The position numbers were made by a program, and so were the translations under genes. Positions 1 to 64,000 of a DNA stretch of 64,000 bases are shown one piece after another. Source of the stretch: an uncultured Verrucomicrobiaceae bacterium (GTDB lineage: Bacteria; Verrucomicrobiota; Verrucomicrobiia; Methylacidiphilales; CAYYVW01). Below the pieces are notes generated by a model that saw only the letters and a list, made by a program, of their open reading frames with translations, did no database searches and was not told the origin of the DNA. The stretch is taken from positions 38,974-102,973 of the forward strand of contig CAYYVW010000001.1 in the NCBI GenBank assembly GCA_964473925.1. Direction: 5' to 3'. How positions within the stretch are numbered: the first letter of the stretch is position 1; each line of letters opens with the position of its first letter.

Positions 1-1430
<1,430 letters not shown>

Positions 1431-1440
1431 CGGCGGCGAA

Positions 1441-1514
1441 GGTCCCGTAGCTCAGATGGATAGAGCAGAGGTTTCCTAAACCTTTGGTCGGCCGTTCGAC
1501 TCGGCCCGGGACCA
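1441..1514 (+). tRNA. tRNA-Arg (CCT)
   Basis: Acceptor GGTCCCG/CGGGACC, D arm GCTCAGATGGATAGAGC, anticodon loop TTCCTAA, T loop GTTCGACTC; CCA tail not encoded. Confidence 0.95.
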
Positions 1515-1592
1515 GTTTTCTCATGCTTCGGTGGCGCTCAGAAGGATATGTGTTAAATTGAAATGCTCATATTGAGATTAGGAAAGTTGCGC

Positions 1593-2711
1593 ATGAAGAA
1601 AATTGTGGCATTTTGTCTAGGCGGGGCGCTGGGGTGCGCGCTCTTGCTTTCTATGAACGCAATTTCTGCAGATAAGAAAGGTGACAGCAACGCAGAGGGC
1701 CGCGTCTGGGTGCGGCTGGCGGATGCGCAGGGCAATCCAACGAAGCTCGAGCATGTGCCCAAGCTTAAGCTCAGTGCAGATGAGTGGCGCAAGCGGTTGA
1801 CGCCCGTGCAGTTTCGGATCACGCGAACGCAGGGGACTGAAATGGCGTTCTGCGGCCGGTTCTACGATAATCACAAGACGGGCGTGTACACCTGCATTTG
1901 CTGCGGACTGCCGCTTTTTGCGTCTGAGGCAAAGTTTGACTCAGGGACGGGCTGGCCGAGTTTTTTCCAACCGTTTGCTGATGAGAACGTGGGCGAGCGC
2001 TCGGATGGCACCCACGGGATGAGCCGCACCGAGGTGGTCTGCGTCCGGTGCGATGCGCACTTGGGGCATGTTTTTCCGGACGGACCCAAGCCGACGGGGC
2101 TGCGGTATTGCCTAAACTCGGAAGCGTTGTCGTTTACCGAGAAGGGGCAGCCAGTGCCCGGATTGGTGGGGGCGGGAAATTCCGACAGCACCAAACAATC
2201 AAATTTTGCAGTTGGCGGGAAGCGGTGCCGCGTGGGGCTGGAGTTTGTAACTTTCGGTGCCGGCTGCTTCTGGGGCGTGGAAGCGACGTTCGCCAAGGTG
2301 CCGGGCGTTGTCATGACTGCGGTGGGATATATGGGCGGCAAGAAGGAGAATCCGACTTATCAAGATGTTTGCACCGACAAGACGGGCCATGTTGAGGTCG
2401 TGCAGGTGGAATATGACCCAACGTTGGTCTCGTACGAAAAACTACTTGAGGTTTTCTGGGCCAATCACGACCCGACCACGCTCAACCGTCAGGGGCCGGA
2501 TGTGGGGGCGCAGTACCGCTCCGTGGTTTTCTTCCATAATCCAGAACAGCAGAAGGCGGCCGAGGCGATGAAGGCGGCGCTCAATGCAGGCGGCAAATTC
2601 AAGCGACCTGTCGTGACGGAGATCGAGCCGGCGAAGACGTTCTGGCGTGCGGAGGATTACCATCAGCGGTATCTGGAGAAACGGGGCATCGAGCACTGCC
2701 ACGTACCTTAA
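1593..2711 (+). CDS. msrAB: Signal-peptide-bearing bifunctional methionine sulfoxide reductase (MsrB then MsrA)
   Basis: N-terminal [26 protein letters not shown]; Msr[24 protein letters not shown] with two CxxC; Msr[20 protein letters not shown]. Confidence 0.92.
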
Positions 2712-3034
2712 GAAAATCGTTTGAAAAAGTAGGTTGACGTTTTGCAGTCCGCGCGGCATGACCCCGTTTGTGACTTTCACCCACGCCACTATTCGAATTA
2801 GCGAATCGGCCGGCCGAATTACGCGGCCAGCCGGGCGGGCGTGAATTGCTTGGGTGCTTTTTAACTTCAAGCGTTTTTGTTCGAACCCTCTGGTGTTCTA
2901 GAGGTGTTTCCGGCTGGCAAAGAGCGGCCAACTTCTACCTTCGCAAGGCTTTGTGCTTTGCGGATCCCGCGCGGGCCTCGGCCTTCCCGCGCACTCTCAA
3001 TCAAAAGCAAACTTACAACTTAAAGGAAATTAAT

Positions 3035-3613
3035 ATGACAACATCAACAACAACTTCAGCAGATTCAGAAGAATTATTTAAACCCCAAGCACTAGAATTT
3101 TTGGATGCGTCTTTCGCTCGACTAGGAGTAGTTCTCACAGGATTGGAGGGAGTGAGCGAAGTAACAATGGGGCAAAGCCAAAGACTGCATTTACAGGGTC
3201 CTTTCAGCGGCCCTGTTTATACGTTTATGGTTGAACGGGGAGAGGATGTTCCGACGGGGCGTGTCGAAGTTGGACAGGAACAAGCAACCCATTTTTGCCG
3301 ACATGCAGTGAGATTGTTGACAGCCGAAGCGGCGGCGAGGCAAGGACAAAAGCCGAAGCAGCCCGTTTTGCCGACGGTTGCCGAGCAAATGAAGCAAGGA
3401 GGCGTTGCGCTTTTGCTCCATGTTGCAAAAAAGACAGGCGAGTTGCCTCCGTTGCCCGAAGTTCCGCAAAGTCTCTTGGAGGTTCAGAGACCGCCGCCTC
3501 CCTCAGGAGAGGGTCTAGTTCAACGAGCCGGGACACTAACAGACGGTCGTTTAGGCTGGGGCCAGCGAGCACGCAGCTTTTTGGCCCGGCACTTGAATCT
3601 TGGTGGGGATTAA
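3035..3613 (+). CDS. Hypothetical protein (orphan)
   Basis: Open frame with AAAGGAAAT ribosome-binding-like sequence before ATG 3035; no recognisable motif. Confidence 0.6.
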   Translation: MTTSTTTSADSEELFKPQALEFLDASFARLGVVLTGLEGVSEVTMGQSQRLHLQGPFSGPVYTFMVERGEDVPTGRVEVGQEQATHFCRHAVRLLTAEAAARQGQKPKQPVLPTVAEQMKQGGVALLLHVAKKTGELPPLPEVPQSLLEVQRPPPPSGEGLVQRAGTLTDGRLGWGQRARSFLARHLNLGGD

Positions 3614-3670
3614 TTCTTCGCTCAAGGCTTTGCCACAACTCACCAAAAATTATTGAAAGGAAATATTCAT

Positions 3671-4477
3671 ATGAAAAATCAGAACACTCAAGAAACCCCG
3701 TCCAGAGGAGCATTCCTGCAAGGACTGGGGCGCGTTTTAGGTCAATCCCTCAAACTGCTTGGACGTTTTCGGCCGCATGGCTTCCATTTGGAAACCCAAG
3801 CTGGAAAAAACAAAGGCGGCCCTCCGTGCAGCGCAGATCTGACGTTGCAATATTATCCTGACGCTTCTGACTGCGAAAGAGTTGAGAAAGCAAAATTTGC
3901 ACTGACGGGTCGACCGATGCTAGATCGCTTACGCAACGCGGCAGGTTCTGCGCGCGCATGGAGACTGCGTGAAGTTTGTCATAGATCCGTAGCAGCAAGC
4001 CGAGATGATCTTCTTCGTGACATGTCACTTGTTTGTTGCGCGCAGTGGACCACTGAACTGATGCGCGCGACGCGGCTGGAGGTGGATGTAATGTCAAGTC
4101 CGTGGCCTCAAGATAAAGCCAGGCTGGAACTACACGATGGATCAGCGCCGGGTTCATTAACTTGGAACGATGGGGATTGGGAAAGATTCCGATATCGCCT
4201 GCGGGATATGTATCGGGCATGGAAGGATGATCCAAAACAGAGTTCGATGCATCCAGTCTACCCTACGCTAGAAGCGATGGCCAAGACCGCTTTGCGGTAT
4301 AGCCGTCAGCAAGATATGGGCTCGTTGCCGAGGGCTGTTTTTGGGGTTTTATCCAGTGATGAATTAGATTCCCCTGATGTGCCATTAATGCGGCGGAACG
4401 GCGGATTGGTCGGACGCGACCTACATGTTCCAGTTAGATTTGAAGAGATGGAGCCTCAAAGGTTCCGGATCCCGTAA
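3671..4477 (+). CDS. Hypothetical protein (orphan)
   Basis: Open frame preceded by the same AAAGGAAAT element; no recognisable motif. Confidence 0.6.
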   Translation: MKNQNTQETPSRGAFLQGLGRVLGQSLKLLGRFRPHGFHLETQAGKNKGGPPCSADLTLQYYPDASDCERVEKAKFALTGRPMLDRLRNAAGSARAWRLREVCHRSVAASRDDLLRDMSLVCCAQWTTELMRATRLEVDVMSSPWPQDKARLELHDGSAPGSLTWNDGDWERFRYRLRDMYRAWKDDPKQSSMHPVYPTLEAMAKTALRYSRQQDMGSLPRAVFGVLSSDELDSPDVPLMRRNGGLVGRDLHVPVRFEEMEPQRFRIP

Positions 4478-4508
4478 AAACGAGAACAGATCCAACCGGA
4501 GCGCGTGG

Positions 4509-5342
4509 TTACTCAGGCAAGGGAGCCGGAGGCATCCTCTTCCTCCGCGCGGCAAGCCACAGGCCCAGCGCAAAGAGGCCGACTGAGAAGAGTTGCCCCT
4601 GCGTCATCCAATCGTAGTAGTAGCCGATCTGCGGGTCGGGTTCGCGGAAGAATTCGGCGATAAAGCGCATGACGGCGTACCCAATCAGAAAGCTGACTGA
4701 GACGGTTCCGGCACGGTCGGCGTTGCGGCGAATGAGCAGCAGGAGAATCCAGAGAAGGAGGCCCTCAAGCGCTGCTTCGTACAATTGTGAGGGATGACGC
4801 GGCAGATGTGTTCCTGTGGCAATGTCGGCCTGCGGAAAGTAAAGCGCCCATGAGACTTCGGCGGGACGGCCCCACAGCTCTCCGTTCATGAAGTTGGCAA
4901 TGCGTCCGATCGCCAGGGCAGGCGGCGTGCAGAGCGCAACGGCGTCGGTCAGTTGATAAAATGGGATTTTGTATTTTTTAGAAAACCACCACAGAACCAA
5001 AACAACTCCTAAAATGCCACCGTGGCTTGCCATTCCGCCGCGCCAGATTTGGAAGATGGACCACGGCTCGCGCAGTGTCTGCTGCCAGTCATAGAGCAGG
5101 CAGTAGCCCAGCCGTCCACCGAGGATGACGCCGCCGAGCGCGAGCCACATCACCAGGGAGTCAATGGCGTCCTGCGAAAGCTTGAGCCATCCGCGCCGGG
5201 CTTGCCACACCAGCCCAAAATAGAGCCCGCAAAATCCGAGTGCATAGGCCAGGCCATAATAGCGGATGCCCCAGCCGCTCTCTCCGAAACGGATCAGGAA
5301 CGGGCTGATATTGTGTGTGAGGTAATCGGCGAGCCAGAGCAT
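4509..5342 (-). CDS. lgt: Prolipoprotein diacylglyceryl transferase
   Basis: IRYYGLAY, GGRLGY, GGMASHGG, GRIANFMNGELWGRP, HPSQLYEA motifs. Confidence 0.95.
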   Translation of the reverse strand: MLWLADYLTHNISPFLIRFGESGWGIRYYGLAYALGFCGLYFGLVWQARRGWLKLSQDAIDSLVMWLALGGVILGGRLGYCLLYDWQQTLREPWSIFQIWRGGMASHGGILGVVLVLWWFSKKYKIPFYQLTDAVALCTPPALAIGRIANFMNGELWGRPAEVSWALYFPQADIATGTHLPRHPSQLYEAALEGLLLWILLLLIRRNADRAGTVSVSFLIGYAVMRFIAEFFREPDPQIGYYYDWMTQGQLFSVGLFALGLWLAARRKRMPPAPLPE

Positions 5343-5413
5343 GGGACGATGCGCAAGGGTGCCCGAAGAGATTGGGCAGGACAAGCTTTCGGTATTGGGC
5401 TCCCTTCAAAAAA

Positions 5414-5552
5414 CGTCATTTCGAGGGAGGGCTGTCAGGCCCGATTCGAGAAATCTTCGCCCGCAGGGCGATGCGATGTTCATAGAACCCAGTTCCCTCG
5501 ACCCATTCACTTCGTTCAGGGCAGGCCTCGCTATCGCTCGCTCGGGATGACG
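5414..5552. repeat. CGTC-tagged REP-like palindromic element
   Basis: Terminal inverted repeats CGTCATTTCGAG ... CTCGGGATGACG, internal GAGAAATC; related copy at 11289-11409. Confidence 0.7.
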
Positions 5553-5654
5553 AAGGTGTGTGATTTTTTCAAAGTAGCCCATTACTGAGAACGGCTCGTG
5601 CTTTACCTAGGGCGGGAGTATTGCGTAGGATGACTGGAAATCTTTCCGCGCAAC

Positions 5655-6710
5655 ATGGCACACACCTCCACATCGCTTGAAAAAAATCTGCGCTGGGGAT
5701 TTTTAACGCTCTTGGGCGTGGGATGTCTATTTGTCCTGCTGCCGTTTGTCTCGGCGATTTTGTGGGCGGCGATTCTTTGCTTCTCCACGTGGCCGGTCTA
5801 TCGCCGACTGCTCAAAGCGCTGGGGAACCGGCAAACACTCGCGGCATGCGTGATGTCGCTGGGGGCGGTCATCATCATCCTGCTGCCGTTTGTGATCGTG
5901 GGTGTGACGTTGGGCGACAACATCGCCGAGCTAACGTCCGCCGCGCGGGACTGGATCAAAGGAGATCCGCGGCTGCCAGAGTGGCTGAGCGGAATCCCAG
6001 TCGTCGGAGAGACGCTCACGCAGTATTGGGGCGATCTGATGCACGGCGGAAGCGCGGTCGCTTGGGACAAAGCGAACGGGGCGATGCAGCCAATCAGCAA
6101 GGCGTTGCTGTATGTCGCGGTGCTATTGGGCACGGGCGTCATTCAGCTGACGTTGAGCGTATTTATCGCTTTTTTTGTGTATCGAGATGGCGTCCTGATA
6201 GCCAAACAATTGAAAACGATGGTGGGCCGGATTGGCGGTCAGAAGGCGGAGCACCTGCTCGACGTTGCTGGAAAAACAACGCGTGGTGTCGTGCACGGCG
6301 TGATTGGCACCGCACTGGTCCAGGCGATCATGGCAGGCGTGGGCTTTTACATTGCCGGCGTTCCAGGTGCGGGAGTGCTTTCGCTCGTGACATTTCTTTT
6401 TTCAGTTGTGCCCATCGGTCCGCCGCTGATTTGGGCGCCGGCATCTATCTGGCTGCTGGTTCAAGGCCAGACGGGTTGGGGGATCTTCCTTTTCATTTGG
6501 GGGATCGGCGTGAGCAGTATCGATAACGTGGTCAAGCCGTGGCTCATTAGCCAGGGAAGTCAGATGCCGTTTCTCCTAATTTTCTTCGGCGTGATTGGCG
6601 GGGTGTTTGCGTTCGGATTTATCGGCGTTTTCTTGGGCCCGACGCTCTTGGCGGTGGGCTTCCGCCTCTTTCAAGAATGGGCAGAAATGAAGCCCAGTGA
6701 GCTGGACTAA
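5655..6710 (+). CDS. AI-2E (PerM-like) family transporter
   Basis: Multi-TM protein with IDNVVKPWLIS and FGFIGVFLGP motifs. Confidence 0.9.
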   Translation: MAHTSTSLEKNLRWGFLTLLGVGCLFVLLPFVSAILWAAILCFSTWPVYRRLLKALGNRQTLAACVMSLGAVIIILLPFVIVGVTLGDNIAELTSAARDWIKGDPRLPEWLSGIPVVGETLTQYWGDLMHGGSAVAWDKANGAMQPISKALLYVAVLLGTGVIQLTLSVFIAFFVYRDGVLIAKQLKTMVGRIGGQKAEHLLDVAGKTTRGVVHGVIGTALVQAIMAGVGFYIAGVPGAGVLSLVTFLFSVVPIGPPLIWAPASIWLLVQGQTGWGIFLFIWGIGVSSIDNVVKPWLISQGSQMPFLLIFFGVIGGVFAFGFIGVFLGPTLLAVGFRLFQEWAEMKPSELD

Positions 6711-7063
6711 CCAATCGCTTTTCTTAGGTGCATTTTAACGGATTCTATGTCGTTAAAATAAGAATTTTTATTCAGGAGCGTATGATCCAAAAAATCAAAC
6801 AGCAATGGTTCGGATCCATCGGAGATCGGCACCAAGTCGAAGTTTTGCGAAGACACCACGGTATTTATTAAGCCAAATAGATGCTTCTTTGTTTCATTGG
6901 GCGAATGAAAAACGGCGCGCAGCGGCATGCCGTTGCTATCATAAAAATTCCAAACGCTGCTTTCCACGTCAATTCCTTCGCAGGACTGCCTCACCGATTG
7001 AATATCAGGGAACACGTTTAAAGTTCCATCTTCTTCAATCGCGAATATGATGGTGGGCATCAT
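6707..7063 (-). CDS. Small acidic hypothetical protein
   Basis: C-terminal part of track ORF 6707..7405; ATG at 7063 overlaps the upstream stop (ATGA coupling); MPTIIFAIEEDGTLNVF...EGIDVESSVWNFYDSNG; AT-rich. Confidence 0.6.
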   Translation of the reverse strand: MMPTIIFAIEEDGTLNVFPDIQSVRQSCEGIDVESSVWNFYDSNGMPLRAVFHSPNETKKHLFGLINTVVSSQNFDLVPISDGSEPLLFDFLDHTLLNKNSYFNDIESVKMHLRKAIG

Positions 7064-7629
7064 AAATTTTTCTCGATCCGAGGATCCGGAATAAACCAGA
7101 TCACGGCGACGGCCACGTAGAGCGCAACGGCGAGCCATGGATTGACAAGCGCCAGCGCAATCCCAATCGCGTAGAGCAGCAGAGAAAGCTTTCCCTTCCG
7201 ATCGTTGCCGATCGCACGGGCGAGGGTGGAGTTTTCGCTGTGATGGGCGACAAGAATTCTCGCCAGGATATAATACGCCAAGCCTGCCATGAAGAGGACG
7301 ACTCCGTAGAGCAGCACCGGAACAGCCGCGAAATAGTTCTCGCCCATCCATCCGGTCACGAACGGAATGAGCGAAAGCCAGAAGAGCAGCTGCAGGTTCG
7401 CCCACAGCGCGCGTCCATCCACTTTGCTGACGGCGTGCAGCATGTGGTGGTGATTATTCCAGTAAATGCCGATGTAGACGAAGCTGAGCACGTAGCTGAG
7501 CAGCACCGGGATCAGCGGCCGCAAATCTTCCAGCCGCGTACCGTGCGGCACCTTCAGCTCCAGCACCATGATCGTGATGATGATCGCGATCACCGCATCA
7601 CTGAATGCTTCCAAACGGGTTTTGGACAT
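7060..7629 (-). CDS. TMEM175 family (DUF1211) potassium channel
   Basis: RLEAFSDAVIAIIITIMVLE signature; YWNNHHH. Confidence 0.9.
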   Translation of the reverse strand: MSKTRLEAFSDAVIAIIITIMVLELKVPHGTRLEDLRPLIPVLLSYVLSFVYIGIYWNNHHHMLHAVSKVDGRALWANLQLLFWLSLIPFVTGWMGENYFAAVPVLLYGVVLFMAGLAYYILARILVAHHSENSTLARAIGNDRKGKLSLLLYAIGIALALVNPWLAVALYVAVAVIWFIPDPRIEKNL

Positions 7630-7634
7630 AGCAT

Positions 7635-8015
7635 CTAAAACTCAAGCTGGACCATTTCCTTCGAAACGCGCCAAAAACTTTTGGTGAATTCTATGGCCTT
7701 TTCCGCGCTGAATCCTTTGCACGTATAAATAACGACTGAGAAAAATTTCTCCTTAGACCAAAAATAGCCAGAGATTCCGGAATCGATAAGGGGTACGAAC
7801 GCGTCAAAACCAGCATTTTCCTCTTTACCCATGCCGGAGCCGGGAGAGAAAACGATCGGTTCGCCGTAGGTACGCAGTTCTAAATGTGCTGCTAGCTCGA
7901 GAAGGTAACGACGAACTTGATCGGCATCAATCTCAGTCGACCAATAGCCTTCAATCAACAGGCGTTGACGAAATACATTGGGAGCTATGTTTTTTGTGGC
8001 GAGGTTCATGCTCAT
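7635..8015 (-). CDS. S-adenosylmethionine decarboxylase-like proenzyme (variant)
   Basis: GFDAFVPLIDSGISGYFW...VVIYTCK aligns with prokaryotic AdoMetDC GVSGVVVISESHISIHTW...VDIYTCG. Confidence 0.7.
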   Translation of the reverse strand: MSMNLATKNIAPNVFRQRLLIEGYWSTEIDADQVRRYLLELAAHLELRTYGEPIVFSPGSGMGKEENAGFDAFVPLIDSGISGYFWSKEKFFSVVIYTCKGFSAEKAIEFTKSFWRVSKEMVQLEF

Positions 8016-8449
8016 TTAAAGAGAGAGAATTTTTTGGTGATTTCACTTACTGCAGAAATATCTCCATAGAAGACAGCGCCGTAAAATTCGAGCTCCGCAT
8101 TGGGGGTTTGTTTGGTGCGCTGAAGTTGTTCTGTGTAAGAACCAACGGTCATGGTGTTGACAAAGTCCGCCGCTTGGATGTCTTGTTCCTTTGCCAAGGT
8201 GACTGCCTCGCGAATTTTGCTCGGACGACCTTTCAGAATAATAAAAGGATAAGCTGAAATTGCTGGGTGGCTGATGCCGCTGCCATCCTGATAGTCGCAT
8301 AGCATGCTAACTTCTGGGCCGAGTGTTGCCCCCATGCCCAGCGCCATGTGAGCTAACGCATTCATCGCTACACCGGTCTCAAGCTTTTCACTGATTACGG
8401 CAACCAATTTTTTCGTTAGAATTTGCGAAGTATCTTCTGCTGTAATCAT
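8012..8449 (-). CDS. DUF2000 family protein (Pth2-like fold)
   Basis: KLVAVISEKLETGVAMNALAHMALG...Y.D..G..HPAIS..PFIILK...SYTEQ...LEFYGAVFYG...KKFSLFK pattern. Confidence 0.8.
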   Translation of the reverse strand: MITAEDTSQILTKKLVAVISEKLETGVAMNALAHMALGMGATLGPEVSMLCDYQDGSGISHPAISAYPFIILKGRPSKIREAVTLAKEQDIQAADFVNTMTVGSYTEQLQRTKQTPNAELEFYGAVFYGDISAVSEITKKFSLFK

Positions 8450-8451
8450 AT

Positions 8452-9261
8452 TTATTTGTCCAATAATTGCATTTTACCATCAATGACAATGATCGCTGAT
8501 CCGGTCATATAAACTCGCTCGTTCATTAGTTCCAGCTCGATTTCTCCGCCGCGGCGGGAAGCCTGGTAAGCAAGCAATCGATTTCTCCCAATTTTTTGAG
8601 CCCAGTATGGAGTCAGCGTTGAGTGAGCGGAGCCGGTGACAGGATCCTCCAGAATTCCATCATCCGCGCAAAAGAAGCGCGAAATGAAATCGTATTTTTC
8701 TGTCGATGCAGCAGTTACAATAATGAAAGGTTCAAATTTCATTAGTGCAGTAAAATCAGGCTCCATTTGGCGAATGACTGTTTCGTCTTCGTACACCAAC
8801 ATCAAATCGCGTGCCTGATACGCGTCGATTGGCCTGGCTTTCGTTAAGGCATTCAAAACAAAAGAAGGAACTTGAGCTAAACCCAATTTTTTTCCAGGGC
8901 GGGAAGGAAAATCCATGATGTAGCGCCCGTGCGCCTTTCTTGTAACTTTTAATGGCCCGACAAATTTTGTATCGAATGTGACTTCGCTTTTCTGAGGAAA
9001 CAACTCAGTAAGATAAATGTGAGCAGAGGCCAGAGTCGCATGTCCACATAAGTCAATTTCGCACATTGGTGTAAACCATCGCAGCAGTGGATTTTGATTT
9101 TCATGTAAGAGCACAAAAGCAGTCTCTGAGAGATTGTTTTCAATAGCGATGCTTTGCATCAGTGCATCATCCAAGGGTGTTTCGAGTATGAGAACTGCTG
9201 CTGGATTCCCTTTGAAAGGCGCTTCAGTAAACGCGTCGACTTGCCAAAACCTTGCTTTCAT
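8452..9261 (-). CDS. PhzF family isomerase/epimerase
   Basis: VDAFTEAPFKGNPAAV, NLSETAF, EIDLCGHATLA, EDPVTGSAH motifs. Confidence 0.92.
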   Translation of the reverse strand: MKARFWQVDAFTEAPFKGNPAAVLILETPLDDALMQSIAIENNLSETAFVLLHENQNPLLRWFTPMCEIDLCGHATLASAHIYLTELFPQKSEVTFDTKFVGPLKVTRKAHGRYIMDFPSRPGKKLGLAQVPSFVLNALTKARPIDAYQARDLMLVYEDETVIRQMEPDFTALMKFEPFIIVTAASTEKYDFISRFFCADDGILEDPVTGSAHSTLTPYWAQKIGRNRLLAYQASRRGGEIELELMNERVYMTGSAIIVIDGKMQLLDK

Positions 9262-9289
9262 AATCAGAGATTCGTGCCCAAATCCTAAA

Positions 9290-9769
9290 ATGCCAGCAAA
9301 ACCTTCCTACCTCAATTTCGACAAAAAGGGGTACGCCTGGAAGCGTGGTGTGAATTACCGCAAGCATCCGGAGCGGTACCGGGTGGGGAAGGGAGAGCAG
9401 GGCGTCCTGATCTGTGAGCCGTACAAGAGTGAGCTCGTCGCGCAGTGGCGTTTTCGCACGCCGGAGCTGGCCGAGGCGAGCAGCCGGAAAATTTATCAGC
9501 TGTTCCTCGATTACCTAAAGCGTGGCGAGTTTGTCGGCGCAGACATGGCGCGCAAGTTTTTGCAGATGGGGTTCACCCGCGCGCGGCGCTATGCCAATTA
9601 TAAAGGCGGGCGGAAATACGCTGCCAAGGACAAGCGTCTGCTAACGAAGGGTACGGATGATCCGGAAAAGGCAAAAAGTGCTGCGATCTTTTACAAATGT
9701 TGGAAGCGCGCAGAGGTGTATCCTTCCTATCGTCGGCAGAAAGTGCAGTGGAAGACTCGATTTGGTTAA
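9290..9769 (+). CDS. DUF4385 family protein
   Basis: YRVGKGEQGVLICEPYKSE...WRFRTP...GADMARKFLQMGFTRARRYAN; ATG at 9290. Confidence 0.85.
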   Translation: MPAKPSYLNFDKKGYAWKRGVNYRKHPERYRVGKGEQGVLICEPYKSELVAQWRFRTPELAEASSRKIYQLFLDYLKRGEFVGADMARKFLQMGFTRARRYANYKGGRKYAAKDKRLLTKGTDDPEKAKSAAIFYKCWKRAEVYPSYRRQKVQWKTRFG

Positions 9770-9784
9770 ACGGCGTTCAACTCC

Positions 9785-9817
9785 ATAGAGGCACATTTTT
9801 GGGCACACTGCCTCTAT
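9785..9817. terminator. Hairpin between convergent DUF4385 gene and tRNA-Ser
   Basis: ATAGAGGCA...TGCCTCTAT 9-bp inverted repeat; weak U-tract. Confidence 0.4.
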
Positions 9818-9828
9818 TTCTAGAGTAA

Positions 9829-9917
9829 CGGAGCCGGGGGGATTCGAACCCCCGATACGATTTTGGTCGTATAACGGTTTAGCAAACCGTCGCCTTCAGC
9901 CACTCGGCCACAGCTCC
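9829..9917 (-). tRNA. tRNA-Ser (GCT)
   Basis: Reverse complement GGAGCTGTGGCCGAGTGGCTGAAGGCGACGGTTTGCTAAACCGTTATACGACCAAAATCGTATCGGGGGTTCGAATCCCCCCGGCTCCG; long variable arm, anticodon GCT. Confidence 0.95.
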
Positions 9918-10019
9918 TAAATATTTATAATGAATGAGTTATGCAATATTTGGCCAAAGCCTGAATTTGCACAGTTGACACTTTATTGACAGATACAGCG
10001 TTATAAGCGAATACGGGGT

Positions 10020-11147
10020 ATGCGCAAGCCGACAATCCGCATTCGGCCCTACCGTCATGCCAATAAGCCATACTTCGTTGTAGAAGGACTGCGCGTTAAT
10101 GGCAAGCGCGTTCGGAAATTCTTCCCGACGAAAACCGAAGCAGAGACATGGAAACAACTGAAGCTGGTCCAGTTGGAGAATGAGGGCAAAAGCGCCTTGG
10201 CCATGTCCGATGCGCTCCGCATCGAAGCCGTGAAGTGCGCGGGTGAATTGAAGGCCTATGGCAAAACGCTCACCGATGCGACTCGCTTCCTGATTGATTA
10301 CATCCATCGTACGGAGCGCAGTTGCACCGTTGCCGAGTTGGTGATGGAGTTCCAAACGGCCAAACGACGGGAGGGGAAATCGGATCGTTATCTGATGGAC
10401 TTGAAATCACGTCTGGGACGGTTTGCTGGCGACTTTGGGGATCGTAAGACGGCGACGGTGGAACCGCGTGAAATTGACGCGTGGCTGCAGAATTTGCCGC
10501 TGGGGCCTCAAAGCCGCAACAACTTCCGGCAGGCGATCCACGTGCTCTTCCGTTATGCGGTGACCCACGGACATGCCTCCGAGAATCCCGTCGCCAAAAC
10601 CGTCAAGGTCAAGCTGGCCGGCCCGGCGCCGAAAATTTTTACGCCGGCGCAAGTCGAAGCACTCCTCACCGCCGCGCGACAGCTCGCGCCCGAGATCCTG
10701 CCCGCGCTGGTTCTGGGCCTCTTCGCCGGATTGCGCGAAACGGAGATGGCGCGACTCGATTGGGCGGAGGTGGATCTAGAGGGGCTGCAGATTGAAGTTA
10801 AAGCTGACCCTACGGCGCGCATCGCCGGCCGCCGGATTGAAATGGAAAGCCACCTGGTAGCGTGGCTTGCGCCGCACGTGCAGGCAGGGGGCCGCGTGAT
10901 GCCGCCGGATTTCCACGCTCGGCGTGAGATGGTCTGTAAGGCCGCGCGCATTCGCTCCTGGCCCGAGGAAGTGATGCGCCACAGCTTTACCGCTCATCAC
11001 CTGGTTTACTTCCAGGCCGGGACGCGCACAGCGCGGCATCTGGGCTACGCCGACGCGTCGATGCTCGATGAGCGCTACCGCCGGCGGGTGGAGGAGCAGG
11101 AGGCGGACCGGTATTGGAATATTGCAAGTGGCGCGGGGGAGCAATGA
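10020..11147 (+). CDS. Tyrosine recombinase / site-specific integrase
   Basis: N-terminal arm-like GKRVRKFF, core-binding region, catalytic LGLFAGLRETE, MRHSF, HLGY and ERY (Tyr nucleophile). Confidence 0.9.
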   Translation: MRKPTIRIRPYRHANKPYFVVEGLRVNGKRVRKFFPTKTEAETWKQLKLVQLENEGKSALAMSDALRIEAVKCAGELKAYGKTLTDATRFLIDYIHRTERSCTVAELVMEFQTAKRREGKSDRYLMDLKSRLGRFAGDFGDRKTATVEPREIDAWLQNLPLGPQSRNNFRQAIHVLFRYAVTHGHASENPVAKTVKVKLAGPAPKIFTPAQVEALLTAARQLAPEILPALVLGLFAGLRETEMARLDWAEVDLEGLQIEVKADPTARIAGRRIEMESHLVAWLAPHVQAGGRVMPPDFHARREMVCKAARIRSWPEEVMRHSFTAHHLVYFQAGTRTARHLGYADASMLDERYRRRVEEQEADRYWNIASGAGEQ

Positions 11148-11288
11148 CGGCTTCAAGCGGTTCATCCCGCGAGCCATTGTGGAGGCGATGCGAAGGCGAG
11201 GGGGATCGTCGACGCGGCACGGGCTGGGGGCTCGATAACCAGCGCGATTGCTCTGCCTCGAATGTCGTTTTATTAGGCAGTGGTACAG

Positions 11289-11409
11289 TTTCGTCATTTC
11301 GACCGAAGCGAACGATAGTGAGCGGAGTGGAGAAATCTTGTTCCTAGTATGTACACGCTATGAACCAGATCTCTCGACTTCGCCTGCGGCTCCGCTCGAG
11401 ATGACGAAA
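11289..11409. repeat. CGTC-tagged REP-like palindromic element
   Basis: TTTCGTCATTTCGA ... TCGAGATGACGAAA terminal inverted repeat (13/14), internal GAGAAATC/GATCTCTC pair. Confidence 0.75.
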
Positions 11410-11514
11410 GTGTCCCACCACCGATTTTGGTGCATTATTTTCTTTTTCTGGCTCATCCTGCATGCATAGAGCGCTTGAAAATAAAGTGGAGACGCATTGG
11501 AAATACAACCTGAT

Positions 11515-12063
11515 ATGAAAAAGCCATTAAACATTAGAAAAATCGATGCGGCAGGGCGTCAATTGGAGACGGCAATCGAACTTTTCTTTTTAGAGAAGGA
11601 TCCAGTTTCCATTCATACGCTTGCGGCGGCTGTCTATGGAATGCTGCAAAGTTTAAACCAGCGGAAAGGAGGCAATCCCATGTTGGAAGAACGATTGATT
11701 GAGGAATATGCCATGCCTGGCAAGGAAAAGGAGCTGTGTAAAAAGTTAAACGAGGCAAAAAACTTTTTTAAGCATGCAGAGCATGATCCGGAGGGGGCCA
11801 TCGAATTCTATCCAGAATCGAACGAGTATATGCTGTGGGAAGCTGCCATTAAATATAGCGAATTAACTGGTGAGAGCACGCGCTACACTATGTGCATGAA
11901 TTTATGGTTTCACGTGCATCATGCGGATATGTTTACAGAAGAATACAAAAAGCAGTTTCCGATGGAAGCACAGCGCATGGCTCAGTCCGTGAGCCGAGTT
12001 GATTTTTTTCGGATATTTATGGCATTGGACTTGCGACACTTGCAAAAGACACGCGTGGAATGA
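11515..12063 (+). CDS. Hypothetical alpha-helical protein with KNFFKH motif
   Basis: AT-rich ORF; KIDAAGRQLETAIELFF...DPVSIHTLAAA...NEAKNFFKHAEHDP. Confidence 0.7.
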   Translation: MKKPLNIRKIDAAGRQLETAIELFFLEKDPVSIHTLAAAVYGMLQSLNQRKGGNPMLEERLIEEYAMPGKEKELCKKLNEAKNFFKHAEHDPEGAIEFYPESNEYMLWEAAIKYSELTGESTRYTMCMNLWFHVHHADMFTEEYKKQFPMEAQRMAQSVSRVDFFRIFMALDLRHLQKTRVE

Positions 12064-12124
12064 GGGTGCCTCATTGCTTTCCGAAAATCTCGCTTCCGAG
12101 GGCAATGGTGAATAATCTGCCGTC

Positions 12125-14659
12125 ATGCCGATTGCAGGTTTGATCGAGTCTGAGGCGCACGCCCGGTTAAGTGCGGAGGGCTTTAATGAGCTGCCCAGCC
12201 CGGACCGGCGGACGCCGCTGCGCATCGCGCTGGAGGTGGTGCGCGAGCCGATGCTGGCGCTTCTCTTGGGCGCGGGGTTGATTTATCTTTTGCTGGGGGA
12301 TGCGCAGGAGGCGCTGATCCTGCTGGCGTTTGCCACGCTGTCGGTGGTCATTACGGTGGTGCAGGAGGTGCGCACGGAGCGGGTTTTGGAGGCGCTGCAT
12401 GATTTGACGAGCCCGCGCGCGATGGTGATTCGCGGCGGCGTGCGCAAGCGCATTGCGGGGCGCGAGGTGGTGCGTGGCGATGTGATCGTGCTGGAGAACG
12501 GGGACCGGGTGCCGGCGGACGCGGTGCTGGTGGAGGGCCGGGATTTGCAGGCGGATGAGTCGCTGCTGACGGGCGAGTCGGTGCCGGTGCGAAAAGTTGC
12601 GTCCGCTGAGGGAGCCTCCCCGCCGGCGCGTCCGGGCGGAGATGATTTGCCGTATGTGTATTCGGGCTCATTGATCGTGCGCGGCAATGGCCTGGCCCGC
12701 GTGCTGGCGACCGGTCCGCGCAGCGAAATCGGCAAGATCGGGCAGTCGCTGGGCGCGCTGGAATTGGAACCGCCGCGGCTTCGGATCCAAACCACGCGGC
12801 TGGTGCGGCTCTGCGCCGTGGCCGGAGCCATTGTCAGCATGGTGGCGGTTGTTCTCTATGGGACGTTGCGCGGCGGGTGGCTGGACGCGGTGCTGGCGGG
12901 GATCGCGATTGGCATGTCGATGCTGCCGGAGGAATTTCCGATCGTGCTGGCTATTTTCATGGCGATGGGAGCGCTGCGAATTTCCCGCGCGCGGGTCCTG
13001 ACGCGGCGCGCCGCTTCCATCGAAACGCTGGGGTCGGCAACGGTGCTGTGCACGGACAAGACCGGCACCTTGACGGAAAATCGAATGTCGGTCGCCGAGT
13101 TGAGGCTCGGGAATGGCGAAGTCTTTCGCGCGCGCATAGCGAGCGAGGCGCTACTGCCGGAAGATTTCAGGGAACTGGCTGAATACGGCGCTCTGGCCAG
13201 CGCGCCTGAGCCGTTTGATCCGATGGAGAAAGCCTTCCATGAATTTGGGAGGGAAAGCGTGATTGAAGCAGATCGCGCGTGGAATTCGAAATGGAACCTG
13301 GTGCACACCTACGGACTTCGCCCGGAGCTATTAGCCATGACCCAGCTGTGGCGGAAGCCGGATTCGCCTGCGCTCATTGCCGCGGTCAAAGGCGCGCCCG
13401 AGGCGATTGCCGGTCTTTGCGGGATGACTCCGGAAGAGCGGGCAGCGATGCATCAATCCGTGGAAGTCATGGCAGCGGAGGGATTGCGCGTGCTGGGAAT
13501 TGCAAAAGCCACGCACACGGGGGAGCGGCCCAAGTCGCAGCGGGATTTCCAATTCGCATTTCTCGGTCTGGTCGGTTTGGCCGATCCATTGCGGCCAAGC
13601 GTGCCCGCCGCGGTGCGCGAATGCCGCTCCGCGGGCATTCGGGTCATCATGATCACTGGCGACTATCCGGCGACGGCGCAGGCCATCGCCCGCCAAGCGG
13701 GACTGGAGGTGAATGAAGTGCTCAGCGGTGACGCGATCGAACGCTTGGACGATGCGCAGCTCGCGCGCTGCGCGCGGACCGCAACGGTGTTCGCGCGCAT
13801 TATGCCTGAGCAGAAGCTGCGCATTGTGCAGGCGCTTAAGGCGGATGGCGAGATCGTCGCGATGACCGGCGACGGCGTGAATGACGCGCCGTCGCTCAAA
13901 GCCGCACACATCGGCGTGGCCATGGGTGGGCGCGGCACCGACGTGGCGCGCGAAGCCTCCGCCATTGTGCTGCTCGACGATGATTTTGGCTCCATCGTAA
14001 CCGCCATCCGGCTGGGGCGGCGCATTTACGACAATCTTCGAAAAGCGATGGGGTTTATCTTGGCTGTGCACATTCCCATCGCTGGGCTGGCGCTGCTGCC
14101 GCTGGTGTTCGGCCTGCCGATTATTTTCAGCCCCATTCATATCGCGTTTCTGGAAATGATTATTGATCCGGTGTGCTCGCTGGTCTTCGAAGCTGAGACC
14201 GACGAGGACGATGTGATGCGCCGCAAGCCCCGCGCGCCTGCCGAGCCCTTGTTCTCGCGGCATATGATTGGGTGGAGTATCGTGCAGGGCGCACTGGCGT
14301 TTGTGCTGGTCGGCGCGATTTTCCTAATCGCGTTGCAACGCGGCATGCCGGAAAACGAGGTGCGCGCGCTGACTTTCTTTTCCCTGGTGCTGTCGATCAT
14401 CAGCCTCATCTTTGTCAACCGCTCGTTCAGCGCTTCGCTCATCACCGCGTTTCGCCGTCCCAATCCGGCGCTGGGATGGATTCTATTGCTCATTGGCGGT
14501 ATTCTTGCCGTGAGCCTGCTGCTGCCTTCAGTCAGTACATTGTTTCGATTCGGACTTTTGCATGGGGATGATCTGGCCGTCACGCTGGCAGCCGGAGCTG
14601 GCGTGCTGATTGTGCTGGAATGGCTCAAGCCCCTCTGGCGAGCGCGGCTCCGAGCTTAA
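12125..14659 (+). CDS. Cation-transporting P-type ATPase (type II-like)
   Basis: LTGES, PEEFP, DKTGT phosphorylation site, MITGD, GDGVNDAP. Confidence 0.95.
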   Translation: MPIAGLIESEAHARLSAEGFNELPSPDRRTPLRIALEVVREPMLALLLGAGLIYLLLGDAQEALILLAFATLSVVITVVQEVRTERVLEALHDLTSPRAMVIRGGVRKRIAGREVVRGDVIVLENGDRVPADAVLVEGRDLQADESLLTGESVPVRKVASAEGASPPARPGGDDLPYVYSGSLIVRGNGLARVLATGPRSEIGKIGQSLGALELEPPRLRIQTTRLVRLCAVAGAIVSMVAVVLYGTLRGGWLDAVLAGIAIGMSMLPEEFPIVLAIFMAMGALRISRARVLTRRAASIETLGSATVLCTDKTGTLTENRMSVAELRLGNGEVFRARIASEALLPEDFRELAEYGALASAPEPFDPMEKAFHEFGRESVIEADRAWNSKWNLVHTYGLRPELLAMTQLWRKPDSPALIAAVKGAPEAIAGLCGMTPEERAAMHQSVEVMAAEGLRVLGIAKATHTGERPKSQRDFQFAFLGLVGLADPLRPSVPAAVRECRSAGIRVIMITGDYPATAQAIARQAGLEVNEVLSGDAIERLDDAQLARCARTATVFARIMPEQKLRIVQALKADGEIVAMTGDGVNDAPSLKAAHIGVAMGGRGTDVAREASAIVLLDDDFGSIVTAIRLGRRIYDNLRKAMGFILAVHIPIAGLALLPLVFGLPIIFSPIHIAFLEMIIDPVCSLVFEAETDEDDVMRRKPRAPAEPLFSRHMIGWSIVQGALAFVLVGAIFLIALQRGMPENEVRALTFFSLVLSIISLIFVNRSFSASLITAFRRPNPALGWILLLIGGILAVSLLLPSVSTLFRFGLLHGDDLAVTLAAGAGVLIVLEWLKPLWRARLRA

Positions 14660-14707
14660 AATCCAAAAGATTGTGCTTTTGCGGCACCTGCACAATATGG
14701 AAACGGT

Positions 14708-17107
14708 ATGAACGCGGTTTATACGCTGGATTTTTCGCAAATCACTTTAAAGGACCTTGGGAAGGTAGGCGGCAAGAACGCGTCGCTCGGCCAGCTCTTT
14801 AACGCGGTGAAGCCTAAGAGGGTCGGCGTGCTCGATGGTTTTGCGACAACTTCCGCCGCCTATTGGCGTTTATTGGAGGAAGCCGGGTTAAAAGCAAAAC
14901 TGGAAAAGATTTTCACTGGGCTCGACGCGGAAAATCTGGAAGCGCTTCAGCGGGCCGGGCAATCCGCCCGCGCCGCTGTCCTGGCGACGCCGCTGCCGGA
15001 AGATTTGCGGCAGGCGATTCTCGAAGGTTATGAGCGCTTGTGCTTTCGCGTCGGTCGGCAAGTGGAACTCGCCGTGCGCTCATCGGCGACGGCGGAAGAT
15101 TTACCGGAAGCGTCGTTTGCCGGCGCGGCGGAAACTTTCCTCAATGTGCGCGGGTCGGAGGAGCTGCTGCGCGCGGCGCACAATTGCTTCGCCTCGCTCT
15201 TTACCGATCGCGCGATCAGCTACCGGGCGCGGTTGGGTTATGATCAATTGAAGGTTGCGCTTTCGGTCGGCGTAATGCCGATGGTGCGCTCGGATCAGGC
15301 AAGTTCGGGCGTCATTTTCACACTGGACACCGAGTCGGGATTCAGGGATGTGGTAACCGTTTCCAGCATTTACGGGCTCGGCGAATTTATTGTCCAGGGC
15401 GTGGTCAGTCCCGACGAATGGACGGTCTTCAAGCCCACGCTGGCCAAAGGTTGCCGTGCGATTGTCGGCCGCCGTTTGGGTTCCAAAGAAGTGCGTCTGG
15501 TCTATGCGGGAGGAACGCGTGCGACGCGCAGCGAACCGGTGCCGGAAGAGCAGCGCGCGCGCTTTTCAATTTCTGATGACGAGGTGCTGACGCTGGCCCG
15601 GTGGGCGTGTGTCATTGAGGAGCATTATTCGGAACTGGCGGGGCATTCGCAGCCGATGGACATTGAGTGGGCCAAAGACGGTCAGACGGGCGAGCTATTT
15701 ATCGTGCAGGCGCGTCCGGAGACGGTGCATTCAGGAAAATCGCGGACTGCCGTTTCGGAAACGTACCGGCTGAAATCCAAGCCCGGCGCGCCGCTGGTGG
15801 TGGGACAGGCGGTCGGAGAAAAGATCGGCGCGGGCAAAGTACGAATCGTTTCCGACGTGGGCGCCTTGCACGCCGTTAATCCCGGCGATGTCCTGGTTGC
15901 GAAAAATACCGATCCTGATTGGGAACCGGTGATGCGCAAGGTCGCTGCGATTGTTACGGATCAAGGTGGACGCACAGCGCATGCGGCGATTGTTTCGCGG
16001 GAGTTTGGGATTCCGTGCGTGGTTGGCACCGGCAACGCGACCCAGAAGCTGCGCGACGGCCAGGAGGTGACCGTCTGCTGCGCGCAAGGAACGGAGGGAC
16101 ACATCTACGACGGAAAGCTGGATTTTGCCATCGAACGCCTCAATGCCGGGACGCTGCCGCCGACGCGTACAAACATTATGCTGACGGTCGGCGATCCGGG
16201 CCGGGCATTCCAGTTGGCTGCGATTTCCAACTCCGGCGTTGGACTAGCGCGCCTGGAGTTCATCATCACCAATCAAATTGGCATCCATCCGATGGCATTG
16301 GTTCGGTATCCGAATCTCTCAAATGCGAAAACAGCGCAGGAAATTCACACCCGGATTGGTGAAGAAGATCCACGGGAATTTTTTGTGCGCAACTTGAGCG
16401 AGGGTATCGGACGCATCGCGGCAGCGTTTTATCCCAAACCGGTGATTGTTCGCACGAGCGACTTTAAGACGAACGAATACGCCGGACTGCTGGGCGGCGG
16501 CGAATTTGAAAAGCCCGAGGAAAATCCGATGCTGGGGCTGCGCGGCGCCTCGCGCTATTACGACCCGTCGTATCAGGAGGGCTTTGCCTTAGAATGTGCG
16601 GCGCTGCTGCGTGCGCGCAAGGAGATGGGGCTTTCCAACATCAAAGTGATGATTCCCTTTTGCCGGACGGTGGATGAAGCTCGGCGCGTTATTGACGTAA
16701 TGCGGGAAAATGGATTGCGGCAGGGCGAGGATGGGCTGGAGGTTTATGCCATGTGCGAAATCCCCGCGAATGTTATCTTGGCGTCGGACTTCCTGAAGAT
16801 TTTTGACGGTTACTCCATTGGCTCCAATGACCTGACGCAGCTGACGCTGGGATTGGATCGCGACTCCGGCACCGTGGCGAAACTCTTCGATGAAAACAAC
16901 GCAGCGGTTCGATGGATGATCGCCGAGGCGATCCGCGCCGCGCATCAGGCGGGCAAGCCGATCGGGATTTGCGGTCAGGCGCCGTCCGACTTCCCGGAGT
17001 TTGCCAAGTGGCTGGTGGAACAGGGGATTGATTCGATTTCGCTCAATCCCGATTCGGCGATCAAAACAGCGAACGCCATCGCCGAGTTTGAAGCTGGGGC
17101 CTGTTAA
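14708..17107 (+). CDS. ppsA: Phosphoenolpyruvate synthase
   Basis: VGGKNASLG, AVRSSATAEDL, DIEWAKDG, GGRTAHAAIVSRE (phospho-His), ENPMLGLRG, SIGSNDLTQ. Confidence 0.96.
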   Translation: MNAVYTLDFSQITLKDLGKVGGKNASLGQLFNAVKPKRVGVLDGFATTSAAYWRLLEEAGLKAKLEKIFTGLDAENLEALQRAGQSARAAVLATPLPEDLRQAILEGYERLCFRVGRQVELAVRSSATAEDLPEASFAGAAETFLNVRGSEELLRAAHNCFASLFTDRAISYRARLGYDQLKVALSVGVMPMVRSDQASSGVIFTLDTESGFRDVVTVSSIYGLGEFIVQGVVSPDEWTVFKPTLAKGCRAIVGRRLGSKEVRLVYAGGTRATRSEPVPEEQRARFSISDDEVLTLARWACVIEEHYSELAGHSQPMDIEWAKDGQTGELFIVQARPETVHSGKSRTAVSETYRLKSKPGAPLVVGQAVGEKIGAGKVRIVSDVGALHAVNPGDVLVAKNTDPDWEPVMRKVAAIVTDQGGRTAHAAIVSREFGIPCVVGTGNATQKLRDGQEVTVCCAQGTEGHIYDGKLDFAIERLNAGTLPPTRTNIMLTVGDPGRAFQLAAISNSGVGLARLEFIITNQIGIHPMALVRYPNLSNAKTAQEIHTRIGEEDPREFFVRNLSEGIGRIAAAFYPKPVIVRTSDFKTNEYAGLLGGGEFEKPEENPMLGLRGASRYYDPSYQEGFALECAALLRARKEMGLSNIKVMIPFCRTVDEARRVIDVMRENGLRQGEDGLEVYAMCEIPANVILASDFLKIFDGYSIGSNDLTQLTLGLDRDSGTVAKLFDENNAAVRWMIAEAIRAAHQAGKPIGICGQAPSDFPEFAKWLVEQGIDSISLNPDSAIKTANAIAEFEAGAC

Positions 17108-17152
17108 CACAAAAAGCGGACCGCGCGGCTCGCTTTTTTGTGTTAACAGGCC
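17098..17152. terminator. Bidirectional terminator between convergent ppsA and ldhA
   Basis: GGCCTGTTAACACAAAAAGCG / CGCTTTTTTGTGTTAACAGGCC, about 21-bp inverted repeat with one bulge and A/T tracts. Confidence 0.8.
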
Positions 17153-17169
17153 CTAAGCAGAAAAAATAG

Positions 17170-18174
17170 TTAGGACTTGGGCGCGATCACTTGATTGACG
17201 AGCGACTGTCCCTTTTCGAAGGTCGTGATGTTTTCCAATGTCGTCTGAGCGATGTTGGTCAATGCCTCGTGCGTGAGAAACGCCTGGTGCGACGTGATGA
17301 TGACATTGGGGAACGTCAACAGCCGCGCCAGCACATCGTCCTGCAAAATTTCCCCCGAAAGGTCCTGGAAGAAAACATCGGCCTCCTCCTCGTATACGTC
17401 GAGCCCCGCCGCGCCGATATGCTGCGTCTTTAATCCTTTGAGCAATGCCCGGCTGTTGATCACCGCACCTCGGCTTGTATTGATCAGCATAACGCCAGGC
17501 TTCATTTGATCGATGGCCTTTTGATCAATCAAATGCCGTGTGGCGGGAGTCAGCGGCACGTGCAGCGAGATCACGTCCGATTCACGGAAAATTTCCTCTA
17601 GGCTCACGTATTTCAACCCGACTTCCTTCGCGAAGGCTGCATCTGGCGCAACATCTGCCGCGAGCAGTCGGCAGTCGAACCCCTGCATGATTTTGGCAAA
17701 CACCTGCCCAATCTTTCCGGTGCCGAGAATGCCGATCGTTTTGCCATGCAGGTCGAACCCTACCAATCCTTCGAGCGAAAAGTTTCCTTCACGGACACGC
17801 GCGTACGCCCGGTGAATTTTCCGGTTCAGCGCTAGAATTAGCATCACCGCATGCTCAGCAACCGCATACGGGGAATAGGCGGGAACCCGCACCACTGGCA
17901 GCCCAAGCTCGGCGGCGGCGGCCAGGTCGACATTGTTAAACCCGGCGCTGCGCAGCGCGATGAGCCGCGCGCCGTTTTTCTTTAATTCCTGGAGCACGTC
18001 ACGATTGAGCGTGTCATTGACAAAAACGCATACCGCTCCAAAGCCGTGCGCCGCTCGAGCGGTTTCGGCATTCAAGCGGCTTTCAAAGAAAACCAACTCA
18101 TGCTTGGTGGTTTTGTTTTGCTCTTCAAAAACCGCCTGCTCGAAGCGATGGGTGTCAAAGACGGCCACGTGCAT
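17170..18174 (-). CDS. ldhA: D-lactate dehydrogenase (D-2-hydroxyacid dehydrogenase family)
   Basis: ALRSAGFNNVDL, RVPAYSPYAVAEHA, GTGKIG, NTSRG, LDVYEEE, TSHQAF; ATG at 18174. Confidence 0.9.
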   Translation of the reverse strand: MHVAVFDTHRFEQAVFEEQNKTTKHELVFFESRLNAETARAAHGFGAVCVFVNDTLNRDVLQELKKNGARLIALRSAGFNNVDLAAAAELGLPVVRVPAYSPYAVAEHAVMLILALNRKIHRAYARVREGNFSLEGLVGFDLHGKTIGILGTGKIGQVFAKIMQGFDCRLLAADVAPDAAFAKEVGLKYVSLEEIFRESDVISLHVPLTPATRHLIDQKAIDQMKPGVMLINTSRGAVINSRALLKGLKTQHIGAAGLDVYEEEADVFFQDLSGEILQDDVLARLLTFPNVIITSHQAFLTHEALTNIAQTTLENITTFEKGQSLVNQVIAPKS

Positions 18175-18236
18175 AAAGAAGGCTTTAACGCTTTGGTAAT
18201 AGAATGGCAATCTCGGCTGGCGATTTTATTCACAAC

Positions 18237-18271
18237 AAAAAACGGCGTGTTTTGGCCAAGGGAGGGGTAGC
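18237..18271 (+). promoter_or_regulatory. Conserved motif upstream of hsp20 (shared with usp upstream region)
   Basis: AAAAAA-N9-TTGGCCAAG-N4-GGGTAGC, same spacing as 20594-20628. Confidence 0.55.
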
Positions 18272-18343
18272 GGGTTTTGCACCGCGCGAGCACGTTGGAA
18301 CTATCAACCACACGCCGTTTCAAATCAACCCAAGGAGAAACAC

Positions 18344-18826
18344 ATGACAAACGCTCTCGCTAAATACGCTTCACCACGAACCGCTTTGTGGAATCCTATC
18401 CAGGAAATGGAGGAGATGCAAAATCGCCTTGCTTCCTTTTTTAAGACGCCGTCGCTTCTGTCTTCCAACGGAAAAGACGAATTGATGACGCTGGCCCAGT
18501 GGGCGCCGCTAGCGGACATCTCGGAGGATGAGCGCAGCTTCACGATCAAGACCGAATTGCCGGAGATAAAAAAGGAAGACGTTAAAATCGCCGTCAAGGA
18601 TGGAACGCTTTCCATCTCAGGCGAACGCAAAATGGAAAAGGAGGAAAAGGGCAGGCGCTATCACCGGATTGAACGCGCCTACGGCAGCTTTTTGCGCAGC
18701 TTTGTTGTTCCCGAGAGCGCGAGCGCGGAGAAAACTGAAGCGGAGTTCAAGGACGGCGTGCTGACCGTGCGCCTGCCCAAAGATGAATCAGCAAAACCCA
18801 AGAGCATTACCATCAAAGTCAATTAA
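18344..18826 (+). CDS. Small heat-shock protein (Hsp20)
   Basis: WAPLADISE, ELPEIKKEDVKI, RIERAYGSFLRSF, AEFKDGVLTVRLPK; AGGAGA RBS. Confidence 0.95.
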   Translation: MTNALAKYASPRTALWNPIQEMEEMQNRLASFFKTPSLLSSNGKDELMTLAQWAPLADISEDERSFTIKTELPEIKKEDVKIAVKDGTLSISGERKMEKEEKGRRYHRIERAYGSFLRSFVVPESASAEKTEAEFKDGVLTVRLPKDESAKPKSITIKVN

Positions 18827-19045
18827 TCCATGCAACCTAAGGCCCGAAGCGCGCCGGCCCACAAACGCGGCGCCAACCGCAAAGAGCTGGCGCGCCGGGA
18901 GCGTCGGCAGAATGGTTCTCCCTATTCCTGCTCGCGGGATATTCGGGAGGACCGCTGTCAGCGCCAAACGAAATCTGCTGCTGCGGCTCGCACGCTGTCG
19001 GCATCGGCACATTAGCCGATCAAATAAACTTACAAAATTACTTCT

Positions 19046-19573
19046 ATGGAATCCTCTCTGGTTAAAGCCGTTGTTATTTATCACGACGCAGCTTCACGCG
19101 AAGCAGCGGCTTATTTATGCGCGACGCTGCGAAAGCATGCGCCACGCCAGGAGGATTTGCGCGTCTTCTGCTGCCAGGCGAATTATTTGTATCATCCGGG
19201 CATCCTGCAGGAGGCTACTATGGCGGCGGCGGCGGCGGACCTGGTGATTTTAGCCTTGCCCGCCCACGCGCTCTGCGCCCCCGTTCACCGCTGGTTATGG
19301 GACTGGTCCCATTTGCGCCAAAAGGGAAAAGTTGGTGCTCTCGTAGTGTGCTGCGATCTGATCGCCGACGAGCTGGAGGAAACGCACGAAATGCGCGAGC
19401 AGCTCAGCCGCGTTGCCCAAGACGCTCAGCTCGAAGCGTTTTATTGGGTGATGGATTCCAAACAACCGATTGAACCGCTTCTTCCCGCTCACGCGTATGA
19501 AGCGCCGGAAAAAGAAACCGTTCCCGAGCAGGCCGATCATGCGTTAAGCGCCCCGGCGCATGCTCTATGCTAA
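19046..19573 (+). CDS. Hypothetical protein (flavodoxin/receiver-like alpha/beta pattern)
   Basis: KAVVIYHDAASREAA...AAAADLVILA...WL..W...GALVV; stop overlaps convergent AraC gene. Confidence 0.65.
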   Translation: MESSLVKAVVIYHDAASREAAAYLCATLRKHAPRQEDLRVFCCQANYLYHPGILQEATMAAAAADLVILALPAHALCAPVHRWLWDWSHLRQKGKVGALVVCCDLIADELEETHEMREQLSRVAQDAQLEAFYWVMDSKQPIEPLLPAHAYEAPEKETVPEQADHALSAPAHALC

Positions 19574-20457
19574 CACGGGTTAGCAGCATGGAGCGCGTGC
19601 CGAAAGAGGGTGGGAGATTGCCCGGTGATTTTTTTAAACATGCGGTTGAAGTGATTGAGCGATTGGAATCCCACCTCAAACGCCACCTCGCTGATCCGCT
19701 TGTGTGGATTGAGTAGAAGGTTTTTGGCTTTTTCAACTCGGACGCGCGCCAGATAATCGGTGAAGTTAAGCCCCGTCGTCTTCTTGAACATCTTGCAGAA
19801 ATAGTACGTGCTGATGTGTAAGCCCTTAGCCATCGTGTCCAGGGAAATCGCTTCGCCGGATTGGTTTTCAATCATCTGCTTGGCTTTTTGGATCATTGGC
19901 GATTCGGCATTTTCATTTTCAACCATCGCCTGGTTGTAAATGACGGATAGATGCTTCGCGAAGGTCTCCAGTAGCTTGAGCATGGCCTGATACTGTTCGC
20001 GGGTGAGTGCTTGAGAATTGAAGTAGGCTTCCTCCAACTTAGCCAAATCTGTCTCCACTCCCCATTTCAAGAGCTGGCGCGTAATTTTCTGGAACTTGGC
20101 TTGCGAAGGTTTTTCCAGCGCTACTTGTCCTGTTTGCAAAAATCCGATGACGCGATCTCCCACCTGAACCGGTACCGTGCTGTCGCAAAGTCCCGCAAAA
20201 CAAGTTGCTGAGTGCGTTTTTCCCGCAATGGGATCAGAAAGCTTGTCCTGCATCTGTAGGCAGGCGGCGCAGCTCTTGCTGGATTTAGCCATCAAGACAC
20301 AAAATGGATTTTGCGTTTTCTTGCCGTGATGCGCCATATCCCATACTTGCACCGGACGCAGCGTCAAGGGCAGGTGCGTGGCGGCGCTAAATGCCTGCTC
20401 GTAATCCTGGTAGATTTTGGAGCGTGAGAGGCGCTCCACGATGGCGCGTTCAGGCAT
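19570..20457 (-). CDS. AraC family regulator with PocR-like sensor domain
   Basis: N-terminal NPFCVLM...CAAC...CFAGLCDSTVPV; C-terminal double HTH YFCKMFKK...VGFQSLNHFNRMFKK. Confidence 0.92.
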   Translation of the reverse strand: MPERAIVERLSRSKIYQDYEQAFSAATHLPLTLRPVQVWDMAHHGKKTQNPFCVLMAKSSKSCAACLQMQDKLSDPIAGKTHSATCFAGLCDSTVPVQVGDRVIGFLQTGQVALEKPSQAKFQKITRQLLKWGVETDLAKLEEAYFNSQALTREQYQAMLKLLETFAKHLSVIYNQAMVENENAESPMIQKAKQMIENQSGEAISLDTMAKGLHISTYYFCKMFKKTTGLNFTDYLARVRVEKAKNLLLNPHKRISEVAFEVGFQSLNHFNRMFKKITGQSPTLFRHALHAANPC

Positions 20458-20593
20458 GTTGAAAGCATTCGCTTGGCTAATAGAGAGGCAAGAAAATTTA
20501 ATTCACAAGTTATTCACAATATTAGTGCGGAAGGATTAACTTGTTGATCATTAAAAAGTTACGAGCATCCATTCAAACAGCAAAGCGCATGCC

Positions 20594-20628
20594 AAAAAAT
20601 GCACAATATTGGCCAAGCTGAGGGTAGC
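20594..20628 (+). promoter_or_regulatory. Conserved motif upstream of usp
   Basis: AAAAAA-N9-TTGGCCAAG-N4-GGGTAGC, matches 18237-18271. Confidence 0.55.
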
Positions 20629-20679
20629 TGATGGTTGGCGATGAGTGCAGGATGGATCAGGCACCACGCTCCTCATTCC

Positions 20680-21228
20680 ATGAAAACCTCCACATCGACT
20701 ACAAAGCAAAAAGAAGTCCGAGGCCCAAAAGGCACACCGCAATCTCGACCGCTACATGGAGTATCACCCGTCTGGAGCGTGCGGAATATTTTGGCGCCCG
20801 TCGATTTCTCGGATTGCTCGAACTTGGGACTGGCACACGCCACGGCTTTAGCCAAGGCATTGGGGTCGGAGTTGGACATTCTTCATGTTTTTACGCCCGT
20901 CGTTCATCCTCCGGCCATGGATGCCATGGTGCTTATGGATTATCTTCCGACCGAGGAAAAGGCGCGAGAGCGTTTACAAGAGTTGCGGGATGAATATTGC
21001 AAGGGCATTCCGACGAAAACGCATTTAAGGAAGGCGGGCTGGCAACACGGCGGCGTAATCGAGGTGCTTCTGGATCATGCTCAAAGCTCGGGAGCGGATT
21101 TGATTGTGATCGCTGCGCATGGTTACGGAAAATTGGAGCGCTTTCTGATGGGCAGCACGACGGAAAAATTGGTGCGTCACGCCTCCTGCCCGGTTTTGGT
21201 CATTCGAGAAAAAACAAGAAATCAGTAA
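20680..21228 (+). CDS. Universal stress protein (UspA family)
   Basis: ILAPVDFS, ADLIVIAAHG, FLMGSTTEKLVRHASCPVLV. Confidence 0.92.
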   Translation: MKTSTSTTKQKEVRGPKGTPQSRPLHGVSPVWSVRNILAPVDFSDCSNLGLAHATALAKALGSELDILHVFTPVVHPPAMDAMVLMDYLPTEEKARERLQELRDEYCKGIPTKTHLRKAGWQHGGVIEVLLDHAQSSGADLIVIAAHGYGKLERFLMGSTTEKLVRHASCPVLVIREKTRNQ

Positions 21229-21230
21229 TT

Positions 21231-21683
21231 ATGAATAATCCAAATTACATCGACGCATTTGAAAATTCCTTACAGCAGGCCAATCGTTGGCTGGATTTAC
21301 TGGCGGAAAAATATGACCTGGCCAGCCGGCAGCAGGCGTACAACATTCTCCGAACGGTTTTACAGGCATTACGTGAGCGGCTGCCAGATGCTGGTATCGC
21401 CGTGCTTTCTGCGCAGCTTCCCCTGATCCTGCGGGGGGTTTTCATGGAAGGCTGGACGCCGGGCAAGCCGGAAAAGCTGCATGTGGATGAGTTCTGCGAA
21501 ACAGTAGCCCGGAACATTAAGATTGATCGCTATTTTGATGGGTTGATTGCAACCCAAGCCGTGCTGCAATTGCTCGATCAAGAACTGGCCCCCGGCACGA
21601 TCGAGAAATTGCTTCATCTTCTGCCGTCGGATTTTCGGAGCAAGCTCACCCCCTGGCACACAACCCACGTAACCACCCGTTAA
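21231..21683 (+). CDS. DUF2267 family protein
   Basis: LQQANRWL..L...AYNILRTVLQALRERL...LSAQLPLILRGVFMEGW...LP. Confidence 0.85.
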   Translation: MNNPNYIDAFENSLQQANRWLDLLAEKYDLASRQQAYNILRTVLQALRERLPDAGIAVLSAQLPLILRGVFMEGWTPGKPEKLHVDEFCETVARNIKIDRYFDGLIATQAVLQLLDQELAPGTIEKLLHLLPSDFRSKLTPWHTTHVTTR

Positions 21684-21694
21684 TCCTCTCATTG

Positions 21695-22396
21695 ATGAAA
21701 TCGTTTCCATTCTTTGTAACATTCCTTCTGCTGACCTTGGCGACCATTGCGTTGGGTCATGCCTCCGACATGTGCCAGACCGTGAAAAAAGCGACCGCCA
21801 TTCTTGAAGCACGGCAGGAATCTGACAATCGCATCTCCTTCGCTGGGCTTTGCAATGCGAAGGGTGTGGCGATCATCGAGATGACACGGGCGGGATTGGT
21901 GGTCGGTGGCACCCGTGGAGAAGGCATTGTGGTCCTGCGCATGCCTCGATGGGCAAAGGAGGGTCGCTGGTCGGCTCCGATTCCTATCCGAATCACTGGC
22001 GCAAGCCTCGGCGCCCAGATTGGCAAATCTAAGACTCGTGCCATCATCTTGCTTAATACTGACCGCGCGGTGCGTATTTTTACAACCAACAACAAGGTGG
22101 TATGGAGCGCAGCGGCCAGCAGAACTTCCGGCGCCGATACCGCCACGCGGCAAAGAATGTCAGCTTTATCCAGTCAGGACATTACGGTTTACCGCGACAC
22201 TCATGGGTATTACCGCGGCGCGACCTTGGGTGGCAGCACCATTCATTTCCAAAAGAACAAGTTGTGTGACGCCTACGGCCGGGATGTGGACTTGCAAGAT
22301 GTTCGCATCGGGAGGGTGGCGCCTCAGGATTACTGCAAGCGGCTGATCTGGCTTTTGGAAGGCGATCCGCACTTTGCCAAGCGGCCACGCAATTGA
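21695..22396 (+). CDS. Lipid-binding SYLF/Ysc84 domain protein with signal peptide
   Basis: AKGVAII...AGLVVGGTRGEG...WSAP...GASLGAQIG...VY....GYYRGATLGG. Confidence 0.8.
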   Translation: MKSFPFFVTFLLLTLATIALGHASDMCQTVKKATAILEARQESDNRISFAGLCNAKGVAIIEMTRAGLVVGGTRGEGIVVLRMPRWAKEGRWSAPIPIRITGASLGAQIGKSKTRAIILLNTDRAVRIFTTNNKVVWSAAASRTSGADTATRQRMSALSSQDITVYRDTHGYYRGATLGGSTIHFQKNKLCDAYGRDVDLQDVRIGRVAPQDYCKRLIWLLEGDPHFAKRPRN

Positions 22397-22572
22397 CCAA
22401 ATCGTGCGTATTCTGATCGACACGCTTGAATGGGAGGGCGAGTTGAAAATTCCGGCAAACGACCAAGACATGCAGCGGCGCGGCTGCTTTAGTGGTGGGA
22501 AGGAAGACCCAATCTTAGGGAATTGTCGCAGAAGTAGCGATTTTACAGTCTTACCTCATAGTTATCGTCCGG

Positions 22573-22911
22573 TTATCGCAACTTCTGCGCGAGAGTGCGG
22601 GCGTCTTGCTGGATGCGGGCGCACATCAGCTCGCAAAGTTGGATCAGTCGAAAGTCGCAAATCTCATAGCGAACAAAATTGCCGTCACGCTTGCCTCGAA
22701 CAAAGCGGGCTTGTTGCAATAGACTTAAATGCTTGGAAACGTTGCCTTGCTGCATTTTGGTGGCGTTCACCAGTTCCGTGACGGTCATCGGTCCGTCCAT
22801 GAGCGCGCGCAGCAGCATCAGGCGGGAGGGCTCGGCAAGCATTGCAAAGAGCCGCGCGGATTCCTCCAGCTGCGCGTCGGACATTTTCCTTTTCTTTTTA
22901 ATTTGTTTCAT
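22573..22911 (-). CDS. ArsR/SmtB family transcriptional regulator
   Basis: FAMLAEPSRLMLL...TVTELV...QGNVSKHL..L...R.G..VRY; C-terminal LCELMC. Confidence 0.92.
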   Translation of the reverse strand: MKQIKKKRKMSDAQLEESARLFAMLAEPSRLMLLRALMDGPMTVTELVNATKMQQGNVSKHLSLLQQARFVRGKRDGNFVRYEICDFRLIQLCELMCARIQQDARTLAQKLR

Positions 22912-22960
22912 TCAAATATTGCTTTATAGTGATATAGAAATATTCCATACAAATACTTTT

Positions 22961-23527
22961 ATGACAACTTCAAATGACATTCCAGCCACGGTATCCCCCA
23001 GCCAGGCGGCGGGGATGCAAGCCTCCGCCTTATTTCTCGACGTCCGCACGCCCGGCGAGTTTGAGCAGGCGCATATTGAAGGCGCAGTGCTCCATCCGCT
23101 CTCGGAACTTAATCCGGAGGCAGTCCGTCAAAAAGCATCGGGCAAATCGGCCTGCGTCGTGATTTGCCGAACGGGGAACCGGGCGCGGCAGGCGGCGCGG
23201 CGGCTGACCGGGGTGGGCCATCAAAATGTGCGCGTCTTGGAAGGCGGGTTGCAAGCCTGGCAAGACGCCGGGTTGCCGGTGATGCTTGGGCGTAAAAGCA
23301 TCTCTCTGGAGCGGCAAGTGCGGATCGCGGCGGGAACGCTCGTGGTTATCGGCGCGGCGCTGGGATATTTTGTGCACCCGGCTTGGATGGCGCTGTCGGC
23401 CTTCGTTGGTGCCGGCTTGGTTTTCGCGGGAATCACTGACACCTGCGGAATGGGGATGCTTTTGGCGCGGATGCCGTGGAATAATCGCCGCAGTTGCGCG
23501 ACGGGCGCTTGTTCCTCCAAACCTTAA
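22961..23527 (+). CDS. Rhodanese domain + DUF2892 membrane protein (YgaP-like)
   Basis: LDVRTPGEF..AHIEG, active-site ICRTGNRA, SLERQVRIAAG...GITDTCGMG..LARMPWN; ATG at 22961. Confidence 0.92.
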   Translation: MTTSNDIPATVSPSQAAGMQASALFLDVRTPGEFEQAHIEGAVLHPLSELNPEAVRQKASGKSACVVICRTGNRARQAARRLTGVGHQNVRVLEGGLQAWQDAGLPVMLGRKSISLERQVRIAAGTLVVIGAALGYFVHPAWMALSAFVGAGLVFAGITDTCGMGMLLARMPWNNRRSCATGACSSKP

Positions 23528-23544
23528 CCTCAACGAATCGACCT

Positions 23545-24981
23545 ATGCTTTTACGACAAATCTTCGATCCCTATCTGGCGCAATACGCGTACCTCGTTGG
23601 TTGCCAGCGAACGGGCGAGGCGCTGATGATTGACCCACTGCGTGACATTGATCAATACGAGCGCTTGGTCCACGACAACGGCTTGCGAATCACCGCGGTG
23701 GCTGAAACGCATATTCATGCCGATTTTGTCAGCGGCGCGTCGGAGTTTGCTCAAAAGCCAAGTATTCATCTGTATCTGTCGGCGGAAGGAGGCCCGGATT
23801 GGCAATACCGCTGGCCGGGAGCGCGCCCAAACGTTCATTTGTTAAAGGATGGACAAGTGTTTCATGTCGGCAAAATTCGTGTTGAAGCCATCGCCACTCC
23901 CGGCCATACGCCGGAACACTTGAGTTATCTCATCACGGATGAAGGCGGCGGCGCGGATCAGCCAATTGCTTTGGCGACTGGGGACTTTCTCTTTGTCGGC
24001 GACGTGGGTCGCCCGGACTTGCTGGAGTCTGCGGCGGGCATTGCGGGAATGATGGAGCCATCGGCGCGGACGCTGCAGGCGTCCCTGGCGAAGAAATTGC
24101 AACCGCTCGCGGACTGGCTGCAAATTCTTCCGGCGCATGGCGCGGGAAGCGCGTGTGGCAAGGCGCTGGGGGCAGTTCCGACCAGCACGCTGGGATATGA
24201 GCGGCGTTTCAATCACGCGCTCAAACTGGCGTCAGAAGATGGCGCGGCTTTTATTAAAGACATCCTCTCCGGGCAGCCGGAGCCGCCGCTTTATTTTGCA
24301 ACAATGAAGCGGGTCAACCGTGATGGCATTCGCGTGACCGGCGGCGTGCCGCAAGCAACTCATCTTTCGGCCAAAGAATTTGAAAAATTGGCGGCGGACC
24401 CCAAAACGATGGTGCTCGATGCGCGAATGGATCGGGCGGATTTTGACGCCCGGCATGTGCCGCGCTCCATTCACGCGCCTCTGCGTTCTTTCTTTTTTAC
24501 GACGGCGGCCGGCTCTTATGCGGGAGAAAATGATCCGATTCTCCTGGTTCTCGAAAATCAGGAAGATGCCGATTTGGCCTTGCGCCAATTGTACCGCATC
24601 GGCCTGGATGAGGTGTGCGGATGGATCACGCTCGAAGAAGCGCAAAAGGCTGAGTTGCTCACCGGCAAGCTCGAGCGCATCGAGTTTTATCAGTTCGATG
24701 CATCCAAGGCGCAGGTGGAAGGAGTTATTCTGGATGTGCGCACGAGCAAGGAATTTGAAGACGGTCATCTGCAAGGCGCGCTTTCCATTCCTTACACGCG
24801 GCTGAAAGCTCGCTTAAGTGAAGCGCCGCAGGGCAAGCGCTTATTTGTGCATTGCGGTTCGGGCAGACGGGCTTCGTTGGCGGCGTCGTTTCTCAAAGCC
24901 CGTGGCTATGACGCGGTGCATGTGGATGGCGTGTGCAAGGACTGCCAGCGGATCGCGCACGAACGCGGAATAGCTCATTAA
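23545..24981 (+). CDS. MBL-fold persulfide dioxygenase fused to rhodanese domains (CstB/Blh-like)
   Basis: ETHIHADFVSG, TPGHTPEH, TGDFLFVGDVGRPDL, PAHGAGSACGK; C-terminal LDVR...VHCGSGRRAS. Confidence 0.92.
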   Translation: MLLRQIFDPYLAQYAYLVGCQRTGEALMIDPLRDIDQYERLVHDNGLRITAVAETHIHADFVSGASEFAQKPSIHLYLSAEGGPDWQYRWPGARPNVHLLKDGQVFHVGKIRVEAIATPGHTPEHLSYLITDEGGGADQPIALATGDFLFVGDVGRPDLLESAAGIAGMMEPSARTLQASLAKKLQPLADWLQILPAHGAGSACGKALGAVPTSTLGYERRFNHALKLASEDGAAFIKDILSGQPEPPLYFATMKRVNRDGIRVTGGVPQATHLSAKEFEKLAADPKTMVLDARMDRADFDARHVPRSIHAPLRSFFFTTAAGSYAGENDPILLVLENQEDADLALRQLYRIGLDEVCGWITLEEAQKAELLTGKLERIEFYQFDASKAQVEGVILDVRTSKEFEDGHLQGALSIPYTRLKARLSEAPQGKRLFVHCGSGRRASLAASFLKARGYDAVHVDGVCKDCQRIAHERGIAH

Positions 24982-25168
24982 TGAGCCTTGTCATACTCTA
25001 TGGTGGGAGTCGCGCTATGGATGCTGAATTAAACAGCTGAGTTGATAAGTAAGCTATTGGATTTATTGACAGCTAGTTGCCTGGATGAATAGTAAAACGT
25101 GCGCTTTTGTGCTTTTTGGTTCGTACATGTTCTCTCGTAAGTTGCTGATTACGAGGTAGACATCTGGA

Positions 25169-25208
25169 TTAGTAAGCCTTCGCCTTCAGCCGCTCGGCCA
25201 CAGCTCCT
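25169..25208 (-). pseudogene. Displaced, degenerate 5' half of tRNA-Ser (att junction)
   Basis: TTAGTAAGCCTTCGCCTTCAGCCGCTCGGCCACAGCTCCT, 36/40 identical to 9879-9918. Confidence 0.85.
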
Positions 25209-25233
25209 GGTCAGTTCACGTGACTCTATTGAG

Positions 25234-25335
25234 ATGGAAGGAGCACGGGCCGATGGCAAGCGCGTTCGCAGATTCTCCCGAGTCAAAACTAAGATAGAGT
25301 ATTGGGATGTCGATGAGCCTTGGGTAGGCATTTGA
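25234..25335 (+). pseudogene. Remnant of integrase N-terminus
   Basis: EGARADGKRVRRFSRVKTKIEYW vs integrase residues 22-44 EGLRVNGKRVRKFFPTKTEAETW (13/23 identical, ungapped); exact 16-nt match ATGGCAAGCGCGTTCG. Confidence 0.75.
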
Positions 25336-25372
25336 CGCTTCGAATTTTTAATGCATGCTCATCAATCAGCTT

Positions 25373-25699
25373 ATGCGTTTCACCAAAACCACGTGCGCTG
25401 CGATTGCCGTTATGATGGCGCTGGTTTTCTGCGGGCAGGTGGCGGTTTCGTATGCGTTGCAGCTGGGTGTGATGCAGGATGCGTGCGAGCAGTCCTGCAA
25501 TGGGCAAGAGTCCAAGCAGGATGCAAAGGCTCCGCACTGCGCTTGTGTGTGCCATGTTCTTTCGATTGCCGCATTGGCAGACCCGAGTGCGATTCAGGTG
25601 ACGTCGCTCAATCGTGCTACTCGATGTGTTCCGGCTTTGGTTGAAACTCTGCCGGACGGCCCCGTTCGGGCCATTGAAGTGCCGCCTCAATTAGGCTAA
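25373..25699 (+). CDS. Small Cys/His-rich leader-like protein upstream of czcCBA
   Basis: Hydrophobic N-terminus, HCACVCH, C-terminal PDGPVRAIEVPPQLG; start may be 25355 or 25373. Confidence 0.7.
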   Translation: MRFTKTTCAAIAVMMALVFCGQVAVSYALQLGVMQDACEQSCNGQESKQDAKAPHCACVCHVLSIAALADPSAIQVTSLNRATRCVPALVETLPDGPVRAIEVPPQLG

Positions 25700-25741
25700 A
25701 CGCCGACCGCTGGCCCTTTGCCAGTGCGTCTTTTTGTCCAC

Positions 25742-25768
25742 AAGCCCTCCCTGCATGGGGGGTGCTTT
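25742..25768 (+). terminator. Attenuator-like hairpin between leader ORF and czcC
   Basis: AAGCCCTCCC-TGCAT-GGGGGGTGCTT stem with one bulge and one G:U, short U-tract. Confidence 0.4.
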
Positions 25769-25786
25769 CACTTCAACGTTTTAACC

Positions 25787-27112
25787 ATGAATCAACGCTT
25801 ACATTTTTTACGGCTGCAGAATGTCTGCCGATGCTTCGGCGCGGCGATGCTGTTGGCTTTAGCCGTGCAAGGAGCCGTGGCGGTTGAGACGCGCCAGCAC
25901 GATTTATTGGAAGCGATGGTGAGCACGGTTTTGGAGCGCAACACGGAGCTTCAATCTTATGCCGCCGAGGTGGATGCGATGCGTGGCCAGCGTCGTCAGG
26001 CGGGAGCATGGAAAAATCCGGAAGTGACGGTCAGCGGAGGAGCGCGCGCGTTTTATGATTATGGGCAGAACGTCACGAATAAGGGACATGTGGTGGATGT
26101 TTCCGTGCAGCAGACGTTTGAGTTTCCGGGGAAGGGCTCGTTGCGCAAGGCGATTGCGGAGCGCAATATTCAATTGGCACAGTTGGGGCTCGAGCAATTT
26201 AAACTGTCGTTGGCCGGACAGGTGAGGCACTTGGCGCTGAAGCATCACGTGGTGTCTGAAAGTCTGATGGCTGCGCAAGAAGTTCAGAGTCGTAGTGCGG
26301 CGCTCATTGCACTTTTAAAAGATCGCCCGGCGGCCGGTTCGGCTCCGTATTTGGAGATGCGTGTGCTCGAAGGGACGCTGATGGAACTGCGCCAAAACAT
26401 GGCGGAGCTGGCGCAGGAGCGGGAGGAGTCGCGGATTCAACTCAACAGTCTGCTCGGGTTGCCGCTGGAGCAGCCGTTGTCACTAAACCTGAACAGTGAA
26501 TTGCCTTCGCAGATTCCGCCGCTTCAGGATTGGCTGACGGCGGGATTGTTGAAGAATTTTCAGCTGCGCATCCGATTAGTGGAATTGGATCGGGCACAGG
26601 ATGAAATCAGCGCTGCGAAGCTGGCGGCGGCGCCGGACTTTCAGATCGGGCCGTTTTTCAGCCGACAAGATGCCCGTCAGGAAGAGGCGGGGGTGAAAAG
26701 CGGCGAGAAAGAAACCAATGTGGGGCTTTCGCTGACGATGGCATTGCCGCTTTGGAATCAAAATCAAGGGAACGTGGACGCAGCGCGGGCACGGCAGCAA
26801 CAGACACAAGCATTGGCGGCGGACGCGCGGCGGAAAGTGGAAGCGGAGATCGCCGCCCGAATGCGCGCGTATCAGATTGCGCGAGCGCAATGCGGTGAGG
26901 CGCCGCTGGAGACGGTTCGCCAGCTGCAGGCCGCCGCGGAGTTGGCCGACCGCCAATATCGTCAGAGTGTTATTCCAGTGCAGCTATTTCTGGAAACGCA
27001 GCGCGCGTGGCTCAATGCGCAGCGCGGGCGCTCGAGTGCTTTGGAACGCGGCTGGGCCAATCTTCTGGACCTTCAGCTGCTCACGGGAGGTTCGGTCAAG
27101 TTCACGCCATGA
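25787..27112 (+). CDS. czcC: TolC-family outer-membrane channel of heavy-metal efflux (CzcC-like)
   Basis: QAGAWKNPEV, QTFEFPGK...R, LPLWNQNQGNV repeats; first gene of the CBA operon. Confidence 0.88.
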   Translation: MNQRLHFLRLQNVCRCFGAAMLLALAVQGAVAVETRQHDLLEAMVSTVLERNTELQSYAAEVDAMRGQRRQAGAWKNPEVTVSGGARAFYDYGQNVTNKGHVVDVSVQQTFEFPGKGSLRKAIAERNIQLAQLGLEQFKLSLAGQVRHLALKHHVVSESLMAAQEVQSRSAALIALLKDRPAAGSAPYLEMRVLEGTLMELRQNMAELAQEREESRIQLNSLLGLPLEQPLSLNLNSELPSQIPPLQDWLTAGLLKNFQLRIRLVELDRAQDEISAAKLAAAPDFQIGPFFSRQDARQEEAGVKSGEKETNVGLSLTMALPLWNQNQGNVDAARARQQQTQALAADARRKVEAEIAARMRAYQIARAQCGEAPLETVRQLQAAAELADRQYRQSVIPVQLFLETQRAWLNAQRGRSSALERGWANLLDLQLLTGGSVKFTP

Positions 27113-27861
27113 AAAAATTCATCGGTATTTTAACGCTCATGATTTTGGTGTTAGCGGGATGCACGGCGAAAAAGCCGGAAGCTGTCGATCCTCACGCTCA
27201 CGAGGAAACGGGTGTGCAGCATGTCGCGGAGAAAGGTCTGCTGATTCCAGACAAAACGCAGCGGGCTATTGGATTGAAAATAGCAGAAGTCACCAAGCGC
27301 AGCATGACGCAGCAATTGAACGTTGCGGCGCAAGTCTATCGCGCTGCGGCTGAATCCAATGGCTCTTCCGCCAAGGGAAATGCCGCCGCGAGCGCGCTGC
27401 TGCCCAAAATGGATGCGGTGAAGATCCCGGAGCAAGCAGCCGCACAAATCCGTCTACGAGGCAAAACTGGTGTAACCGCATTGCCTGGCAAAGTAACACG
27501 GTTGGACCGGCAGCTCGAATCGGTTACTGGACAAACCGAAATTTTGTTGGAGATCACCGATCCTGCGGGACAGCTGCGAGTGGGTGATTTTGTCGATGTA
27601 GAGTTTGCATGGGGTGATAAGAGTTCCGAGGCATTGGTAATTCCCCGCACAGCGCTTCTACGCAGTGCGCAGGGAACGTTTGCGTACGCTCAGCGCGAGG
27701 GCCATTTTCTGCGAACGGCCGTCACAGTGGGAGCCGCGAGCGCCGGCGACGTGGAAATCCGGGAAGGGTTGACCGCTGGCGAGCAAGTGGCAGATGGCGC
27801 GGTCGAAATGCTGTGGCTGATTGAACTGCAGATGGTACAGGGAGGCGGACACTCGCATTAA
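27109..27861 (+). CDS. czcB: Periplasmic adaptor lipoprotein (short CzcB-like)
   Basis: Lipobox LAGC, HAHEE, LRVGDFVDVEF, VIPRTALL, VEIREGL..GEQV; 250 aa. Confidence 0.82.
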   Translation: MKKFIGILTLMILVLAGCTAKKPEAVDPHAHEETGVQHVAEKGLLIPDKTQRAIGLKIAEVTKRSMTQQLNVAAQVYRAAAESNGSSAKGNAAASALLPKMDAVKIPEQAAAQIRLRGKTGVTALPGKVTRLDRQLESVTGQTEILLEITDPAGQLRVGDFVDVEFAWGDKSSEALVIPRTALLRSAQGTFAYAQREGHFLRTAVTVGAASAGDVEIREGLTAGEQVADGAVEMLWLIELQMVQGGGHSH

Positions 27862-27864
27862 TTT

Positions 27865-30800
27865 ATGCTGAATCGAATCTTGGAATTTTCCGTCCGCCAG
27901 CGCGTGCTCATCGTGCTGGCAACTTTGGTGCTGATTGCGGCCGGCCTTTGGTCGGCGATGCGGCTCCCCATCGACGCTGTGCCCGACATCACCCACGTGC
28001 AGGTGCAGCTCAATACGGCTGTTTCTGCCTATGCGCCTGAGGAAGTTGAGAAGCTGGTCACCTATCCTATTGAAATGGAGATGGCGGGCATTGAGGGCAT
28101 GGAGCAGTTGCGCTCTCTTTCTAAGTTTGGGTTGTCGCAGGTGAATCTGATTTTCAAAGACGGGACGGATATTTACCGGGCACGGCAGCTGGTGAGCGAA
28201 CGCCTGCAAAATCTTCAGGAGAAGCTGCCTGCCGGAACGATCCCAAAGCTGGCTCCGATTACAACGGGACTAGGAGAAATTTACTACTATCTCCTCGATT
28301 ACAAGAAGGAGGCCGCCGATAAGCCCGCCACACGCCGCGAGCAGTTGATGGAGCTTAAGCTGGTTCAGGATTTTGTCGTAAAGCCGCAGCTGCGAATGGT
28401 GCCCGGCGTGGCGGAGGTCAATACGTCTGGTGGCCATGAGAAACAAATCGTGGTGATGCCCGATCCCACAAAACTCATGAGCGTTGGCCTGACGTTCATG
28501 GAAATCGCACAAACGGTCAAAGAAAACGTTGAAAACGCAGGCGGCGGCGTAGTGCAAGTGGGCGGGCAACAGCTTGCAGTCCGGGCAGTTGGGCGCGTAC
28601 AAACAGTCGAAGAGATTGCCTTAATACCACTTAAACTTCGAGCAGGAGCGGATCCGTTACGTGTGCGCGATGTTGCCGAGGTTGGCATTGGGTCTAGCCT
28701 TCGCACCGGGGCTTCTACTTATAACGGACAGGAAGCGGTGATTGGCGCAGCCCTGATGCTCACGGGTGAAAATAGCCGCGTTGTCGCCAAAGCCGTCGGT
28801 GAAAAAATCCAAGCAATTGCTTCCCACCTTCCGTCGAATGTGGAAATCACTCCGGTGTATGACCGTAGTGTGCTGGTCAATCGTACGATCCACACCGTGG
28901 AGAAAAATCTGTTTGAGGGAGCGATCCTCGTTGTCGTTATTCTGTTCCTGCTTTTGGGGAATGTGCGCGCCGCGATCATTGTGGCGCTGGCCATTCCACT
29001 TTCGATGCTCTTTGCGATTACGGGCATGGTGCAAAACCGCATCTCTGGGAATTTGATGAGCCTGGGTGCAATTGATTTTGGTCTTATCATCGACGGTGCG
29101 GTGGTGATGGTGGAAAACATCATTCGTCACCTCGCACATCGACAGAAAGCGCTGGGGCGGACGCTGAACGCGCGTGAGCGCATGGAAGAGGTTCTGATTT
29201 CCGCAAAGGAAGTAGCCAGCCCGATGTTCTTTGGCGTCGCGATTATAACGATTGTCTATTTCCCGATTCTTGCTCTAACCGGCATTGAAGGAAAAATGTT
29301 CAAGCCGATGGCGTTGACGGTGATTTTTGCATTGATCGGAGCCCTGGTTCTAGCATTGACGTTGATGCCCGCCCTTTGCTCCTACTTCTTAAGTGGGCGC
29401 ATCGAAGAAAAGGAGGGCTTCTTAGTCCGACAGGCCAAGCGGTTTTATGCGCCACTGCTGGACTTTGCGTTGCGCAATCGTGCAATGGTTCTGCTTGCAG
29501 CCGCGATTATTTTTTTGACCAGCTTGTTTGTTTTTCAACGGCTTGGAGCGGAGTTTATTCCGCAATTGGATGAAGGCTCATTTGCCACTCACATGATGCG
29601 AGCCACGAGTATCGGATTGGATAAGGCCGTGGAGATGCAAGAGCGGAGTGAGGCGTTCCTCTTAGAAAATTTCCCTGAAATCAGCTATACGTTTTCTCGC
29701 ATTGGCACGGGCGAAATTGCCATTGACCCAATGGGACCGAACGTTTCCGACACTTACATTTTCTTTAAGCCAGAAAGCGAATGGAGAAAGGTGAATGGGC
29801 GCAGCGTGACGAAAGACGAATTGAGTCGGATGATGGCGCAAGGCTTGAACGGGCATGTTCCGGGTCAAGCCTATCTCTTTTCGCAGCCGATTGAAATGCG
29901 CTTTAATGAAATTCTGGAAGGCACGCGGGCTGACATTGCGGTGAAGGTGTTTGGGGAGAGCTTTGAAGAAATTGAACGCATTGCAACTGAGACGAAGGAG
30001 ATTCTAGAGAGCGTGCCTGGCGCGGGTGATGTGGAGTTTGACAATATCGGCAAGGCGCCCGTGCTGGAAATCACTCCGGACCGTGCGGCGCTGGCAAAAT
30101 TCAACGCGCATGCCGCTGAAATTAACACCGTGGTTTCTGCCGCCATTGCCGGAGAAGAGGCGGGCATGTTAGTGGAGGGGAACCGGCGCTATCCGATTGT
30201 CGTCCGGCTTCCGGATCGCTTGCGGGAGGAGATTGATTCGCTCAAGCAATTGCCGCTGCGTCCCAGTGAGCACGCGGGCTTAATTACGCTGGGCCAAGTG
30301 ACGCAAGCCCGAGTGTCGGATCAGGTGGCGGTCATTGCACGGGAAGCGGGCCAGCGCCGGGCGGCGATTATGGTGAACTTGCGGGGGAGGGATGTGGAAG
30401 GTTACGTCACTGAAGCGCAGCAAAAGATCGCTGAACACATCAAGTTGCCTCCGGGCTATAGCATTGAGTTTGGCGGACAGTTTAAGAACTTGCAGGAAGC
30501 GCGCGCGCGACTGGCCGTTGTGGTGCCGCTTGCACTTGCGCTTGTTTTTGCGCTGATCTTTATTGCATTCAGTAGCGTGCGGCAGGCGGCGCTTATTTTC
30601 GTGTGCGTTCCGCTTGCTGTTACTGGCGGCGTCTTCGCTCTGGCGGTGCGCGGCATGCCTTTTAGCATTTCGGCGGGCGTTGGATTTATTGCGCTTTCGG
30701 GGATCGCGGTCCTCAACGGCATTATGCTCATCAGCTTCATCAATCAGTTGCGGCGCGAAGGATGTGCGCTGCGTGAAGCCGTCATCGAAGGCACGCTGAC

Positions 30801-30996
30801 TCGACTCCGCCCTAAGCTGATGACCGCGCTGGTCGCGAGCCTGGGGTTTCTGCCAATGGCTTTAAGCCACGGCGCCGGCGCTGAAGTTCAGCGGCCGTTG
30901 GCAACGGTCGTGATTGGGGGGATCATCACTTCCAGCCTGCTGACGCTCGTCATTCTGCCGATTCTATATGATTGGATGGAAAGCAAGCGGTCATGA
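27865..30996 (+). CDS. czcA: CusA/CzcA family heavy-metal RND permease
   Basis: LPIDAVPDIT, MSLGAIDFGLIIDGAVVMVEN, RLRPKLMTA..ASLGFLPMA, GAEVQRPLATVVIGG. Confidence 0.95.
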   Translation: MLNRILEFSVRQRVLIVLATLVLIAAGLWSAMRLPIDAVPDITHVQVQLNTAVSAYAPEEVEKLVTYPIEMEMAGIEGMEQLRSLSKFGLSQVNLIFKDGTDIYRARQLVSERLQNLQEKLPAGTIPKLAPITTGLGEIYYYLLDYKKEAADKPATRREQLMELKLVQDFVVKPQLRMVPGVAEVNTSGGHEKQIVVMPDPTKLMSVGLTFMEIAQTVKENVENAGGGVVQVGGQQLAVRAVGRVQTVEEIALIPLKLRAGADPLRVRDVAEVGIGSSLRTGASTYNGQEAVIGAALMLTGENSRVVAKAVGEKIQAIASHLPSNVEITPVYDRSVLVNRTIHTVEKNLFEGAILVVVILFLLLGNVRAAIIVALAIPLSMLFAITGMVQNRISGNLMSLGAIDFGLIIDGAVVMVENIIRHLAHRQKALGRTLNARERMEEVLISAKEVASPMFFGVAIITIVYFPILALTGIEGKMFKPMALTVIFALIGALVLALTLMPALCSYFLSGRIEEKEGFLVRQAKRFYAPLLDFALRNRAMVLLAAAIIFLTSLFVFQRLGAEFIPQLDEGSFATHMMRATSIGLDKAVEMQERSEAFLLENFPEISYTFSRIGTGEIAIDPMGPNVSDTYIFFKPESEWRKVNGRSVTKDELSRMMAQGLNGHVPGQAYLFSQPIEMRFNEILEGTRADIAVKVFGESFEEIERIATETKEILESVPGAGDVEFDNIGKAPVLEITPDRAALAKFNAHAAEINTVVSAAIAGEEAGMLVEGNRRYPIVVRLPDRLREEIDSLKQLPLRPSEHAGLITLGQVTQARVSDQVAVIAREAGQRRAAIMVNLRGRDVEGYVTEAQQKIAEHIKLPPGYSIEFGGQFKNLQEARARLAVVVPLALALVFALIFIAFSSVRQAALIFVCVPLAVTGGVFALAVRGMPFSISAGVGFIALSGIAVLNGIMLISFINQLRREGCALREAVIEGTLTRLRPKLMTALVASLGFLPMALSHGAGAEVQRPLATVVIGGIITSSLLTLVILPILYDWMESKRS

Positions 30997-31752
30997 TCAG
31001 CGCATACCGCCCGCGATGACGAGCGTTTCACCGGTGATCCAGTCCGCATTAGAAGAGGCGAGGAAGACGGCCGCGGGGGCGATATCGTGCGGCTCGCCGA
31101 TGCGGCCCAGCGGAGTCTGTGATTGAATTTGCGTGCGGAATTCACTCTCGATGAGGCCCATGGAGCGCGCGCCCTCAGTGTCGACCATTCCTGGGTTGAT
31201 TGCATTGACGCGGATTTTGCGTGGCCCGAGTTCTTTGGCCAGCGAGCGCGTGATGGCATCGACGGCGGCTTTGGTGGCGCAGTAGACGGAGATGCCGGGT
31301 GAATTCATCGTGCTGACGACCGAGCTGATGTTGATAATGCTGCCGCCGACGGGGCTGAAGTGCTGGAGCGCTTCTTGCGAGACGAGGATGAGGCCCAGGA
31401 CGTTGAGATTGAATTGCTTGTGGAAGTGCTCTTCGGTGATTTCTTCAAGCGGAGCAAATTCATAGATGCCGGCATTGTTGACGAGGATGTCCACGGCGCC
31501 GAATGTGCGCTTGGTCTCTGTCAGAAGACGGGTGACGTCCGCTTTCTTCGATACGTCTGCCTGAACCGCGACCGCTTTGCCTCCCTTGCTGGTGATCTCG
31601 GCGACAACCGCATCGGCTCCCGCTTTACTGGAGGAGTAGTTGACGACGACGGACGCACCTGCGGCGGCCATGTGTTTGGCGATGGAGGCGCCGATGCCCT
31701 TGGATGCGCCGGTAACGAGGGTAACTTTGCCGGAGAGTAATTGAGAATTCAT
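30997..31752 (-). CDS. Short-chain dehydrogenase/reductase
   Basis: TGASKGIG, NNAG, NISS, YCATK, IRVNAINPG. Confidence 0.93.
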   Translation of the reverse strand: MNSQLLSGKVTLVTGASKGIGASIAKHMAAAGASVVVNYSSSKAGADAVVAEITSKGGKAVAVQADVSKKADVTRLLTETKRTFGAVDILVNNAGIYEFAPLEEITEEHFHKQFNLNVLGLILVSQEALQHFSPVGGSIINISSVVSTMNSPGISVYCATKAAVDAITRSLAKELGPRKIRVNAINPGMVDTEGARSMGLIESEFRTQIQSQTPLGRIGEPHDIAPAAVFLASSNADWITGETLVIAGGMR

Positions 31753-31782
31753 AAGATTATTTTTGTGAGCTGCCGGAAAGGC

Positions 31783-32673
31783 TTAAGCCTTTCGAACTAA
31801 TTCGCTGTAGGCTTTGGCCATTTGCCGCGTGATGGGGCCGACTGGATAGTTTTGATCATCAAGCCTGCCGATGGGTGCGACTTCAGCGGCGCTGCCCGTG
31901 AGGAAGAGTTCATCCGCTGTCGCGAGTTCTTCGGGCTTGATGCGCCGCTCCAGCACTTCCAGACCGTGTTCTTTCGCAAGTGCGATGACAGTTTGGCGCG
32001 TGATGCCGTTGAGGGCTGAATCAGGTATGGGAGTGTGGAGCTTGCCATCGACCACCATGAAGAAGTTGGCGCCGGAAGCTTCGGCGACATTTCCTTCCAG
32101 ATCCATAAGCAGAACATCGTCAAAGCCTTTGGCCTCTGCGAGGGAGCGGGCGACGGCCCCGGTGACATACTGGCCGGCAATCTTGGCGTTGACGGGTGCG
32201 ATGAGGGCGGAGTGCCGGCGCCAGGGCGACCATGTGATGCTGATGCCTTTATCGAGCTTTTCCGGTGCGACAAAGAGGCCTTTCCAGGGCCAGGCGGCGA
32301 TCGCAATGTGGACGGAGCAAGCACTGGGCGTGACGTTGAGCGATTCGGGCCCACGCCAGGCGACGGGGCGGACATAGGCATCGGCGACGTCGTTTTTAGC
32401 AAGGAGCTCGGCAGTGATGGCATCGAGATCTGTGACCGAGTAGGGGATCTCAAAGCCGGCCATCTGAGCGGAGTGGCGAAGACGCTCGTTATGCTGCGTC
32501 AGGCGGAAGACGCGGCCGTTGTACGCCCGCTCACCCTCGAAGACGCCGGTGCCATAATGCAGGCCATGCGTTAGGACGTGGACACGCGCTTCGCTCCAGG
32601 GAACGAATGCGCCATCCATCCAGATCCAGCCGGTGCGTTGTTCAAGTGAGATGGGGGCGGAGGGAGAAGACAT
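31783..32673 (-). CDS. ilvE: Branched-chain amino acid aminotransferase
   Basis: THGLHYGTGVFEGERAY, AYVRP, AKIAGQY (PLP Lys), EASGANFF, LNGITR, ELFLTGSAAEV. Confidence 0.92.
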   Translation of the reverse strand: MSSPSAPISLEQRTGWIWMDGAFVPWSEARVHVLTHGLHYGTGVFEGERAYNGRVFRLTQHNERLRHSAQMAGFEIPYSVTDLDAITAELLAKNDVADAYVRPVAWRGPESLNVTPSACSVHIAIAAWPWKGLFVAPEKLDKGISITWSPWRRHSALIAPVNAKIAGQYVTGAVARSLAEAKGFDDVLLMDLEGNVAEASGANFFMVVDGKLHTPIPDSALNGITRQTVIALAKEHGLEVLERRIKPEELATADELFLTGSAAEVAPIGRLDDQNYPVGPITRQMAKAYSELVRKA

Positions 32674-32735
32674 AAAGGCTTTGGATTGAATAGGCAGTCT
32701 GTTGCCAATCGCCTCTGGAGGAAATAAAAAAAGCG

Positions 32736-34901
32736 TTACCACTTCCACTCAATCCCGCCGTAAAAGCTGATGCCGTTGCCGGGGTAGAATTGTGCGCTGT
32801 CGGCTCCGAGGGCGTCGGCAATGACGCCGGTGGTGGCGGCGTATTCTTTATCACCCAGATTGCGTCCTTCTAAAAAAATGGAGAATCCTTTTTGTGAGCG
32901 ATACCCAGTGCGCATTCCGAAAATCACGTATGGGTCGGCGTAGAAGCTGTTGGCAAAATCGATTGGGTACTTGCTGATCGAGCACTCGATGTTGGGGCCG
33001 ATGTAGAAACCGCAGGGGTGTTGGTAGACGAGCTCTGCTCGGTAGTAGTGCTCTGGGAAGCCCGCGAGCTGGTTGCTACCGTAGACTGGATCGCTATCAA
33101 AATAAAAATCACTCCAGTTATAGATTTGTCGCAGAATGAGCTGATCGCTTTCGGCAGGTTGATCGGCGCGCGTAAATAGATTGTTGAATAAGCGCGCTTC
33201 CACGCCCAACTCAATACCTTGATGGTGCGTTGCCGATCCGTTGATCGTGCCCAGGGGTGCGCCGCCGGCATCGTTTAGGCTGAGGAGTTCATTCTCTATC
33301 CAGGCGTGATAGAAAGCAGCGTCCCACGAAATTCGGTCCCATGTGCCCCGTGAGCCGATCTCAAGGGTGGTGGCGCTTTGAGCTTCCAGATTTTGCATGA
33401 CAACGCTGGGCAGGCGATTGGGGAAAATCGGTGGGCCCGCGGATGGGCGGATAACCTTAAGCTCACCGAAGCTGGGCGGCTCAAAACTGCGGCTGGCGTT
33501 GGCAAAGCAGGTGATCTGAGGGGTGAACTCATATCGGATGCCGATTTTGGGGTTAAAGCCGTAGTAGTCTTGCTCGCCGGAGCCGTCGCCATCTGCCAGA
33601 AAGTTGTCTTTCGAAATGCGCTGTGCGTAGACGAATTGCGTGCCGACGATCAAAGCGAGGCGATCGGTTAGGTAGTGATCGTTTTGCACGAACGCTTCAA
33701 AGTTAAAGGCTTCTTCGATTCCTTCGGCGAATTTACGCCCGCGCGCTTCTGTTCCGTTGAGATTTTCAAAACGGACGTCTTCCCCGATGCTGCCGCTGGG
33801 CGTGATGCCCATCCGGAGCTGGTTGCGTCTGCCGAAGAGTTCCGTGTCGCGCGTGTAGTTGACTGTTCCCCCGAAGTTGTTGGTCAAAAGATCGATGGTG
33901 CCGGGACCGGTGGCGAAGGTGGGGGTAAGGATATTAAAGATCGGGTGATCGAGGTCTTTGTACGTCCAAAAGAACCCAGCTTCGATTTTTCCTTCTTCCA
34001 GCAGCAGCGTGGTTTTATTTGCCAGTCGGAACGTCTCATAATCGCGCTTATCCAGACGCAGTGCGTTGCCGGCGGAGGCTTGCCGCGGATCCTGCTGCAA
34101 TTGCAATTTGGTGAGCGTGCCGGGCAGCTCGGAATCACTTTGTGCGTAGTTGAAGAAAAATCGTGTCTCGAGGGCATCAGTCATTTTCCAACCAAGGTTT
34201 GTATTGAGCCGCTGATTGTTTTGCTGGCTGTAGTCTCGATACCCGTCGACGGCGTGATTGGTGAGGGAGAAGTAATAATCTACGGGGCCTATCGTATGCC
34301 CGGAGCTGAGCTGCTGCGTCCAACTGCCGTAGCTGCCCATTTCCAGCCGTGCTTGTGCGAGGGAGGCATCCCGGCCGGTAGGAGAGACAAAATTGACAGC
34401 TCCACCGAGGGTGGAGGATCCGTATTCAAGGGCATTAGCGCCGCGGAACACTTCGACATATTGGTAGGCAAGTGGTTCCAGCGCTTGCATGTCGAACGCG
34501 CCGTCGGCTTCGTTGAGCGGCAGGCCATCTTGTAGGAGTTTTAGGCCTCGGCCGTGAAAGGTGCGTTGCAGGCCTGAGCCGCGAATGGAGATGCGGGCTT
34601 CTTCCGAGCCGAAGCGGTTTTGAACAAACACGCCGGGCGTGTAGTCAAAAATTTCCTTCAAGGTTGCGGCGCTTCCTTTTTTATAATCGTCGGCGAGAAT
34701 AAAGTTGGTCCCGCCGGCGATTTTGCTCAGTTGTTCAGCTGCGGTGCCGGAGCTTGATTGGGTGATGGATTCGCGCTTGTCGTTAACGACGACTTCTTCG
34801 AGAGGAATGGGTTGAGATTGAGAAAATGCGGAAGCGCTCGCGGCTACCCAGAAGAGGGCAAGCATGGCAGTTCGTATTATAGTTTTGCTAAAAAAATTCA
34901 T
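32736..34901 (-). CDS. TonB-dependent receptor (YncD-like type)
   Basis: TonB box LEEVVV, plug PGVFVQNRFGSEEARISIRGSG, VEVFRGANALEYGSSTLGGAVN, terminal EWKW. Confidence 0.92.
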   Translation of the reverse strand: MNFFSKTIIRTAMLALFWVAASASAFSQSQPIPLEEVVVNDKRESITQSSSGTAAEQLSKIAGGTNFILADDYKKGSAATLKEIFDYTPGVFVQNRFGSEEARISIRGSGLQRTFHGRGLKLLQDGLPLNEADGAFDMQALEPLAYQYVEVFRGANALEYGSSTLGGAVNFVSPTGRDASLAQARLEMGSYGSWTQQLSSGHTIGPVDYYFSLTNHAVDGYRDYSQQNNQRLNTNLGWKMTDALETRFFFNYAQSDSELPGTLTKLQLQQDPRQASAGNALRLDKRDYETFRLANKTTLLLEEGKIEAGFFWTYKDLDHPIFNILTPTFATGPGTIDLLTNNFGGTVNYTRDTELFGRRNQLRMGITPSGSIGEDVRFENLNGTEARGRKFAEGIEEAFNFEAFVQNDHYLTDRLALIVGTQFVYAQRISKDNFLADGDGSGEQDYYGFNPKIGIRYEFTPQITCFANASRSFEPPSFGELKVIRPSAGPPIFPNRLPSVVMQNLEAQSATTLEIGSRGTWDRISWDAAFYHAWIENELLSLNDAGGAPLGTINGSATHHQGIELGVEARLFNNLFTRADQPAESDQLILRQIYNWSDFYFDSDPVYGSNQLAGFPEHYYRAELVYQHPCGFYIGPNIECSISKYPIDFANSFYADPYVIFGMRTGYRSQKGFSIFLEGRNLGDKEYAATTGVIADALGADSAQFYPGNGISFYGGIEWKW

Positions 34902-35011
34902 AAATTGTTCCCGTTGCACGCGGGTAAGCGTGTGTTGCGACGTTTGTGGAAACGTCAGAGGTGGTGATCCCCGCTAAAAGAGCGAGGGGCTTGCGCTTAA
35001 AAAAGAAGCGC

Positions 35012-35413
35012 CTATGCGGCAATAGGAGGGGGCGTTACGGGCGGAAACGCATCGAAAGAATAGAAAGTCGAAACGGCGTACGGCCAATCCAACACTTGGA
35101 AGGAGGGGGGCGGTAGCGTGAATTTTTTTGCAGTAAAGAATGGCTCGGATTTTTTCTCGAGCTTGAGGAGAGGAAGCTGCTTTTCTTCCTGCTGCTTGGC
35201 GGTTTGAATTTTTTTACACATGCCGCAAGGGTGCTGACCGTCGAAGGTTTTGCCCAAACCATCTTCTACGCCGTATTGTTTGGAGTATTCGATGGCCATG
35301 CGGGTCCAGGCGAAAGCTTGGAGCGTCACCCAGTGCACGCCTGAGAGATGAAGCATCGCGATTGTGCAGAACAGATACCCGACCCAACGCATGGCTAAGC
35401 CGGACGATCTCAT
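35012..35413 (-). CDS. Small membrane-anchored CxxC protein with Pro-rich C-terminus (leader-like)
   Basis: HWVTLQAFAW..M...KTFDGQHPCGMC...FPPVTPPPIAA; start 35413 or 35392. Confidence 0.75.
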   Translation of the reverse strand: MRSSGLAMRWVGYLFCTIAMLHLSGVHWVTLQAFAWTRMAIEYSKQYGVEDGLGKTFDGQHPCGMCKKIQTAKQQEEKQLPLLKLEKKSEPFFTAKKFTLPPPSFQVLDWPYAVSTFYSFDAFPPVTPPPIAA

Positions 35414-35578
35414 GTTCTTGTTTTCTTTGCAATAGTCCAGGGGAGGGATTCTGTCATCCGAATAGTTCGAAAGACCACAAGCGAGCGACAGCAAGCTATC
35501 GCAAAAGAAACGCAAGCTGTGGGTAGCCGGTTTGAGGCCAGTTCCGTAGATTGCGCCACCTTCATCCAAATCTCATTC

Positions 35579-38038
35579 ATGAAATTGCTCTCGTTGTACG
35601 CAAAACTCTGCATCTTTTCCCTGATGGTGACGCTGCTGGGCTCAGCCGTGTGGGCGCAAGAAGCCCCAGGAACCGCTCAACCAAAAGAGAAGGCCGGCGC
35701 ACAATCAGCGGCCAAAACGGAAGCGACGGCCGCGGCGCAATCCACCAAAGCAAAAGATCCGCGTGAAGCGGCTGCGGGCGAAGCGCTCAAGAAGCCGATT
35801 TTAAATGAAGGCGTCGCGCCAAGCCGCCTGGGCGAGGTTGTCGTCAGTGCCACACGCACCGAGCAACAGAAGCGGGATGTAGCGGGCAGTGTTTCTTCTT
35901 ATGATAAAAATGATCAGCAGATGGTCCTGGCTTCGGATTACCGCGACTTGGTGAGCGAAGAGCTTGATGTAAGCACGGTTGGGAATGTCGGCGGGCAGGG
36001 CCCGGCGGGGCACTCCGGCAACGGTCTGCAAAGCTATAATATCCGCGGTATCGATGGAAACCGGGTGCTGATGCAAACCGATGGCATCCGGCAGCCGGAT
36101 CAGTACACGTTTGGCGGCACGTATAGCATCGGCCGAAATTATCAAGATCTCGAATCGCTTAAGCGGGTGGAGATTCTGAAGGGATCGGCCTCAAGCTTGT
36201 ACGGCAGTGACGCGATTGGCGGCGTGGTGACGTATTTGACAAAAGACCCGGCTGACTTCCTCGATGGGAAGCCCCAGCCGTGGTACGCGGGCTTCAAAAC
36301 TTCTTTTGACAGTGCCAACTTGGAATTTGCCGAAACGCTGACGGGGGCTGTTCGTTCGGGCCCGGTCGATCTATTGGCAGTATACACGTATCGTCATGGT
36401 GAAGAGGCGGACAACAAAGGAAACATCCGCTCCAATCCCTTGAGCTTTGAGGGACAAAACGTCCTGGCTAAGGCGGTGTGGCAGGCCAATGAGTTCAACC
36501 GCTTTACGCTGACGGCAGAATATTTTCACCGCGATCTAGATGCCTTTCTTGCAAACCGGGTGGGAATCTTTTTAGTCGATCCGATGTTTGGACCGCAACT
36601 CAACCAGAGTTCGGTCACGCAAGATACGACGATTGACCGAGCGCGCGTGAGTATTGGTCATAGATTTGAGCGGCCAGATGCAACGCCGCTTTTTGATTCC
36701 TTCAGCTGGCAGGGCTACTACCAGCCCAGCGAGCAAACCGAAGGAATTGAAGAGCATTATACGCGTCAGTCGACTTTCCCTTTTCCCGGTGCGGTAGTTC
36801 CGTACCGCCGTGTCTTTGACCGGAGTTTTTCCAACGATATCGCGGGCGGAACATTCCAGTTTGAAAAGAGATTTGAAGCTGCGGACTGGACGCATCGGTT
36901 GATTTACGGCGCGGATATTTCCGCCGCGCACTTGGAGCGAAATGTCGACGGCTTTATCCAGAATTTAATCACTAATGTGGTTTCCAAGAGCTTCGGCACA
37001 GCCCCCAACCCGGGCGGTCCGTACCTGATGCCGTACAAAGAGATTCCCGATTCGGACGTTTTCCGTCTCGGATTGTACGTGCAAGATCAAATTGATTACG
37101 GAGCGCAGCAGGCGTTCTCAATAGTTCCGGGATTGCGGTTGGATTACTACGACCTCTCTGTGGATAATGACCTTCTTTACACCAAGGTTGTAGGCACGAG
37201 CGGGACGGGCTTCCGTGAATGGTCGCTTTCGCCCAAGCTGGCGATGATCGGTCGTCCGGCGGACAATTGGACGGTGTACGGCCAATTTGCACAGGGCTTT
37301 CGCTCGCCGACGACTGAAGAGCTCAATGCGGTCTTCAACAATCCAAGCTCTTTTTATCAAGTGATAGGCAACCCAAATTTGAAATCTGAAACGAGCTATA
37401 ACTTTGAAGTGGGCGTGCGCACTGAGCTGCCATGGGTTCAGATGAGCTTGGCGGGATATTACAACTACTACCAAAACTTCATCAATCAGCAGACGTTCGT
37501 TGGGTTCGGTCCAGGCGGCATTCAAGTCTTTCAGTCGACCAACATCGATCAGGCGGAGATCTTCGGAGCGACGCTCACAACCGAGTGGCCGCTGGGGATT
37601 TATCGGGAAGATTTGGAGGGGCTTTCCTTCCTGTTTGGATTCGCGGTGGCGCAGGGGAACGATCTACAAAACGGCCAGCCTTTGGATTCGGTCGACCCGT
37701 GGAAGCTGCGGACGGGCTTGCGGTATCGCCGGGACAACTGGGGCGTCGATCTCATCCACACGTACGTGGGCGCCAAAAGCCGCGTCTCGAACAACGTGGT
37801 CAATCAATTCCACACGCCGGAATTTAATACGGTCGACGTGGTGGGACACTATAAGATCAACGAGCACGCGACGATCTCGCTGGGCATTTATAATCTGACG
37901 GATGAGAAATATTGGATGTGGCAGGATGTCCGCGGGATCAATAATGTGGGCAACGCGCCGACCGGACTGGGTAATCAGATTGACTTGTTTACGCAGCCGG
38001 GGATTAATTTCCGGACATCGGTGACCATTTCTTTTTAA
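35579..38038 (+). CDS. TonB-dependent heme/hemoglobin receptor (HmuR/ChuA-like)
   Basis: EVVVSATR, NIRGIDGNRV, GFRSPT (FRAP-like) and GNPNLKSE (NPNL) motifs; terminal F; heads the hemS-hmuTUV operon. Confidence 0.92.
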   Translation: MKLLSLYAKLCIFSLMVTLLGSAVWAQEAPGTAQPKEKAGAQSAAKTEATAAAQSTKAKDPREAAAGEALKKPILNEGVAPSRLGEVVVSATRTEQQKRDVAGSVSSYDKNDQQMVLASDYRDLVSEELDVSTVGNVGGQGPAGHSGNGLQSYNIRGIDGNRVLMQTDGIRQPDQYTFGGTYSIGRNYQDLESLKRVEILKGSASSLYGSDAIGGVVTYLTKDPADFLDGKPQPWYAGFKTSFDSANLEFAETLTGAVRSGPVDLLAVYTYRHGEEADNKGNIRSNPLSFEGQNVLAKAVWQANEFNRFTLTAEYFHRDLDAFLANRVGIFLVDPMFGPQLNQSSVTQDTTIDRARVSIGHRFERPDATPLFDSFSWQGYYQPSEQTEGIEEHYTRQSTFPFPGAVVPYRRVFDRSFSNDIAGGTFQFEKRFEAADWTHRLIYGADISAAHLERNVDGFIQNLITNVVSKSFGTAPNPGGPYLMPYKEIPDSDVFRLGLYVQDQIDYGAQQAFSIVPGLRLDYYDLSVDNDLLYTKVVGTSGTGFREWSLSPKLAMIGRPADNWTVYGQFAQGFRSPTTEELNAVFNNPSSFYQVIGNPNLKSETSYNFEVGVRTELPWVQMSLAGYYNYYQNFINQQTFVGFGPGGIQVFQSTNIDQAEIFGATLTTEWPLGIYREDLEGLSFLFGFAVAQGNDLQNGQPLDSVDPWKLRTGLRYRRDNWGVDLIHTYVGAKSRVSNNVVNQFHTPEFNTVDVVGHYKINEHATISLGIYNLTDEKYWMWQDVRGINNVGNAPTGLGNQIDLFTQPGINFRTSVTISF

Positions 38039-38079
38039 TTTCTCCTCTCATTTACCCTTACCTCCACCCAGGACATGTT

Positions 38080-39129
38080 ATGAAAACTGACACGCAACAA
38101 ACCCTCGCCACGCGTTGGCAAGAACTTCAAACCGCAAATCCCAAGATGCGCATCCGCGATGCCGCCACACAACTCGGCGTCAGCGAAGCGCAGTTGCTGG
38201 CCACGCGGTGTGGCAATGGCGTCACGCGTTTGCAGGGTCCGTGGGATAAACTCATCGCCGAGTTCCCCAAGTTCGGCCGCGTGATGTGTCTGACGCGCAA
38301 CGAAGCGGCGGTGCATGAGCGTTACGGTGATTTTCAGAAGATCGATTTCTTTCATGGCATGGGGCAGGTCGTCGGGCCAGACATTGATCTGCGCCTCTTC
38401 ATGAATCACTGGAAGCACGGTTTTGCGGTTGTCGACCAAACCAAAGAGGGCGAGCGCCAAAGTCTCCAGTTTTTTGATGCGGCTGGCAATGCCGTGCATA
38501 AGGTCTACTTGCAAAAAGAGAGCAACGCTTCGGTGTACGCCGATTTAGTGAGAGGTGCGCGTGCTGAAGATCAATCGACAGAGCAGGCGGTGGAGGCTCC
38601 GGCGGCCAAAGCGGCGCCGCTTCCCGATGCCGAGATAGATGTCGCGGCGTTCCGCCAGGCTTGGCTCGAGATGAAAGATACGCACAGCTTCTTCATGTTG
38701 CTGCAGAAGCACCGTGTCGTGCGCAATCAGGCAATGCGCCTGGCGCCCGAAGGGTACACGCGTCAGCTTGGCCTCGATCAACCACGCAAGATGCTTGAGC
38801 GCGCGGCCGAAGCAGGCCAGCCGATCATGGTGTTCATCGGTAACCCCGGCTGCCTGCAAATTCACACCGGCCCCGTCAAGAACATCAAAATGTTCGGCGA
38901 GGATTGGCTCAATATTCTCGATGACGATTTCAACATGCACCTCAATCAGCCGCTGATTGATTCGGTCTGGTTTGTCCGTAAGCCGACGGTGGATGGCGAG
39001 GTTACTTCGGTGGAGCTCTACGACAAGGCGGGCGAAAATGTCGTCACGTTCTTCGGCAAGCGCAAGCCGGGTGAGAAGGAAGATCCGCGCTGGCGTGAGC
39101 TCGCTTCCAGTTTGGAAGGAAAGAAGTAA
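38080..39129 (+). CDS. hemS: Heme-degrading/trafficking protein HemS/HmuS
   Basis: RIRDAA..LGVSEAQL, MCLTRNEAAVHE, DLRLF, THSFF, GCLQIHTG, FNMHL; duplicated HemS domain. Confidence 0.93.
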   Translation: MKTDTQQTLATRWQELQTANPKMRIRDAATQLGVSEAQLLATRCGNGVTRLQGPWDKLIAEFPKFGRVMCLTRNEAAVHERYGDFQKIDFFHGMGQVVGPDIDLRLFMNHWKHGFAVVDQTKEGERQSLQFFDAAGNAVHKVYLQKESNASVYADLVRGARAEDQSTEQAVEAPAAKAAPLPDAEIDVAAFRQAWLEMKDTHSFFMLLQKHRVVRNQAMRLAPEGYTRQLGLDQPRKMLERAAEAGQPIMVFIGNPGCLQIHTGPVKNIKMFGEDWLNILDDDFNMHLNQPLIDSVWFVRKPTVDGEVTSVELYDKAGENVVTFFGKRKPGEKEDPRWRELASSLEGKK

Positions 39130-39131
39130 GC

Positions 39132-40010
39132 ATGAGCTGCTTCTCTTTTCTGCGCGCTGTTTTCAACATCTTTGGCATTGCAGCTGCGATGCCAATGCTG
39201 CTGGGCGCGGCGTCGGCGGCGGATGCTCCTCGGCGCATCGTTTCAACGGGCGGCCCTGTCACTGAAATTGTGTATGCCCTAGGTGCGCAGCGCGATCTGG
39301 TAGCGGTGGACTCTTCCAGCACCTATCCGCAAGCGGCGACGCGTTTACCAAAGATTGGTTATCAGCGGATGCTGTCCGCGGAAGGGGTGTTCGGCTTGAA
39401 GCCAACGCTCGTCTTGGCTTCGGAAGAAGCGGGCCCGCCGGCCGTGATCGATCAGCTTAAAAAATCGGGCGTGCATATTGTCATTGCAACAGCCGAGCAC
39501 ACCGTCGCTGGAGCGCAGTCTAAAATTACGACCATTGCCCGGGCCTTGGGCAAAGAGCGTGAAGGGCAGGCGCTGTGCGTTCGCCTTGAACAGCAAGTGA
39601 AAGAAGCTCATGCCCGCATTGCCGACAAGGCGTCGGGTTCCAAGCCGCGTGTGGTCTTTATTTACGCCCGCGGACCGGGAGTGATGAATGTCGCGGGCAC
39701 GGGTACGGCGGCCGATGCGATCATCGCATTGGCCGGAGGCGTCAATGCGGTGTCCGATTACAGCGGGTATAAACCACTGACGCCCGAGTCGCTCACAACA
39801 GCCGCACCGGATGTTATTTTGGTCCCGCTGCACGGTTTGGACAGCTTAGGCGGCAAAGAAGGCTTGATGCGTCAGCCAGGCGTTGCGATGACGCCGGCAG
39901 GCAAAAATGGTCGGATTGTTGCGATGGATGATCTTTTGCTCCTAGGGTTTGGTCCGCGACTGGGCGAGGCAGTTTTAGAATTATCCGAAAAACTGCACTT
40001 TTCTAAATAG
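39132..40010 (+). CDS. hmuT: Heme ABC transporter periplasmic binding protein
   Basis: RIVSTGGPVTEIVYALG, IGYQRMLSAEG (heme-ligand Tyr), LLGFGPR. Confidence 0.9.
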   Translation: MSCFSFLRAVFNIFGIAAAMPMLLGAASAADAPRRIVSTGGPVTEIVYALGAQRDLVAVDSSSTYPQAATRLPKIGYQRMLSAEGVFGLKPTLVLASEEAGPPAVIDQLKKSGVHIVIATAEHTVAGAQSKITTIARALGKEREGQALCVRLEQQVKEAHARIADKASGSKPRVVFIYARGPGVMNVAGTGTAADAIIALAGGVNAVSDYSGYKPLTPESLTTAAPDVILVPLHGLDSLGGKEGLMRQPGVAMTPAGKNGRIVAMDDLLLLGFGPRLGEAVLELSEKLHFSK

Positions 40011-40070
40011 GCTGCCGAAGGCTTCCTGCCGGGTTTGGCTGCGGCGCGGGCTTGTGGTTTTATTTTGCTT

Positions 40071-41123
40071 ATGAACACGCGCTTTGCTCCAGCTTCGTTG
40101 TGGATCTTGTTTGGCGCGATGATTGGGGCGATGTTGGTATCGTTGTGCGTAGGCGCAGCGTCGCTGAGCTTGGAACAAATTTTTTCGATCCTGGCAAACA
40201 AAGCACATTTACAAATCGGATCATTCAACGCAGCGTACACTTCCAGCGAGAGCGCGCTACTGTGGGACATCCGTCTGCCGCGGTTGCTGTTGGGCGTGCT
40301 CGTCGGCGGCGGGTTGGCGGTGGCAGGAGCGGCGTTGCAAGGGCTCTTTCGCAATCCGTTAGCCGATCCCGCGCTTATTGGGGTCTCCGGCGGAGCGGCA
40401 GTCGCGGCAGCAGCATGCTTTGTTTTGGGCGGAGCGCTCTTCAAACAGGTCAACTCCGCCTTTACGTTGATGGTCGTGCCGCTCGTCTCTTTCCTCGGAG
40501 GATTCGGCCTAGTACAGGTCATCTGGCGCATTTCGCAGCGGGAAGGGCGCACGCAGGTGCACACGATGCTCCTGGCAGGGATTGCGCTCAACGCGCTCTG
40601 CGGCGCGGGGATCGGCGTGCTGACGTTCATGGCCAGCGACGCGCAACTGCGCAGCATCACCTTTTGGAACTTGGGCAGCTTAGGCGGCGCGACGTGGCCG
40701 ATCGTCGGTATTCTTTCACTCTTCGTTCTCATTCCTGTCGGTTGGCTATTGAAAAAGTCTCGCGCGCTCAATGCGCTCTTGCTGGGCGAAGCGGAAGCCG
40801 GACATCTGGGCGTGTCGGTGGAGCAGCTCAAGCAGCGCATCATTCTCTATACGGCACTCATCGTCGGGGCGGCGGTTTCATTTGTTGGCATCATCGGATT
40901 CATCGGCTTGGTTACGCCGCACCTCATTCGCCTTTGGAAAGGGCCAGATTACCGCGCGCTTTTTCCGCACACTTTCTTGCTCGGAGCGTTTCTGCTGATT
41001 CTCTCCGATCTCGGAGCACGACTGATCGTGGTTCCTGCCGAATTGCCGATCGGTGTGATGACGGCGCTTTTGGGCGCGCCGTTCTTTATTTGGATGCTGT
41101 TGCGGGAGCGGGAATCTTTATGA
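40071..41123 (+). CDS. hmuU: Heme ABC transporter permease (FecCD family)
   Basis: IRLPRLLLG, QGLFRNPLADP, LGEAEAGHLGV, GIIGFIGL..PH, ELPIGV.TA..GAPFF. Confidence 0.93.
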   Translation: MNTRFAPASLWILFGAMIGAMLVSLCVGAASLSLEQIFSILANKAHLQIGSFNAAYTSSESALLWDIRLPRLLLGVLVGGGLAVAGAALQGLFRNPLADPALIGVSGGAAVAAAACFVLGGALFKQVNSAFTLMVVPLVSFLGGFGLVQVIWRISQREGRTQVHTMLLAGIALNALCGAGIGVLTFMASDAQLRSITFWNLGSLGGATWPIVGILSLFVLIPVGWLLKKSRALNALLLGEAEAGHLGVSVEQLKQRIILYTALIVGAAVSFVGIIGFIGLVTPHLIRLWKGPDYRALFPHTFLLGAFLLILSDLGARLIVVPAELPIGVMTALLGAPFFIWMLLRERESL

Positions 41124-41941
41124 GCAACGCGGTAGAGGCTTCCCGGAGTGCGTTAGCGCTTGAAGCGTCTGGTATTAATTTTCAAGCGGGTGGGCGATTA
41201 TTATTAGAAGGGGTCTCCTGCCGTATTGAGCCGGGCAAGGTGGTGGCGCTCGTCGGACCCAACGGAGCCGGGAAGACGACGCTTCTGCGGGTTCTCTCTG
41301 GTGAACTCACTCCACATGCGGGGAGCGTTACGCTCAACGGTGAGGGGATCGATCAATATTCCGCAACACGACTGGCACTTCACCGAGCGGTTTTACCGCA
41401 GAGCTCGACACTGGCCTTTCCGTTTCTGGTGGAAGACGTTGTGCTCATGGGCCGCGCGCCACACGTTCAAGGGCATGAAACGGCCCGCGATATTCAAATT
41501 GCGCGGGAAGCCATGCAAAATGTTGAAGTGGAACATTTGGTAGGTCGCAACTACTTGACGCTTTCGGGCGGCGAGAAGCAGCGGGTTCATTTGGCGCGCG
41601 TTTTGGCCCAACTCTTGGGAGCGCCGGAGCCGCATTACTTGCTCTTAGATGAACCGATCGCAAATTTAGATTTGGCACATCAGTGTCAGCTAATGCGACT
41701 TTTGCGTAAGCAAGCGCGCGCCGGTGCGGGTATTTTTATCATTCTGCATGATCTTAATTTTGCGGCTCGGTATGCCGACGAAGTGATCATCCTTGCAAAA
41801 GGAAAAAAAGTGGCGAGCGGGCTGCCAACAGAAGTGCTCAATGAAGCGCTGTTACGAGAAGTCTTTGCTATTGAAACGCATATTTTTAGAGGCTTTGATG
41901 CATCCCAGCCGTCGAGTTTTTATATTGTGCCAATGGACTAG
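41120..41941 (+). CDS. hmuV: Heme ABC transporter ATP-binding protein
   Basis: GPNGAGKTT, LSGGEKQRVHLARVLAQ, LLLDEP, LHDLN; ATG at 41120 coupled to the hmuU stop. Confidence 0.93.
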   Translation: MSNAVEASRSALALEASGINFQAGGRLLLEGVSCRIEPGKVVALVGPNGAGKTTLLRVLSGELTPHAGSVTLNGEGIDQYSATRLALHRAVLPQSSTLAFPFLVEDVVLMGRAPHVQGHETARDIQIAREAMQNVEVEHLVGRNYLTLSGGEKQRVHLARVLAQLLGAPEPHYLLLDEPIANLDLAHQCQLMRLLRKQARAGAGIFIILHDLNFAARYADEVIILAKGKKVASGLPTEVLNEALLREVFAIETHIFRGFDASQPSSFYIVPMD

Positions 41942-41999
41942 AACGGCGCCCTGTTTGCGAGGGGGTTGATCTTTTGAAGGGTTAGCCTACAGTCCGTTC

Positions 42000-43013
42000 A
42001 TGCGGCACCCGTTCGCTCTTTTTACGGCTTTATTGTTAAGCTGGATTTCGTGCAATGGAGCTGCGAAGGCTCAAGCTCCCATTAAAATCGGCTACGTGCC
42101 GAATCTTTGGTGCTTTCATGGCACCGTTTTGGTTGAAGAGAAGTGGGATGCGCAAGCCGGCTTAAAAATTGCGCTGCAGCAGTTTCCAGGACCGCCCACC
42201 TTGACTCAGGCGTTTGCAGCCGGGCAGTTGGACGCGATGTATAATAACACCAGCTCGATCCTGCCGTTGGTTGAACGCGGAATCCCCATTGTCATGGTGG
42301 CTTCTACCATTCGGGATGATATTTACCTGGTTGCTAAGCCGCCGCTGCTCGACCTTGTCAAAGATCGGACGCCGCTCGAGGCAATCCGAGCGTATAAAGA
42401 GAAATTTGGCAAGCGCGTCAAAATCACAACAAATCCAAAGGGAACGTTGACGGATCTGATTCTTAAGAAATGGTTCAAGCGCGAACTCCCCGATTGGGAA
42501 AAGTGGGTGGAGCTTATTAATGCAGGGTCGCAAGATCAGCTCCAGCAGTCGGTCTTTAGTCCAGATGTCAATGCCTCCACGTTATGGGGCGAGCTTTTGG
42601 AAGTCAGTCAGGCAAAGGATCCCCGTTTAGGCGTTTTTGCCGGCCCCGAGGTTTTGATGCCGCATCAGCCGGGCGGCATGCTCATCATCCGGAAGTCGTT
42701 TGCGGAGGCGCATCCGGAGGTGGTTGAAAAACTCGTTCAACTGCAGGTGCGTGCATTTGATTGGATCAAACAAAATCCGGAGCATGCAGCGAAACATTAC
42801 AGCAAGTATATTGGTCACGGGCTGGTTTCAGTCGCTCAAGTCGCTGCGGCAATTCGACGCCTCGAGCCGCGGTGGGTTGTCGATCCGGCGCCCATGCTGA
42901 CGCCTGCTCAGGAAATCGCAGATCTGATGAAGGATCTGGGCTACTTGCGTCAGCCGTTAGATTTAAAAAAATTGTGGGATACGAGTTACTATCAAAAAGC
43001 TCAGGCGCATTAG
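42000..43013 (+). CDS. NitT/TauT-family ABC substrate-binding protein 1
   Basis: Signal peptide, IKIGY, AFAAGQLD, P.GTLTD, HPEVV..LV. Confidence 0.82.
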   Translation: MRHPFALFTALLLSWISCNGAAKAQAPIKIGYVPNLWCFHGTVLVEEKWDAQAGLKIALQQFPGPPTLTQAFAAGQLDAMYNNTSSILPLVERGIPIVMVASTIRDDIYLVAKPPLLDLVKDRTPLEAIRAYKEKFGKRVKITTNPKGTLTDLILKKWFKRELPDWEKWVELINAGSQDQLQQSVFSPDVNASTLWGELLEVSQAKDPRLGVFAGPEVLMPHQPGGMLIIRKSFAEAHPEVVEKLVQLQVRAFDWIKQNPEHAAKHYSKYIGHGLVSVAQVAAAIRRLEPRWVVDPAPMLTPAQEIADLMKDLGYLRQPLDLKKLWDTSYYQKAQAH

Positions 43014-43037
43014 ACGCCTTTAAACCAAAAAGAATCC

Positions 43038-43826
43038 ATGGCGCGTACAAGCAGTTTTGATTTTGTGGTGTCGTCGCTGAGAAGCCGTATGCTAGCTGCA
43101 TTGGGGTTGGTTTCTGTTTTGTTCTTGTGGGAGCTGAGCTCGCGCGTCGGTTGGCTCAACCCGGCCTTGGTTCCAGCGCCCAGTCGGCTACCAAAAGTTT
43201 TTTTGGATGAAATCGCGGAAGGCTCCTGGCTGCAAATGCTGGGCTGTTCGTTGCGGCATTATACGCTCGGAGTGGGGGTTGGTACGATCGCAGGAATTGC
43301 TGCGGGTGTTTTAATCGGCGTTTTCCCGCGGATACGAGCGCTGCAATCTTGGATCGCAGCAGTACTGCGCCCGGTTCCGCCGCTGGCGTGGATCCCATTT
43401 GCCATCATCTGGTTTGGCGTTTCGACGCAGGCAGCGGCGTTCATGATCGCGATCGGCGTTTTCTGGATCAATTATTTTGCTACGTGGTCGGCGGTGATGA
43501 TGGTCGGGCGGGAGTATTTTGAGCTCGCTCAAATTTATGGCCACCGCACTTTTTGGCCTCAACTTTCTAAGATTATCCTGCCAGGAGCGGCGCCGGGCAT
43601 TCTCTCGGGTATTCGTAGCGGCTTGGGTCAGGGATGGATGTTGGTCGTCGCGGCTGAGCTCTTTGGTGTTCCGGGCATGGGCCAGCGAATGCTCGCCGCC
43701 TCCGGGCTTTTGGCAACAGACGTCGTCCTGGTTTATATGATGACGATCGCCGCTGTTTATGCGCTGACCGATTGGGTGTATGTCCGCTTTGAAAACCGAG
43801 TGCTGCAATGGCAGTTTGAATCATGA
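43038..43826 (+). CDS. NitT/TauT-family ABC permease
   Basis: LRPVPPLAWIP..IIWFG, IILPGAAP.I.SG.R, VVAAEL.G..G.G. Confidence 0.9.
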   Translation: MARTSSFDFVVSSLRSRMLAALGLVSVLFLWELSSRVGWLNPALVPAPSRLPKVFLDEIAEGSWLQMLGCSLRHYTLGVGVGTIAGIAAGVLIGVFPRIRALQSWIAAVLRPVPPLAWIPFAIIWFGVSTQAAAFMIAIGVFWINYFATWSAVMMVGREYFELAQIYGHRTFWPQLSKIILPGAAPGILSGIRSGLGQGWMLVVAAELFGVPGMGQRMLAASGLLATDVVLVYMMTIAAVYALTDWVYVRFENRVLQWQFES

Positions 43827-44854
43827 GCCATCGAAGCTTAAAAAGCATCAAGTTGGCAGCGAATGCGATTGCACTGATTTGGATAGTCAGCGTGCAATCC
43901 CAAGCGGCTCCGGTGACGGTGCGTATTGGCTACAGCTCTTCCCTGCCTTCTGCGGCACCTTTGGCGGTTGTGGTCAAATCGGGATGGGCGCAAGAGGCTG
44001 GGCTGGAGTTAAAAACAGTGCGTTACAACTTTCCAACGGCGATGCTGCAGGCCGCGCAGGGGGATAATCTGGATGTTCTACTCAATTCCCCCGGCGTTTT
44101 GCTCAACGGACGAGAGAAAAAAATCGACGTGAGAATTGTCGCCGGAATGAGCAACGAGAGCCTGCATTTGGTCGCGGTGGGCTCGTTCGCCCAGTTTGCT
44201 GGAAGATTATCAGGAGCGGATGCGCTCCGCGCGTATTATCAAAAGACCGGTCGCAAAGTCCGGCTGGCTTCTCTGGATCGTGGCACGCTTTCAGATGCCG
44301 TGCTGCAAAACTGGCTCAAGCAAACCGGCACGACCGATGCCGTGCAGCTGATTCACGCGGGCTTGGATCAAATTCAGCAAATGCTTGCTTCGGAAGCGGT
44401 GGACGGAGGAATTACCTACCAGCTCAACATCCTGCTCGCGGCCAAACGGGGGCGGCCTTATCACCTATTAGCCAACGGCCATGCGCTTTTGCCGGGAATG
44501 CCGCTGATTGTCGTCGGAGTGCGGGAGGAATTCGGCCGACGGCACCCGGTTGCCATGCAGCACCTCATCCAGCTCTTTGACCGTGCGATGGGCCAGATTC
44601 GCATGCAGCCAGAGGAAGCGGCGCGGGCATATCTTGCTTTGATGGGCGGCGCGCTGGCTCCTTTATCAGTCGTAGCGCAGGCGCTTAAAGATGAAGCTAG
44701 CCAGTTTGTGATGGATCCTGAGCCGCTCATCCCCGCCATACGGAGGCTGCATGATTTGCTGCTGACGGCAGGAGGAATTCGCAAGCCGGTTGATCTCGAT
44801 TCCTTATTCGATCTTTCTTATTATCAACAACGCAGCGCCGGTAGCCGACCCTAA
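43823..44854 (+). CDS. NitT/TauT-family ABC substrate-binding protein 2
   Basis: Signal peptide, VRIGY, GTLSDAVL, EFGRRHP; ATGA-coupled to permease. Confidence 0.8.
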   Translation: MSHRSLKSIKLAANAIALIWIVSVQSQAAPVTVRIGYSSSLPSAAPLAVVVKSGWAQEAGLELKTVRYNFPTAMLQAAQGDNLDVLLNSPGVLLNGREKKIDVRIVAGMSNESLHLVAVGSFAQFAGRLSGADALRAYYQKTGRKVRLASLDRGTLSDAVLQNWLKQTGTTDAVQLIHAGLDQIQQMLASEAVDGGITYQLNILLAAKRGRPYHLLANGHALLPGMPLIVVGVREEFGRRHPVAMQHLIQLFDRAMGQIRMQPEEAARAYLALMGGALAPLSVVAQALKDEASQFVMDPEPLIPAIRRLHDLLLTAGGIRKPVDLDSLFDLSYYQQRSAGSRP

Positions 44855-44868
44855 TTATTGAGATTTTT

Positions 44869-45582
44869 ATGGATGCACAACTTCAAGCCGCTGGCGTTTT
44901 GATCCAAGATTTGCAATTTGGATTTCAGACAACGTCAGTCCCACTGTTCGAGGCGTTTTCATTGAATGTACGGTCTGGCGAATTTGTTTGCGTGATGGGT
45001 TCATCGGGCTGTGGCAAGTCAACGCTCCTGCGTTTAGTGGCAGGACTTCTGCAACCCACGGCGGGTTCTATTACGGTGGACGGGTGGCAAAGGCAGCCGG
45101 AACAAGCAGATCACTTGGCGATCGGGTTTGTTTTTCAGGATGCGCGCCTGCTTCCGTGGCGTCGCATTGTTCATAATGTAATTTTTGGAATGGAAGCCTT
45201 GCACTTGAGCAAAGAGCAGCGCCTATCGCGGGCGCAAGAAGCGCTGACGCTGGTAGGATTAGAAGCGATGGGCAATCGGTGGCCGCATCAGCTCTCAGGA
45301 GGTCAAAAACAGCGCGTCGCGATTGCGCGAGCGCTTGCAGTGCGGCCGCTGCTGCTTTTGATGGACGAGCCGTTTGGAAGCTTAGATGCTTACACTCGTC
45401 GTGATTTACAGGACGAACTCCTGGCCGTTTGGAAGAAGACGGGCAAAACGATTTTATTTGTGACGCACGATCGACGCGAAGCCGAATATTTAGCCGATCG
45501 CATCATTACGCTCAATAAGACGGAAAAGGGTCTCAGCGTTACGGAAGAAGCAGTGATCACGCCCCGACCGCGCTCAGGCTAA
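44869..45582 (+). CDS. NitT/TauT-family ABC ATP-binding protein
   Basis: GSSGCGKST, VFQDARLLPW, LSGGQKQR, MDEPFGSLD, VTHD. Confidence 0.93.
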   Translation: MDAQLQAAGVLIQDLQFGFQTTSVPLFEAFSLNVRSGEFVCVMGSSGCGKSTLLRLVAGLLQPTAGSITVDGWQRQPEQADHLAIGFVFQDARLLPWRRIVHNVIFGMEALHLSKEQRLSRAQEALTLVGLEAMGNRWPHQLSGGQKQRVAIARALAVRPLLLLMDEPFGSLDAYTRRDLQDELLAVWKKTGKTILFVTHDRREAEYLADRIITLNKTEKGLSVTEEAVITPRPRSG

Positions 45583-45587
45583 TTCAC

Positions 45588-46613
45588 CTAGAACGCATTG
45601 AGCCGATCAATGAGAAGCCGCAGTCGTCCGAACGAGCGGTGATCGAAGTTGAGGCAGAGTCTCGGCAGATGCGCGATCTCCGGCTCATTGGCTTCTTCCT
45701 CTTGCGTGGGGCAGGCTTCTAGCGAACCCTCCGCGCCGATCATATCAGCAAAATCTTCCCGCAATCGCGGCAGCGCCCCGGCCGGCACTTCGCGTTGTAG
45801 TCGCATGATCAACTGATCGCCCACGAATCGGTACGAATGAAAGTTGTAGTAAAAATTCATGATCTCGCGAAATGCCACGTTCAAATCATCCGTAATGCGA
45901 TAGAGATTTAAGTCGGCCTCTGAAATCATTCCGTCACGCAGCAAGTGCTCGCGCAAGTAGCGTTCAAAGGTTTTCCAAAAATTGCCGCCTGGCGCATCGA
46001 CCATGACGACTGGGACCAGCGGCCGCTTGCCGGTGTGCAGAAGGGTGAGCACTTCAAAGAACTCATCCATCGTTCCAAAACCGCCCGGAAAGAGGACGAC
46101 CGAGTTCGCTTCTTTAACAAAATTGAGTTTTCGCGTAAAAAAGAAGCGAAACTTAATGAGCTTGGGATCGCCTTCAATGATGGCGTTAGAACCTTGCTCG
46201 AACGGCAGCCGGATCGCCAAGCCAAAGCTGTGCTCTGCAGTCGCGCCTTTTTGTGCTGCATGCATGATGCCGGGGCCTGCGCCGGTGATGACCATTTGGC
46301 CGGCCTCTACCATCATTTTGGAAAAATCTTCGGCGGCCTTGTATTCGGGCGAGTCGGGATGCGTTCGGGCGGAACCAAAGACGCAGACTTTTTTAATGTT
46401 ACGGTAAGGCGCAAAAACGCGCTGAGCGTACCGCATTTCTTTGAGCGCACGATTAAACAGGCGAACGTCTGCCTGCGCCGGATGATCTTGAGCGAGTTTG
46501 TAAGCGCTCGTGACTAGTTCTTGATAATCTGCGCGACTGTGTTCAATTCCCCATCCGTCGAGCATTTCCGCAATCTGGCGGTCTAAAATTTCACTTCCGG
46601 TCGTGTACGGCAT
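45588..46613 (-). CDS. LOG family protein (long type)
   Basis: VFGSAR, ITGAGPGIM, RKLNF, FPGGFGTMDE. Confidence 0.9.
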   Translation of the reverse strand: MPYTTGSEILDRQIAEMLDGWGIEHSRADYQELVTSAYKLAQDHPAQADVRLFNRALKEMRYAQRVFAPYRNIKKVCVFGSARTHPDSPEYKAAEDFSKMMVEAGQMVITGAGPGIMHAAQKGATAEHSFGLAIRLPFEQGSNAIIEGDPKLIKFRFFFTRKLNFVKEANSVVLFPGGFGTMDEFFEVLTLLHTGKRPLVPVVMVDAPGGNFWKTFERYLREHLLRDGMISEADLNLYRITDDLNVAFREIMNFYYNFHSYRFVGDQLIMRLQREVPAGALPRLREDFADMIGAEGSLEACPTQEEEANEPEIAHLPRLCLNFDHRSFGRLRLLIDRLNAF

Positions 46614-46708
46614 AGAATAAGGTCGTGAGCAGCAGAGGGCCCCGAGTGCCAAGCACTTTGCCTGGATTTGGACCGCATGTCACTTTCCATTTCACAAGGT
46701 TTCTCCCT

Positions 46709-48283
46709 ATGCAAAGCGTGACCGCAGCTCAAATGCGAGCGTTGGAAGAACGTGTGATTACCGAAGGGATTTCAGCGCGTGCGTTGATGGAGCGTGCGGG
46801 AGAGGGGATCTATCGCCGGTTGGAGCAGCTTTTTCCGGACCGGCCTCGCGTCGTTATTTTAGCAGGCAAGGGGCACAATGGCGGGGATGGGTTGGTGGTC
46901 GCGCGGCACCTCGCCCAGCGCAACTGGTCGGTAGAGGTATGGCTTGCGACAACCGAAGATAAAATGGCGTCGATTAACCGCGAGATACTCGCCGAGCTGC
47001 AGAAGATCCAGTCCACGCATTTGACTTTTTGGCCAATTGCGTTGTTGGAAGTTGAGGCTCGGCTGCGTCGTGTCGGGGTTGCTGTTGATGCGCTTTTTGG
47101 TATTGGGCTGACGCGGCCGCTTGAAGGGGCAGAGGCGGAGCTCGTCGCTTGCATCAATCGCGTGCGAGAGAAAAGCGCGCTGCAAATCATCGCGATCGAC
47201 TGCCCCAGCGGACTTTCTGAAAGTATCGAAAATGCATCGTCCCTCGCTATCCAAGCCGACTGGACAATCACCCTCGGTTACCCGAAACGGTTTTTGCTCG
47301 AAGAATCCGCAGCACGATGGGTTGGCCGACTAGAAGTAGCGCCGATTTTTTCAGAACCCGCTCCTCCAAATCCGAGTGCGGCTGAAAATCAACCGCAACT
47401 CCTGACGGCCGCAGAATTGTGCGGCCTCTTTCCGCGGCGGCAGGCTCATTCTTATAAAGGAAATTACGGCCACGTGCTGATTGTGGGAGGAGCCGTCGGC
47501 ATGCCGGGCGCTCCCGTATTGGCTGCGATGGCTGTGGCAGCGCTCAATATAGGTGCAGGTCTCACATCGATTCTGGTTCCGGAAGAGATCTACGCCATCG
47601 CTGCCAGTTCAGTGCCGCCAGAGATCATGGTCTGGCCGGACAATGAAGAAAATCGAGATCGACTCTTATCCCGTGCAAGTGTTGTGGTGCTTGGACCAGG
47701 TCTTGAACCGGATGCAGCGGGCCGGAAATGCGTTGAATTTTGGATGAAGAAAGTCCAAGTGACAATTGTGCTCGATGCCGGCGCCCTGTCAGTTTTATCG
47801 GAACACCCAGAGCTTTTTTCTGCATTAAATTCTGCTGCGATCTTCACGCCTCATCCGGGTGAGATGCGGAGACTGGAAGGAGAGAGGGCTTCTACGGCTT
47901 CCCGGCAAGAACAGATTCGACGAATGTCCCAGGCGCATCCAAATTTTGTCTGGGTGCTGAAAGGAAGCAGGACGCTGATTACGGCTTCCGATCATCCGCT
48001 TTTTGTGAATGCGACAGGAAATGCCGGCCTAGCCAAAGGCGGATCCGGAGATGCATTGGCGGGAGTCATCGGAGCGCTCGTTGCGCAGGGGCTTATTCCA
48101 TTAGACGCCGCGCGCCTCGGCGTGTGGCTCCACGGCCGAGCAGCAGATTTGGCGCTGCAGCAGGTGAGGGTGGAAGAAAGCCTCTGCGCTTCCAACGCCA
48201 TTGCTTGCTTGGGATTAGCGCTCGAATCGTTACGCGCGGGGCAGGACGCGTCGTGCATTCAAACGATACAGTTCGGTGCTTAA
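46709..48283 (+). CDS. nnr: Bifunctional NAD(P)HX epimerase/dehydratase
   Basis: LMERAG, GKGHNGGDG, DALFGIG, IDCPSG, YKGNYG, TPHPGEM, GGSGDALAG. Confidence 0.93.
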   Translation: MQSVTAAQMRALEERVITEGISARALMERAGEGIYRRLEQLFPDRPRVVILAGKGHNGGDGLVVARHLAQRNWSVEVWLATTEDKMASINREILAELQKIQSTHLTFWPIALLEVEARLRRVGVAVDALFGIGLTRPLEGAEAELVACINRVREKSALQIIAIDCPSGLSESIENASSLAIQADWTITLGYPKRFLLEESAARWVGRLEVAPIFSEPAPPNPSAAENQPQLLTAAELCGLFPRRQAHSYKGNYGHVLIVGGAVGMPGAPVLAAMAVAALNIGAGLTSILVPEEIYAIAASSVPPEIMVWPDNEENRDRLLSRASVVVLGPGLEPDAAGRKCVEFWMKKVQVTIVLDAGALSVLSEHPELFSALNSAAIFTPHPGEMRRLEGERASTASRQEQIRRMSQAHPNFVWVLKGSRTLITASDHPLFVNATGNAGLAKGGSGDALAGVIGALVAQGLIPLDAARLGVWLHGRAADLALQQVRVEESLCASNAIACLGLALESLRAGQDASCIQTIQFGA

Positions 48284-48531
48284 AGCGTCATGATACTTGA
48301 TAAACTATTGGGATGAACATGCTGTTGTGCTTGTTTTTCAATGGCAGCACGACGTGCGAGTAGTTCATGAACATCCAGACCACTCCAGATTCGAATGGGT
48401 GGGTTGAATGTGATTGTAGCTGTTGGCGTCGCAATACCTGGAATACTCGAAGCTGCCACTGGGTTTACTTTTGCTGTAGTGAGCATCGCAGCAAATGCGG
48501 CATCTACAGTTTGAGGGTTCGGAAAACTCAT
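48280..48531 (-). CDS. Possible small orphan protein
   Basis: 83-aa ORF in an AT-rich gap with A-rich sequence before the ATG; no motif. Confidence 0.35.
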   Translation of the reverse strand: MSFPNPQTVDAAFAAMLTTAKVNPVAASSIPGIATPTATITFNPPIRIWSGLDVHELLARRAAIEKQAQQHVHPNSLSSIMTL

Positions 48532-48652
48532 ACGGATTTGTTCTTTTCAAGTACCGCTAATCGGCAAAATCGTAAACTAGATTAATTAATTTTTCTTTAT
48601 TTGTGCGGTGTCGGGTGGTTGATTGACCGACAGCCGAGGTTCCGGCCTATTT

Positions 48653-50044
48653 ATGGCAGCGCAACTAAATAAGTTACACTCGCTTTTCCCGGCGGGAGTT
48701 CTCTTGACCCAACCCGAAGAGCTGGCTGCCTACAGCTACGATGGAACGCCCGGCCTGCGTCAGTTGCCTGCGGCAGTCGTGATGGCCGAAAATGAGGAAC
48801 AGATTATCGCACTGCTCCAATGGGCCAACCGCACGCGCACGCCTATTGTGCCGCGAGGGTCGGGGACAGGCCTTTCAGGAGGGAGCGTTCCCACTCCGGG
48901 GAGTGTGGTCTTATGTACGGCACGCATGAATCGAATTCTAGAGGTGGATGCGGGTAATTTGACGCTGCTGGCGGAAGCGGGAGCGACAACACAAGCTGTC
49001 GCAGATGCCGCGCAGGCAGCCGGGCTTTTTTATCCGCCGGATCCGGGCTCAATCAAGATTGCGACCATTGGGGGCAACGTGGCCGAAAATAGCGGCGGCT
49101 TGCGCGGCCTCAAGTACGGCGTCACGCGCGATTACATCCTGGCATTGGACGTTGTGCTTCCAACAGGAGAAGCAACGCGGCTTGGTACCGCATGCGTTAA
49201 GGATGTGGCTGGCTTTTCGCTCAAAGATCTCTTTATCGGCTCGGAAGGGCTTTTGGGAATCGTGACGCGCGTTCTGGTCAAATTAATCCCGCCGCCGCAG
49301 GCTCGGCAAACACTTTTGGCGACGTACTCGACGATGAAAGCGGCGGCACAAACTGCATCGGCGATTCTTGCCGCTAAGATTGTCCCCTGCACGCTGGAGT
49401 TCTTGGATCAAACCACGCTGCGATGTGTTGAAACGTACGCACATGTCGGGTTGCCGATTGAAGCGCAGGCCGTCATTTTAGTTGAAGTCGATGGACATCC
49501 CGCCGCTGTGGAAGAAGAAGCGCGAGCGATTGAAAAAATCGCCGGAGAGCAAGGTGCCTTGAAAGTCCGCCGCGCACAAAATGCGGTGGAGGCAACGCAA
49601 CTGGCAACCGCTCGTCGTAGCGCGCTCGCAGCGCTGGCGCATGTCGCACCCACTACGATTTTAGAAGATGTAACAGTGCCGCGCACCCACTTGGCAGAGA
49701 TGGTGGAGTTTATTCAAAAAATATCGATTCAGTATAAAGTCACGATCGGTACGTTCGGACATTTCGGCGATGGCAATCTGCATCCCACCTTCCTCACAAA
49801 TGAAAAAAATCTGGAGGAAATGGAGCGGGTTGAAAAAGCGATGGCCGCGATCTTTGAGCATGCCCTCGCGCTTGGTGGCACGATCACGGGCGAACATGGC
49901 GTGGGGCTCGCGAAGAAAAAATTCCTCAAGCAGCAACTTTCTCCTGCCGCGTTCAAGCTCACGCGCGAACTTAAAAAAGCGATGGATCCCAATGGAATCC
50001 TCAACCCGGGCAAAATTTACGACGCTGCAATGCCAGCAGCTTAA
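48653..50044 (+). CDS. glcD: FAD-linked oxidase, GlcD/D-lactate dehydrogenase family
   Basis: PRGSGTGLSGG, YPPDPGS, GGNVAENSGG..GLKYG, GSEGLLG, HFGDGNLH, GEHGVG, LNPGK. Confidence 0.88.
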   Translation: MAAQLNKLHSLFPAGVLLTQPEELAAYSYDGTPGLRQLPAAVVMAENEEQIIALLQWANRTRTPIVPRGSGTGLSGGSVPTPGSVVLCTARMNRILEVDAGNLTLLAEAGATTQAVADAAQAAGLFYPPDPGSIKIATIGGNVAENSGGLRGLKYGVTRDYILALDVVLPTGEATRLGTACVKDVAGFSLKDLFIGSEGLLGIVTRVLVKLIPPPQARQTLLATYSTMKAAAQTASAILAAKIVPCTLEFLDQTTLRCVETYAHVGLPIEAQAVILVEVDGHPAAVEEEARAIEKIAGEQGALKVRRAQNAVEATQLATARRSALAALAHVAPTTILEDVTVPRTHLAEMVEFIQKISIQYKVTIGTFGHFGDGNLHPTFLTNEKNLEEMERVEKAMAAIFEHALALGGTITGEHGVGLAKKKFLKQQLSPAAFKLTRELKKAMDPNGILNPGKIYDAAMPAA

Positions 50045-51012
50045 ACCTGGGAGGCGACGCTTTCGGCTTCTTGTGTTTCAAGCTCTTCGTCACGCGGGTA
50101 GAGCTGCCGGACAATGGTCTGCATATCGAGAGCGGTATGATGCAGTTTTTCTGCTGCCGTATTCAAATGCTCGGCGTATTTAGATAGCGGATGTTCAGAG
50201 CTGATCTCACGGCTCAGTAAAAAAGAATATCCCATGAGGGCCGTCATGTGATTATTTAGGTCATGTAGCTTGCCGCGAAGCTGTTGGCCTAGTGGATCGG
50301 TTGCCGGCTTTTTTTCAGAATCCAAGCATGCGGCTGCGAGCTTCCAGTCTTCGGGATTGGTTACTTTGAGATTGGAAGCTTGATGCGTCACGATTTGCAC
50401 CGGATATCCCGCGGCTTCGGCAGCGGCGGTGTCATCGGTGACAATGCCGCCGCCTTTGCGCACAGCGGCATATCCTTCTGCCAGCACGGATCTGCGGAAA
50501 ATTTGCGGCGTCTGCACGGCCCAAATTTTACTCCGATCGACGGTACGGACGACGCGGCCATCAGCGGCTGCTTCTTTGAGCGTATCGGTGGAGGGACATC
50601 CGCAGACCGCGGCTCCATGTTCTTGGGCTGCGGCGAAGATTTTCTCGACGAGCTCGGGATTGACGAGCGGCCGAGCGGCGTCATGGATGAGCACATACTC
50701 GGCATTTGGCGAAATCGCACTGAGACCGGCTTGGACAGAATCTTGCCGGTCTTTCCCGCCATGCACGAATTTGCAGGGGATAGAGCTTTTAGACAGATTC
50801 AGAGCGGAGCGCAAAATTTCTTCCGTATCGGGGCGTACGACCACGACCAGTTCGGAGATCAACGACGAAAGCAGGAGCCGCTCGATTGTCAAAGCCACTA
50901 AGGGCCGCCCGAGCACGGGAGTTGTGATTTTATCAAAACCCATCCGACGGCTGGAACCTGCCGCAACAATGACGGCGGCGAGTGAAGGAGCGGCGCTGGT
51001 CTTTTTCGTCAT
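50041..51012 (-). CDS. ispD: IspD (MEP cytidylyltransferase) with C-terminal HisKA/DHp-like extension
   Basis: AAGSSRRMG, GGKDRQDSV, IHDAARP, QTPQ, TDD, NLKVT.PED; then LHDLNNHMTALMGYS H-box-like segment. Confidence 0.93.
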   Translation of the reverse strand: MTKKTSAAPSLAAVIVAAGSSRRMGFDKITTPVLGRPLVALTIERLLLSSLISELVVVVRPDTEEILRSALNLSKSSIPCKFVHGGKDRQDSVQAGLSAISPNAEYVLIHDAARPLVNPELVEKIFAAAQEHGAAVCGCPSTDTLKEAAADGRVVRTVDRSKIWAVQTPQIFRRSVLAEGYAAVRKGGGIVTDDTAAAEAAGYPVQIVTHQASNLKVTNPEDWKLAAACLDSEKKPATDPLGQQLRGKLHDLNNHMTALMGYSFLLSREISSEHPLSKYAEHLNTAAEKLHHTALDMQTIVRQLYPRDEELETQEAESVASQV

Positions 51013-51054
51013 AATACAACCTGCAGAGAGAAACAGCCGGCACCTGAAATTCGA

Positions 51055-51819
51055 TCAGCGCCTTTTTTGAGATTTTTCTTTATCTTTATCGGCTGAATCT
51101 GAATAGAAAAGAACGCCGTGCTCGCGCAAGTTGCTTACAAACGCTGCAAGATCGGCCGAAAGCTTTGGATCATTAAGCAGGCGCCCAAAACCGCTCTTGG
51201 TCGAGTCAACTTTGGTCAGCAGGCCATCGACGCGGCCCAGGATGCTGCGCAAATGTTTGATGGATTGCCGCAAATCTTCCGCGGTGGCATCGGTAAGAAT
51301 ATCACGATTGAGGCGGCTGATGAATTCTTGAAGCTGCCCGGCGATTACATTGGCCTTGTCGAGCAACGGCTTGGAGCCTTCCGTCAAATCTGCCAAGCCG
51401 GGCGTGCGGTATCCTTGAATGCGATCTCCCGCCTGCAGAAAGGGAGGCTCGGCTTCACCCGGAACCAGAGCGCGGGCCTGGACGTCCACAAAGCGGTCTC
51501 CTAACAGGCCGGAGGAACCGATGACAAACTTGGCATTTTGGCGGATTTTAACTTCCTCATGAATGGTCAGCCATACTTCCACCGCGCGCCCCTCATCGAT
51601 GACAACTGGCGGATGCATCACCCGTCCAACGGGTGCGCCGGCATAGAGGACGCTTGAGCCTTTGAGCAATCCGCTGGCATTCTCAAACGTAACGGCAATC
51701 GCATATGAGTTGCGCCAGGATTCTCCAACTCGGCCGAACATCACGATGAGGGCGGCGATGATCGCCAAACCGGCCAGGAGGAAAAATCCTACGCGAGTTT
51801 CGAGGTGCTTGGCTTGCAT
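51055..51819 (-). CDS. MlaD/MCE family protein
   Basis: N-terminal TM, F.NASGL..GS.V.YAG..VG.V, SSGLLGDRFVD. Confidence 0.9.
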   Translation of the reverse strand: MQAKHLETRVGFFLLAGLAIIAALIVMFGRVGESWRNSYAIAVTFENASGLLKGSSVLYAGAPVGRVMHPPVVIDEGRAVEVWLTIHEEVKIRQNAKFVIGSSGLLGDRFVDVQARALVPGEAEPPFLQAGDRIQGYRTPGLADLTEGSKPLLDKANVIAGQLQEFISRLNRDILTDATAEDLRQSIKHLRSILGRVDGLLTKVDSTKSGFGRLLNDPKLSADLAAFVSNLREHGVLFYSDSADKDKEKSQKRR

Positions 51820-51912
51820 GGAAAAAACAATGCCGCCTCTTCCTTTAAAACGGCGGTCAAGGAGTAGGATGCCTCCCGCAGATGGCTTCGGGCAATCGAA
51901 AAAACAGATCTT

Positions 51913-53370
51913 TTATCCGCGAGCCTGCGCTTCAAAATCTCGGTACATTTCACCCATGACGTGGGGTCGACGCAAACGCAAATACCAAAACCAAAGCATT
52001 CCACCCGCCAGCCATGCCACGAAGACATAGGGCAGATAGCACAGCGGCGGAGGCGGGACGGGATAGAGGCTGCCAATCAGGGGGGCCAGCAGAAAAGCGA
52101 TCGCTAGTACGGACATTATTACAGCTTTACCGACGGGTCGTTTTTGTTTCCGGAAATAAATTGGCGATGCGATGCAAACGAGCAGGTAAGAGAAAATCAG
52201 GCCCAGCATCCCGATCGTTCCGAACCATGTTACAATTGTAAGCAACTTCACTCCTGCCAGAAAGAGTCCCAAGAAAAGGCCCAGCCCTAGCACGCATATC
52301 CCGGCCAGCGCGACATGCGGTGTCGCATTGACCGCGTGAGCGTTTCCGGCTGCCCGGAGGGCGAGCCCATGCCGCGCCATCGCAAAGATGAGTCGCGATC
52401 CGGCATTTAAGAAAGCGAGACTCGCCGCAAAGAGGCTGATCGCCGCGCCCAGCGTGATGAAGTGCCCCAAGATCGGAGCGCCCGCCAGCGCGGCAAGATT
52501 ATTGAGCGGTGCTTCCATTTTATCCAGTGACGGCGTGTGATCTCGAAAAGCCGCCACCATCGCATACGAAGTGAACACAAAAAACGGCCCTGTCAGCAGC
52601 ACGGAGTAAAGGATCACGCGCGGGACCGTTTTATGCGGCAGCTTGGCCTCATGCCCGAGCGTTGCGGCGCTTTCAAATCCGCCGAAGCTGAGGAACGCAA
52701 GCGTCAAGCCCAACCCAAAGCCCGGTAGCGTAATATTCTCCAGAAAAAGCTGAGACGAATCGATCAGCTCGCCCGGTCCAAGAAAAAAGAACAGAATCAA
52801 CAAAAGGACAACCCCGATGGAAACCAGCTCCAGCAGCAGCATCAATCGCGTTGAAAAACGAATATCCTTATAGGTGATAAGCCAGAGCAATCCCGTGGTC
52901 AGCACTGCCAGAACAACAATGCCAGTGGAATTCAAATTCCAACCGAGCGCGTTATGTAGGAAGGCTTTGATAAAAATCGCAATGATCGCGAGGTTCGCCG
53001 GCAAGGCTAATAGGTACATCGTCAAGCCGGACCAGCCGGTAAATGCCCCCCAAAATGGGCCCATTCCTCGGCCCACAAAAGTGTAGAGCGCACCGGGAGA
53101 GCTTTGAGCTCGCGCAAACTGGTTAATGTGCCAGGCGACGAGCAAAACGGCGCAAGTTGCAAAAGCGTATGCCAGCCACGTCGCATTCCCAGCGATTCCA
53201 AATACCAGCGCAACCGCGATTGCAGGGGTTGCCGTGGGGGAAATTGCGGCAACGGATTGGGCGAGGACCTCCCAGAGCGAGAGAACTTGCGCGCGGAGAT
53301 ACGGCCTCCGAGCATTCCCTGCCGCTTCCATCCGACGACTATTTAAGCCTGTTTTTGGATTGGCAAGCAC
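51913..53370 (-). CDS. APC family amino-acid permease
   Basis: AAISPT, FLSFGGFESAATLGHE, SRLIFAMAR; about 12 TM segments. Confidence 0.9.
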   Translation of the reverse strand: MLANPKTGLNSRRMEAAGNARRPYLRAQVLSLWEVLAQSVAAISPTATPAIAVALVFGIAGNATWLAYAFATCAVLLVAWHINQFARAQSSPGALYTFVGRGMGPFWGAFTGWSGLTMYLLALPANLAIIAIFIKAFLHNALGWNLNSTGIVVLAVLTTGLLWLITYKDIRFSTRLMLLLELVSIGVVLLLILFFFLGPGELIDSSQLFLENITLPGFGLGLTLAFLSFGGFESAATLGHEAKLPHKTVPRVILYSVLLTGPFFVFTSYAMVAAFRDHTPSLDKMEAPLNNLAALAGAPILGHFITLGAAISLFAASLAFLNAGSRLIFAMARHGLALRAAGNAHAVNATPHVALAGICVLGLGLFLGLFLAGVKLLTIVTWFGTIGMLGLIFSYLLVCIASPIYFRKQKRPVGKAVIMSVLAIAFLLAPLIGSLYPVPPPPLCYLPYVFVAWLAGGMLWFWYLRLRRPHVMGEMYRDFEAQARG

Positions 53371-53408
53371 CGAGTTGACAGCGTTGCCGCCTCGGGCAAC
53401 ATACGCCC

Positions 53409-54686
53409 GTGCAGTTTGAAGTGGAGCGTTTTGGATCAGCCGCCGGAGGCGGGATCGTCGTCGCTTCTATGCCGGGTGTTGAGAGCGTCTCGGCCGGTTT
53501 GTGGCTCGCGGTGGGCGGCCGTCACGAAGCGCCGCGGGTTCACGGCGTTTCTCATTTTCTCGAGCACATGCTCTTCAAAGGCACGCGCCAGCGCACGGCC
53601 AAGCAACTCTCGCAATCCGTCGAGTGTGTCGGCGGCTACCTCAACGCCTTCACTGCGGAGGAGATGACCTGCTACTTCGCCAAGGCGAGCGCGCGCCATT
53701 TGTCTATTATCCTCAACGTGCTGATGGATATGCTCCTCAACTCCACCTTTCCGGTAGAAGAGATCAACCGGGAGCGCGGCGTCATCATCGAAGAGGTTCG
53801 CATGTACAACGACCAGCCTGCGCAGGTCGCGACCGAACAGCTCAGCGCGCTCCTCTGGCCTGGGCATCCGTTAGGTCGTAATCTGACCGGAACGCAGGAG
53901 GGGATCGCTGCGATTCGCCGGCAAGATCTCGTCGGGCACTGCCGCCGGAATTACCATAAAGGCAATCTCTGGATTGTCGTCGCGGGCAAGACAGATTTGG
54001 AGCAAGTCAAAACCTACCTGCGGCCATGGCTTAAAAAACTGCGCACAGGTCGGCAGCCGGTTGTCACGCCGGTGCGGACACCCAAGACCGGTCCGAGTGT
54101 GCGAGTGATTCACAAAGTTGCTGAGCAGACGCAGCTCGCCGTCGGCTTTCGCGGAGTGTCACGGCACGACTCACGACGATACGCGCTGCGGTTGCTCAGC
54201 GTCATGCTCGGCGAGAACATGAGTTCCCGCCTATTTCAAACCATGCGCGAGCGGCACGGCTTGGTTTATGAGATCAGTTCTTCGATCGCACATTTTACCG
54301 ATGCAGGTCAGTTTGCTGTTACCGCAGGGCTTGAGAGTGCGAATTTTTCGAAAGGCTTTCGGTTAATTCTTGAAACATTGCGTGCTGCTGCCAATCGCGC
54401 GCCGTCGAGCCGTGAATTGCAACGGGCGAAGGATTACATGTTGGGTCAATTTTATTTGGGCCTGGAAAGCACCAGCAACCGGATGCTGTGGGTGGGAGAG
54501 AGTCTGATCGCACATCGGCGCATCTGGCAGCCCGATCAAATTGCCGAGCGGGTCGAGGCCGTCACGCCGCAGCAAGTTTGTGAGATTGCGCAGGCTGTGC
54601 TTCGACCAGAACGTTGCTGCGTTTCAGTTGTCAGTCCGAATATCGAGCGCGGTCAAATCGACCCAATCCTCAAGGCTGTTTGGTAA
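53409..54686 (+). CDS. M16 family zinc peptidase
   Basis: GVSHFLEHMLFKGT (HxxEH), LNAFT, ERGVIIEE, SSRLFQ..RE. Confidence 0.93.
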   Translation: MQFEVERFGSAAGGGIVVASMPGVESVSAGLWLAVGGRHEAPRVHGVSHFLEHMLFKGTRQRTAKQLSQSVECVGGYLNAFTAEEMTCYFAKASARHLSIILNVLMDMLLNSTFPVEEINRERGVIIEEVRMYNDQPAQVATEQLSALLWPGHPLGRNLTGTQEGIAAIRRQDLVGHCRRNYHKGNLWIVVAGKTDLEQVKTYLRPWLKKLRTGRQPVVTPVRTPKTGPSVRVIHKVAEQTQLAVGFRGVSRHDSRRYALRLLSVMLGENMSSRLFQTMRERHGLVYEISSSIAHFTDAGQFAVTAGLESANFSKGFRLILETLRAAANRAPSSRELQRAKDYMLGQFYLGLESTSNRMLWVGESLIAHRRIWQPDQIAERVEAVTPQQVCEIAQAVLRPERCCVSVVSPNIERGQIDPILKAVW

Positions 54687-54701
54687 AAGGAACGTCTCGG
54701 A

Positions 54702-55067
54702 TTATTCCGAAGTCGGCGGCTCTTGTTCCGGCTGATCGATCTCTTGCAAGATTTGCATGACGCGGTTCCCGCGCGTGACCGATTCATCAAATCGAAAGTG
54801 CAAGTGAGGCGTGAACTTGGTTTGCAGCGCCTTGCCGATGGCTTGCTGCCATTCGTGCCTGTGGACGTTGAGCCGGTTGATGACGCCCGCGGGCGTCTGA
54901 TCCGAGTTCAGCACGCTGAAGTAGACGAACGCGTGGCGCAGGTCGGGCGACACTTCGATGTCCAGGATTGTGAGAATGAGTTCCTGCAAATCCCCGGTGC
55001 GGCGAATTTGGTTGGTGAGTTGCTGGCGCAGCACTTCGGCGACGCGGACGGTCCGGCGGGTGGGCAT
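54702..55067 (-). CDS. rbfA: Ribosome-binding factor A
   Basis: RR..RVAE, I..IEVSPDLRHA.VY, FTP.LHF..D; ATG at 55067. Confidence 0.88.
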   Translation of the reverse strand: MPTRRTVRVAEVLRQQLTNQIRRTGDLQELILTILDIEVSPDLRHAFVYFSVLNSDQTPAGVINRLNVHRHEWQQAIGKALQTKFTPHLHFRFDESVTRGNRVMQILQEIDQPEQEPPTSE

Positions 55068-55087
55068 GGCGTACTCGGGCCTCGAGG

Positions 55088-57262
55088 TTAAAGCGATTGC
55101 GCGATCTTCTCGAGCTGGTAGCACTCGATGATGTCGTCGGCTTCGTATTCGGTAAAATTACCCAAGCGAATACCGCACTCGAGCCCCGCACGCACTTCGT
55201 TGGTGTCGTCCTGGAAGCGCTTGAGCGTGACGATGCTGCCGTCGTAGATCGGCTGCTTGCGGCGCAGCACGCGCGCACGGCCCGACTTGGTGATCCGGCC
55301 AGTGACCACTTCGCAGCCTGCCACAGGGAATTTGGAAAGATCGAACACTTGTTTGACGCGCGCGGTGCCGAGTTGCGTTTCGCGTAGCTCTGGATCGAGC
55401 ATGCCGGTCATCGCGTCGCGGACTTGGTCGATCAATTCATAGATAATGCTGAAGAGTTTAATCTGCACGCCTTCGCGCTTGGCAGCGGCTGCCGCGGCGC
55501 CGTCCGTTTTCGTGTTAAAGCCGATCACGATGGCCTGCGATGCTTGCGCCAAAAGAATGTCGGATTCAGAAATGGGGCCCACTGCATTGTGGATGATCTC
55601 CAGGTCAATCTTCTTGCTCTCGATTTTATTGAGAGACGCGGCAATCGCTTCCATCGAGCCTTGGACGTCGCCCTTCAAAATCAGCTTCAAATTCTTGCGC
55701 TGGCTGTTGTTGATTGAGCTGAGGAGATTTTCAAGCGTCACCTTGGGTCCGCTCTCGAGTTTAGCTGTACGCTGCGTTTGCGTCCGCTCTTCAGCCAGCT
55801 CGCGTGCTTCGCGTTCACTCTTCATCACGTTGAATTCTTCACCGGGGGAGGGGATGCCATCGAAGCCCAGGATCTTGACCGGCGTTGACGGACGGGCCTC
55901 TTTGACGTTTTTTCCGAGATCGTTGAGCAGCGCTTTCACGCGGCCGGAATGCGGGCCCGCGATGATCGAGTCCCCAACACGCAAGATGCCACGCGTGACG
56001 ATTGCCGTTGCCGTTGGGCCGCGGCCTTGTTCGAACTGGGATTCAATGATGCGCCCAGCCGCGGCGCCGCTCACGTCGGCCTTCAGTTCCAAAATTTCCG
56101 CCTGCAGCATCATCATTTCGAGCAAGCGCTCAATGCCCGTTCCTTTCGTCGCCGAAACTTCGCAGCAAATTGTATCGCCGCCGTAATCTTCGGCAACGAG
56201 GCCCTGCTCCTGCAGCTGCGACTTCACGCGGGTGATGTTGGCCGACGCCAAATCGACTTTATTGATTGCGACCATCAGGGAAACCTTGGCCGCGCGAGCG
56301 TGGCTGATCGCTTCCAGCGTCTGCGGCATCAGTCCGTCGTCCGCGGCAACCACCAGCACAACGATATCGGTGATGTTCGCCCCGCGCGCACGCATCGCCG
56401 TAAAAGCGGCGTGGCCGGGCGTGTCGAGGAACGTGATCAAGTGTCCGTTACGCTCAATCTGGTACGCGCCGATATGCTGCGTAATCCCGCCGGCTTCTCC
56501 GGCGGCGACGCGCGCCTGGCGAATCGCATCGAGCAGCGACGTCTTGCCGTGGTCGACGTGACCCATAAACGTGATGACTGGTGCGCGCGGCTCGAGCTTT
56601 GCGGTCGGCGCATGCACCGCAGGCGTGGGCACGACGACTTTTGCGGGCGCATGGACTTGTCCGGCCCCGCGTTCGCGCTTTTCCACGTCAAAGACAAAGC
56701 CATTTTTAGTGACGATCGTGCGCGCCACTTCTTCATCCACTGTTTGGTTGAGCGTCGCAAACACGTTCATCTCCATCAGCTGATGGATGATTTGGAACGG
56801 CTTGAGGTTGAGCTTAACCGCCAAATCTTTCACCACGATTGGCGGGCGCATCGTGATCACCTTATCGTCCTTAGCACTCGGCTCTGCAGACGACGGCGCG
56901 GAAGGGGCTGCCGCCTTTTCCTGAGCTAGCACAGGCGCGCTGGTCTCAGGCTTGGAGGTAGTAGGCGGGTTGGAAGGCGTCGAAATATGAGAGACAGCCG
57001 GTGCTGCAGGTTTGGAGAGAGGCGTCGGCGCTGCGCTCTTGGGCTTGCTTGGAGCAAGCGCCGGTTGAGCTGCCTTCACCTTGGACGGGGAGCCCGCTTT
57101 TACCGGCTCTTTCGCTACGACCGTTTTTTTCGCGGGAGCGGCCGGCTTTTGTTCCTTGGCCTTGGAGACGGAAGAGGCCTTTGCCACCTTGCTCGTCGAC
57201 TTGGGCCGTACTGCTTTTGCTTTAACGGAAGTCGAAGCTGGTGTTTTGGAGGGCTTAGGCAT
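55088..57262 (-). CDS. infB: Translation initiation factor IF-2
   Basis: [31 protein letters not shown]; Lys/Ala/Pro-rich N-terminus. Confidence 0.97.
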
Positions 57263-57307
57263 GAAAATAAAAAATGTAATCCGGAATCATCCGTAGGCAA
57301 GTGGGCG

Positions 57308-58582
57308 CTAATCGGAAGCAGGCGCCTCTGCTGCCTTGTTCGCCTTTTCAACCGCAGCGCGACGGATCGCTTCCCGCTGTTCGGCCGGCATTTCAGGCAG
57401 TGCCGCGGCAAAATCCTCGTCGTCGACTTCCATGATGCTTTCAATATTGAGGAACCCGGCGCGGACAATCTGCTCGGTCACACTCGGCTCGACCGAAAGC
57501 GCAGTGGCTAAAGATTGAATCGCTTTCGTCAGCTTTTCTTCAAAGCCCATCGCCGTCGTGGCTTCTTCTTCGACGTCAATCTCCCAGCCGGTAATCTTGG
57601 AAGCCAAGCGGGCATTTTGACCGCGGCGGCCGATCGCAAGCGAAAGGTTCTCTTTATCCACCGTCACCTTGATACGGTGCGAAGCTTCGTCGACCTCAAC
57701 ATTCTTGAGCTTGGCCGGCTTGAGCGCTTCGACTACTAGCTCCTTGATATTCGGCGACCAGCGGAAAACGTCCACTTTTTCGTTATTGAGCTCGCGGACG
57801 ACATTCTTGATGCGTGCGCCCTTCATTCCGACCAACGCGCCGACTGGATCGACTTTCTTGTTAGTAGAATCCACCGCCAGCTTGGTCCGGTAGCCGGCTT
57901 CGCGAGCCATCGCCTTGACTTCAATTGTGCCATCGGAGAGTTCGTTGACTTCCGATTCAAAAAGCTTCACCACAAAATTCGGATGCGCACGCGAAAGGAT
58001 CATTTCCGGGCCCCGCGGTGTGTTGGTGATGGAAACAACGTAAGCGCGCAGTCGTTCGCCGGGCGTATACTCTTCGGTCGGGACGCGCTCGCGAGCCGGC
58101 ATCACGCCTTCAAAGCGGCCAACATCCAAAATCACGTCGGAGCGCTCAAACCGGCGTACCGTTACCGTCAGGAGCGTATCGGCCCGATCCTTAAACTCGT
58201 TGTAAATCATCTCACGGCCGATGTCGCGCAAGTCGCCGCTCATCGCCTGCTTGAACGCACGCGTGGCAATGCGGCTAAAATCTTTCGGTGTGACTTCAAC
58301 TTGAATGACCTCGCCCGGCTGCGCATCCGGCTTGGTTTCACGGGCGCGCAGAAGGGAAATCTCTTTGCTATCCTTCGTTACGCGATCCACTACGGTGACA
58401 GAAGCCAGTACGCGCATTTTGCTTGTCTTAGGGTCCATCTCCACTTCAAGCGGCACTTCGAGCCCGACATTTTTTTGAGCAGCGGCTAGCAGCGCATTCT
58501 TAATCGCATTGGTGATTTGGCTGGAGGGGATGCCGCGGTCTGCGGCGAGGTGACCAATAATGGCGTTAAGTTCTTGGTTCAT
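57308..58582 (-). CDS. nusA: Transcription termination/antitermination factor NusA
   Basis: S1 and KH domains: AREAGYRTKLAV, DPVGALVG.KG.R, LAIGRRGQNARLA; ATG at 58582. Confidence 0.96.
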   Translation of the reverse strand: MNQELNAIIGHLAADRGIPSSQITNAIKNALLAAAQKNVGLEVPLEVEMDPKTSKMRVLASVTVVDRVTKDSKEISLLRARETKPDAQPGEVIQVEVTPKDFSRIATRAFKQAMSGDLRDIGREMIYNEFKDRADTLLTVTVRRFERSDVILDVGRFEGVMPARERVPTEEYTPGERLRAYVVSITNTPRGPEMILSRAHPNFVVKLFESEVNELSDGTIEVKAMAREAGYRTKLAVDSTNKKVDPVGALVGMKGARIKNVVRELNNEKVDVFRWSPNIKELVVEALKPAKLKNVEVDEASHRIKVTVDKENLSLAIGRRGQNARLASKITGWEIDVEEEATTAMGFEEKLTKAIQSLATALSVEPSVTEQIVRAGFLNIESIMEVDDEDFAAALPEMPAEQREAIRRAAVEKANKAAEAPASD

Positions 58583-58640
58583 CTTGAGTAAGTGCGTCTT
58601 GGGGTAAAAGAGGATTCGAATTGCCAGAGCCTTCAAGCGG

Positions 58641-58678
58641 AAAAAAAAAGTGGAAACTGGCCTCCAGTTCCCACTTTT
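58641..58678 (-). terminator. Intrinsic terminator/attenuator in the nusA leader
   Basis: Transcript AAAAGUGGGAACUGG-AGG-CCAGUUUCCACUUUU plus further U's, about 60 nt upstream of nusA ATG. Confidence 0.75.
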
Positions 58679-58710
58679 CGTCTTTCACGAGAAAGCGTGG
58701 CTAAGCTCCA

Positions 58711-58740
58711 AGAGTAGGCCGAGCTTCACAAATGCGTCAA
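58711..58740 (-). promoter_or_regulatory. Candidate sigma70 promoter for nusA-infB-rbfA
   Basis: TTGACG-N18-TACTCT just upstream of the leader hairpin. Confidence 0.5.
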
Positions 58741-58844
58741 GCGGTTTTGGCTCCGGAAATGAGGTGTTTTTTAAGATCTACGCTCAGCATGACAATGTTG
58801 TGTGAGCTGCAAAAATTTGGGCCACCACGAGCAAAAAATCTCTC

Positions 58845-59978
58845 TTAATACGTCTCGACCGGCGAACGCTTGCCATCTTCCGGCGAGCGTCGCGCGGCGG
58901 CGTCAGCGCCGACAGTATCAATGCGCAGTTGCCCAATTTGCTTATCCACAGCCTGGAAGCGGTCCCAGTCAAATTCTGTCGGAGGCTTTGGGAGCTTGGC
59001 TCGGAAGGCGGCGATGCTCGCTTTCGCTTCTGCCACTCTTTTTGGAGAAAGAGAGCCGAGGCCACGGGCAGCTTCGAGCGCTTCCGGCAATCTATGACAC
59101 AATAAAAGCAGATCATTGCCTGCCTCAACTGCCTGCCGGACGCTGGTCGAGAAGTCTCCCCGGTTGACGATCGCGCCCATATCCAGGTCGTCACTGATGA
59201 CGCACCCTTGATAGTTCCAAGTCTTGCGTAAGATGCCATCAATCAGCGTCTTGGAAAGGGAGGCGGGCTCTCTCGAAGGATCGAGTTCTGGGTAGGCTGC
59301 ATGGCCGACCATGATGCTATCGAGCTGCGCTAACAGATCACAGTACGGACGCCATTCCGTTGCTTCTAGCTCTTCCCGCGTTCGCCGGACAACCGGAAGC
59401 TCCCAGTGGGGATCAACTTCGCAGGCAGAGTACCCAGGGAAGTGCTTCCCGCAAGATAGAATTCCTTGATTACGAAGCGCTTGTGTAAAAATGCGGGTGT
59501 GCTCGATCACTTCAGCCGGACTCTGGCCCCAGGTTCTTCCCTTAAGGGAATTATCAAGTTTATCGTTAAAATTGATATCCAGGACAGGGCAAAGATCTAG
59601 GTTAAATCCGAAAATGCTCAAAATCTGTCCCGTGAGTGTCCCATGCTGCTGTATTAAGCGAAGATCGCCTTTTTGAGTGAGCTCAGATGCGCTAGGTGGC
59701 TCATTTCCAAGGATTTTCAATCGAGAAACACGGCCGCCTTCTTGATCGATGGCAATAAATGGGAGGTGATGCAGAATTCCCTGAACTTGCGCGATTAAAT
59801 CAAAGAGCTGTTGCGCACGCTCCCGGGTCGGAGCGCTGCCTTCGGGCATGATATTACGGCCAAACAGAATGATTCCCGCAGGTTGGAGTTCTTCCAGAGC
59901 TTGACGGGTCTGAGGATCAAGCGTCGTTCCGGGGATTCCAACAATGCAGTGTTCTCCACCGGGAATTATTGCTGGCAT
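58845..59978 (-). CDS. nagZ: Beta-N-acetylhexosaminidase (GH3)
   Basis: GIILFGRN, IDQEGGRVSR, PVLD, KHFPGYS..E.DPH, ISDDLDMGA. Confidence 0.9.
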   Translation of the reverse strand: MPAIIPGGEHCIVGIPGTTLDPQTRQALEELQPAGIILFGRNIMPEGSAPTRERAQQLFDLIAQVQGILHHLPFIAIDQEGGRVSRLKILGNEPPSASELTQKGDLRLIQQHGTLTGQILSIFGFNLDLCPVLDINFNDKLDNSLKGRTWGQSPAEVIEHTRIFTQALRNQGILSCGKHFPGYSACEVDPHWELPVVRRTREELEATEWRPYCDLLAQLDSIMVGHAAYPELDPSREPASLSKTLIDGILRKTWNYQGCVISDDLDMGAIVNRGDFSTSVRQAVEAGNDLLLLCHRLPEALEAARGLGSLSPKRVAEAKASIAAFRAKLPKPPTEFDWDRFQAVDKQIGQLRIDTVGADAAARRSPEDGKRSPVETY

Positions 59979-60004
59979 GGATGTTAAAAGAATCGTAACT
60001 CGTT

Positions 60005-60964
60005 CTATTCAAAGAAGAAGCGATAGACGAAATAAATTGCCAGCCCCATCGTGAGAATCATTGCCCCCGCCATGATCCCGACGCCAGCCCAGGATTCAAG
60101 AAAGTGGGGCATCGAGAAGGAGTACTTGCGAAAGAAGGAGCGTGATACACGAATTGGGCCTTTGGTAGATAAACTGACCGGTGCTGGATCCAACCCCGAA
60201 TAAATGACCGGCCGGGCTTTGGCGGGCGTTTGGCTGGGAGTTGGGTTAGAAGGAGAAGCGGAGGCCGGGCTCAGCTCTCCAGCATCACTTTCTGAAGACC
60301 GTAGCGACTGTCGGAAGTTGCTGAGAACCGTAGGCAGGGGCTTGGTGTGGGTCCCGATGGCTTGGTCGGTTGGGAGCGCAACGCCGGAGGGAGCAGAGGG
60401 TAGCGAATCAAATTGAGGCACAACTTCTTGATTAGGAACAGCTTGCAATTGGCGAGCCGCGGGAGGAGCAGTGATGCCAACAGGTGCTGAGGCTGAGGCG
60501 CTGCGAACCGGTTCCCGGGTCGCCCGCTGAGCCAAAAGCCGAGTGATCGTGGCGGCAGCTGGAGTTGGGGCTTGAGGATCGGGAGTGACGGGGAGAAGCT
60601 CCGCTTGCTCTGTTATTGAGGAATCTGAACTGGGATTATTTTGCTCGGTCGCTGCAGTTAGGAACGCGCTGACGTGTTCTGGCGTCAGCACAATTTGGTG
60701 CGGGGCAGACAATTCAGCTTCAGCGGAAGTCGGCGTTGGGGAGGAATTTGTCGGTGAAGACGGTTCCGGCCGGGTCCATTGACGAACGATAGTGGCTTGC
60801 ACCGATACGTTCGCTAGGCTTTGAGCGGCGGGTGCTGGGGAGAAAGCCGCGCTGGGCGCAGCAATACCACGATGCGGTTTTGGCGGAAGGACCAAACGCG
60901 AGCGCCAGGCGATTTTCCGGGCTTGTCGGGCATCGGCACGCGGAACGGAGGGGGCTTGCGCCAT
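60005..60964 (-). CDS. Pro/Ala/Ser/Thr-rich low-complexity protein with C-terminal TM helix
   Basis: Long disordered-looking region ending WAGVGIMAGAMILTMGLAIYFVYRFFFE. Confidence 0.65.
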   Translation of the reverse strand: MAQAPSVPRADARQARKIAWRSRLVLPPKPHRGIAAPSAAFSPAPAAQSLANVSVQATIVRQWTRPEPSSPTNSSPTPTSAEAELSAPHQIVLTPEHVSAFLTAATEQNNPSSDSSITEQAELLPVTPDPQAPTPAAATITRLLAQRATREPVRSASASAPVGITAPPAARQLQAVPNQEVVPQFDSLPSAPSGVALPTDQAIGTHTKPLPTVLSNFRQSLRSSESDAGELSPASASPSNPTPSQTPAKARPVIYSGLDPAPVSLSTKGPIRVSRSFFRKYSFSMPHFLESWAGVGIMAGAMILTMGLAIYFVYRFFFE

Positions 60965-61169
60965 AGCTTGCTAAAAAATCAATCGAACGTTGTTACGATA
61001 AAACGATGCTCTCAATTGCTCTAAAAGAACAGGAAAATTCGCTAGCGTTCACTCTGGTCGAGGATGACGTAGAGTGGAGCTTGATGAATGGAAGAGCATC
61101 CGGCAAATTCAAATGCTTGTCCCGAAACTGCGATCAAACATTTCGGGTTCATAGAAGCTTGGATTTTAT

Positions 61170-63569
61170 ATGTTGCGAAAAGTATCTGGCTCGGTACGCG
61201 TCGCGACGAAGTTTTTTTATAGGGCCTCGGTGCTGCTGGCGTTGGCACTTTTGGTGGTAGCGGGCTGGGTGCTGGTTTGGCTCAACACACATGAGCTGCC
61301 CGACGATTGGAAGCGGCTCGTAGTCCGGGAGCTGGAAGCGCGTGGATTTTACGCAGAGGTAGGGCAGCTTGCGCTCGATTGGCGCGGAGCGGTGGTAGCG
61401 CGGAACTTGGTGCTGTATCGGGGTCCTGATCATGTCGAAACGTGGATAAAGGTGAACCGCGCGCGCATCGGGTTCGCGTGGCTTTCGTGGTGGCGAGGCC
61501 AGCCGTTTATCCGAGCTATTTCAATCGCGGGCGCGACGCTGGACTGGCGTCCTTCGACAGGTGCCGAATCTGTCCAACTGGCGGATGTGTATGGGCACGT
61601 CACGCTTGAAAAGCAGATCGTCCGTGTCCGATCGCTTCGTGCGCGCTTGCTGGATTTGGAGCTCACGCTCTCGGGCGTGATTCGGGTCAACGGCTGGGTT
61701 GCAAAAGAAGGACCGACTGCCGAGGAGGCGGTGCGCCGGGAAGAAAATGTGCAGCGACAAGTTCGGATGGCGCTGGAGCAGGTGAGGGCCTTGAAAGTTT
61801 CCACGCCGATTCAATTGCAGCTTGTTTTTGACGGGCAGACGCGGACGCCGGAGTTGGGGCAGATAACGCTTCGTGCTCAGGGCCGTAATTTTTCTTGGCG
61901 GGGGATGCCGGTGGCGGGGTTTGCGTTGGAAGCGCAGAGTGAAAATGGGGATGTGCGCCTCAAGGGGCTGCGCGTTCGGCTGCGTAATGAGGAGCTCGTC
62001 GTGAAGGGAGAAATGGGCTGGAAAGAAAGGCGTGCGCAGCTCGAATTTCAATCCCGCGTTTTGCCGGCGGATTTTGCGCCGCTGGTACCGGCCTCGGTGC
62101 GTTCGGGGCTGAAGCGGTTGCGCTTCTCGCGTTCTGCGCCGCCCCTGGCGTCGGGACGATTGTCGTTGGATTGGACGGAGGTGGGACAGCCGTTGCGCTG
62201 GAATTTGGATGCGGACCTGGATTGGTCTTCATTCGCCTACGGGAGGCAGCGCTTTACGCGGATGCGCGTGCCGATTGCGTTTGATGGGCGGCGATTATTG
62301 ATTCCGGATTTTCAACTCGAGCATCCTTCCGGGAAAATCCAGGCAGATGTTTTTTGGGAGGCGGATAAGTCGTTGGTACGGGCACGACTCAACAGTGATA
62401 TTGATCCGACGGTGTTTATGGGAATGTTCGGCCTGGGTCTCGATCCGTTCTTGAAGAGCTGCAAATTTGAAAAAGGCGGGCCGCATGTGCGGGCCGAGAT
62501 TTCTGCGTCGACGCTCGAGGCCAGTCCGTTTCAAGCGCGGGGCCGATTGGAGGTGGAACGCTTTGTTTACAAAGGCGTCCGGATGGAATCAGCGGCGACA
62601 GATTTTGATTTTTCTTCGGGTAAGTTGCAGCTGCCAAATTTTTTGGTGAAGCGCAAAGAAGGGGAGGCGCATGGTGCGCTCGTCTACGACTTTCCAGGTA
62701 AGCGCGTGACACTGCAGAACGTGGAAGGGAACTTGCATGTGCAGGAAATCGCGCCGGCGCTGGGGCCGAAATTTACCGAGTACGTCCGGCCGTACCCGAT
62801 GGATAAGCCGGCTGCCGTCAAGGTGAGCGGAGTGGTCGATTTGGATGAATCAACGCCGACGTCGATCACTGATCTGGACATCGCTGTGGATGCAAAATCA
62901 ACCCGCTCGACTTTGACGTGGCGGTTTTTGACGGTGCCGTGGAAAGTTCGCTCGGCGGTGGCGAAGATTTTGGTGGTTGGGAAGAAGCTCACGCTGGACT
63001 TGCCCGAAGCGGATTTGCTCGAAGGAAAGCTGGAGGCCAAGGTGAATGTGATGCTCCAAAAGCCGGCCCGCTATTCGGCGACAGCGCAATTTTCAAAAAT
63101 TAATTTTGGCGGATTGATGGAGACCGCATTTCAATCCCAGCAGGCGCGCGGAGTTTTGGATGGAACGGTTGAGGCCTCGGGGGAGGTGGAGGACTTGGCA
63201 TCGGTCAAAGGCGCGGGCCAGGTGATTGTAACCGATGGCTACATCACTTCGATTCCGATTTTCGGCGGGCTATCGAAATTTGTCGGAGCAATCATTCCCG
63301 ATTTCGGTTTTGCGAAGGCAGACAAGGCCATTTCTAATTTTGCGTTGGCGGACGGGCGCGTGCGGATGGACAGTTTGGAAATTTCCAGCGCGACGTTCGT
63401 GCTGATCGGTCATGGCGATTACGATTACATCAAGGACGACTTGGACTTGAAGATGCGCGTTAATGCGCGTGGACTGCCCGGGATTTTCCTCTACGGGATG
63501 AGCAAGCTGTTCGAGTACCGCGGCCAGGGGTCTATTCGCGAGCCGCGCTGGGAGCCGCGGAATTTTTGA
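61170..63569 (+). CDS. AsmA-like / YhdP-like envelope protein
   Basis: N-terminal TM, repeated beta-rich segments, C-terminal G.G...I.DG...IPIF...F.LADG...IGHGDYDY..DDLD. Confidence 0.8.
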   Translation: MLRKVSGSVRVATKFFYRASVLLALALLVVAGWVLVWLNTHELPDDWKRLVVRELEARGFYAEVGQLALDWRGAVVARNLVLYRGPDHVETWIKVNRARIGFAWLSWWRGQPFIRAISIAGATLDWRPSTGAESVQLADVYGHVTLEKQIVRVRSLRARLLDLELTLSGVIRVNGWVAKEGPTAEEAVRREENVQRQVRMALEQVRALKVSTPIQLQLVFDGQTRTPELGQITLRAQGRNFSWRGMPVAGFALEAQSENGDVRLKGLRVRLRNEELVVKGEMGWKERRAQLEFQSRVLPADFAPLVPASVRSGLKRLRFSRSAPPLASGRLSLDWTEVGQPLRWNLDADLDWSSFAYGRQRFTRMRVPIAFDGRRLLIPDFQLEHPSGKIQADVFWEADKSLVRARLNSDIDPTVFMGMFGLGLDPFLKSCKFEKGGPHVRAEISASTLEASPFQARGRLEVERFVYKGVRMESAATDFDFSSGKLQLPNFLVKRKEGEAHGALVYDFPGKRVTLQNVEGNLHVQEIAPALGPKFTEYVRPYPMDKPAAVKVSGVVDLDESTPTSITDLDIAVDAKSTRSTLTWRFLTVPWKVRSAVAKILVVGKKLTLDLPEADLLEGKLEAKVNVMLQKPARYSATAQFSKINFGGLMETAFQSQQARGVLDGTVEASGEVEDLASVKGAGQVIVTDGYITSIPIFGGLSKFVGAIIPDFGFAKADKAISNFALADGRVRMDSLEISSATFVLIGHGDYDYIKDDLDLKMRVNARGLPGIFLYGMSKLFEYRGQGSIREPRWEPRNF

Positions 63570-63590
63570 GCGGCGTTTTCTGTTGCGCAA

Positions 63591-64000
63591 TTACTCGGCC
63601 GTCATCGCGCGGCTAAGCAAATCGCGGACGCTTTGCTGCAGCGGTTTGGCCTCGTGCAGAACGCCATAGACTTGCGCGATGATCGGCTTGGCTTGATTGG
63701 GAATTGCGGTGCTCAAATACGCGGACTGCGTCGTAGGAACGCCTTCCACAACTCCACCGAGCGTCCTGAGCGCTTCATCGACTGAAATGCCTTGGGCCAG
63801 GAGGCGGCCCATGCGGTGATTGCGGCTCTGCGAGCTTGTGGCGGTGAGAATCAGATCGCCCATGCCGCTGAGCCCCGCGAATGTCTCAGGACGGCCGCCC
63901 GCATGGACGCCGATGCGCGCCATCTCGGCAACGCAGCGGGTGAGCAGGCCCGCCATCGCATTTTCACCAAACTGCATCTGCGCGCATGCGCCGCCTGCAA
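63591..64000 (-). CDS. gpsA: NAD(P)H-dependent glycerol-3-phosphate dehydrogenase (C-terminal part)
   Basis: GENA.AGLLTR..AEM, TFAGLSGMGDLILTATSSQSRN...G, VVEGVPT; runs off the window end. Confidence 0.93.
   Translation of the reverse strand, partial: AGGACAQMQFGENAMAGLLTRCVAEMARIGVHAGGRPETFAGLSGMGDLILTATSSQSRNHRMGRLLAQGISVDEALRTLGGVVEGVPTTQSAYLSTAIPNQAKPIIAQVYGVLHEAKPLQQSVRDLLSRAMTAE

Follow-up and report, generated by a model that had tools for sequence, protein, structure and literature searches.

When an integrase and its cargo lie upstream of an intact tRNA gene, and a copy of the 5' half of that tRNA lies at their other end, one may ask where the gene was cut and which DNA now supplies its 5' half and promoter. 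The question was raised by a 64,000-nucleotide stretch, hereafter the window, of contig CAYYVW010000001.1 from an uncultured bacterium. We consider it likely that an island of about 15.3 kb (9918-25165) was put in by recombination in the anticodon loop, with the 5' part of the gene and the promoter supplied by the element, and that this island is old, most likely immobile and probably lies beside an earlier related element. The features of the locus that bear on recombination are listed below.

9829-9917, minus strand: intact tRNA-Ser(GCT) (ARAGORN; Rfam RF00005 at 59.8 bits)
9876-9917, minus strand: island-proximal att core, tRNA nt 1-42 (repeat D4; 42/42 versus 37/42 in the scan; nt 1 to 40-43 block in relatives)
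9918-10019, no strand: tRNA-integrase spacer (by-eye alignment of 34 spacers)
10020-11147, plus strand: tyrosine integrase, 375 aa, of a Verrucomicrobial clade (homologs with PF00589, alignment)
25100-25165, no strand: distal island arm (compared with the far ends of the G041, G042 and G043 islands)
25166-25207, minus strand: displaced, decayed tRNA 5' fragment, nt 1-42 (direct repeat and contig scan)
25219-25305, plus strand: integrase N-terminus relic, profile positions 16-44 (family-profile hmmsearch in six frames; DNA repeat D5)

Ends of the island

The tRNA-Ser(GCT) gene, which does not encode CCA, is single-copy: ARAGORN finds one among 46 tRNAs in the 96%-complete assembly, which answers a point raised by the first-pass annotation, whether the genome has another. 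Direct repeat D4 pairs positions 9876-9918 with 25166-25208 (38/43 identical); in tRNA terms it corresponds to nt 1-42 (37/42 identical at 25166-25207) and spans the acceptor stem, the D arm and the anticodon arm. The duplication had been described as 40 nt long (36/40) and as the tRNA 5' half, from acceptor stem to anticodon loop; the arms covered were right, and the count becomes 37/42. The displaced fragment lies on the same strand as the intact gene, upstream in the tRNA's own orientation, and differs from it at nt 16, 29, 32, 35 and 40, with an anticodon that reads ACT. A 27-nt core of the repeat has two matches in the window (0.00 expected from shuffled sequences), and a scan of the 368-kb contig for a third tRNA-Ser copy, at a threshold of at least 26/42 matches, returned none, so that no such fragment marks the far end of an older element on this contig.

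Independent Logan assemblies of another sample match the window at 100% over the left junction (5446-12586) and over the right junction (23012-26659). SRR13608702 and SRR13608705 are the samples with assemblies in which the locus is found at 100% identity. As both junctions are reproduced independently, the layout is not an artefact of binning or assembly, and the integrase-borne island 5' of the tRNA that had first been proposed stands, with its repeat, its integrase at 10020-11147 and its two junctions. Compared with the configuration defined by Islander, the locus has a full-length tDNA at one end (tRNA-Ser(GCT), 9829-9917), a terminal co-oriented 5' fragment on the upstream side (nt 1-42 at 25166-25207) and, inside a length of 15.3 kb (Islander range 2-200 kb), a tyrosine integrase (10020-11147). 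Composition was rejected as a boundary marker: its signal is mild, and the left flank is atypical as well.

Identity blocks in related islands and the integrase family

The displaced fragment likewise consists of tRNA nt 1 to 40-43 in seven related Opitutales/Verrucomicrobiota genomes, and several of these fragments are identical to the genome's own tRNA. This is the case in G003 (nt 1-42) and in G041, G042 and G043 (nt 1-43); the fragment of G046 (nt 1-42) has one mismatch and those of G020 and G027 stop at nt 40-42. The same-strand fragment lies upstream of the intact gene by 5.3 kb in G043, 6.9 kb in G042 and 18.8 kb in G046. The flanks of the relatives' fragments diverge directly at -1 and past nt 40-43. 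These limits point to a crossover at the anticodon loop, with the 5' half and the promoter coming from the island, as the first-pass annotation had proposed on both counts. The blocks place the island in the anticodon-loop sublocation class: in eight islands, including that of the window, the 5' blocks stop at nt 40-43, and classical ones, whether they share the tRNA or the integrase family, begin at nt 28-32. The latter are a 39-kb island at tRNA-Ser(GCT) with a 3' fragment from nt 28 to the 3' end (G016) and, within the same integrase family, a 22-kb island at tRNA-Leu(TAG) with a fragment from about nt 32 to the end (G052).

Integration would then proceed as follows. The tyrosine integrase would recombine within the anticodon loop of tRNA-Ser(GCT), with an attP of the family type whose integrase-proximal arm would carry tRNA nt 1 to about 43 and the upstream promoter. 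A whole tRNA gene would be rebuilt from an island-derived 5' part and a chromosomal 3' part, and the former 5' part would be displaced 15 kb upstream. Judging from the limits of the identity blocks, which also suggest where the exact crossover bases may lie (for the family, a predicted overlap at loop nt 32-38), nt 1 to about 35 of the present tRNA would be island-supplied. The tRNA promoter would then be located in the spacer (9918-10019); a search upstream of the tRNA for a strict sigma-70 consensus promoter found none.

We then looked at the integrase family, which numbers 467 loci. Among 80 loci retrieved, 78 had a usable integrase, giving a sample of 79 with that of the window. A divergent tRNA (5' side) was present for 34 of the 79 integrases, the window's included, and involved nine tRNA species; it lay 38-303 nt upstream of the integrase, at 80-141 nt in 32 of the 34 cases. 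The tRNA was co-directional in 22/79. Its orientation tracks the integrase tree, on which three changes suffice. The 5'-side layout is thus a habit of a large Verrucomicrobial integrase clade, at no fewer than nine tRNA species.

By-eye alignment of the 34 spacers revealed two TTGACA boxes conserved family-wide, at 9975-9980 and 9986-9991 in the window, 11 bp apart within TTGACActttaTTGACAGATAC. They probably serve the integrase as arm-type sites, or else form the int promoter, and the motif is likewise present in 3'-side members of the family. An eroded GTTCGC-like pair lies closer to the integrase ATG. In the distal arm, GTTCGT (25119-25124) and GTTCTC (25129-25134), 10 bp apart, fit the family's paired GCGAAC/GTTCGC arm motif, so that family arm motifs are found at both island ends.

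These data also bear on the possibility that there is no island at all, and that a local duplication of the tRNA 5' half, or a resemblance due to chance, lies beside an unrelated recombinase gene. A strong compositional break is indeed absent at 25.2 kb and no empty site is known among the genomes searched. However, no chance match of the repeat core is expected, seven other genomes show the same limits (nt 1 to 40-43), 33 homologous integrases are divergent beside tRNA genes and the arm motifs occur at both ends; we thus hold this explanation to be highly improbable.

The 5'-side layout is not new in kind, as Islander already lists it. Its algorithm explicitly allows for a 5' fragment on the upstream side of the tDNA, and its 2015 Table 1 counts 159 islands out of 3919 with a 5' tDNA fragment and 3760 with a 3' fragment (PMC4383910). 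Most tRNA-targeting elements duplicate the 3' end, and the 5' layout is a minority type with precedents. The 5'-fragment islands of Islander share with that of the window the intact tDNA at one end, the co-oriented 5' fragment upstream, the tyrosine integrase within and the 2-200 kb length; the window island differs in being decayed and in residing in an uncultured Verrucomicrobiota (Opitutales-like) genome. Islander gives a count, whereas the clade pattern (34 members, nine tRNA species) is absent from PMC4383910.

Classical integration at the anticodon loop ('A' site) uses the same symmetric anticodon stem-loop sublocation, the two kinds of block overlapping from nt 28 to 43, and the classical G052 island has an integrase of the same family with integrase-proximal TTGACA boxes. 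In contrast, the tRNA faces the opposite way with respect to the att arms: classical integration exchanges the 3' part and leaves the host promoter in place, while in the window type, its mirror image, it is the promoter and 5' part that are exchanged. Both orientations thus occur in one integrase family, at the same symmetric core. The dusA-specific integrases, as described in PMC4482086, also target the 5' end of a gene, which the element restores; there the target is protein-coding and the integrase belongs to a different family.

Island finders and annotators that assume 3' fragments alone would overlook the 5' class, which appears common in Verrucomicrobiota (34/79 sampled). With their clean members of 5-7 kb, G043 and G042 offer a tractable system for studying what sets the direction in which an element integrates at a palindromic core, which could be useful for integrase engineering.

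Decay of the element and probable traces of an earlier one

The integrase frame begins at 103 nt from the 5' end of the tRNA and reads away from that gene. Full-length homology to PF00589 proteins places it among the tyrosine recombinases (281 homologs; the best, PF00589-bearing, at E=1.7e-115 with 50% identity over 98% coverage), although its own PF00589 score, 19.5 bits, is under the 27.1 cutoff. In the alignment, R239, R320 and Y353 are retained, while the conserved Lys (K266) is replaced by Ala and the conserved His (H343) by Tyr, so that the complete catalytic set (R...K...(H)xxR...H/W...Y) is absent. At columns with a conservation of 90% or more, the protein deviates 33 times, Lys and His included, compared with 0-19 in other family members, and its tree branch measures 0.67 for a median of 0.23. 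In addition, the HTH_17 (Xis-like) and AAA_25 backbone genes found in the islands of fresh relatives have no homolog anywhere in the genome. The decay of the fragment, of the arm sites and of the integrase, together with the loss of these backbone genes, indicates that the island is most likely old and no longer mobile.

Could the integrase nevertheless tolerate its odd active site and a mismatched fragment, and excise the island on rare occasions? Its 375-aa frame is intact with R239, R320 and Y353 kept, and the TTGACA arm boxes are conserved. In one sample the Logan contig breaks within the tRNA (9872-9897), which could mean heterogeneity at the att site; we set this signal aside, as the 26-nt overlap is not k-1 and the junction is continuous in the other sample. 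Against mobility stand the replaced Lys and His and the 33 deviations, a displaced core mismatched in the anticodon loop and in both stem arms, and an island that has no excisionase-like gene. Excision would also leave the sole tRNA-Ser(GCT) with two broken anticodon-stem pairs and possibly an ACT anticodon, a faulty tRNA that the first-pass annotation had rightly foreseen. Residual mobility is thus unlikely. The same annotation suggested that the mutated fragment could lock the island in; it is better read as neutral decay in an element already immobile, whose integrase has lost Lys and His and which has no excisionase-like or AAA_25 gene.

A broader and rather doubtful extension is that the 5'-side takeover is a clade-wide strategy and not an accident of orientation, which would become addiction-like once the displaced fragment decays. 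By putting its own promoter and 5' half in place, the element would gain control over the expression of a tRNA gene that is essential and often present once, and with a decayed fragment the host would be unable to shed the island's integrase-proximal end. Such a mechanism would account for the integrase relics that persist by tRNA-Ser(GCT) here and in G023. In any case, the locus illustrates in concrete terms that an essential tRNA gene may end up relying on the DNA of a mobile element.

Just past the displaced fragment, the family profile detected what remains of a second integrase, 29 codons (25219-25305). Its score (E=0.0017, 14 bits) is weak alone, and it is the second-best match in the window. 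This relic is placed and oriented relative to the fragment as the resident integrase is relative to the intact gene, at a distance shorter by about 135 nt. It suggests the trace of an earlier tandem element, beside which the new element of the same family probably landed; the flank beyond 25208 is thus probably an older element and not the ancestral chromosome. The stretch from 25.3 kb on, with czcCBA and the genes that follow, may be part of such an older island.

It also opens the possibility of a composite, in which fragment and integrase come from separate events through deletion or recombination in a tandem array, the cargo not having been brought by the resident integrase. The position of the relic directly past the fragment, its shortened distance, which implies deletions, and the tandem arrays at tDNAs reported by Islander (PMC4383910) are in line with it. 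However, the contig holds one fragment and one full integrase only, and the paired motif of the family is found in the arm beside the fragment, where the partner end of this integrase family should have it. We therefore give the composite a minor share of the probability, greater than that of residual mobility, and prefer a single island beside an older relative.

If the flank past 25208 is an older element, a real island could still defeat a simple prediction of the empty site. The search brought up no close relative free of the island, and none from the same family, genus or species: each of the 40 nearest genomes is from another family of the order and lacks synteny at the tRNA, a single-protein scan of genome contigs for a close relative gave no match, and metagenome contigs searched with the neighbouring DUF4385 protein reached 70% identity at best, with the tRNA in synteny in none of them. 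A single metagenome locus had tRNA-Ser(GCT) nearby (L198) and proved unrelated. A second island at tRNA-Arg(CCT) (1441-1514) was likewise discarded: the downstream frame encodes MsrB-MsrA and not an integrase, and there is no tRNA-Arg fragment.

Cargo

The region 9918-25165, which is putative acquired DNA, comprises the following genes beside the integrase; all but the first are cargo.

11497-12063, plus strand: hypothetical protein, 127-188 aa by start choice (no Pfam/NCBIfam match; 127 aa in Logan contigs)
12125-14659, plus strand: type II/III P-type cation ATPase, Ca/Mg/H-like (Pfam E1-E2_ATPase, Cation_ATPase_C, Hydrolase; NCBIfam)
14708-17107, plus strand: phosphoenolpyruvate synthase, PpsA (NCBIfam NF005057, 1095 bits)
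17170-18210, minus strand: D-2-hydroxyacid (D-lactate-type) dehydrogenase (Pfam 2-Hacid_dh_C; NCBIfam)
18344-18826, plus strand: Hsp20 small heat-shock protein (Pfam HSP20, E=2e-25)
19570-20457, minus strand: AraC-family regulator with a PocR sensor domain (Pfam PocR and HTH_18)
20635-21683, plus strand: universal stress protein, then DUF2267 protein (Pfam Usp; Pfam DUF2267)
21692-22396, plus strand: Ysc84/SYLF-domain protein (Pfam Ysc84)
22679-24981, plus strand: rhodanese-YgaP membrane protein, then metallo-beta-lactamase-fold and rhodanese protein (Pfam; NCBIfam)

The island holds the genome's sole copy of the genes for the P-type ATPase, PpsA (no second copy in a paralog scan), the D-2-hydroxyacid dehydrogenase, Hsp20, Usp, the AraC/PocR regulator and the sulfur-transferase proteins. 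It thus reads as a fixed, decaying relic that carries the only copy of its stress and central-metabolism genes. The ATPase is at most 40% identical to proteins of order-level relatives. The listed Usp and DUF2267 frames overlap, so that their true starts are later. The metallo-beta-lactamase-fold and rhodanese protein is persulfide-dioxygenase-like with a likely start at 23545, and a 478-aa product within 22679-24981 was called identically in an independent contig.

The island beside tRNA-Ser(GCT) and its junctions

The first-pass annotation had placed an island on the 5' side of tRNA-Ser(GCT), and the tRNA gene, the repeat, the integrase and the reproduced junctions established that this island is real and was correctly described. 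The features concerned are the following.

9829-9917, minus strand: intact tRNA-Ser(GCT) gene (ARAGORN; Rfam 59.8 bits)
9876-9918 and 25166-25208: direct repeat, 38/43 identical
9975-9980 and 9986-9991: two TTGACA boxes 11 bp apart in the tRNA-integrase spacer, followed by GATAC
10020-11147: integrase ORF (375 aa), directed away from the tRNA, start 103 nt from the tRNA 5' end
25119-25124 and 25129-25134: GTTCGT and GTTCTC, a recognisable motif pair by the distal island end
25219-25305: integrase relic

A repeat finder located the repeat, and shuffles give an expectation of 0.00 occurrences for its 27-nt core. When the 368-kb contig was scanned without gaps using tRNA nt 1-42, the intact gene scored 42/42 and the second copy 37/42, and no further copy reached at least 26/42. 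Read in the direction of the gene, this second copy is found upstream and spans the acceptor stem, D arm and anticodon arm; the duplicated segment is indeed the tRNA 5' half, as had been proposed. It differs at nt 16, 29, 32, 35 and 40, the nt 35 change turning the anticodon GCT into ACT, and similarity is lost entirely past nt 42. As to whether this is the only tRNA-Ser(GCT), which the first-pass annotation had marked for checking, it is the single one among the 46 tRNAs of the assembly (1.97 Mb, 48 contigs, 96% complete).

Independent Logan assemblies of SRR13608702 are 100% identical to the window over 5446-12586 and 23012-26659, and both island junctions are thus reproduced outside the MAG. 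The SRR13608705 assembly breaks within the tRNA, where one contig stops at 9897 and another begins at 9872, overlapping by 26 nt in the anticodon arm; low coverage or att-site heterogeneity could be the cause; the junction at 9872-9897 is unbroken in SRR13608702. The gene has no encoded 3' CCA (9829-9835); most tRNAs beside related islands encode one.

Orientation within the integrase family and the site of strand exchange

The statement that most tRNA-targeting elements duplicate the 3' end was correct: Table 1 of Islander counts 3' fragments for 3760 islands and 5' fragments for 159, its configuration filter admitting 5' fragments upstream of the tDNA (PMC4383910). The 5'-side layout is thus a catalogued minority type (about 4%) and not unprecedented, and the window's island is a decayed member of this known class.

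The integrase ORF has 281 homologs, mostly from Opitutaceae/Verrucomicrobiota MAGs, the best being about 50% identical across 98% of the length, with PF00589. Scanning one genome per species with a family profile yielded 467 relatives, and we examined the best 80 of these loci. In 33 of these 80 the tRNA was on the other strand and preceded the integrase start by 38-303 nt (80-141 nt in 31 of the 33), which is the window's 5'-side layout; the tRNA species were Ser-TGA, Ser-GCT, Leu-CAA, Leu-TAA, Arg-TCT, Thr-CGT, Met-CAT, Cys-GCA and Phe-GAA. The classical 3'-side layout, with a co-directional tRNA 110-237 nt upstream, was found in 22 of the 80. On a maximum-likelihood tree of 79 integrases, orientation was strongly clustered and three state changes suffice. 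One major clade (n=30) held only 3'-side or tRNA-less loci, and the other (n=49) held all 34 5'-side loci, the window's included, together with a well-supported 3'-side subclade of six and one more 3'-side locus. The window's integrase belongs to this latter, 5'-side, clade and has a long branch (0.67; median 0.23). A limited literature search found no description of a large clade habitually using the 5' side over many tRNA species beside classical-orientation sisters, and on that basis we make no claim of novelty; it is this clade-level pattern, and not the window's copy, that is moderately interesting.

Displaced tRNA 5' fragments in related genomes (genome; tRNA; fragment; position relative to the tRNA)
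G003 (same order); Ser(GCT); nt 1-42, identical to own tRNA; other contig
G020; Ser(GCT); ending at nt 40; about 1 kb upstream
G027; Ser(GCT); ending at nt 42
G043; Ser(TGA); nt 1-43, identical to own tRNA; 5.3 kb upstream, same strand
G041; Ser(TGA); nt 1-43, identical to own tRNA; other contig
G042; Ser(TGA); nt 1-43, identical to own tRNA; 6.9 kb upstream, same strand
G046; Ser(TGA); nt 1-42, one mismatch; 18.8 kb upstream, same strand

The two tRNA copies of G003 differ in sequence upstream of +1, and at the Ser(TGA) islands (G043, G041, G042 and G046) flank divergence starts at -1. The classical counterparts also use the anticodon loop: a 39-kb island at tRNA-Ser(GCT) in G016 has a fragment spanning nt 28 to the 3' end, and a 22-kb island at tRNA-Leu(TAG) in G052, with an integrase of the window's family, has one spanning about nt 32 to the end. 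The core of a tyrosine recombinase site consists of two inverted binding sites around a 7-nt overlap. Since the 5'-type and 3'-type identity blocks share only the anticodon stem-loop, we infer that strand exchange would occur within the anticodon loop, the 'A' site of the Islander paper (PMC4383910). The attP of the 5'-side clade would then carry the first 43 or so tRNA nucleotides. Island DNA directly borders the block, whose first base is +1, and we therefore also infer that the working tRNA-Ser(GCT) promoter must be in island DNA; the tRNA-integrase spacer contains no strict sigma-70 consensus. The block limits in relatives thus support the earlier proposal of an anticodon-loop crossover and an island-supplied 5' half and promoter, a mechanism that we consider essentially right.

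Almost every 5'-side spacer keeps the TTGACA boxes, as does the 3'-side subclade. In the closest subclade, a GTTCGC pair sits by the integrase start and its inverted counterpart, a GCGAAC pair, at the other island end. In the window the integrase-proximal pair is eroded, and the far-end pair supports 25165 as a genuine end of an island of this integrase family. These motifs also show a single arm architecture, relative to the integrase gene, for both orientations, which differ in the tRNA half that sits between core and integrase.

Two small islands (L106, G043:C19:61800-67769, 5.3 kb; L107, G042:C7:5800-13500, 6.9 kb) have perfect 43-nt tRNA-Ser(TGA) 5' repeats; they appear to have integrated recently and are well suited to experimental work. 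At L023 (G020:C2:24000-43900), the intact tRNA-Ser(GCT) and its 5' fragment are only about 1 kb apart (8517-9578) and are also alike over about 45 nt upstream of +1; this pair is either a very small element or an island remnant after internal deletion.

A probable earlier element beyond the displaced fragment

When the window was scanned in six frames with the family profile, the second-best match after the integrase itself was the relic at 25219-25305 (E=0.0017, profile positions 16-44), which is also DNA repeat D5. Relative to the fragment it has the same strand and side as the live integrase relative to the intact tRNA, but is about 135 nt closer. Since in the 5'-side geometry the sequence beyond the fragment is the pre-integration upstream region of the tRNA, the relic implies a putative earlier element of the same integrase family, later truncated. 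Its far end was not found among tRNA fragments of at least 26/42 on the 368-kb contig. A similar relic in G023 (L204, G023:C154, 19380-19612) retains integrase residues 1-44 (64% identity) and 142-163 beside the 5' end of tRNA-Ser(GCT), with no far-end tRNA fragment within 19.7 kb, and we regard it as another decayed 5'-side island.

Straight after the window's relic, 25351-30996 encodes a small ORF (97-114 aa) and then a czcCBA-type RND efflux operon (OEP, an unassigned 284-aa protein, AcrB-family); these genes may be cargo of the older element. The left flank (4000-12000) has a GC content of 0.45-0.52 (genome, 0.572) and a tetranucleotide deviation in the contig's top 10%. It carries TMEM175-like, AdoMetDC-like, DUF2000, PhzF and DUF4385 genes, and no integrase or tRNA 3' fragment.

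Decay of the island and its cargo

Several lines of sequence evidence indicate that the window's island is decayed. Over the 42 nt of its displaced fragment there are 5 mismatches, among them one loop position and two positions on the 5' side of the stem, compared with 0-1 in fresh islands. The integrase deviates at 33 columns conserved at 90% or more in the family (0-19 in the other 26 aligned members), and its PF00589 score is under threshold. R239, R320 and Y353 are retained; the conserved Lys and His are changed (K266A, or Arg if there is a one-residue shift, and H343Y). The backbone common to fresh 5-7 kb islands consists of integrase, HTH_17 (excisionase-like) protein and AAA_25 helicase-like protein, the last two with 78% and 61% identity between G043 and G042, and the window's genome contains no homologs of these two proteins. 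The integrase ORF is intact, which would fit residual activity of the island, but we consider such activity improbable. Recombining the present ends is predicted to disrupt two of the five anticodon-stem pairs in the rebuilt, sole tRNA-Ser(GCT). The lock-in put forward in the first-pass annotation is thus a real consequence of the mutated fragment; we read it, however, as a by-product of neutral decay once the element had stopped moving and not as a device.

The cargo comprises a type II/III P-type ATPase, PEP synthase, D-2-hydroxyacid dehydrogenase, Hsp20, an AraC/PocR regulator, Usp, DUF2267, Ysc84/SYLF and rhodanese-YgaP proteins, a metallo-beta-lactamase-fold + rhodanese protein and several hypothetical proteins. 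No close second copies of these genes were found in the rest of the genome, where a Ysc84/SYLF homolog (51% identity) came nearest as a partial match, and no P-type ATPase ortholog above 40% identity was found among 40 order-level relatives. Within this comparison to distant, order-level relatives only, both results fit acquisition followed by domestication. Logan contigs from two samples (L205 and L206) end exactly at 12586, within the P-type ATPase gene, which suggests a strain-level branch or variant within the island. A probable bidirectional terminator, a perfect inverted repeat of 19 bp around a 19-nt loop (17097-17153), lies where the ppsA and 2-hydroxyacid dehydrogenase genes converge.

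Follow-up and report, generated by a model that had tools for sequence, protein, structure and literature searches.

What is the function of a small gene, coding for a membrane span, a Cys-x-x-Cys motif and a proline-rich end, that stands directly 5' of a TonB-dependent receptor gene in a Verrucomicrobiota genome? The gene lies in the window, a 64,000-nucleotide stretch of contig CAYYVW010000001.1 from an uncultured Verrucomicrobiaceae bacterium. To our knowledge, metal-sensing arrest-peptide leaders were described only between 2022 and 2025, are tied to Pfam DUF2946, and come mostly from Proteobacteria and Bacteroidota. Here, we argue that the gene is probably (a probability of about 0.6) a cis-acting arrest-peptide leader that senses a metal, probably copper, and functions in the manner of CruR and CutF.

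A small gene in front of a TonB-dependent receptor

The protein-coding features of the locus, and the region from which they would be transcribed, are as follows.

32736–34901, minus strand: TonB-dependent receptor with Plug and barrel domains, a distant relative of YncD/PqqU and the presumed controlled gene
35012–35413, minus strand: leader gene, 133 codons and a stop by translation, member of an unnamed Verrucomicrobiota family
35015–35044, minus strand: PPVTPPPIAA, the C-terminal proline motif and presumed ribosome-arrest site, three residues from the stop
35216–35233, minus strand: HPCGMC, residues 61–66, with a Cys-x-x-Cys (CxxC) that is invariant in the family; presumed metal site
35303–35386, minus strand: hydrophobic membrane span, about residues 10–37, with the family motif G-x-H-W-x-x-L-Q-x-x-A-W
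35414–35578, no strand assigned: divergent control region, common to the leader and a plus-strand haem receptor operon (ORF map)

The first-pass annotation had described a small protein with a transmembrane segment, HPCGMC and a terminal PPVTPPPIAA, and the open reading frame at 35012–35413 (minus strand) encodes exactly these elements. A second possible start is the ATG at 35392, and the gene call in public data begins at Met39 to give a protein of 95 amino acids only. TPPP occupies residues 127–130, and 61 residues lie between the CxxC and the arrest motif. In an AF2 model, helices spanning residues 4–23 and 26–47 were predicted with pLDDT >90; over the N-terminal 80 residues as a whole, conservation is strong and the fold is predicted with confidence (pLDDT >90), and residues 80–120 are disordered and variable. 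The net charge is +1.8 on the N-terminal flank of the 26-residue uncharged core and –0.9 on its C-terminal flank. Scans of the leader and 60 relatives returned no Pfam or NCBIfam match, and a fold comparison of the AF2 model found no solved structure with a matching fold. Within the divergent control region, a promoter scan found no sigma-70-like promoter, and an inverted-repeat search found no repeat that might serve as an operator.

For the receptor, the ATG at 34901 was preferred over the GTG at 34919 because of the signal peptide, and the spacer between the two genes is therefore 110 nt long. The receptor carries PF07715 (Plug, 9e-17) and PF00593 (TonB barrel, 1.3e-36). Its best NCBIfam match is PqqU (NF041535), at 160 bits well short of the cut-off of 1200, its nearest PDB relatives are 6v81 (YncD) and 9c4o (PqqU) (E 2e-34), and TIGR01778 (copper receptor, OprC/NosA; cut-off 472 bits) is absent among the best 25 families listed for it. 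The receptor is of the YncD/PqqU-like and not of the copper-receptor type, a point that we count against the proposed leader role. It clusters with 19 other receptors that lie behind members of the leader family.

A classical DUF2946-type leader (ECPLC, ending in RAPPIAG before the stop) is found 5' of another TonB receptor in the same genome, hence the leader design is in use in this organism. The second leader-type architecture that had been noted at czc is also present: a Cys-rich open reading frame at 25355–25699 (plus strand), ending in EVPPQLG before the stop, lies directly 5' of a czcC-like gene.

A Verrucomicrobiota family distinct from DUF2946

A word-indexed homologue search with the single leader protein recovered only the window's own 95-amino-acid gene call, and a related-locus search with the same protein found one Chthoniobacterales locus. 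An exhaustive HMMER search yielded 1,873 clusters at 50% identity, most of which span the full query length. The family is present in 89 of 401 Verrucomicrobiota genomes (about a fifth), is confined to this phylum as far as seen, and consists of proteins that are, every one, annotated as hypothetical. Its gene length is held within a narrow range (123–143 codons). The family is recognisable by GGHWxxLQxxAWxxM within its membrane span, by KTFDGxHPCxLC and, beyond a variable linker, by PPxPPPR 2–8 residues from the stop. Among 60 members, Q32, A35 and W36 of the span are invariant and G25, W28 and M39 are conserved in at least 90%; around the CxxC, C63 and C66 are invariant and P62, T56, F57 and G59 reach at least 90%; at the proline end, P130 is invariant, and P125 and P128 reach at least 90%. 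A PPP or PVP triplet is near-invariant, and for most members 2–8 residues separate PPP from the stop. Both a conserved CxxC and a conserved poly-proline end are therefore found, in line with the earlier idea of a lineage-specific leader family. In 206 of 219 members, the charge bias agrees with an orientation in which the N-terminus is inside and the C-terminus outside.

Is this family a divergent branch of DUF2946? Neither the window protein nor any of the 60 family members matched PF11162 (cut-off 23.7 bits) at E ≤1, and hhalign of the family against eight DUF2946 proteins of the same phylum gave a probability of 0.7%, that is, no relationship. The comparison set was limited to these eight sequences, as a homologue search that started from the DUF2946-like protein of the same genome yielded none. 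The comparison with DUF2946 that the first-pass annotation had proposed thus sets the family apart. True DUF2946 proteins are rare in Verrucomicrobiota (8 of 201 genomes). The family profile matched no solved structure by sequence.

The conservation pattern bears on a different function. The leader could be a stable membrane-anchored periplasmic accessory of the outer-membrane transporter, with a metal-binding or thiol-redox role such as passing on copper; PPxPPPR would then be an interaction motif and the RNA pairing described below plain translational coupling. The first 80 residues are conserved beyond what a plain signal peptide needs, which fits a stable functional protein and which we count against a leader; polar His, Gln, Trp and Met residues are conserved within the membrane span, and by its charge bias the protein would have its CxxC domain in the periplasm. 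The C-terminal part tells against an accessory: residues 80–120 are variable and disordered, and beyond them only the short proline motif, fixed 2–8 residues from the stop, is kept, a pattern that arrest peptides typically show and that would be uncommon in a domain for protein interaction. On balance, we think an accessory protein unlikely.

The genes behind the family members were called by longest frame and signal-peptide scoring. In about three quarters of 88 loci, the next gene on the same strand encodes an outer-membrane transporter. TonB receptors follow at 40 of the 88, and 18 of these receptors belong to the TIGR01778 copper-receptor clade, one of them scoring 729 bits against the cut-off of 472. 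MetA-like outer-membrane barrels with Cys-rich N-termini follow at 24 loci, Met-rich periplasmic proteins at seven and NosL at one; ECF sigma factors, TonB and pilin-like proteins are further partners in the survey. One additional member heads a copC-copD set, another heads a receptor-ExbB-ExbD-TonB-PepSY_TM set, and some members are not the first in their row of genes, which counts against a leader. This survey of the genes behind homologues had been suggested as a check, and what it returned were mostly outer-membrane transporters, true copper receptors among them; copC/copD and the receptor-ExbBD-TonB-PepSY_TM set behind the two additional members add to these partners. A family that did not stand 5' of metal transporters would have spoken against the earlier proposal, and this situation did not arise in the 88 loci. 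Co-occurrence with transporters, CopC/CopD and NosL would suit an accessory protein too, but partners of such diversity suit a portable regulator better than a protein with one dedicated partner.

RNA structure between leader and receptor

The 110-nt spacer holds three hairpins, and an additional predicted long-range helix, absent from the earlier description, surrounds them.

35016–35027, minus strand: 5' arm of the long-range helix, formed by the final leader codons (..P I A A); pairs with 34909–34921 in the minimum-free-energy (MFE) fold
34993–35011, minus strand: hairpin 1, GCGCUU / AAGCGC, directly 3' of the stop codon; 35006–35011 pairs with 34993–34998 (MFE fold)
34969–34987, minus strand: hairpin 2, CCUCGCU / AGCGGGG; 34981–34987 pairs with 34969–34975 (MFE fold)
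34939–34956, minus strand: hairpin 3, GACGUUU / AAACGUC; 34950–34956 pairs with 34939–34945 (MFE fold)
34909–34921, minus strand: 3' arm of the long-range helix, over a GGGA-containing stretch 8–20 nt before the receptor start codon (MFE fold)

All three hairpins that had been read from the sequence occur in the MFE fold of the minus-strand RNA. The 141-nt segment that contains them folds better than 200 of 200 dinucleotide shuffles (z = –3.77), and z for the spacer structure at this locus ranges from –3.8 to –4.1. A U run is absent after each of the three hairpins, and a terminator scan found no terminator on the minus strand of the spacer. The hairpins look like part of a fold that masks the start site, not like terminators. 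The closing helix is less firmly placed: another register pairs the Pro-Val codons, and the helix moves when the folded segment is altered. Compared with synonymous recodings, the window's own pairing between the leader tail and the start region ranks at the 16th percentile and is not individually significant. Both the register shifts and this rank count against the proposed leader role.

The same signals were sought across the family. The spacers, with a median of about 125 nt (range 40–330 nt), vary in sequence and length between loci and show more structure than their shuffled counterparts (mean z –2.17; 42 of 86 below –2, 0 above +1). They are also C-rich and G-poor (33.8% versus 23.6%; C exceeds G in 74 of 86). 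In a survey of 78 loci, the preferred partner of the downstream start regions was the last ~24 nt of the leader. Permuting tails and start regions across loci also gave a significant result, but we set it aside, given that the G+C content of the genomes confounds it; synonymous-recoding and positional controls were used instead. Leader tails pair with their own start regions more strongly than their synonymous recodings do (–13.46 versus –11.06 kcal/mol, p = 5.5e-10), and the pairing falls at or below the 5th percentile of recodings in 20 of 86 loci, where 4.3 would be expected. Control windows 60, 120 and 180 nt further upstream showed no pairing excess. A clear Shine-Dalgarno sequence is missing from most of the downstream genes, and we count this scarcity against a leader as well. 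For an accessory protein, it is awkward that RNA-level selection for tail-to-start pairing is limited to the last codons and that the spacers are long, structured and C-rich.

The pairing as such might reflect ordinary, unregulated translational coupling or mRNA stabilisation, with hairpins that are processing or stability elements, no metal sensing, and an unrelated function for the leader. In many operons the end of the upstream gene is paired with the next start site, and the absence of terminator-like U runs and the modest rank of the window's own pairing agree with such a scheme. We nevertheless consider it improbable: it leaves unexplained the invariant CxxC combined with near-invariant prolines that keep a fixed distance to the stop, the systematic association with copper genes and outer-membrane transporters, and the parallel to the experimentally studied CruR and CutF (PMC9426467; 10.1101/2025.02.05.636593).

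Alternatively, the spacer RNA might itself be the sensor, as a riboswitch or a protein-binding attenuator, independent of leader translation. The strong structure of the spacer in the window and across the family would fit. In positions 34700–35700 (leader, spacer and control region), however, no Rfam family matched the leader strand at E ≤1, and the scan gave only a sub-threshold JUMPstart match on the opposite strand; moreover, the protein motifs are conserved across loci and the spacers are not, and a terminator is absent. An RNA sensor is thus very improbable in our judgement.

Likeness to CruR and CutF and a possible mechanism

An arrest-peptide leader finds its closest parallel in CruR (Bp2923) of Bordetella pertussis, a DUF2946 (PF11162) leader in which ribosome arrest is relieved in a copper-dependent manner, with Rho-dependent termination (Roy et al., 2022; PMC9426467). 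Like CruR, the gene described here is small and encodes a hydrophobic N-terminal segment, a CxxC and a proline motif a few residues from the stop, and in each case the next gene, across a long spacer (162 nt for CruR, 110 nt here), encodes a TonB-dependent receptor. Relatives of both stand before OprC-type copper receptors (TIGR01778) and PepSY_TM genes, and the receptor-ExbB-ExbD-TonB-PepSY_TM set behind one family member mirrors the Bordetella order cruR-bfrG-bp2921 (PMC9426467). The C-rich, G-poor spacer is compatible with a Rho loading site. By contrast, CruR proteins have a conserved CXXC and an RAPP about three residues from the C-terminus, 45 ± 2 residues apart (PMC9426467), whereas the new family ends in PPxPPPR, and its second Cys and PPP are 57–68 residues apart with two modes, at 58 and 64; we count this looser spacing against a CruR-like leader. 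CruR functions independently of its signal peptide (PMC9426467), whereas here the membrane span itself is strongly conserved, and the CxxC, to judge from the charge bias, lies outside the cytoplasm.

CutF of the Rhodobacter capsulatus cutFOG operon (Ozturk et al., 2023, 10.1101/2022.11.11.516240; 2025, 10.1101/2025.02.05.636593) shares the C-terminal PPP. It has an N-terminus directed to export or to the membrane and a Cys pair that faces the periplasm, and the charge bias suggests the same for the family here. In CutF, the RNA structure between leader and target takes in the start region of the target, as is predicted for the family here, and a ribosome that pauses at PPP would open this structure. 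CutF has a CxxxC and belongs to DUF2946, whereas the new family has a CxxC and lies outside it, and CutF uses a single stem-loop, whereas the masking helix predicted here spans the whole spacer around three hairpins. CutF controls a detoxifying oxidase that is switched on by copper; here most targets are importers or outer-membrane channels, and the response may accordingly have the opposite sign. Both CruR and CutF proteins are undetectable or rapidly degraded in cells.

SecM, VemP, MifM and the RAPP-type ApdA/ApdP likewise carry an arrest motif at the C-terminus, close to the stop, and a signal for export or insertion at the N-terminus, and when they stall, the start site of the following gene becomes exposed, as proposed here. 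Unlike the new family, they sense export activity, control Sec or YidC components, and have neither a CxxC nor a link to metal genes.

We infer that the ribosome stalls, which metal is sensed, in which direction the receptor responds, what the three hairpins do, and whether EF-P or Rho takes part. The nascent chain would insert co-translationally via its conserved membrane span, with the N-terminus inside, and HPCxxC would reach the periplasmic face at about the time that the ribosome meets the PPxPPP codons some 60 residues on. How long the ribosome dwells on the prolines just before the stop might then depend on whether the CxxC is metal-bound or on its redox state. A dwelling ribosome would keep the helix between leader tail and receptor start open and cover the beginning of the C-rich spacer, such that the receptor would be translated and its message would possibly escape Rho. 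Upon departure of the ribosome, the multi-hairpin fold would close and shut off the receptor.

It is also possible, although we put this forward only tentatively, that the family arose independently of DUF2946 as a Verrucomicrobiota-wide portable "gate". A membrane helix and a periplasmic CxxC sensor would act through a poly-proline pause that opens a start-site-masking fold, and would in this way control receptors, small outer-membrane channels, ECF sigma factors, TonB and pilin-like sets.

The locus belongs to a second, putative leader family, unrelated in sequence to DUF2946 and comprising about 1,900 clusters at 50% identity. If our reading is true, it would provide the first function for this unnamed family and would predict how a little-studied phylum switches its uptake of copper or another metal across the outer membrane. 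It would also mark as metal-related the MetA-like barrels with Cys-rich ends, the Met-rich periplasmic proteins, and the PEP-CTERM and DUF1559 sets. Lastly, RAPP versus PPxPPPR, with their differing spacings, would offer a natural comparison of how a ligand on the membrane side is coupled to the ribosome.

The candidate leader gene and its surroundings

The first-pass annotation had proposed a candidate CruR-analogous system, made up of a small CxxC/poly-Pro leader gene, three hairpins and a TonB receptor. The features of the window concerned are as follows.

35413-35012 (-): leader ORF; the translation is a 133-aa protein, MRSSGLAMRWVGYLFCTIAMLHLSGVHWVTLQAFAWTRMAIEYSKQYGVEDGLGKTFDGQHPCGMCKK...FPPVTPPPIAA, then stop
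34901-32736 (-): TonB-dependent receptor, 721 aa, Plug and barrel domains
35579-41941 (+): haem-uptake operon, divergent from the leader
25355-25699 (+): 114-aa ORF, signal-peptide-like N-terminus, Cys-rich core HCACVCH, end EVPPQLG, then stop
27007-27861: 284-aa ORF after a czcC-like gene; by position the membrane-fusion subunit
27865-30996: 1,043-aa ORF, taken to be the RND pump

The leader protein combines a single uncharged hydrophobic span, HPCGMC, a Lys/Glu-rich stretch, a low-complexity stretch and a proline-rich end three residues ahead of the stop, and scans of the Pfam and NCBIfam libraries gave no match to it. The public gene call (P0002, 95 aa, 35012-35299 (-)) starts at Met39 and loses the conserved membrane span, hence this family member is cut short in automatic annotation. 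A spacer of 110 nt separates leader and receptor.

Upstream, a 165-nt divergent region is common to the leader and the haem receptor/HemS/haem ABC operon. The receptor of this operon is of the haem/haemoglobin type (TIGR01786 at 371 bits), and the further genes encode a HemS/ChuX haem-degrading protein, a periplasmic binding protein and a 629-aa ORF. The ABC ATPase domain forms the C-terminal third of the latter; its N-terminal part, without a Pfam match, may be a permease fused to it. Both transcription units may share a metal-dependent operator within the 165-nt region; a search of the region for one found none. Farther on there is a czcCBA-type efflux system, which together with the haem operon indicates a neighbourhood devoted to metal traffic. 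The suggestion of a second leader-type architecture at czc held up: the 114-aa ORF, which has no Pfam match, ends 18 nt ahead of the czcC-like outer-membrane efflux gene (25718-27112) and looks like a CzcI/CutF-type leader.

A family of putative leaders with no detectable kinship to DUF2946

An exhaustive HMMER search with the leader returned 1,873 representative proteins (50% clusters) at E <=0.001, 555 of them at E <=1e-10, mostly 120-145 aa long and matching the query end to end. Every relative that bears a source name is labelled 'hypothetical', and the organisms given in these names are Verrucomicrobium, Verrucomicrobiales, Candidatus Udaeobacter and Chthoniobacterales. The family occurs in 89 of 401 sampled genomes of the phylum (52 of 185 genera), frequently with two or three copies per genome. 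Q32, A35, W36, C63, C66 and P130 are invariant in an alignment of 60 members, and G25, W28, M39, T56, F57, G59, P62, P125 and P128 are at least 90% conserved, giving the consensus ..GGHWxxLQxVAWxxMxxxYS..KTFDGxHPCxLC..(variable)..PPxPPPR. Genes span 123-143 codons, with 57-68 residues (modes 58 and 64) from the second Cys to the last PPP, which in most members lies 2-8 residues from the stop.

AlphaFold2, run on the family alignment, predicted residues 4-78 with confidence as helices (pLDDT >90) and left residues 80-133 unstructured; no solved structure resembles the family by fold or by sequence. Net charge flanking the 26-residue uncharged core is +1.8 before and -0.9 after, a bias that fits an N-terminus inside, C-terminus outside topology in 206 of 219 members, in which case the CxxC would face the periplasm. 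The main rival explanation takes the product for a stable accessory protein, anchored in the membrane, with a metal-binding or thiol-redox role. The first 80 residues, unusually conserved and well folded, favor it, but the linker is disordered and variable and the proline motif sits close to the stop.

Two known leaders offer a different precedent. CruR (Bordetella, DUF2946) has CXXC and RAPP at 45-residue spacing; the ribosome stalls unless copper is sensed, and the stalled ribosome blocks Rho, such that the receptor is made only at low copper (PMC9426467). CutF (Rhodobacter capsulatus), with CxxxC and PPP, is exported co-translationally; periplasmic copper lengthens the PPP pause in opposition to EF-P, and a ribosome paused there opens the stem-loop that covers the next ribosome-binding site (10.1101/2022.11.11.516240; 10.1101/2025.02.05.636593). 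By analogy with these systems, the Verrucomicrobiota protein most likely works as such a leader. Published surveys of DUF2946 and CutF-like proteins make no mention of Verrucomicrobia.

HMM comparison set the family apart from DUF2946: none of the 60 members matched PF11162 at E <=1, and profile-profile comparison with a small set of eight DUF2946 proteins from the same phylum gave a probability of 0.7%, with only the CxxC aligned. Membership in DUF2946 was rejected on the profile, the lack of RAPP and the different CxxC-to-motif spacing. Few genomes of the phylum (8 of 201) encode DUF2946 proper. The genome of the window (G000) holds one further gene of each kind.

L002 1315-1704 = G000:C3, about 101.6 kb (-): family paralogue, 129 aa, ends PDTPPPRLLSFA, then stop
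L003 1492-1881 = G000:C5, about 115.1 kb (-): DUF2946-type protein, 130 aa, ECPLC, end ARAPPIAG, then stop

The paralogue lies 59 nt ahead of the gene for a MetA-like outer-membrane barrel of 333 aa, the mature form of which starts with CDAC. The DUF2946-type protein (22.9-23.4 bits; cut-off 23.7) directly precedes another TonB receptor, at a distance of about 107 nt, and thus one organism has both RAPP and PPxPPPR leader types.

Genes downstream of the family

At 88 loci of the phylum, the next same-strand gene was taken and clustered, with downstream start codons set by a signal-peptide heuristic.

Genes downstream of family members (loci of 88)
MetA-like barrels (320-390 aa; N-termini mostly Cys-rich; PF13557 reached by 17): 24
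TonB receptors like that of the window, distantly related to YncD/PqqU: 20
TonB receptors, copper-receptor clade (TIGR01778): 18
Met-rich (MQGGMxMPM) 265-aa exported proteins: 7
PEP-CTERM proteins: 4
ECF sigma factors: 4
Other TonB receptors: 2
TonB: 2
DUF1559 pilin-like: 2
Beta-propeller proteins (YNCE/lactonase-type): 2
Unclassified singletons: 3

About three quarters of these genes encode outer-membrane transporters, which favors the leader reading that the first-pass annotation had advanced; the diversity of the partners argues against an accessory protein. In the copper-receptor clade one protein scores 729 bits and the others 197-227 (TIGR01778 cut-off 472), and one MetA-like barrel (L008) contains a NosL domain. 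Two additional members stand first in gene rows on long contigs: one is followed by a 270-aa gene, CopC, an unnamed gene and CopD, and a second by receptor, ExbB, ExbD, TonB and PepSY_TM, a gene order as in cruR-bfrG-bp2921 of Bordetella (PMC9426467).

The Met-rich family, found repeatedly behind the leader (L021-L024, L016, L043, L049), has no Pfam or NCBIfam match and probably binds Cu(I) in the periplasm. A gene in G039, of the same order (L100, 2495-2953 (+)), is among the closest relatives in the phylum genome survey. It keeps PPPVPPPR, followed by 26 further residues and then a small excisionase-like HTH gene and no transporter; rearrangement or insertion seems to have broken the usual arrangement.

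Pairing of the leader tail and a proposed mechanism

All three hairpins named earlier are present in the minimum-free-energy fold of the leader-receptor segment, which beats 200 of 200 shuffles (z -3.77); none has a U tail, and a terminator scan called no terminator in the spacer. A fourth element, a closing helix, encloses them: 35027-35016, in the leader's last codons, pairs with 34921-34909, a 13-nt arm that lies 8-20 nt ahead of the receptor start and includes GGGA. When the folded segment was slightly changed, the start-proximal stretch paired instead with Pro-Val codons a few codons earlier.

Across loci, spacers measure 40-330 nt (median about 125) and cannot be aligned, yet as a class they fold much more strongly than dinucleotide shuffles: the mean z is -2.17, with 42 of 86 spacers under -2 and not one over +1. 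Their composition is rich in C and poor in G (33.8% versus 23.6%), with C>G at 74 of 86 loci, and this skew exceeds that upstream of the leader. Base-pair probabilities at 78 loci showed that the downstream start region (-20..+5) prefers to pair with the final ~24 nt of the leader ORF (0.09-0.14 pairs per nt, against ~0.03 deeper in the ORF and near 0 over the spacer's first 40 nt). Since C-rich proline codons alone could yield this signal, we recoded the last 11 codons synonymously with the codon usage of each locus. Real tails paired with their own start region at -13.46 kcal/mol versus -11.06 for recoded tails (p=5.5e-10), and 20 of 86 loci fell at or below the 5th percentile (4.3 expected); windows 60, 120 and 180 nt upstream showed no effect (p 0.08, 0.66, 0.73). 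The window's own pairing, at the 16th percentile, is suggestive but alone not significant. Single loci (L096, L075, L022) have 8-10-bp perfect complements between the leader stop-codon region and the next gene's Shine-Dalgarno. RNA-level selection specific to the leader tail speaks against an accessory protein. Plain translational coupling is a less likely account of these loci, as is an RNA sensor acting independently of the leader, for which no Rfam family matches.

The family shares PPP and, as proposed, membrane-side sensing with CutF, and target genes and a long spacer with CruR; joining these features leads to the following mechanism. The nascent leader would insert into the membrane via its conserved span, and the CxxC would appear on the periplasmic side when the ribosome arrives at the prolines. 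How long the ribosome dwells there would depend on the ligand or redox state of the CxxC site, and a dwelling ribosome would keep the tail-to-start-region helix open and possibly also shield a Rho loading site. For importer targets, metal would be expected to shorten the pause. Our best guess for the family's metal is copper, going by the copper receptors, CopC/CopD, NosL and Met-rich proteins; the window's receptor belongs to another clade.

In the small-genome genus g3 of the same order (L029, L030, L048, L051), and at L045 and L047, an ECF sigma factor or TonB gene and no receptor follows the leader, with a spacer of about 170-210 nt before the sigma factor. This suggests that the leader is able to gate regulators and energizers besides transporters.

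Follow-up and report, generated by a model that had tools for sequence, protein, structure and literature searches.

Why should IspD, an essential enzyme of isoprenoid synthesis, end in a stalk that resembles part of a histidine kinase? This question is raised by one gene in a window of 64,000 nucleotides (the whole stretch of DNA analysed here) from a soil-type Verrucomicrobiota bacterium. IspD is a homodimer that converts CTP and MEP into CDP-ME and PPi, and little is understood of how bacteria control the MEP pathway at the post-translational level. An original prediction held that a complete IspD continues in frame into a stand-alone histidine-phosphoacceptor (DHp) domain, and that a phosphorelay may thereby regulate, or be informed by, flux through the MEP pathway. 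Our analysis confirmed the architecture: the fusion joins IspD to a histidine-carrying HisKA-type DHp stalk, and the kinase (CA) domain is absent. The gene is a single ORF, read from 51012 to 50041 and encoding 323 amino acids (Table 1), with no stop across the 92 residues in which IspD runs on into the tail, and its stop codon shares nucleotides with that of a convergent FAD-oxidase gene. Since an identical protein is present in two independent Logan run assemblies and the fusion is conserved in relatives, an assembly artefact or a read-through was ruled out.

Table 1. Features of the ispD-DHp locus, in window coordinates
Feature	Coordinates	Strand	Basis
Terminator-like hairpin, upstream of mlaD	51854-51832		
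mlaD-like gene, directly upstream of ispD-DHp, 42-nt gap	51055..51819	-	PF02470 MlaD
Whole ispD-DHp gene, 323 codons + stop	50041..51012	-	ORF list and translation
IspD (MEP cytidylyltransferase) domain, residues 12-231	50320..50979	-	PF01128, TIGR00453, AlphaFold model
Linker, residues 232-239 (LDSEKKPA), Pro/Gly-rich	50296..50319	-	Alignment A1, pLDDT dip
DHp helix alpha-1, residues 240-269, H-box LRGKLHDLNNHMTALMGYSFLL	50206..50295	-	AlphaFold helix, invariant residues
His250 codon, putative phospho-acceptor	50263..50265	-	CAT read from sequence
Hairpin loop, residues 270-276	50185..50205	-	Not helical in either AlphaFold model
DHp helix alpha-2, residues 277-304, invariant Arg302	50101..50184	-	AlphaFold helix
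Acidic C-terminal extension, residues 305-323, + stop codon	50041..50100	-	Unmatched in alignment

The IspD part is intact by both profile and fold. Its match to PF01128 scores 190.9 bits (cutoff 27, E 3.4e-56) over residues 12-231, that to TIGR00453 ispD 216.6 bits (cutoff 181.3), and the predicted completeness of the enzyme is thus borne out. The AlphaFold model of the full protein (pLDDT 88.9) matches IspD crystal structures with a Foldseek E of 8e-24 and a target TM of 0.92-0.93, and the family alignment shows no variation in the glycine-rich AAGxSxRMGFDK loop, in DAARP or at K216, which points indirectly to catalytic activity. The linker that follows is poorly conserved and carries indels across relatives (alignment A1), with pLDDT falling to 68 over block 231-240. 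At the other end of the tail, 19 residues remain after alpha-2; this extension is not conserved, and relatives mostly stop about five residues past alpha-2 (302 aa). A C-terminal partner on IspD is also seen in IspDF (NF006899), a model that the window IspD matches over residues 9-234, but with a score of 151.7, far below the cutoff of 417. Moreover, the partner in IspDF is IspF, the next-but-one enzyme of the pathway, whereas here it is a signalling module.

Profile comparisons indicate that the HisKA-type DHp hairpin in the roughly 70 C-terminal residues is genuine rather than a chance likeness. Aligned by hhalign to the HisKA DHp of "HDFNN"-type hybrid histidine kinases, the tail matches at 99.1% (E 5.3e-19) over 68 columns and both helices, which agrees with the predicted likeness of its H-box to that of hybrid kinases. 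The HisKA profile (PF00512) gives 18.8 bits on the whole window protein and 21.6-22.4 bits on the tail alone (21.6 bits corresponding to E 2e-4), short of the gathering cutoff of 26.9; it matches 20 of 24 family tails (best E 7.8e-8), some relatives exceed the Pfam threshold, and about ten carry a precomputed PF00512 annotation. Searched against 1.8 billion proteins, the tail alone recovers the PF00512 region of PAS-HisKA-HATPase-Rec kinases at E 4e-5 to 1e-3. In a PDB profile search, histidine-kinase DHps were the only matches, the best by sequence being the GacS DHp of the RetS-GacS complex (7n0e), while a single-sequence PDB search with the tail gave chance matches to ginkbilobin only. His250, whose codon reads CAT at the predicted place (50265-50263), aligns with the phospho-acceptor histidine of both the HisKA profiles and the PDB kinases. 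The AlphaFold hairpin (pLDDT 92.9) has as its top Foldseek matches the DHps of ZraS, 6lgq, RetS/GacS and CpxA, and the helix modelled at residues 277-304, with its heptad pattern of hydrophobic residues, corresponds to the second amphipathic helix that had been proposed. The HPt profile (PF01627) did not match, as HisKA and HisKA_3 are the only profiles that the tail hits at E <= 10; HATPase_c has no Pfam match at E <= 10 anywhere in the 323-aa protein, as predicted.

The closest counterparts of the tail belong to one specific histidine-kinase subfamily, the "HDFNN"-type PAS hybrid kinases of the CckA-like H-box class, with homology that extends through the loop as well as the two helices. Alpha-1 aligns to the H-box AHDFNNILTAIxGY and R302 pairs with the conserved arginine of the alpha-2 motif FSRKQ; H, D, NN, T, G-Y, the alpha-2 arginine, the hairpin length and the loop and alpha-2 motifs are common to both. 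These kinases carry HATPase_c and receiver domains, whereas the IspD tail has neither, and an enzyme here takes the position before the DHp that a PAS sensor holds in the kinases. Furthermore, where the parent kinases have AGGxAH, the tail has LRKxxH and an invariant arginine at H-4, and the module has thus moved away from a DHp that is competent for kinase activity.

Such a close tie to one subfamily raises the possibility that the tail pairs with the DHp of an "HDFNN" kinase in a heteromer of the RetS-GacS kind, either inhibiting the kinase as a decoy or, as an adaptor, recruiting IspD so that His250 is trans-phosphorylated by the kinase's CA domain. In RetS-GacS the DHp serves as a regulatory interface between proteins, and 7n0e is not only the best PDB sequence match of the tail but also among its top structural matches. 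The retained acid at H+1 would fit trans-phosphorylation as well, being required for the kinase reaction according to the available text of PMC3510030. However, RetS and GacS are complete kinases and the IspD tail is not, its core positions no longer resemble those of the kinases closely (34% identity by hhalign) and the AGG motif is lost, no candidate kinase was found in the window and the four related loci, and tethering to a homodimeric enzyme favours homodimerisation. We therefore regard heteromeric pairing as improbable.

The pattern of conservation indicates which part of the tail has been retained. At an overall identity of 44-62%, all 120 of the full-length relatives listed carry the motif R-x3-H-[DE]-x2-N-x2-T-x3-G; the fusion and its histidine are thus conserved, and the loss of the H-box that would have spoken against the original prediction is not seen. 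Seven tail positions are invariant, among them R246, H250, N254, T257, G261 and L265 in alpha-1, and H250-D251-x-x-N254 has the acid at H+1 and the Asn/Thr at H+4 that define the H-box. In HisKA proteins the former is needed for kinase and the latter for phosphatase chemistry, as the available text of PMC3510030 has it. Mean column identity is 51% in the tail versus 48% in IspD, so that the tail has not changed more quickly than the enzyme. The hydrophobic residues of the tail, including those of alpha-2, follow a 4-3 heptad, and heptad analysis places H250, N254, T257 and G261 at exposed b/f positions outside the core. Since a hairpin that served dimerisation only would let such polar residues drift, their invariance argues for a retained functional surface.

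This bears on the simplest alternative, a purely structural role in which the hairpin would only hold the IspD dimer together more firmly or assemble it into higher oligomers, and the H-box is kept for packing or solubility, with neither phosphoryl chemistry nor a signalling partner. IspD is already dimeric, the DHp is by nature a dimerisation domain, and no CA domain or two-component neighbour was found in the protein, the window or the related loci. A near-invariant cysteine at H+40 also fits simple packing, as it occupies a core position and is a leucine in the window protein; for these same two reasons we rejected a role for it as a metal or redox ligand together with His250. Against a structural role stand the polar character of the invariant residues at b/f positions and their match to exactly those residues that serve HisKA in catalysis and docking, as given in the available text of PMC3510030. 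From the origin of the clade onwards these residues have stayed the same in the 120 listed sequences, while a structural coiled coil would keep the core and vary them. We consider a purely structural role unlikely, but the most serious of the alternatives.

The distribution of the fusion points to an old and specific association. With the tail of a relative as query, 203 proteins were recovered, and all among the matches listed carry PF01128 (IspD); this type of tail appears, by sequence, to be confined to IspD among those matches. A word search with the window's own tail returned only itself, since no other tail in the family has diverged as far; the family was recovered by full-length searches and by the relative's tail. 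When a tree is built from the IspD part, the fused proteins group in a single Verrucomicrobiota clade (SH-aLRT 95). The tail-less Methylacidiphilaceae branch within this clade, indicating one gain and one loss. The Methylacidiphilaceae kept ispD and dropped the tail, which is compatible with a structural role too; we looked for a remnant after their ispD and found none, so that the tail is dispensable for IspD function. All sources currently annotate the fused proteins as plain IspD. The family is abundant in environmental Verrucomicrobiota, and at least one record is strain-named rather than a MAG: Verrucomicrobia bacterium LW23, which we take to be a cultured isolate.

A loss with no apparent consequence, and a window tail that is the most divergent in its family and bears an additional unconserved extension, might suggest a functionless relic that has persisted neutrally since a kinase fragment was fused to the enzyme. 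Yet a neutral tail of 70 residues would decay or acquire truncating stop codons, and this one is conserved at the level of an essential enzyme domain throughout a deep clade of more than 200 sequence clusters, with its invariant positions. These conservation data effectively refute a relic, which we judge extremely improbable.

The gene neighbourhood was examined for clues to function. The mlaD-like gene and ispD-DHp are probably co-transcribed, and mlaD and ispD are adjacent in every related locus examined, including tail-less ones. The synteny mlaE-mlaF-mlaD-ispD was considered as a clue to tail function and set aside: tail-less Methylacidimicrobium loci have the same order, and it is therefore uninformative about the tail. 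No kinase, receiver or HPt gene was found within about 8-10 kb in the window and four related loci. A split kinase with its CA gene downstream was also rejected, as the downstream genes vary by locus and none encodes a HATPase in the window or the related loci.

With moderate confidence, we favour a reading in which the tail forms a CA-less dimer that docks a receiver domain and acts as a phosphotransfer module or as a phosphatase. The gene product would comprise a predicted active IspD, a flexible linker of about ten residues and a tethered HisKA-type DHp hairpin, presumably derived from an "HDFNN"-type hybrid histidine kinase by loss of its CA (ATPase) and receiver domains. As IspD is homodimeric, we infer that its two hairpins come together as the usual four-helix bundle, whose outer face would display His250 and the stripe of D251, N254, T257 and G261; the docking of a receiver, phosphorylation and whatever these would change in IspD or in signalling are inferred likewise. 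Lacking the kinase engine, the module would be incapable of autophosphorylation, and its chemistry would most likely involve a receiver (Rec) domain encoded elsewhere. This could be a reversible transfer between His~P and Asp~P, as in ChpT, Spo0B or HPt proteins, or the dephosphorylation of Rec~P by way of the H+4 asparagine; either would physically tie an essential isoprenoid enzyme to a two-component pathway. The H-box could also have been conserved for binding that involves no phosphoryl chemistry.

Known systems offer partial parallels to such a module. ChpT of Caulobacter and Spo0B of Bacillus likewise have a kinase-derived DHp, do not autophosphorylate and have to exchange phosphate with receivers. 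EnvZ domain A, also a DHp lacking CA and with receiver-directed chemistry, is reportedly an OmpR~P phosphatase in work from the Inouye laboratory, but it is an engineered fragment and not a natural fusion. According to the available text of PMC3433190, ChpT and Spo0B are free-standing relay proteins whose DHp is followed by a degenerate alpha/beta domain resembling CA. The IspD fusion, in contrast, has nothing of this kind after its DHp and has a metabolic enzyme as partner, and any phosphotransfer by it is putative. By domain layout it falls outside the Spo0B/ChpT family, although it may work in a similar way, and the earlier term "stand-alone" fits the tail only loosely, as it has no CA-like remnant at all.

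The further step of the original prediction, a phosphorelay coupled to MEP flux, would place IspD in the position of the PAS sensor: occupancy of the active site by MEP, CTP or CDP-ME would gate the access of a receiver to His250, so that the CA-less DHp reports flux into a phosphorelay, or His250~P would throttle IspD. If true, this would be the first "trigger-enzyme" node in which a histidine-kinase stalk had been built onto an essential enzyme of isoprenoid synthesis. We find it doubtful, since the linker is flexible and unconserved, which makes tight allosteric coupling to IspD unlikely, the tail was lost in Methylacidiphilaceae, and the window and four related loci have no kinase, receiver or HPt gene nearby. 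The DHp hairpin with its invariant H-box, the absent CA domain and the conserved fusion have thus held up; the link to MEP flux is hypothetical.

Most of what is known of CA-less DHp modules comes from a small number of proteins dedicated to relays, such as Spo0B and ChpT. Our literature search found no paper joining IspD to HisKA or DHp in a relevant sense; the IspD-DHp fusion is apparently undescribed, as had been supposed, and it may link phosphate signalling to isoprenoid synthesis. Overall, our analysis revealed a clade-restricted and conserved fusion of an essential isoprenoid enzyme with a DHp that keeps all hallmark residues of phosphoryl chemistry. It provides a testable entry to the questions of whether two-component signalling reaches central lipid-precursor metabolism directly and of what a DHp can do once its kinase engine is gone. 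The natural "deletion" lineage of the Methylacidiphilaceae, together with the strain-named record, makes both comparative genomics and bench work on this family feasible.

Our analysis showed that the fusion of IspD to a DHp (a HisKA-type histidine-phosphoacceptor hairpin) is real and conserved. The IspD part of the ispD-DHp gene matches Pfam PF01128 with E 3.4e-56 and scores 216.6 bits with NCBIfam TIGR00453 (curated cutoff 181.3), and an AlphaFold model of the window protein based on 38 homologues (mean pLDDT 88.9) superposes on IspD crystal structures (Foldseek E 8e-24, target TM 0.92). The frame then continues without an intervening stop into 92 further residues, the sequence reads CAT for His250 at 50265-50263, and a Pfam search of the window protein found no HATPase_c match even at E <= 10. 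The original prediction of a complete IspD with an in-frame tail, a His250 at codon 50263-50265 and a missing HATPase domain was thus borne out.

The exact window protein was found in two independent run assemblies. A full-length search returned over 100 proteins, each about 302 aa long (93% query coverage, 44-62% identity), which are named solely IspD in the source databases and belong to the Verrucomicrobiota wherever a taxon is recorded, under labels including 'Methylacidiphilales bacterium', 'Verrucomicrobia bacterium LW23' and 'Verrucomicrobium sp.'. The motif R-x3-H-[DE]-x2-N-x2-T-x3-G is present in 120 of the 120 relatives listed, and R246, H250, N254, T257, G261, L265 and R302 are invariant in a 38-sequence alignment. 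On average, columns of the tail are at least as conserved as those of the whole protein (mean identity 51% vs 48%). This conservation effectively excludes the view of the tail as a neutral relic, to which we give almost no weight. Because every match listed in a search from a relative's tail alone (203 matches) carries PF01128, this type of tail appears to be confined to IspD. Among the sequences seen, the sole departure from an acidic residue at H+1 is P0126, a 97-aa fragment of a relative with H-T instead of H-D/E (LLHTVNNQLTP). Unlike most relatives, which have 302 aa, the window protein itself has an extra acidic, unconserved and predicted helical end at residues 305-323 (window 50041-50100, minus strand; DEELETQEAESVASQV); some Verrucomicrobium-like relatives are extended instead by long stretches rich in Ala and Pro, up to about 80 residues.

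The original prediction had also noted a likeness to the H-box of hybrid kinases, which the profile comparisons upheld. The window sequence alone stays below the HisKA Pfam cutoff of 26.9 (18.8 bits for the whole protein, 21.6 bits for the tail), and a single-sequence PDB search with its tail returned only noise. Individually, 20 of 24 family tails matched HisKA (best E 7.8e-8), and a tail profile retrieved only histidine-kinase DHps from the PDB, with His250 lined up against their phospho-acceptor His. When the tail alone was run with HMMER against the whole of a library of 1.8 billion representative proteins, it recovered other IspD tails first and then PAS-HisKA-HATPase-Rec hybrid kinases of 550-1160 aa (library-wide E 4e-5 to 1e-3), in which the matched stretch is exactly the PF00512 domain. 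In hhalign, the tail and kinase-DHp profiles aligned with 99.1% probability (E 5.3e-19) over 68 columns covering both helices and the loop, a figure somewhat inflated because the kinases were drawn from the tail's own matches, yet too large to come from that. AlphaFold places helices at 240-269 and 277-304 with a seven-residue loop between them (pLDDT 92.9 for the tail alone), and the best Foldseek matches are the DHps of ZraS, 6lgq, RetS/GacS, CpxA and ERS1, with weak E-values (0.08-2), as one would expect of a hairpin of only 62 residues. This family-level evidence is decisive for a DHp; by homology, the module belongs to the HisKA family of DHps, although it is not a histidine kinase. Given its kinase relatives, the tail might instead pair with the DHp of a related kinase as a decoy or adaptor, perhaps being phosphorylated in trans; we consider such a role distinctly improbable.

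Both helices carry a hydrophobic 4-3-4-3 heptad (245, 249, 252, 256, 259, 263, 266 and 270 in helix 1; 276, 280, 283, 287, 290, 293/294, 297, 300/301 and 304 in helix 2), which is the signature of a helical-bundle core and would also suit a purely structural tail that clamps the IspD dimer. In that register, however, the b/f positions include H250, N254, T257 and G261, which line up as a single exposed stripe, and exposed polar invariance is not expected for a mere dimerisation element, so that we regard the clamp as rather unlikely. According to PMC3510030, HisKA kinases need an acid at H+1 to carry out the kinase reaction and Asn/Thr at H+4 to act as phosphatases. The pre-His motif L-A-G-G-[IV]-A-H of the parent kinases has become L-R-K-x-x-H in the tails, which places an invariant Arg on the face that bears the His and one turn above it, and the alpha-2 Arg (R302) was kept. 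A Cys at H+40 in 115 of 120 relatives was rejected as a ligand, since its core heptad position and the Leu in the window protein mark it as a packing residue. The linker (residues 232-239) has lower model confidence, and because it is Pro/Gly-rich and variable in length, it is unlikely to provide the rigid coiled-coil coupling by which sensor domains are joined to DHps; the attachment of the DHp to IspD looks like a tether and not an allosteric weld.

Among the sampled species-representative genomes, IspDs outside the fused group are tail-less, including those of three Verrucomicrobiia/Verrucomicrobiales and two Methylacidiphilaceae genomes, and no tail remnant was found 3′ of ispD in the tail-less genomes. 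A tree of the IspD part alone united all fused proteins and the two Methylacidiphilaceae in one clade (SH-aLRT 95) with tail-less Verrucomicrobiales as its sister; the Methylacidiphilaceae form a long branch within a fused subclade (support 97). The simplest history has the tail gained once, at the root of this clade, and lost once later, which makes it old and maintained, yet dispensable for IspD as such.

The hairpin and T-run upstream of mlaD suggest that mlaD-ispD is a bicistronic unit of its own. In relatives, the order mlaE-mlaF-mlaD-ispD, whose genes overlap or almost abut, is a conserved string of this Verrucomicrobiota clade and a possible operon link between lipid transport and isoprenoid precursors, while in the window and strain LW23 mlaD alone still adjoins ispD. 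Since tail-less Methylacidimicrobium loci share this order, the synteny is either older than the tail or unconnected with it and is uninformative about its role. Downstream, the stop codons of ispD-DHp and the convergent FAD-linked oxidase gene overlap at 50041-50044, leaving zero intergenic space; a minus-strand terminator-like hairpin lies within the oxidase coding region. Within 8-10 kb of ispD-DHp, neither the window nor four related loci encode a kinase, a receiver or an HPt protein, and the other window ORFs scanned are housekeeping or transport genes.

Features of the ispD-DHp locus and of related loci (L003, L004, L005, L007 and L008)
Feature	Position	Strand	Remark
ispD-DHp ORF	51012 -> 50041	minus	single open frame, 323 codons
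IspD domain	residues 12-231 of window protein		complete; PF01128, TIGR00453
mlaD-like gene	51055-51819	minus	42 nt upstream of ispD-DHp
Terminator-like hairpin + T-run	51832-51854	minus	between amino-acid permease gene (51913-53370) and mlaD
FAD-linked oxidase gene	48623-50044	plus	convergent
Terminator-like hairpin	50000-49984	minus	
mlaE-mlaF-mlaD-ispD	L003 5627-8909		
mlaE-mlaF-mlaD-ispD	L004 5706-8966		
mlaE-mlaF-mlaD-ispD	L005 5742-8912		
mlaE-mlaF-mlaD-ispD	L007, L008		

Where IspD carries a C-terminal fusion partner, this is usually IspF; here the DHp takes its place. In its proposed working, the tail may come closest to the kinase-derived phosphotransferases ChpT and Spo0B; it does not belong to their group because it lacks a remnant of the CA (HATPase_c ATPase) domain. 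Another kinase-less architecture, an HDLNN-type DHp that has a receiver-like domain directly after it and no CA, was seen in P0140, a 255-aa protein among the weak matches to the tail. The original prediction knew of no description of this fusion, and our full-text literature search likewise found no paper that connects IspD to HisKA or DHp; the existence of the fusion is firmly established, and it has so far gone unstudied. For its role we infer signalling: a dimeric, active IspD would bear a CA-less four-helix DHp bundle that still shows a competent His/Asp-Asn surface and could exchange phosphate with, or dephosphorylate, a receiver domain encoded elsewhere. As a whole, this reading has in our judgement about an even chance of being correct, and information may flow either way, from signalling to IspD or from IspD occupancy to signalling.
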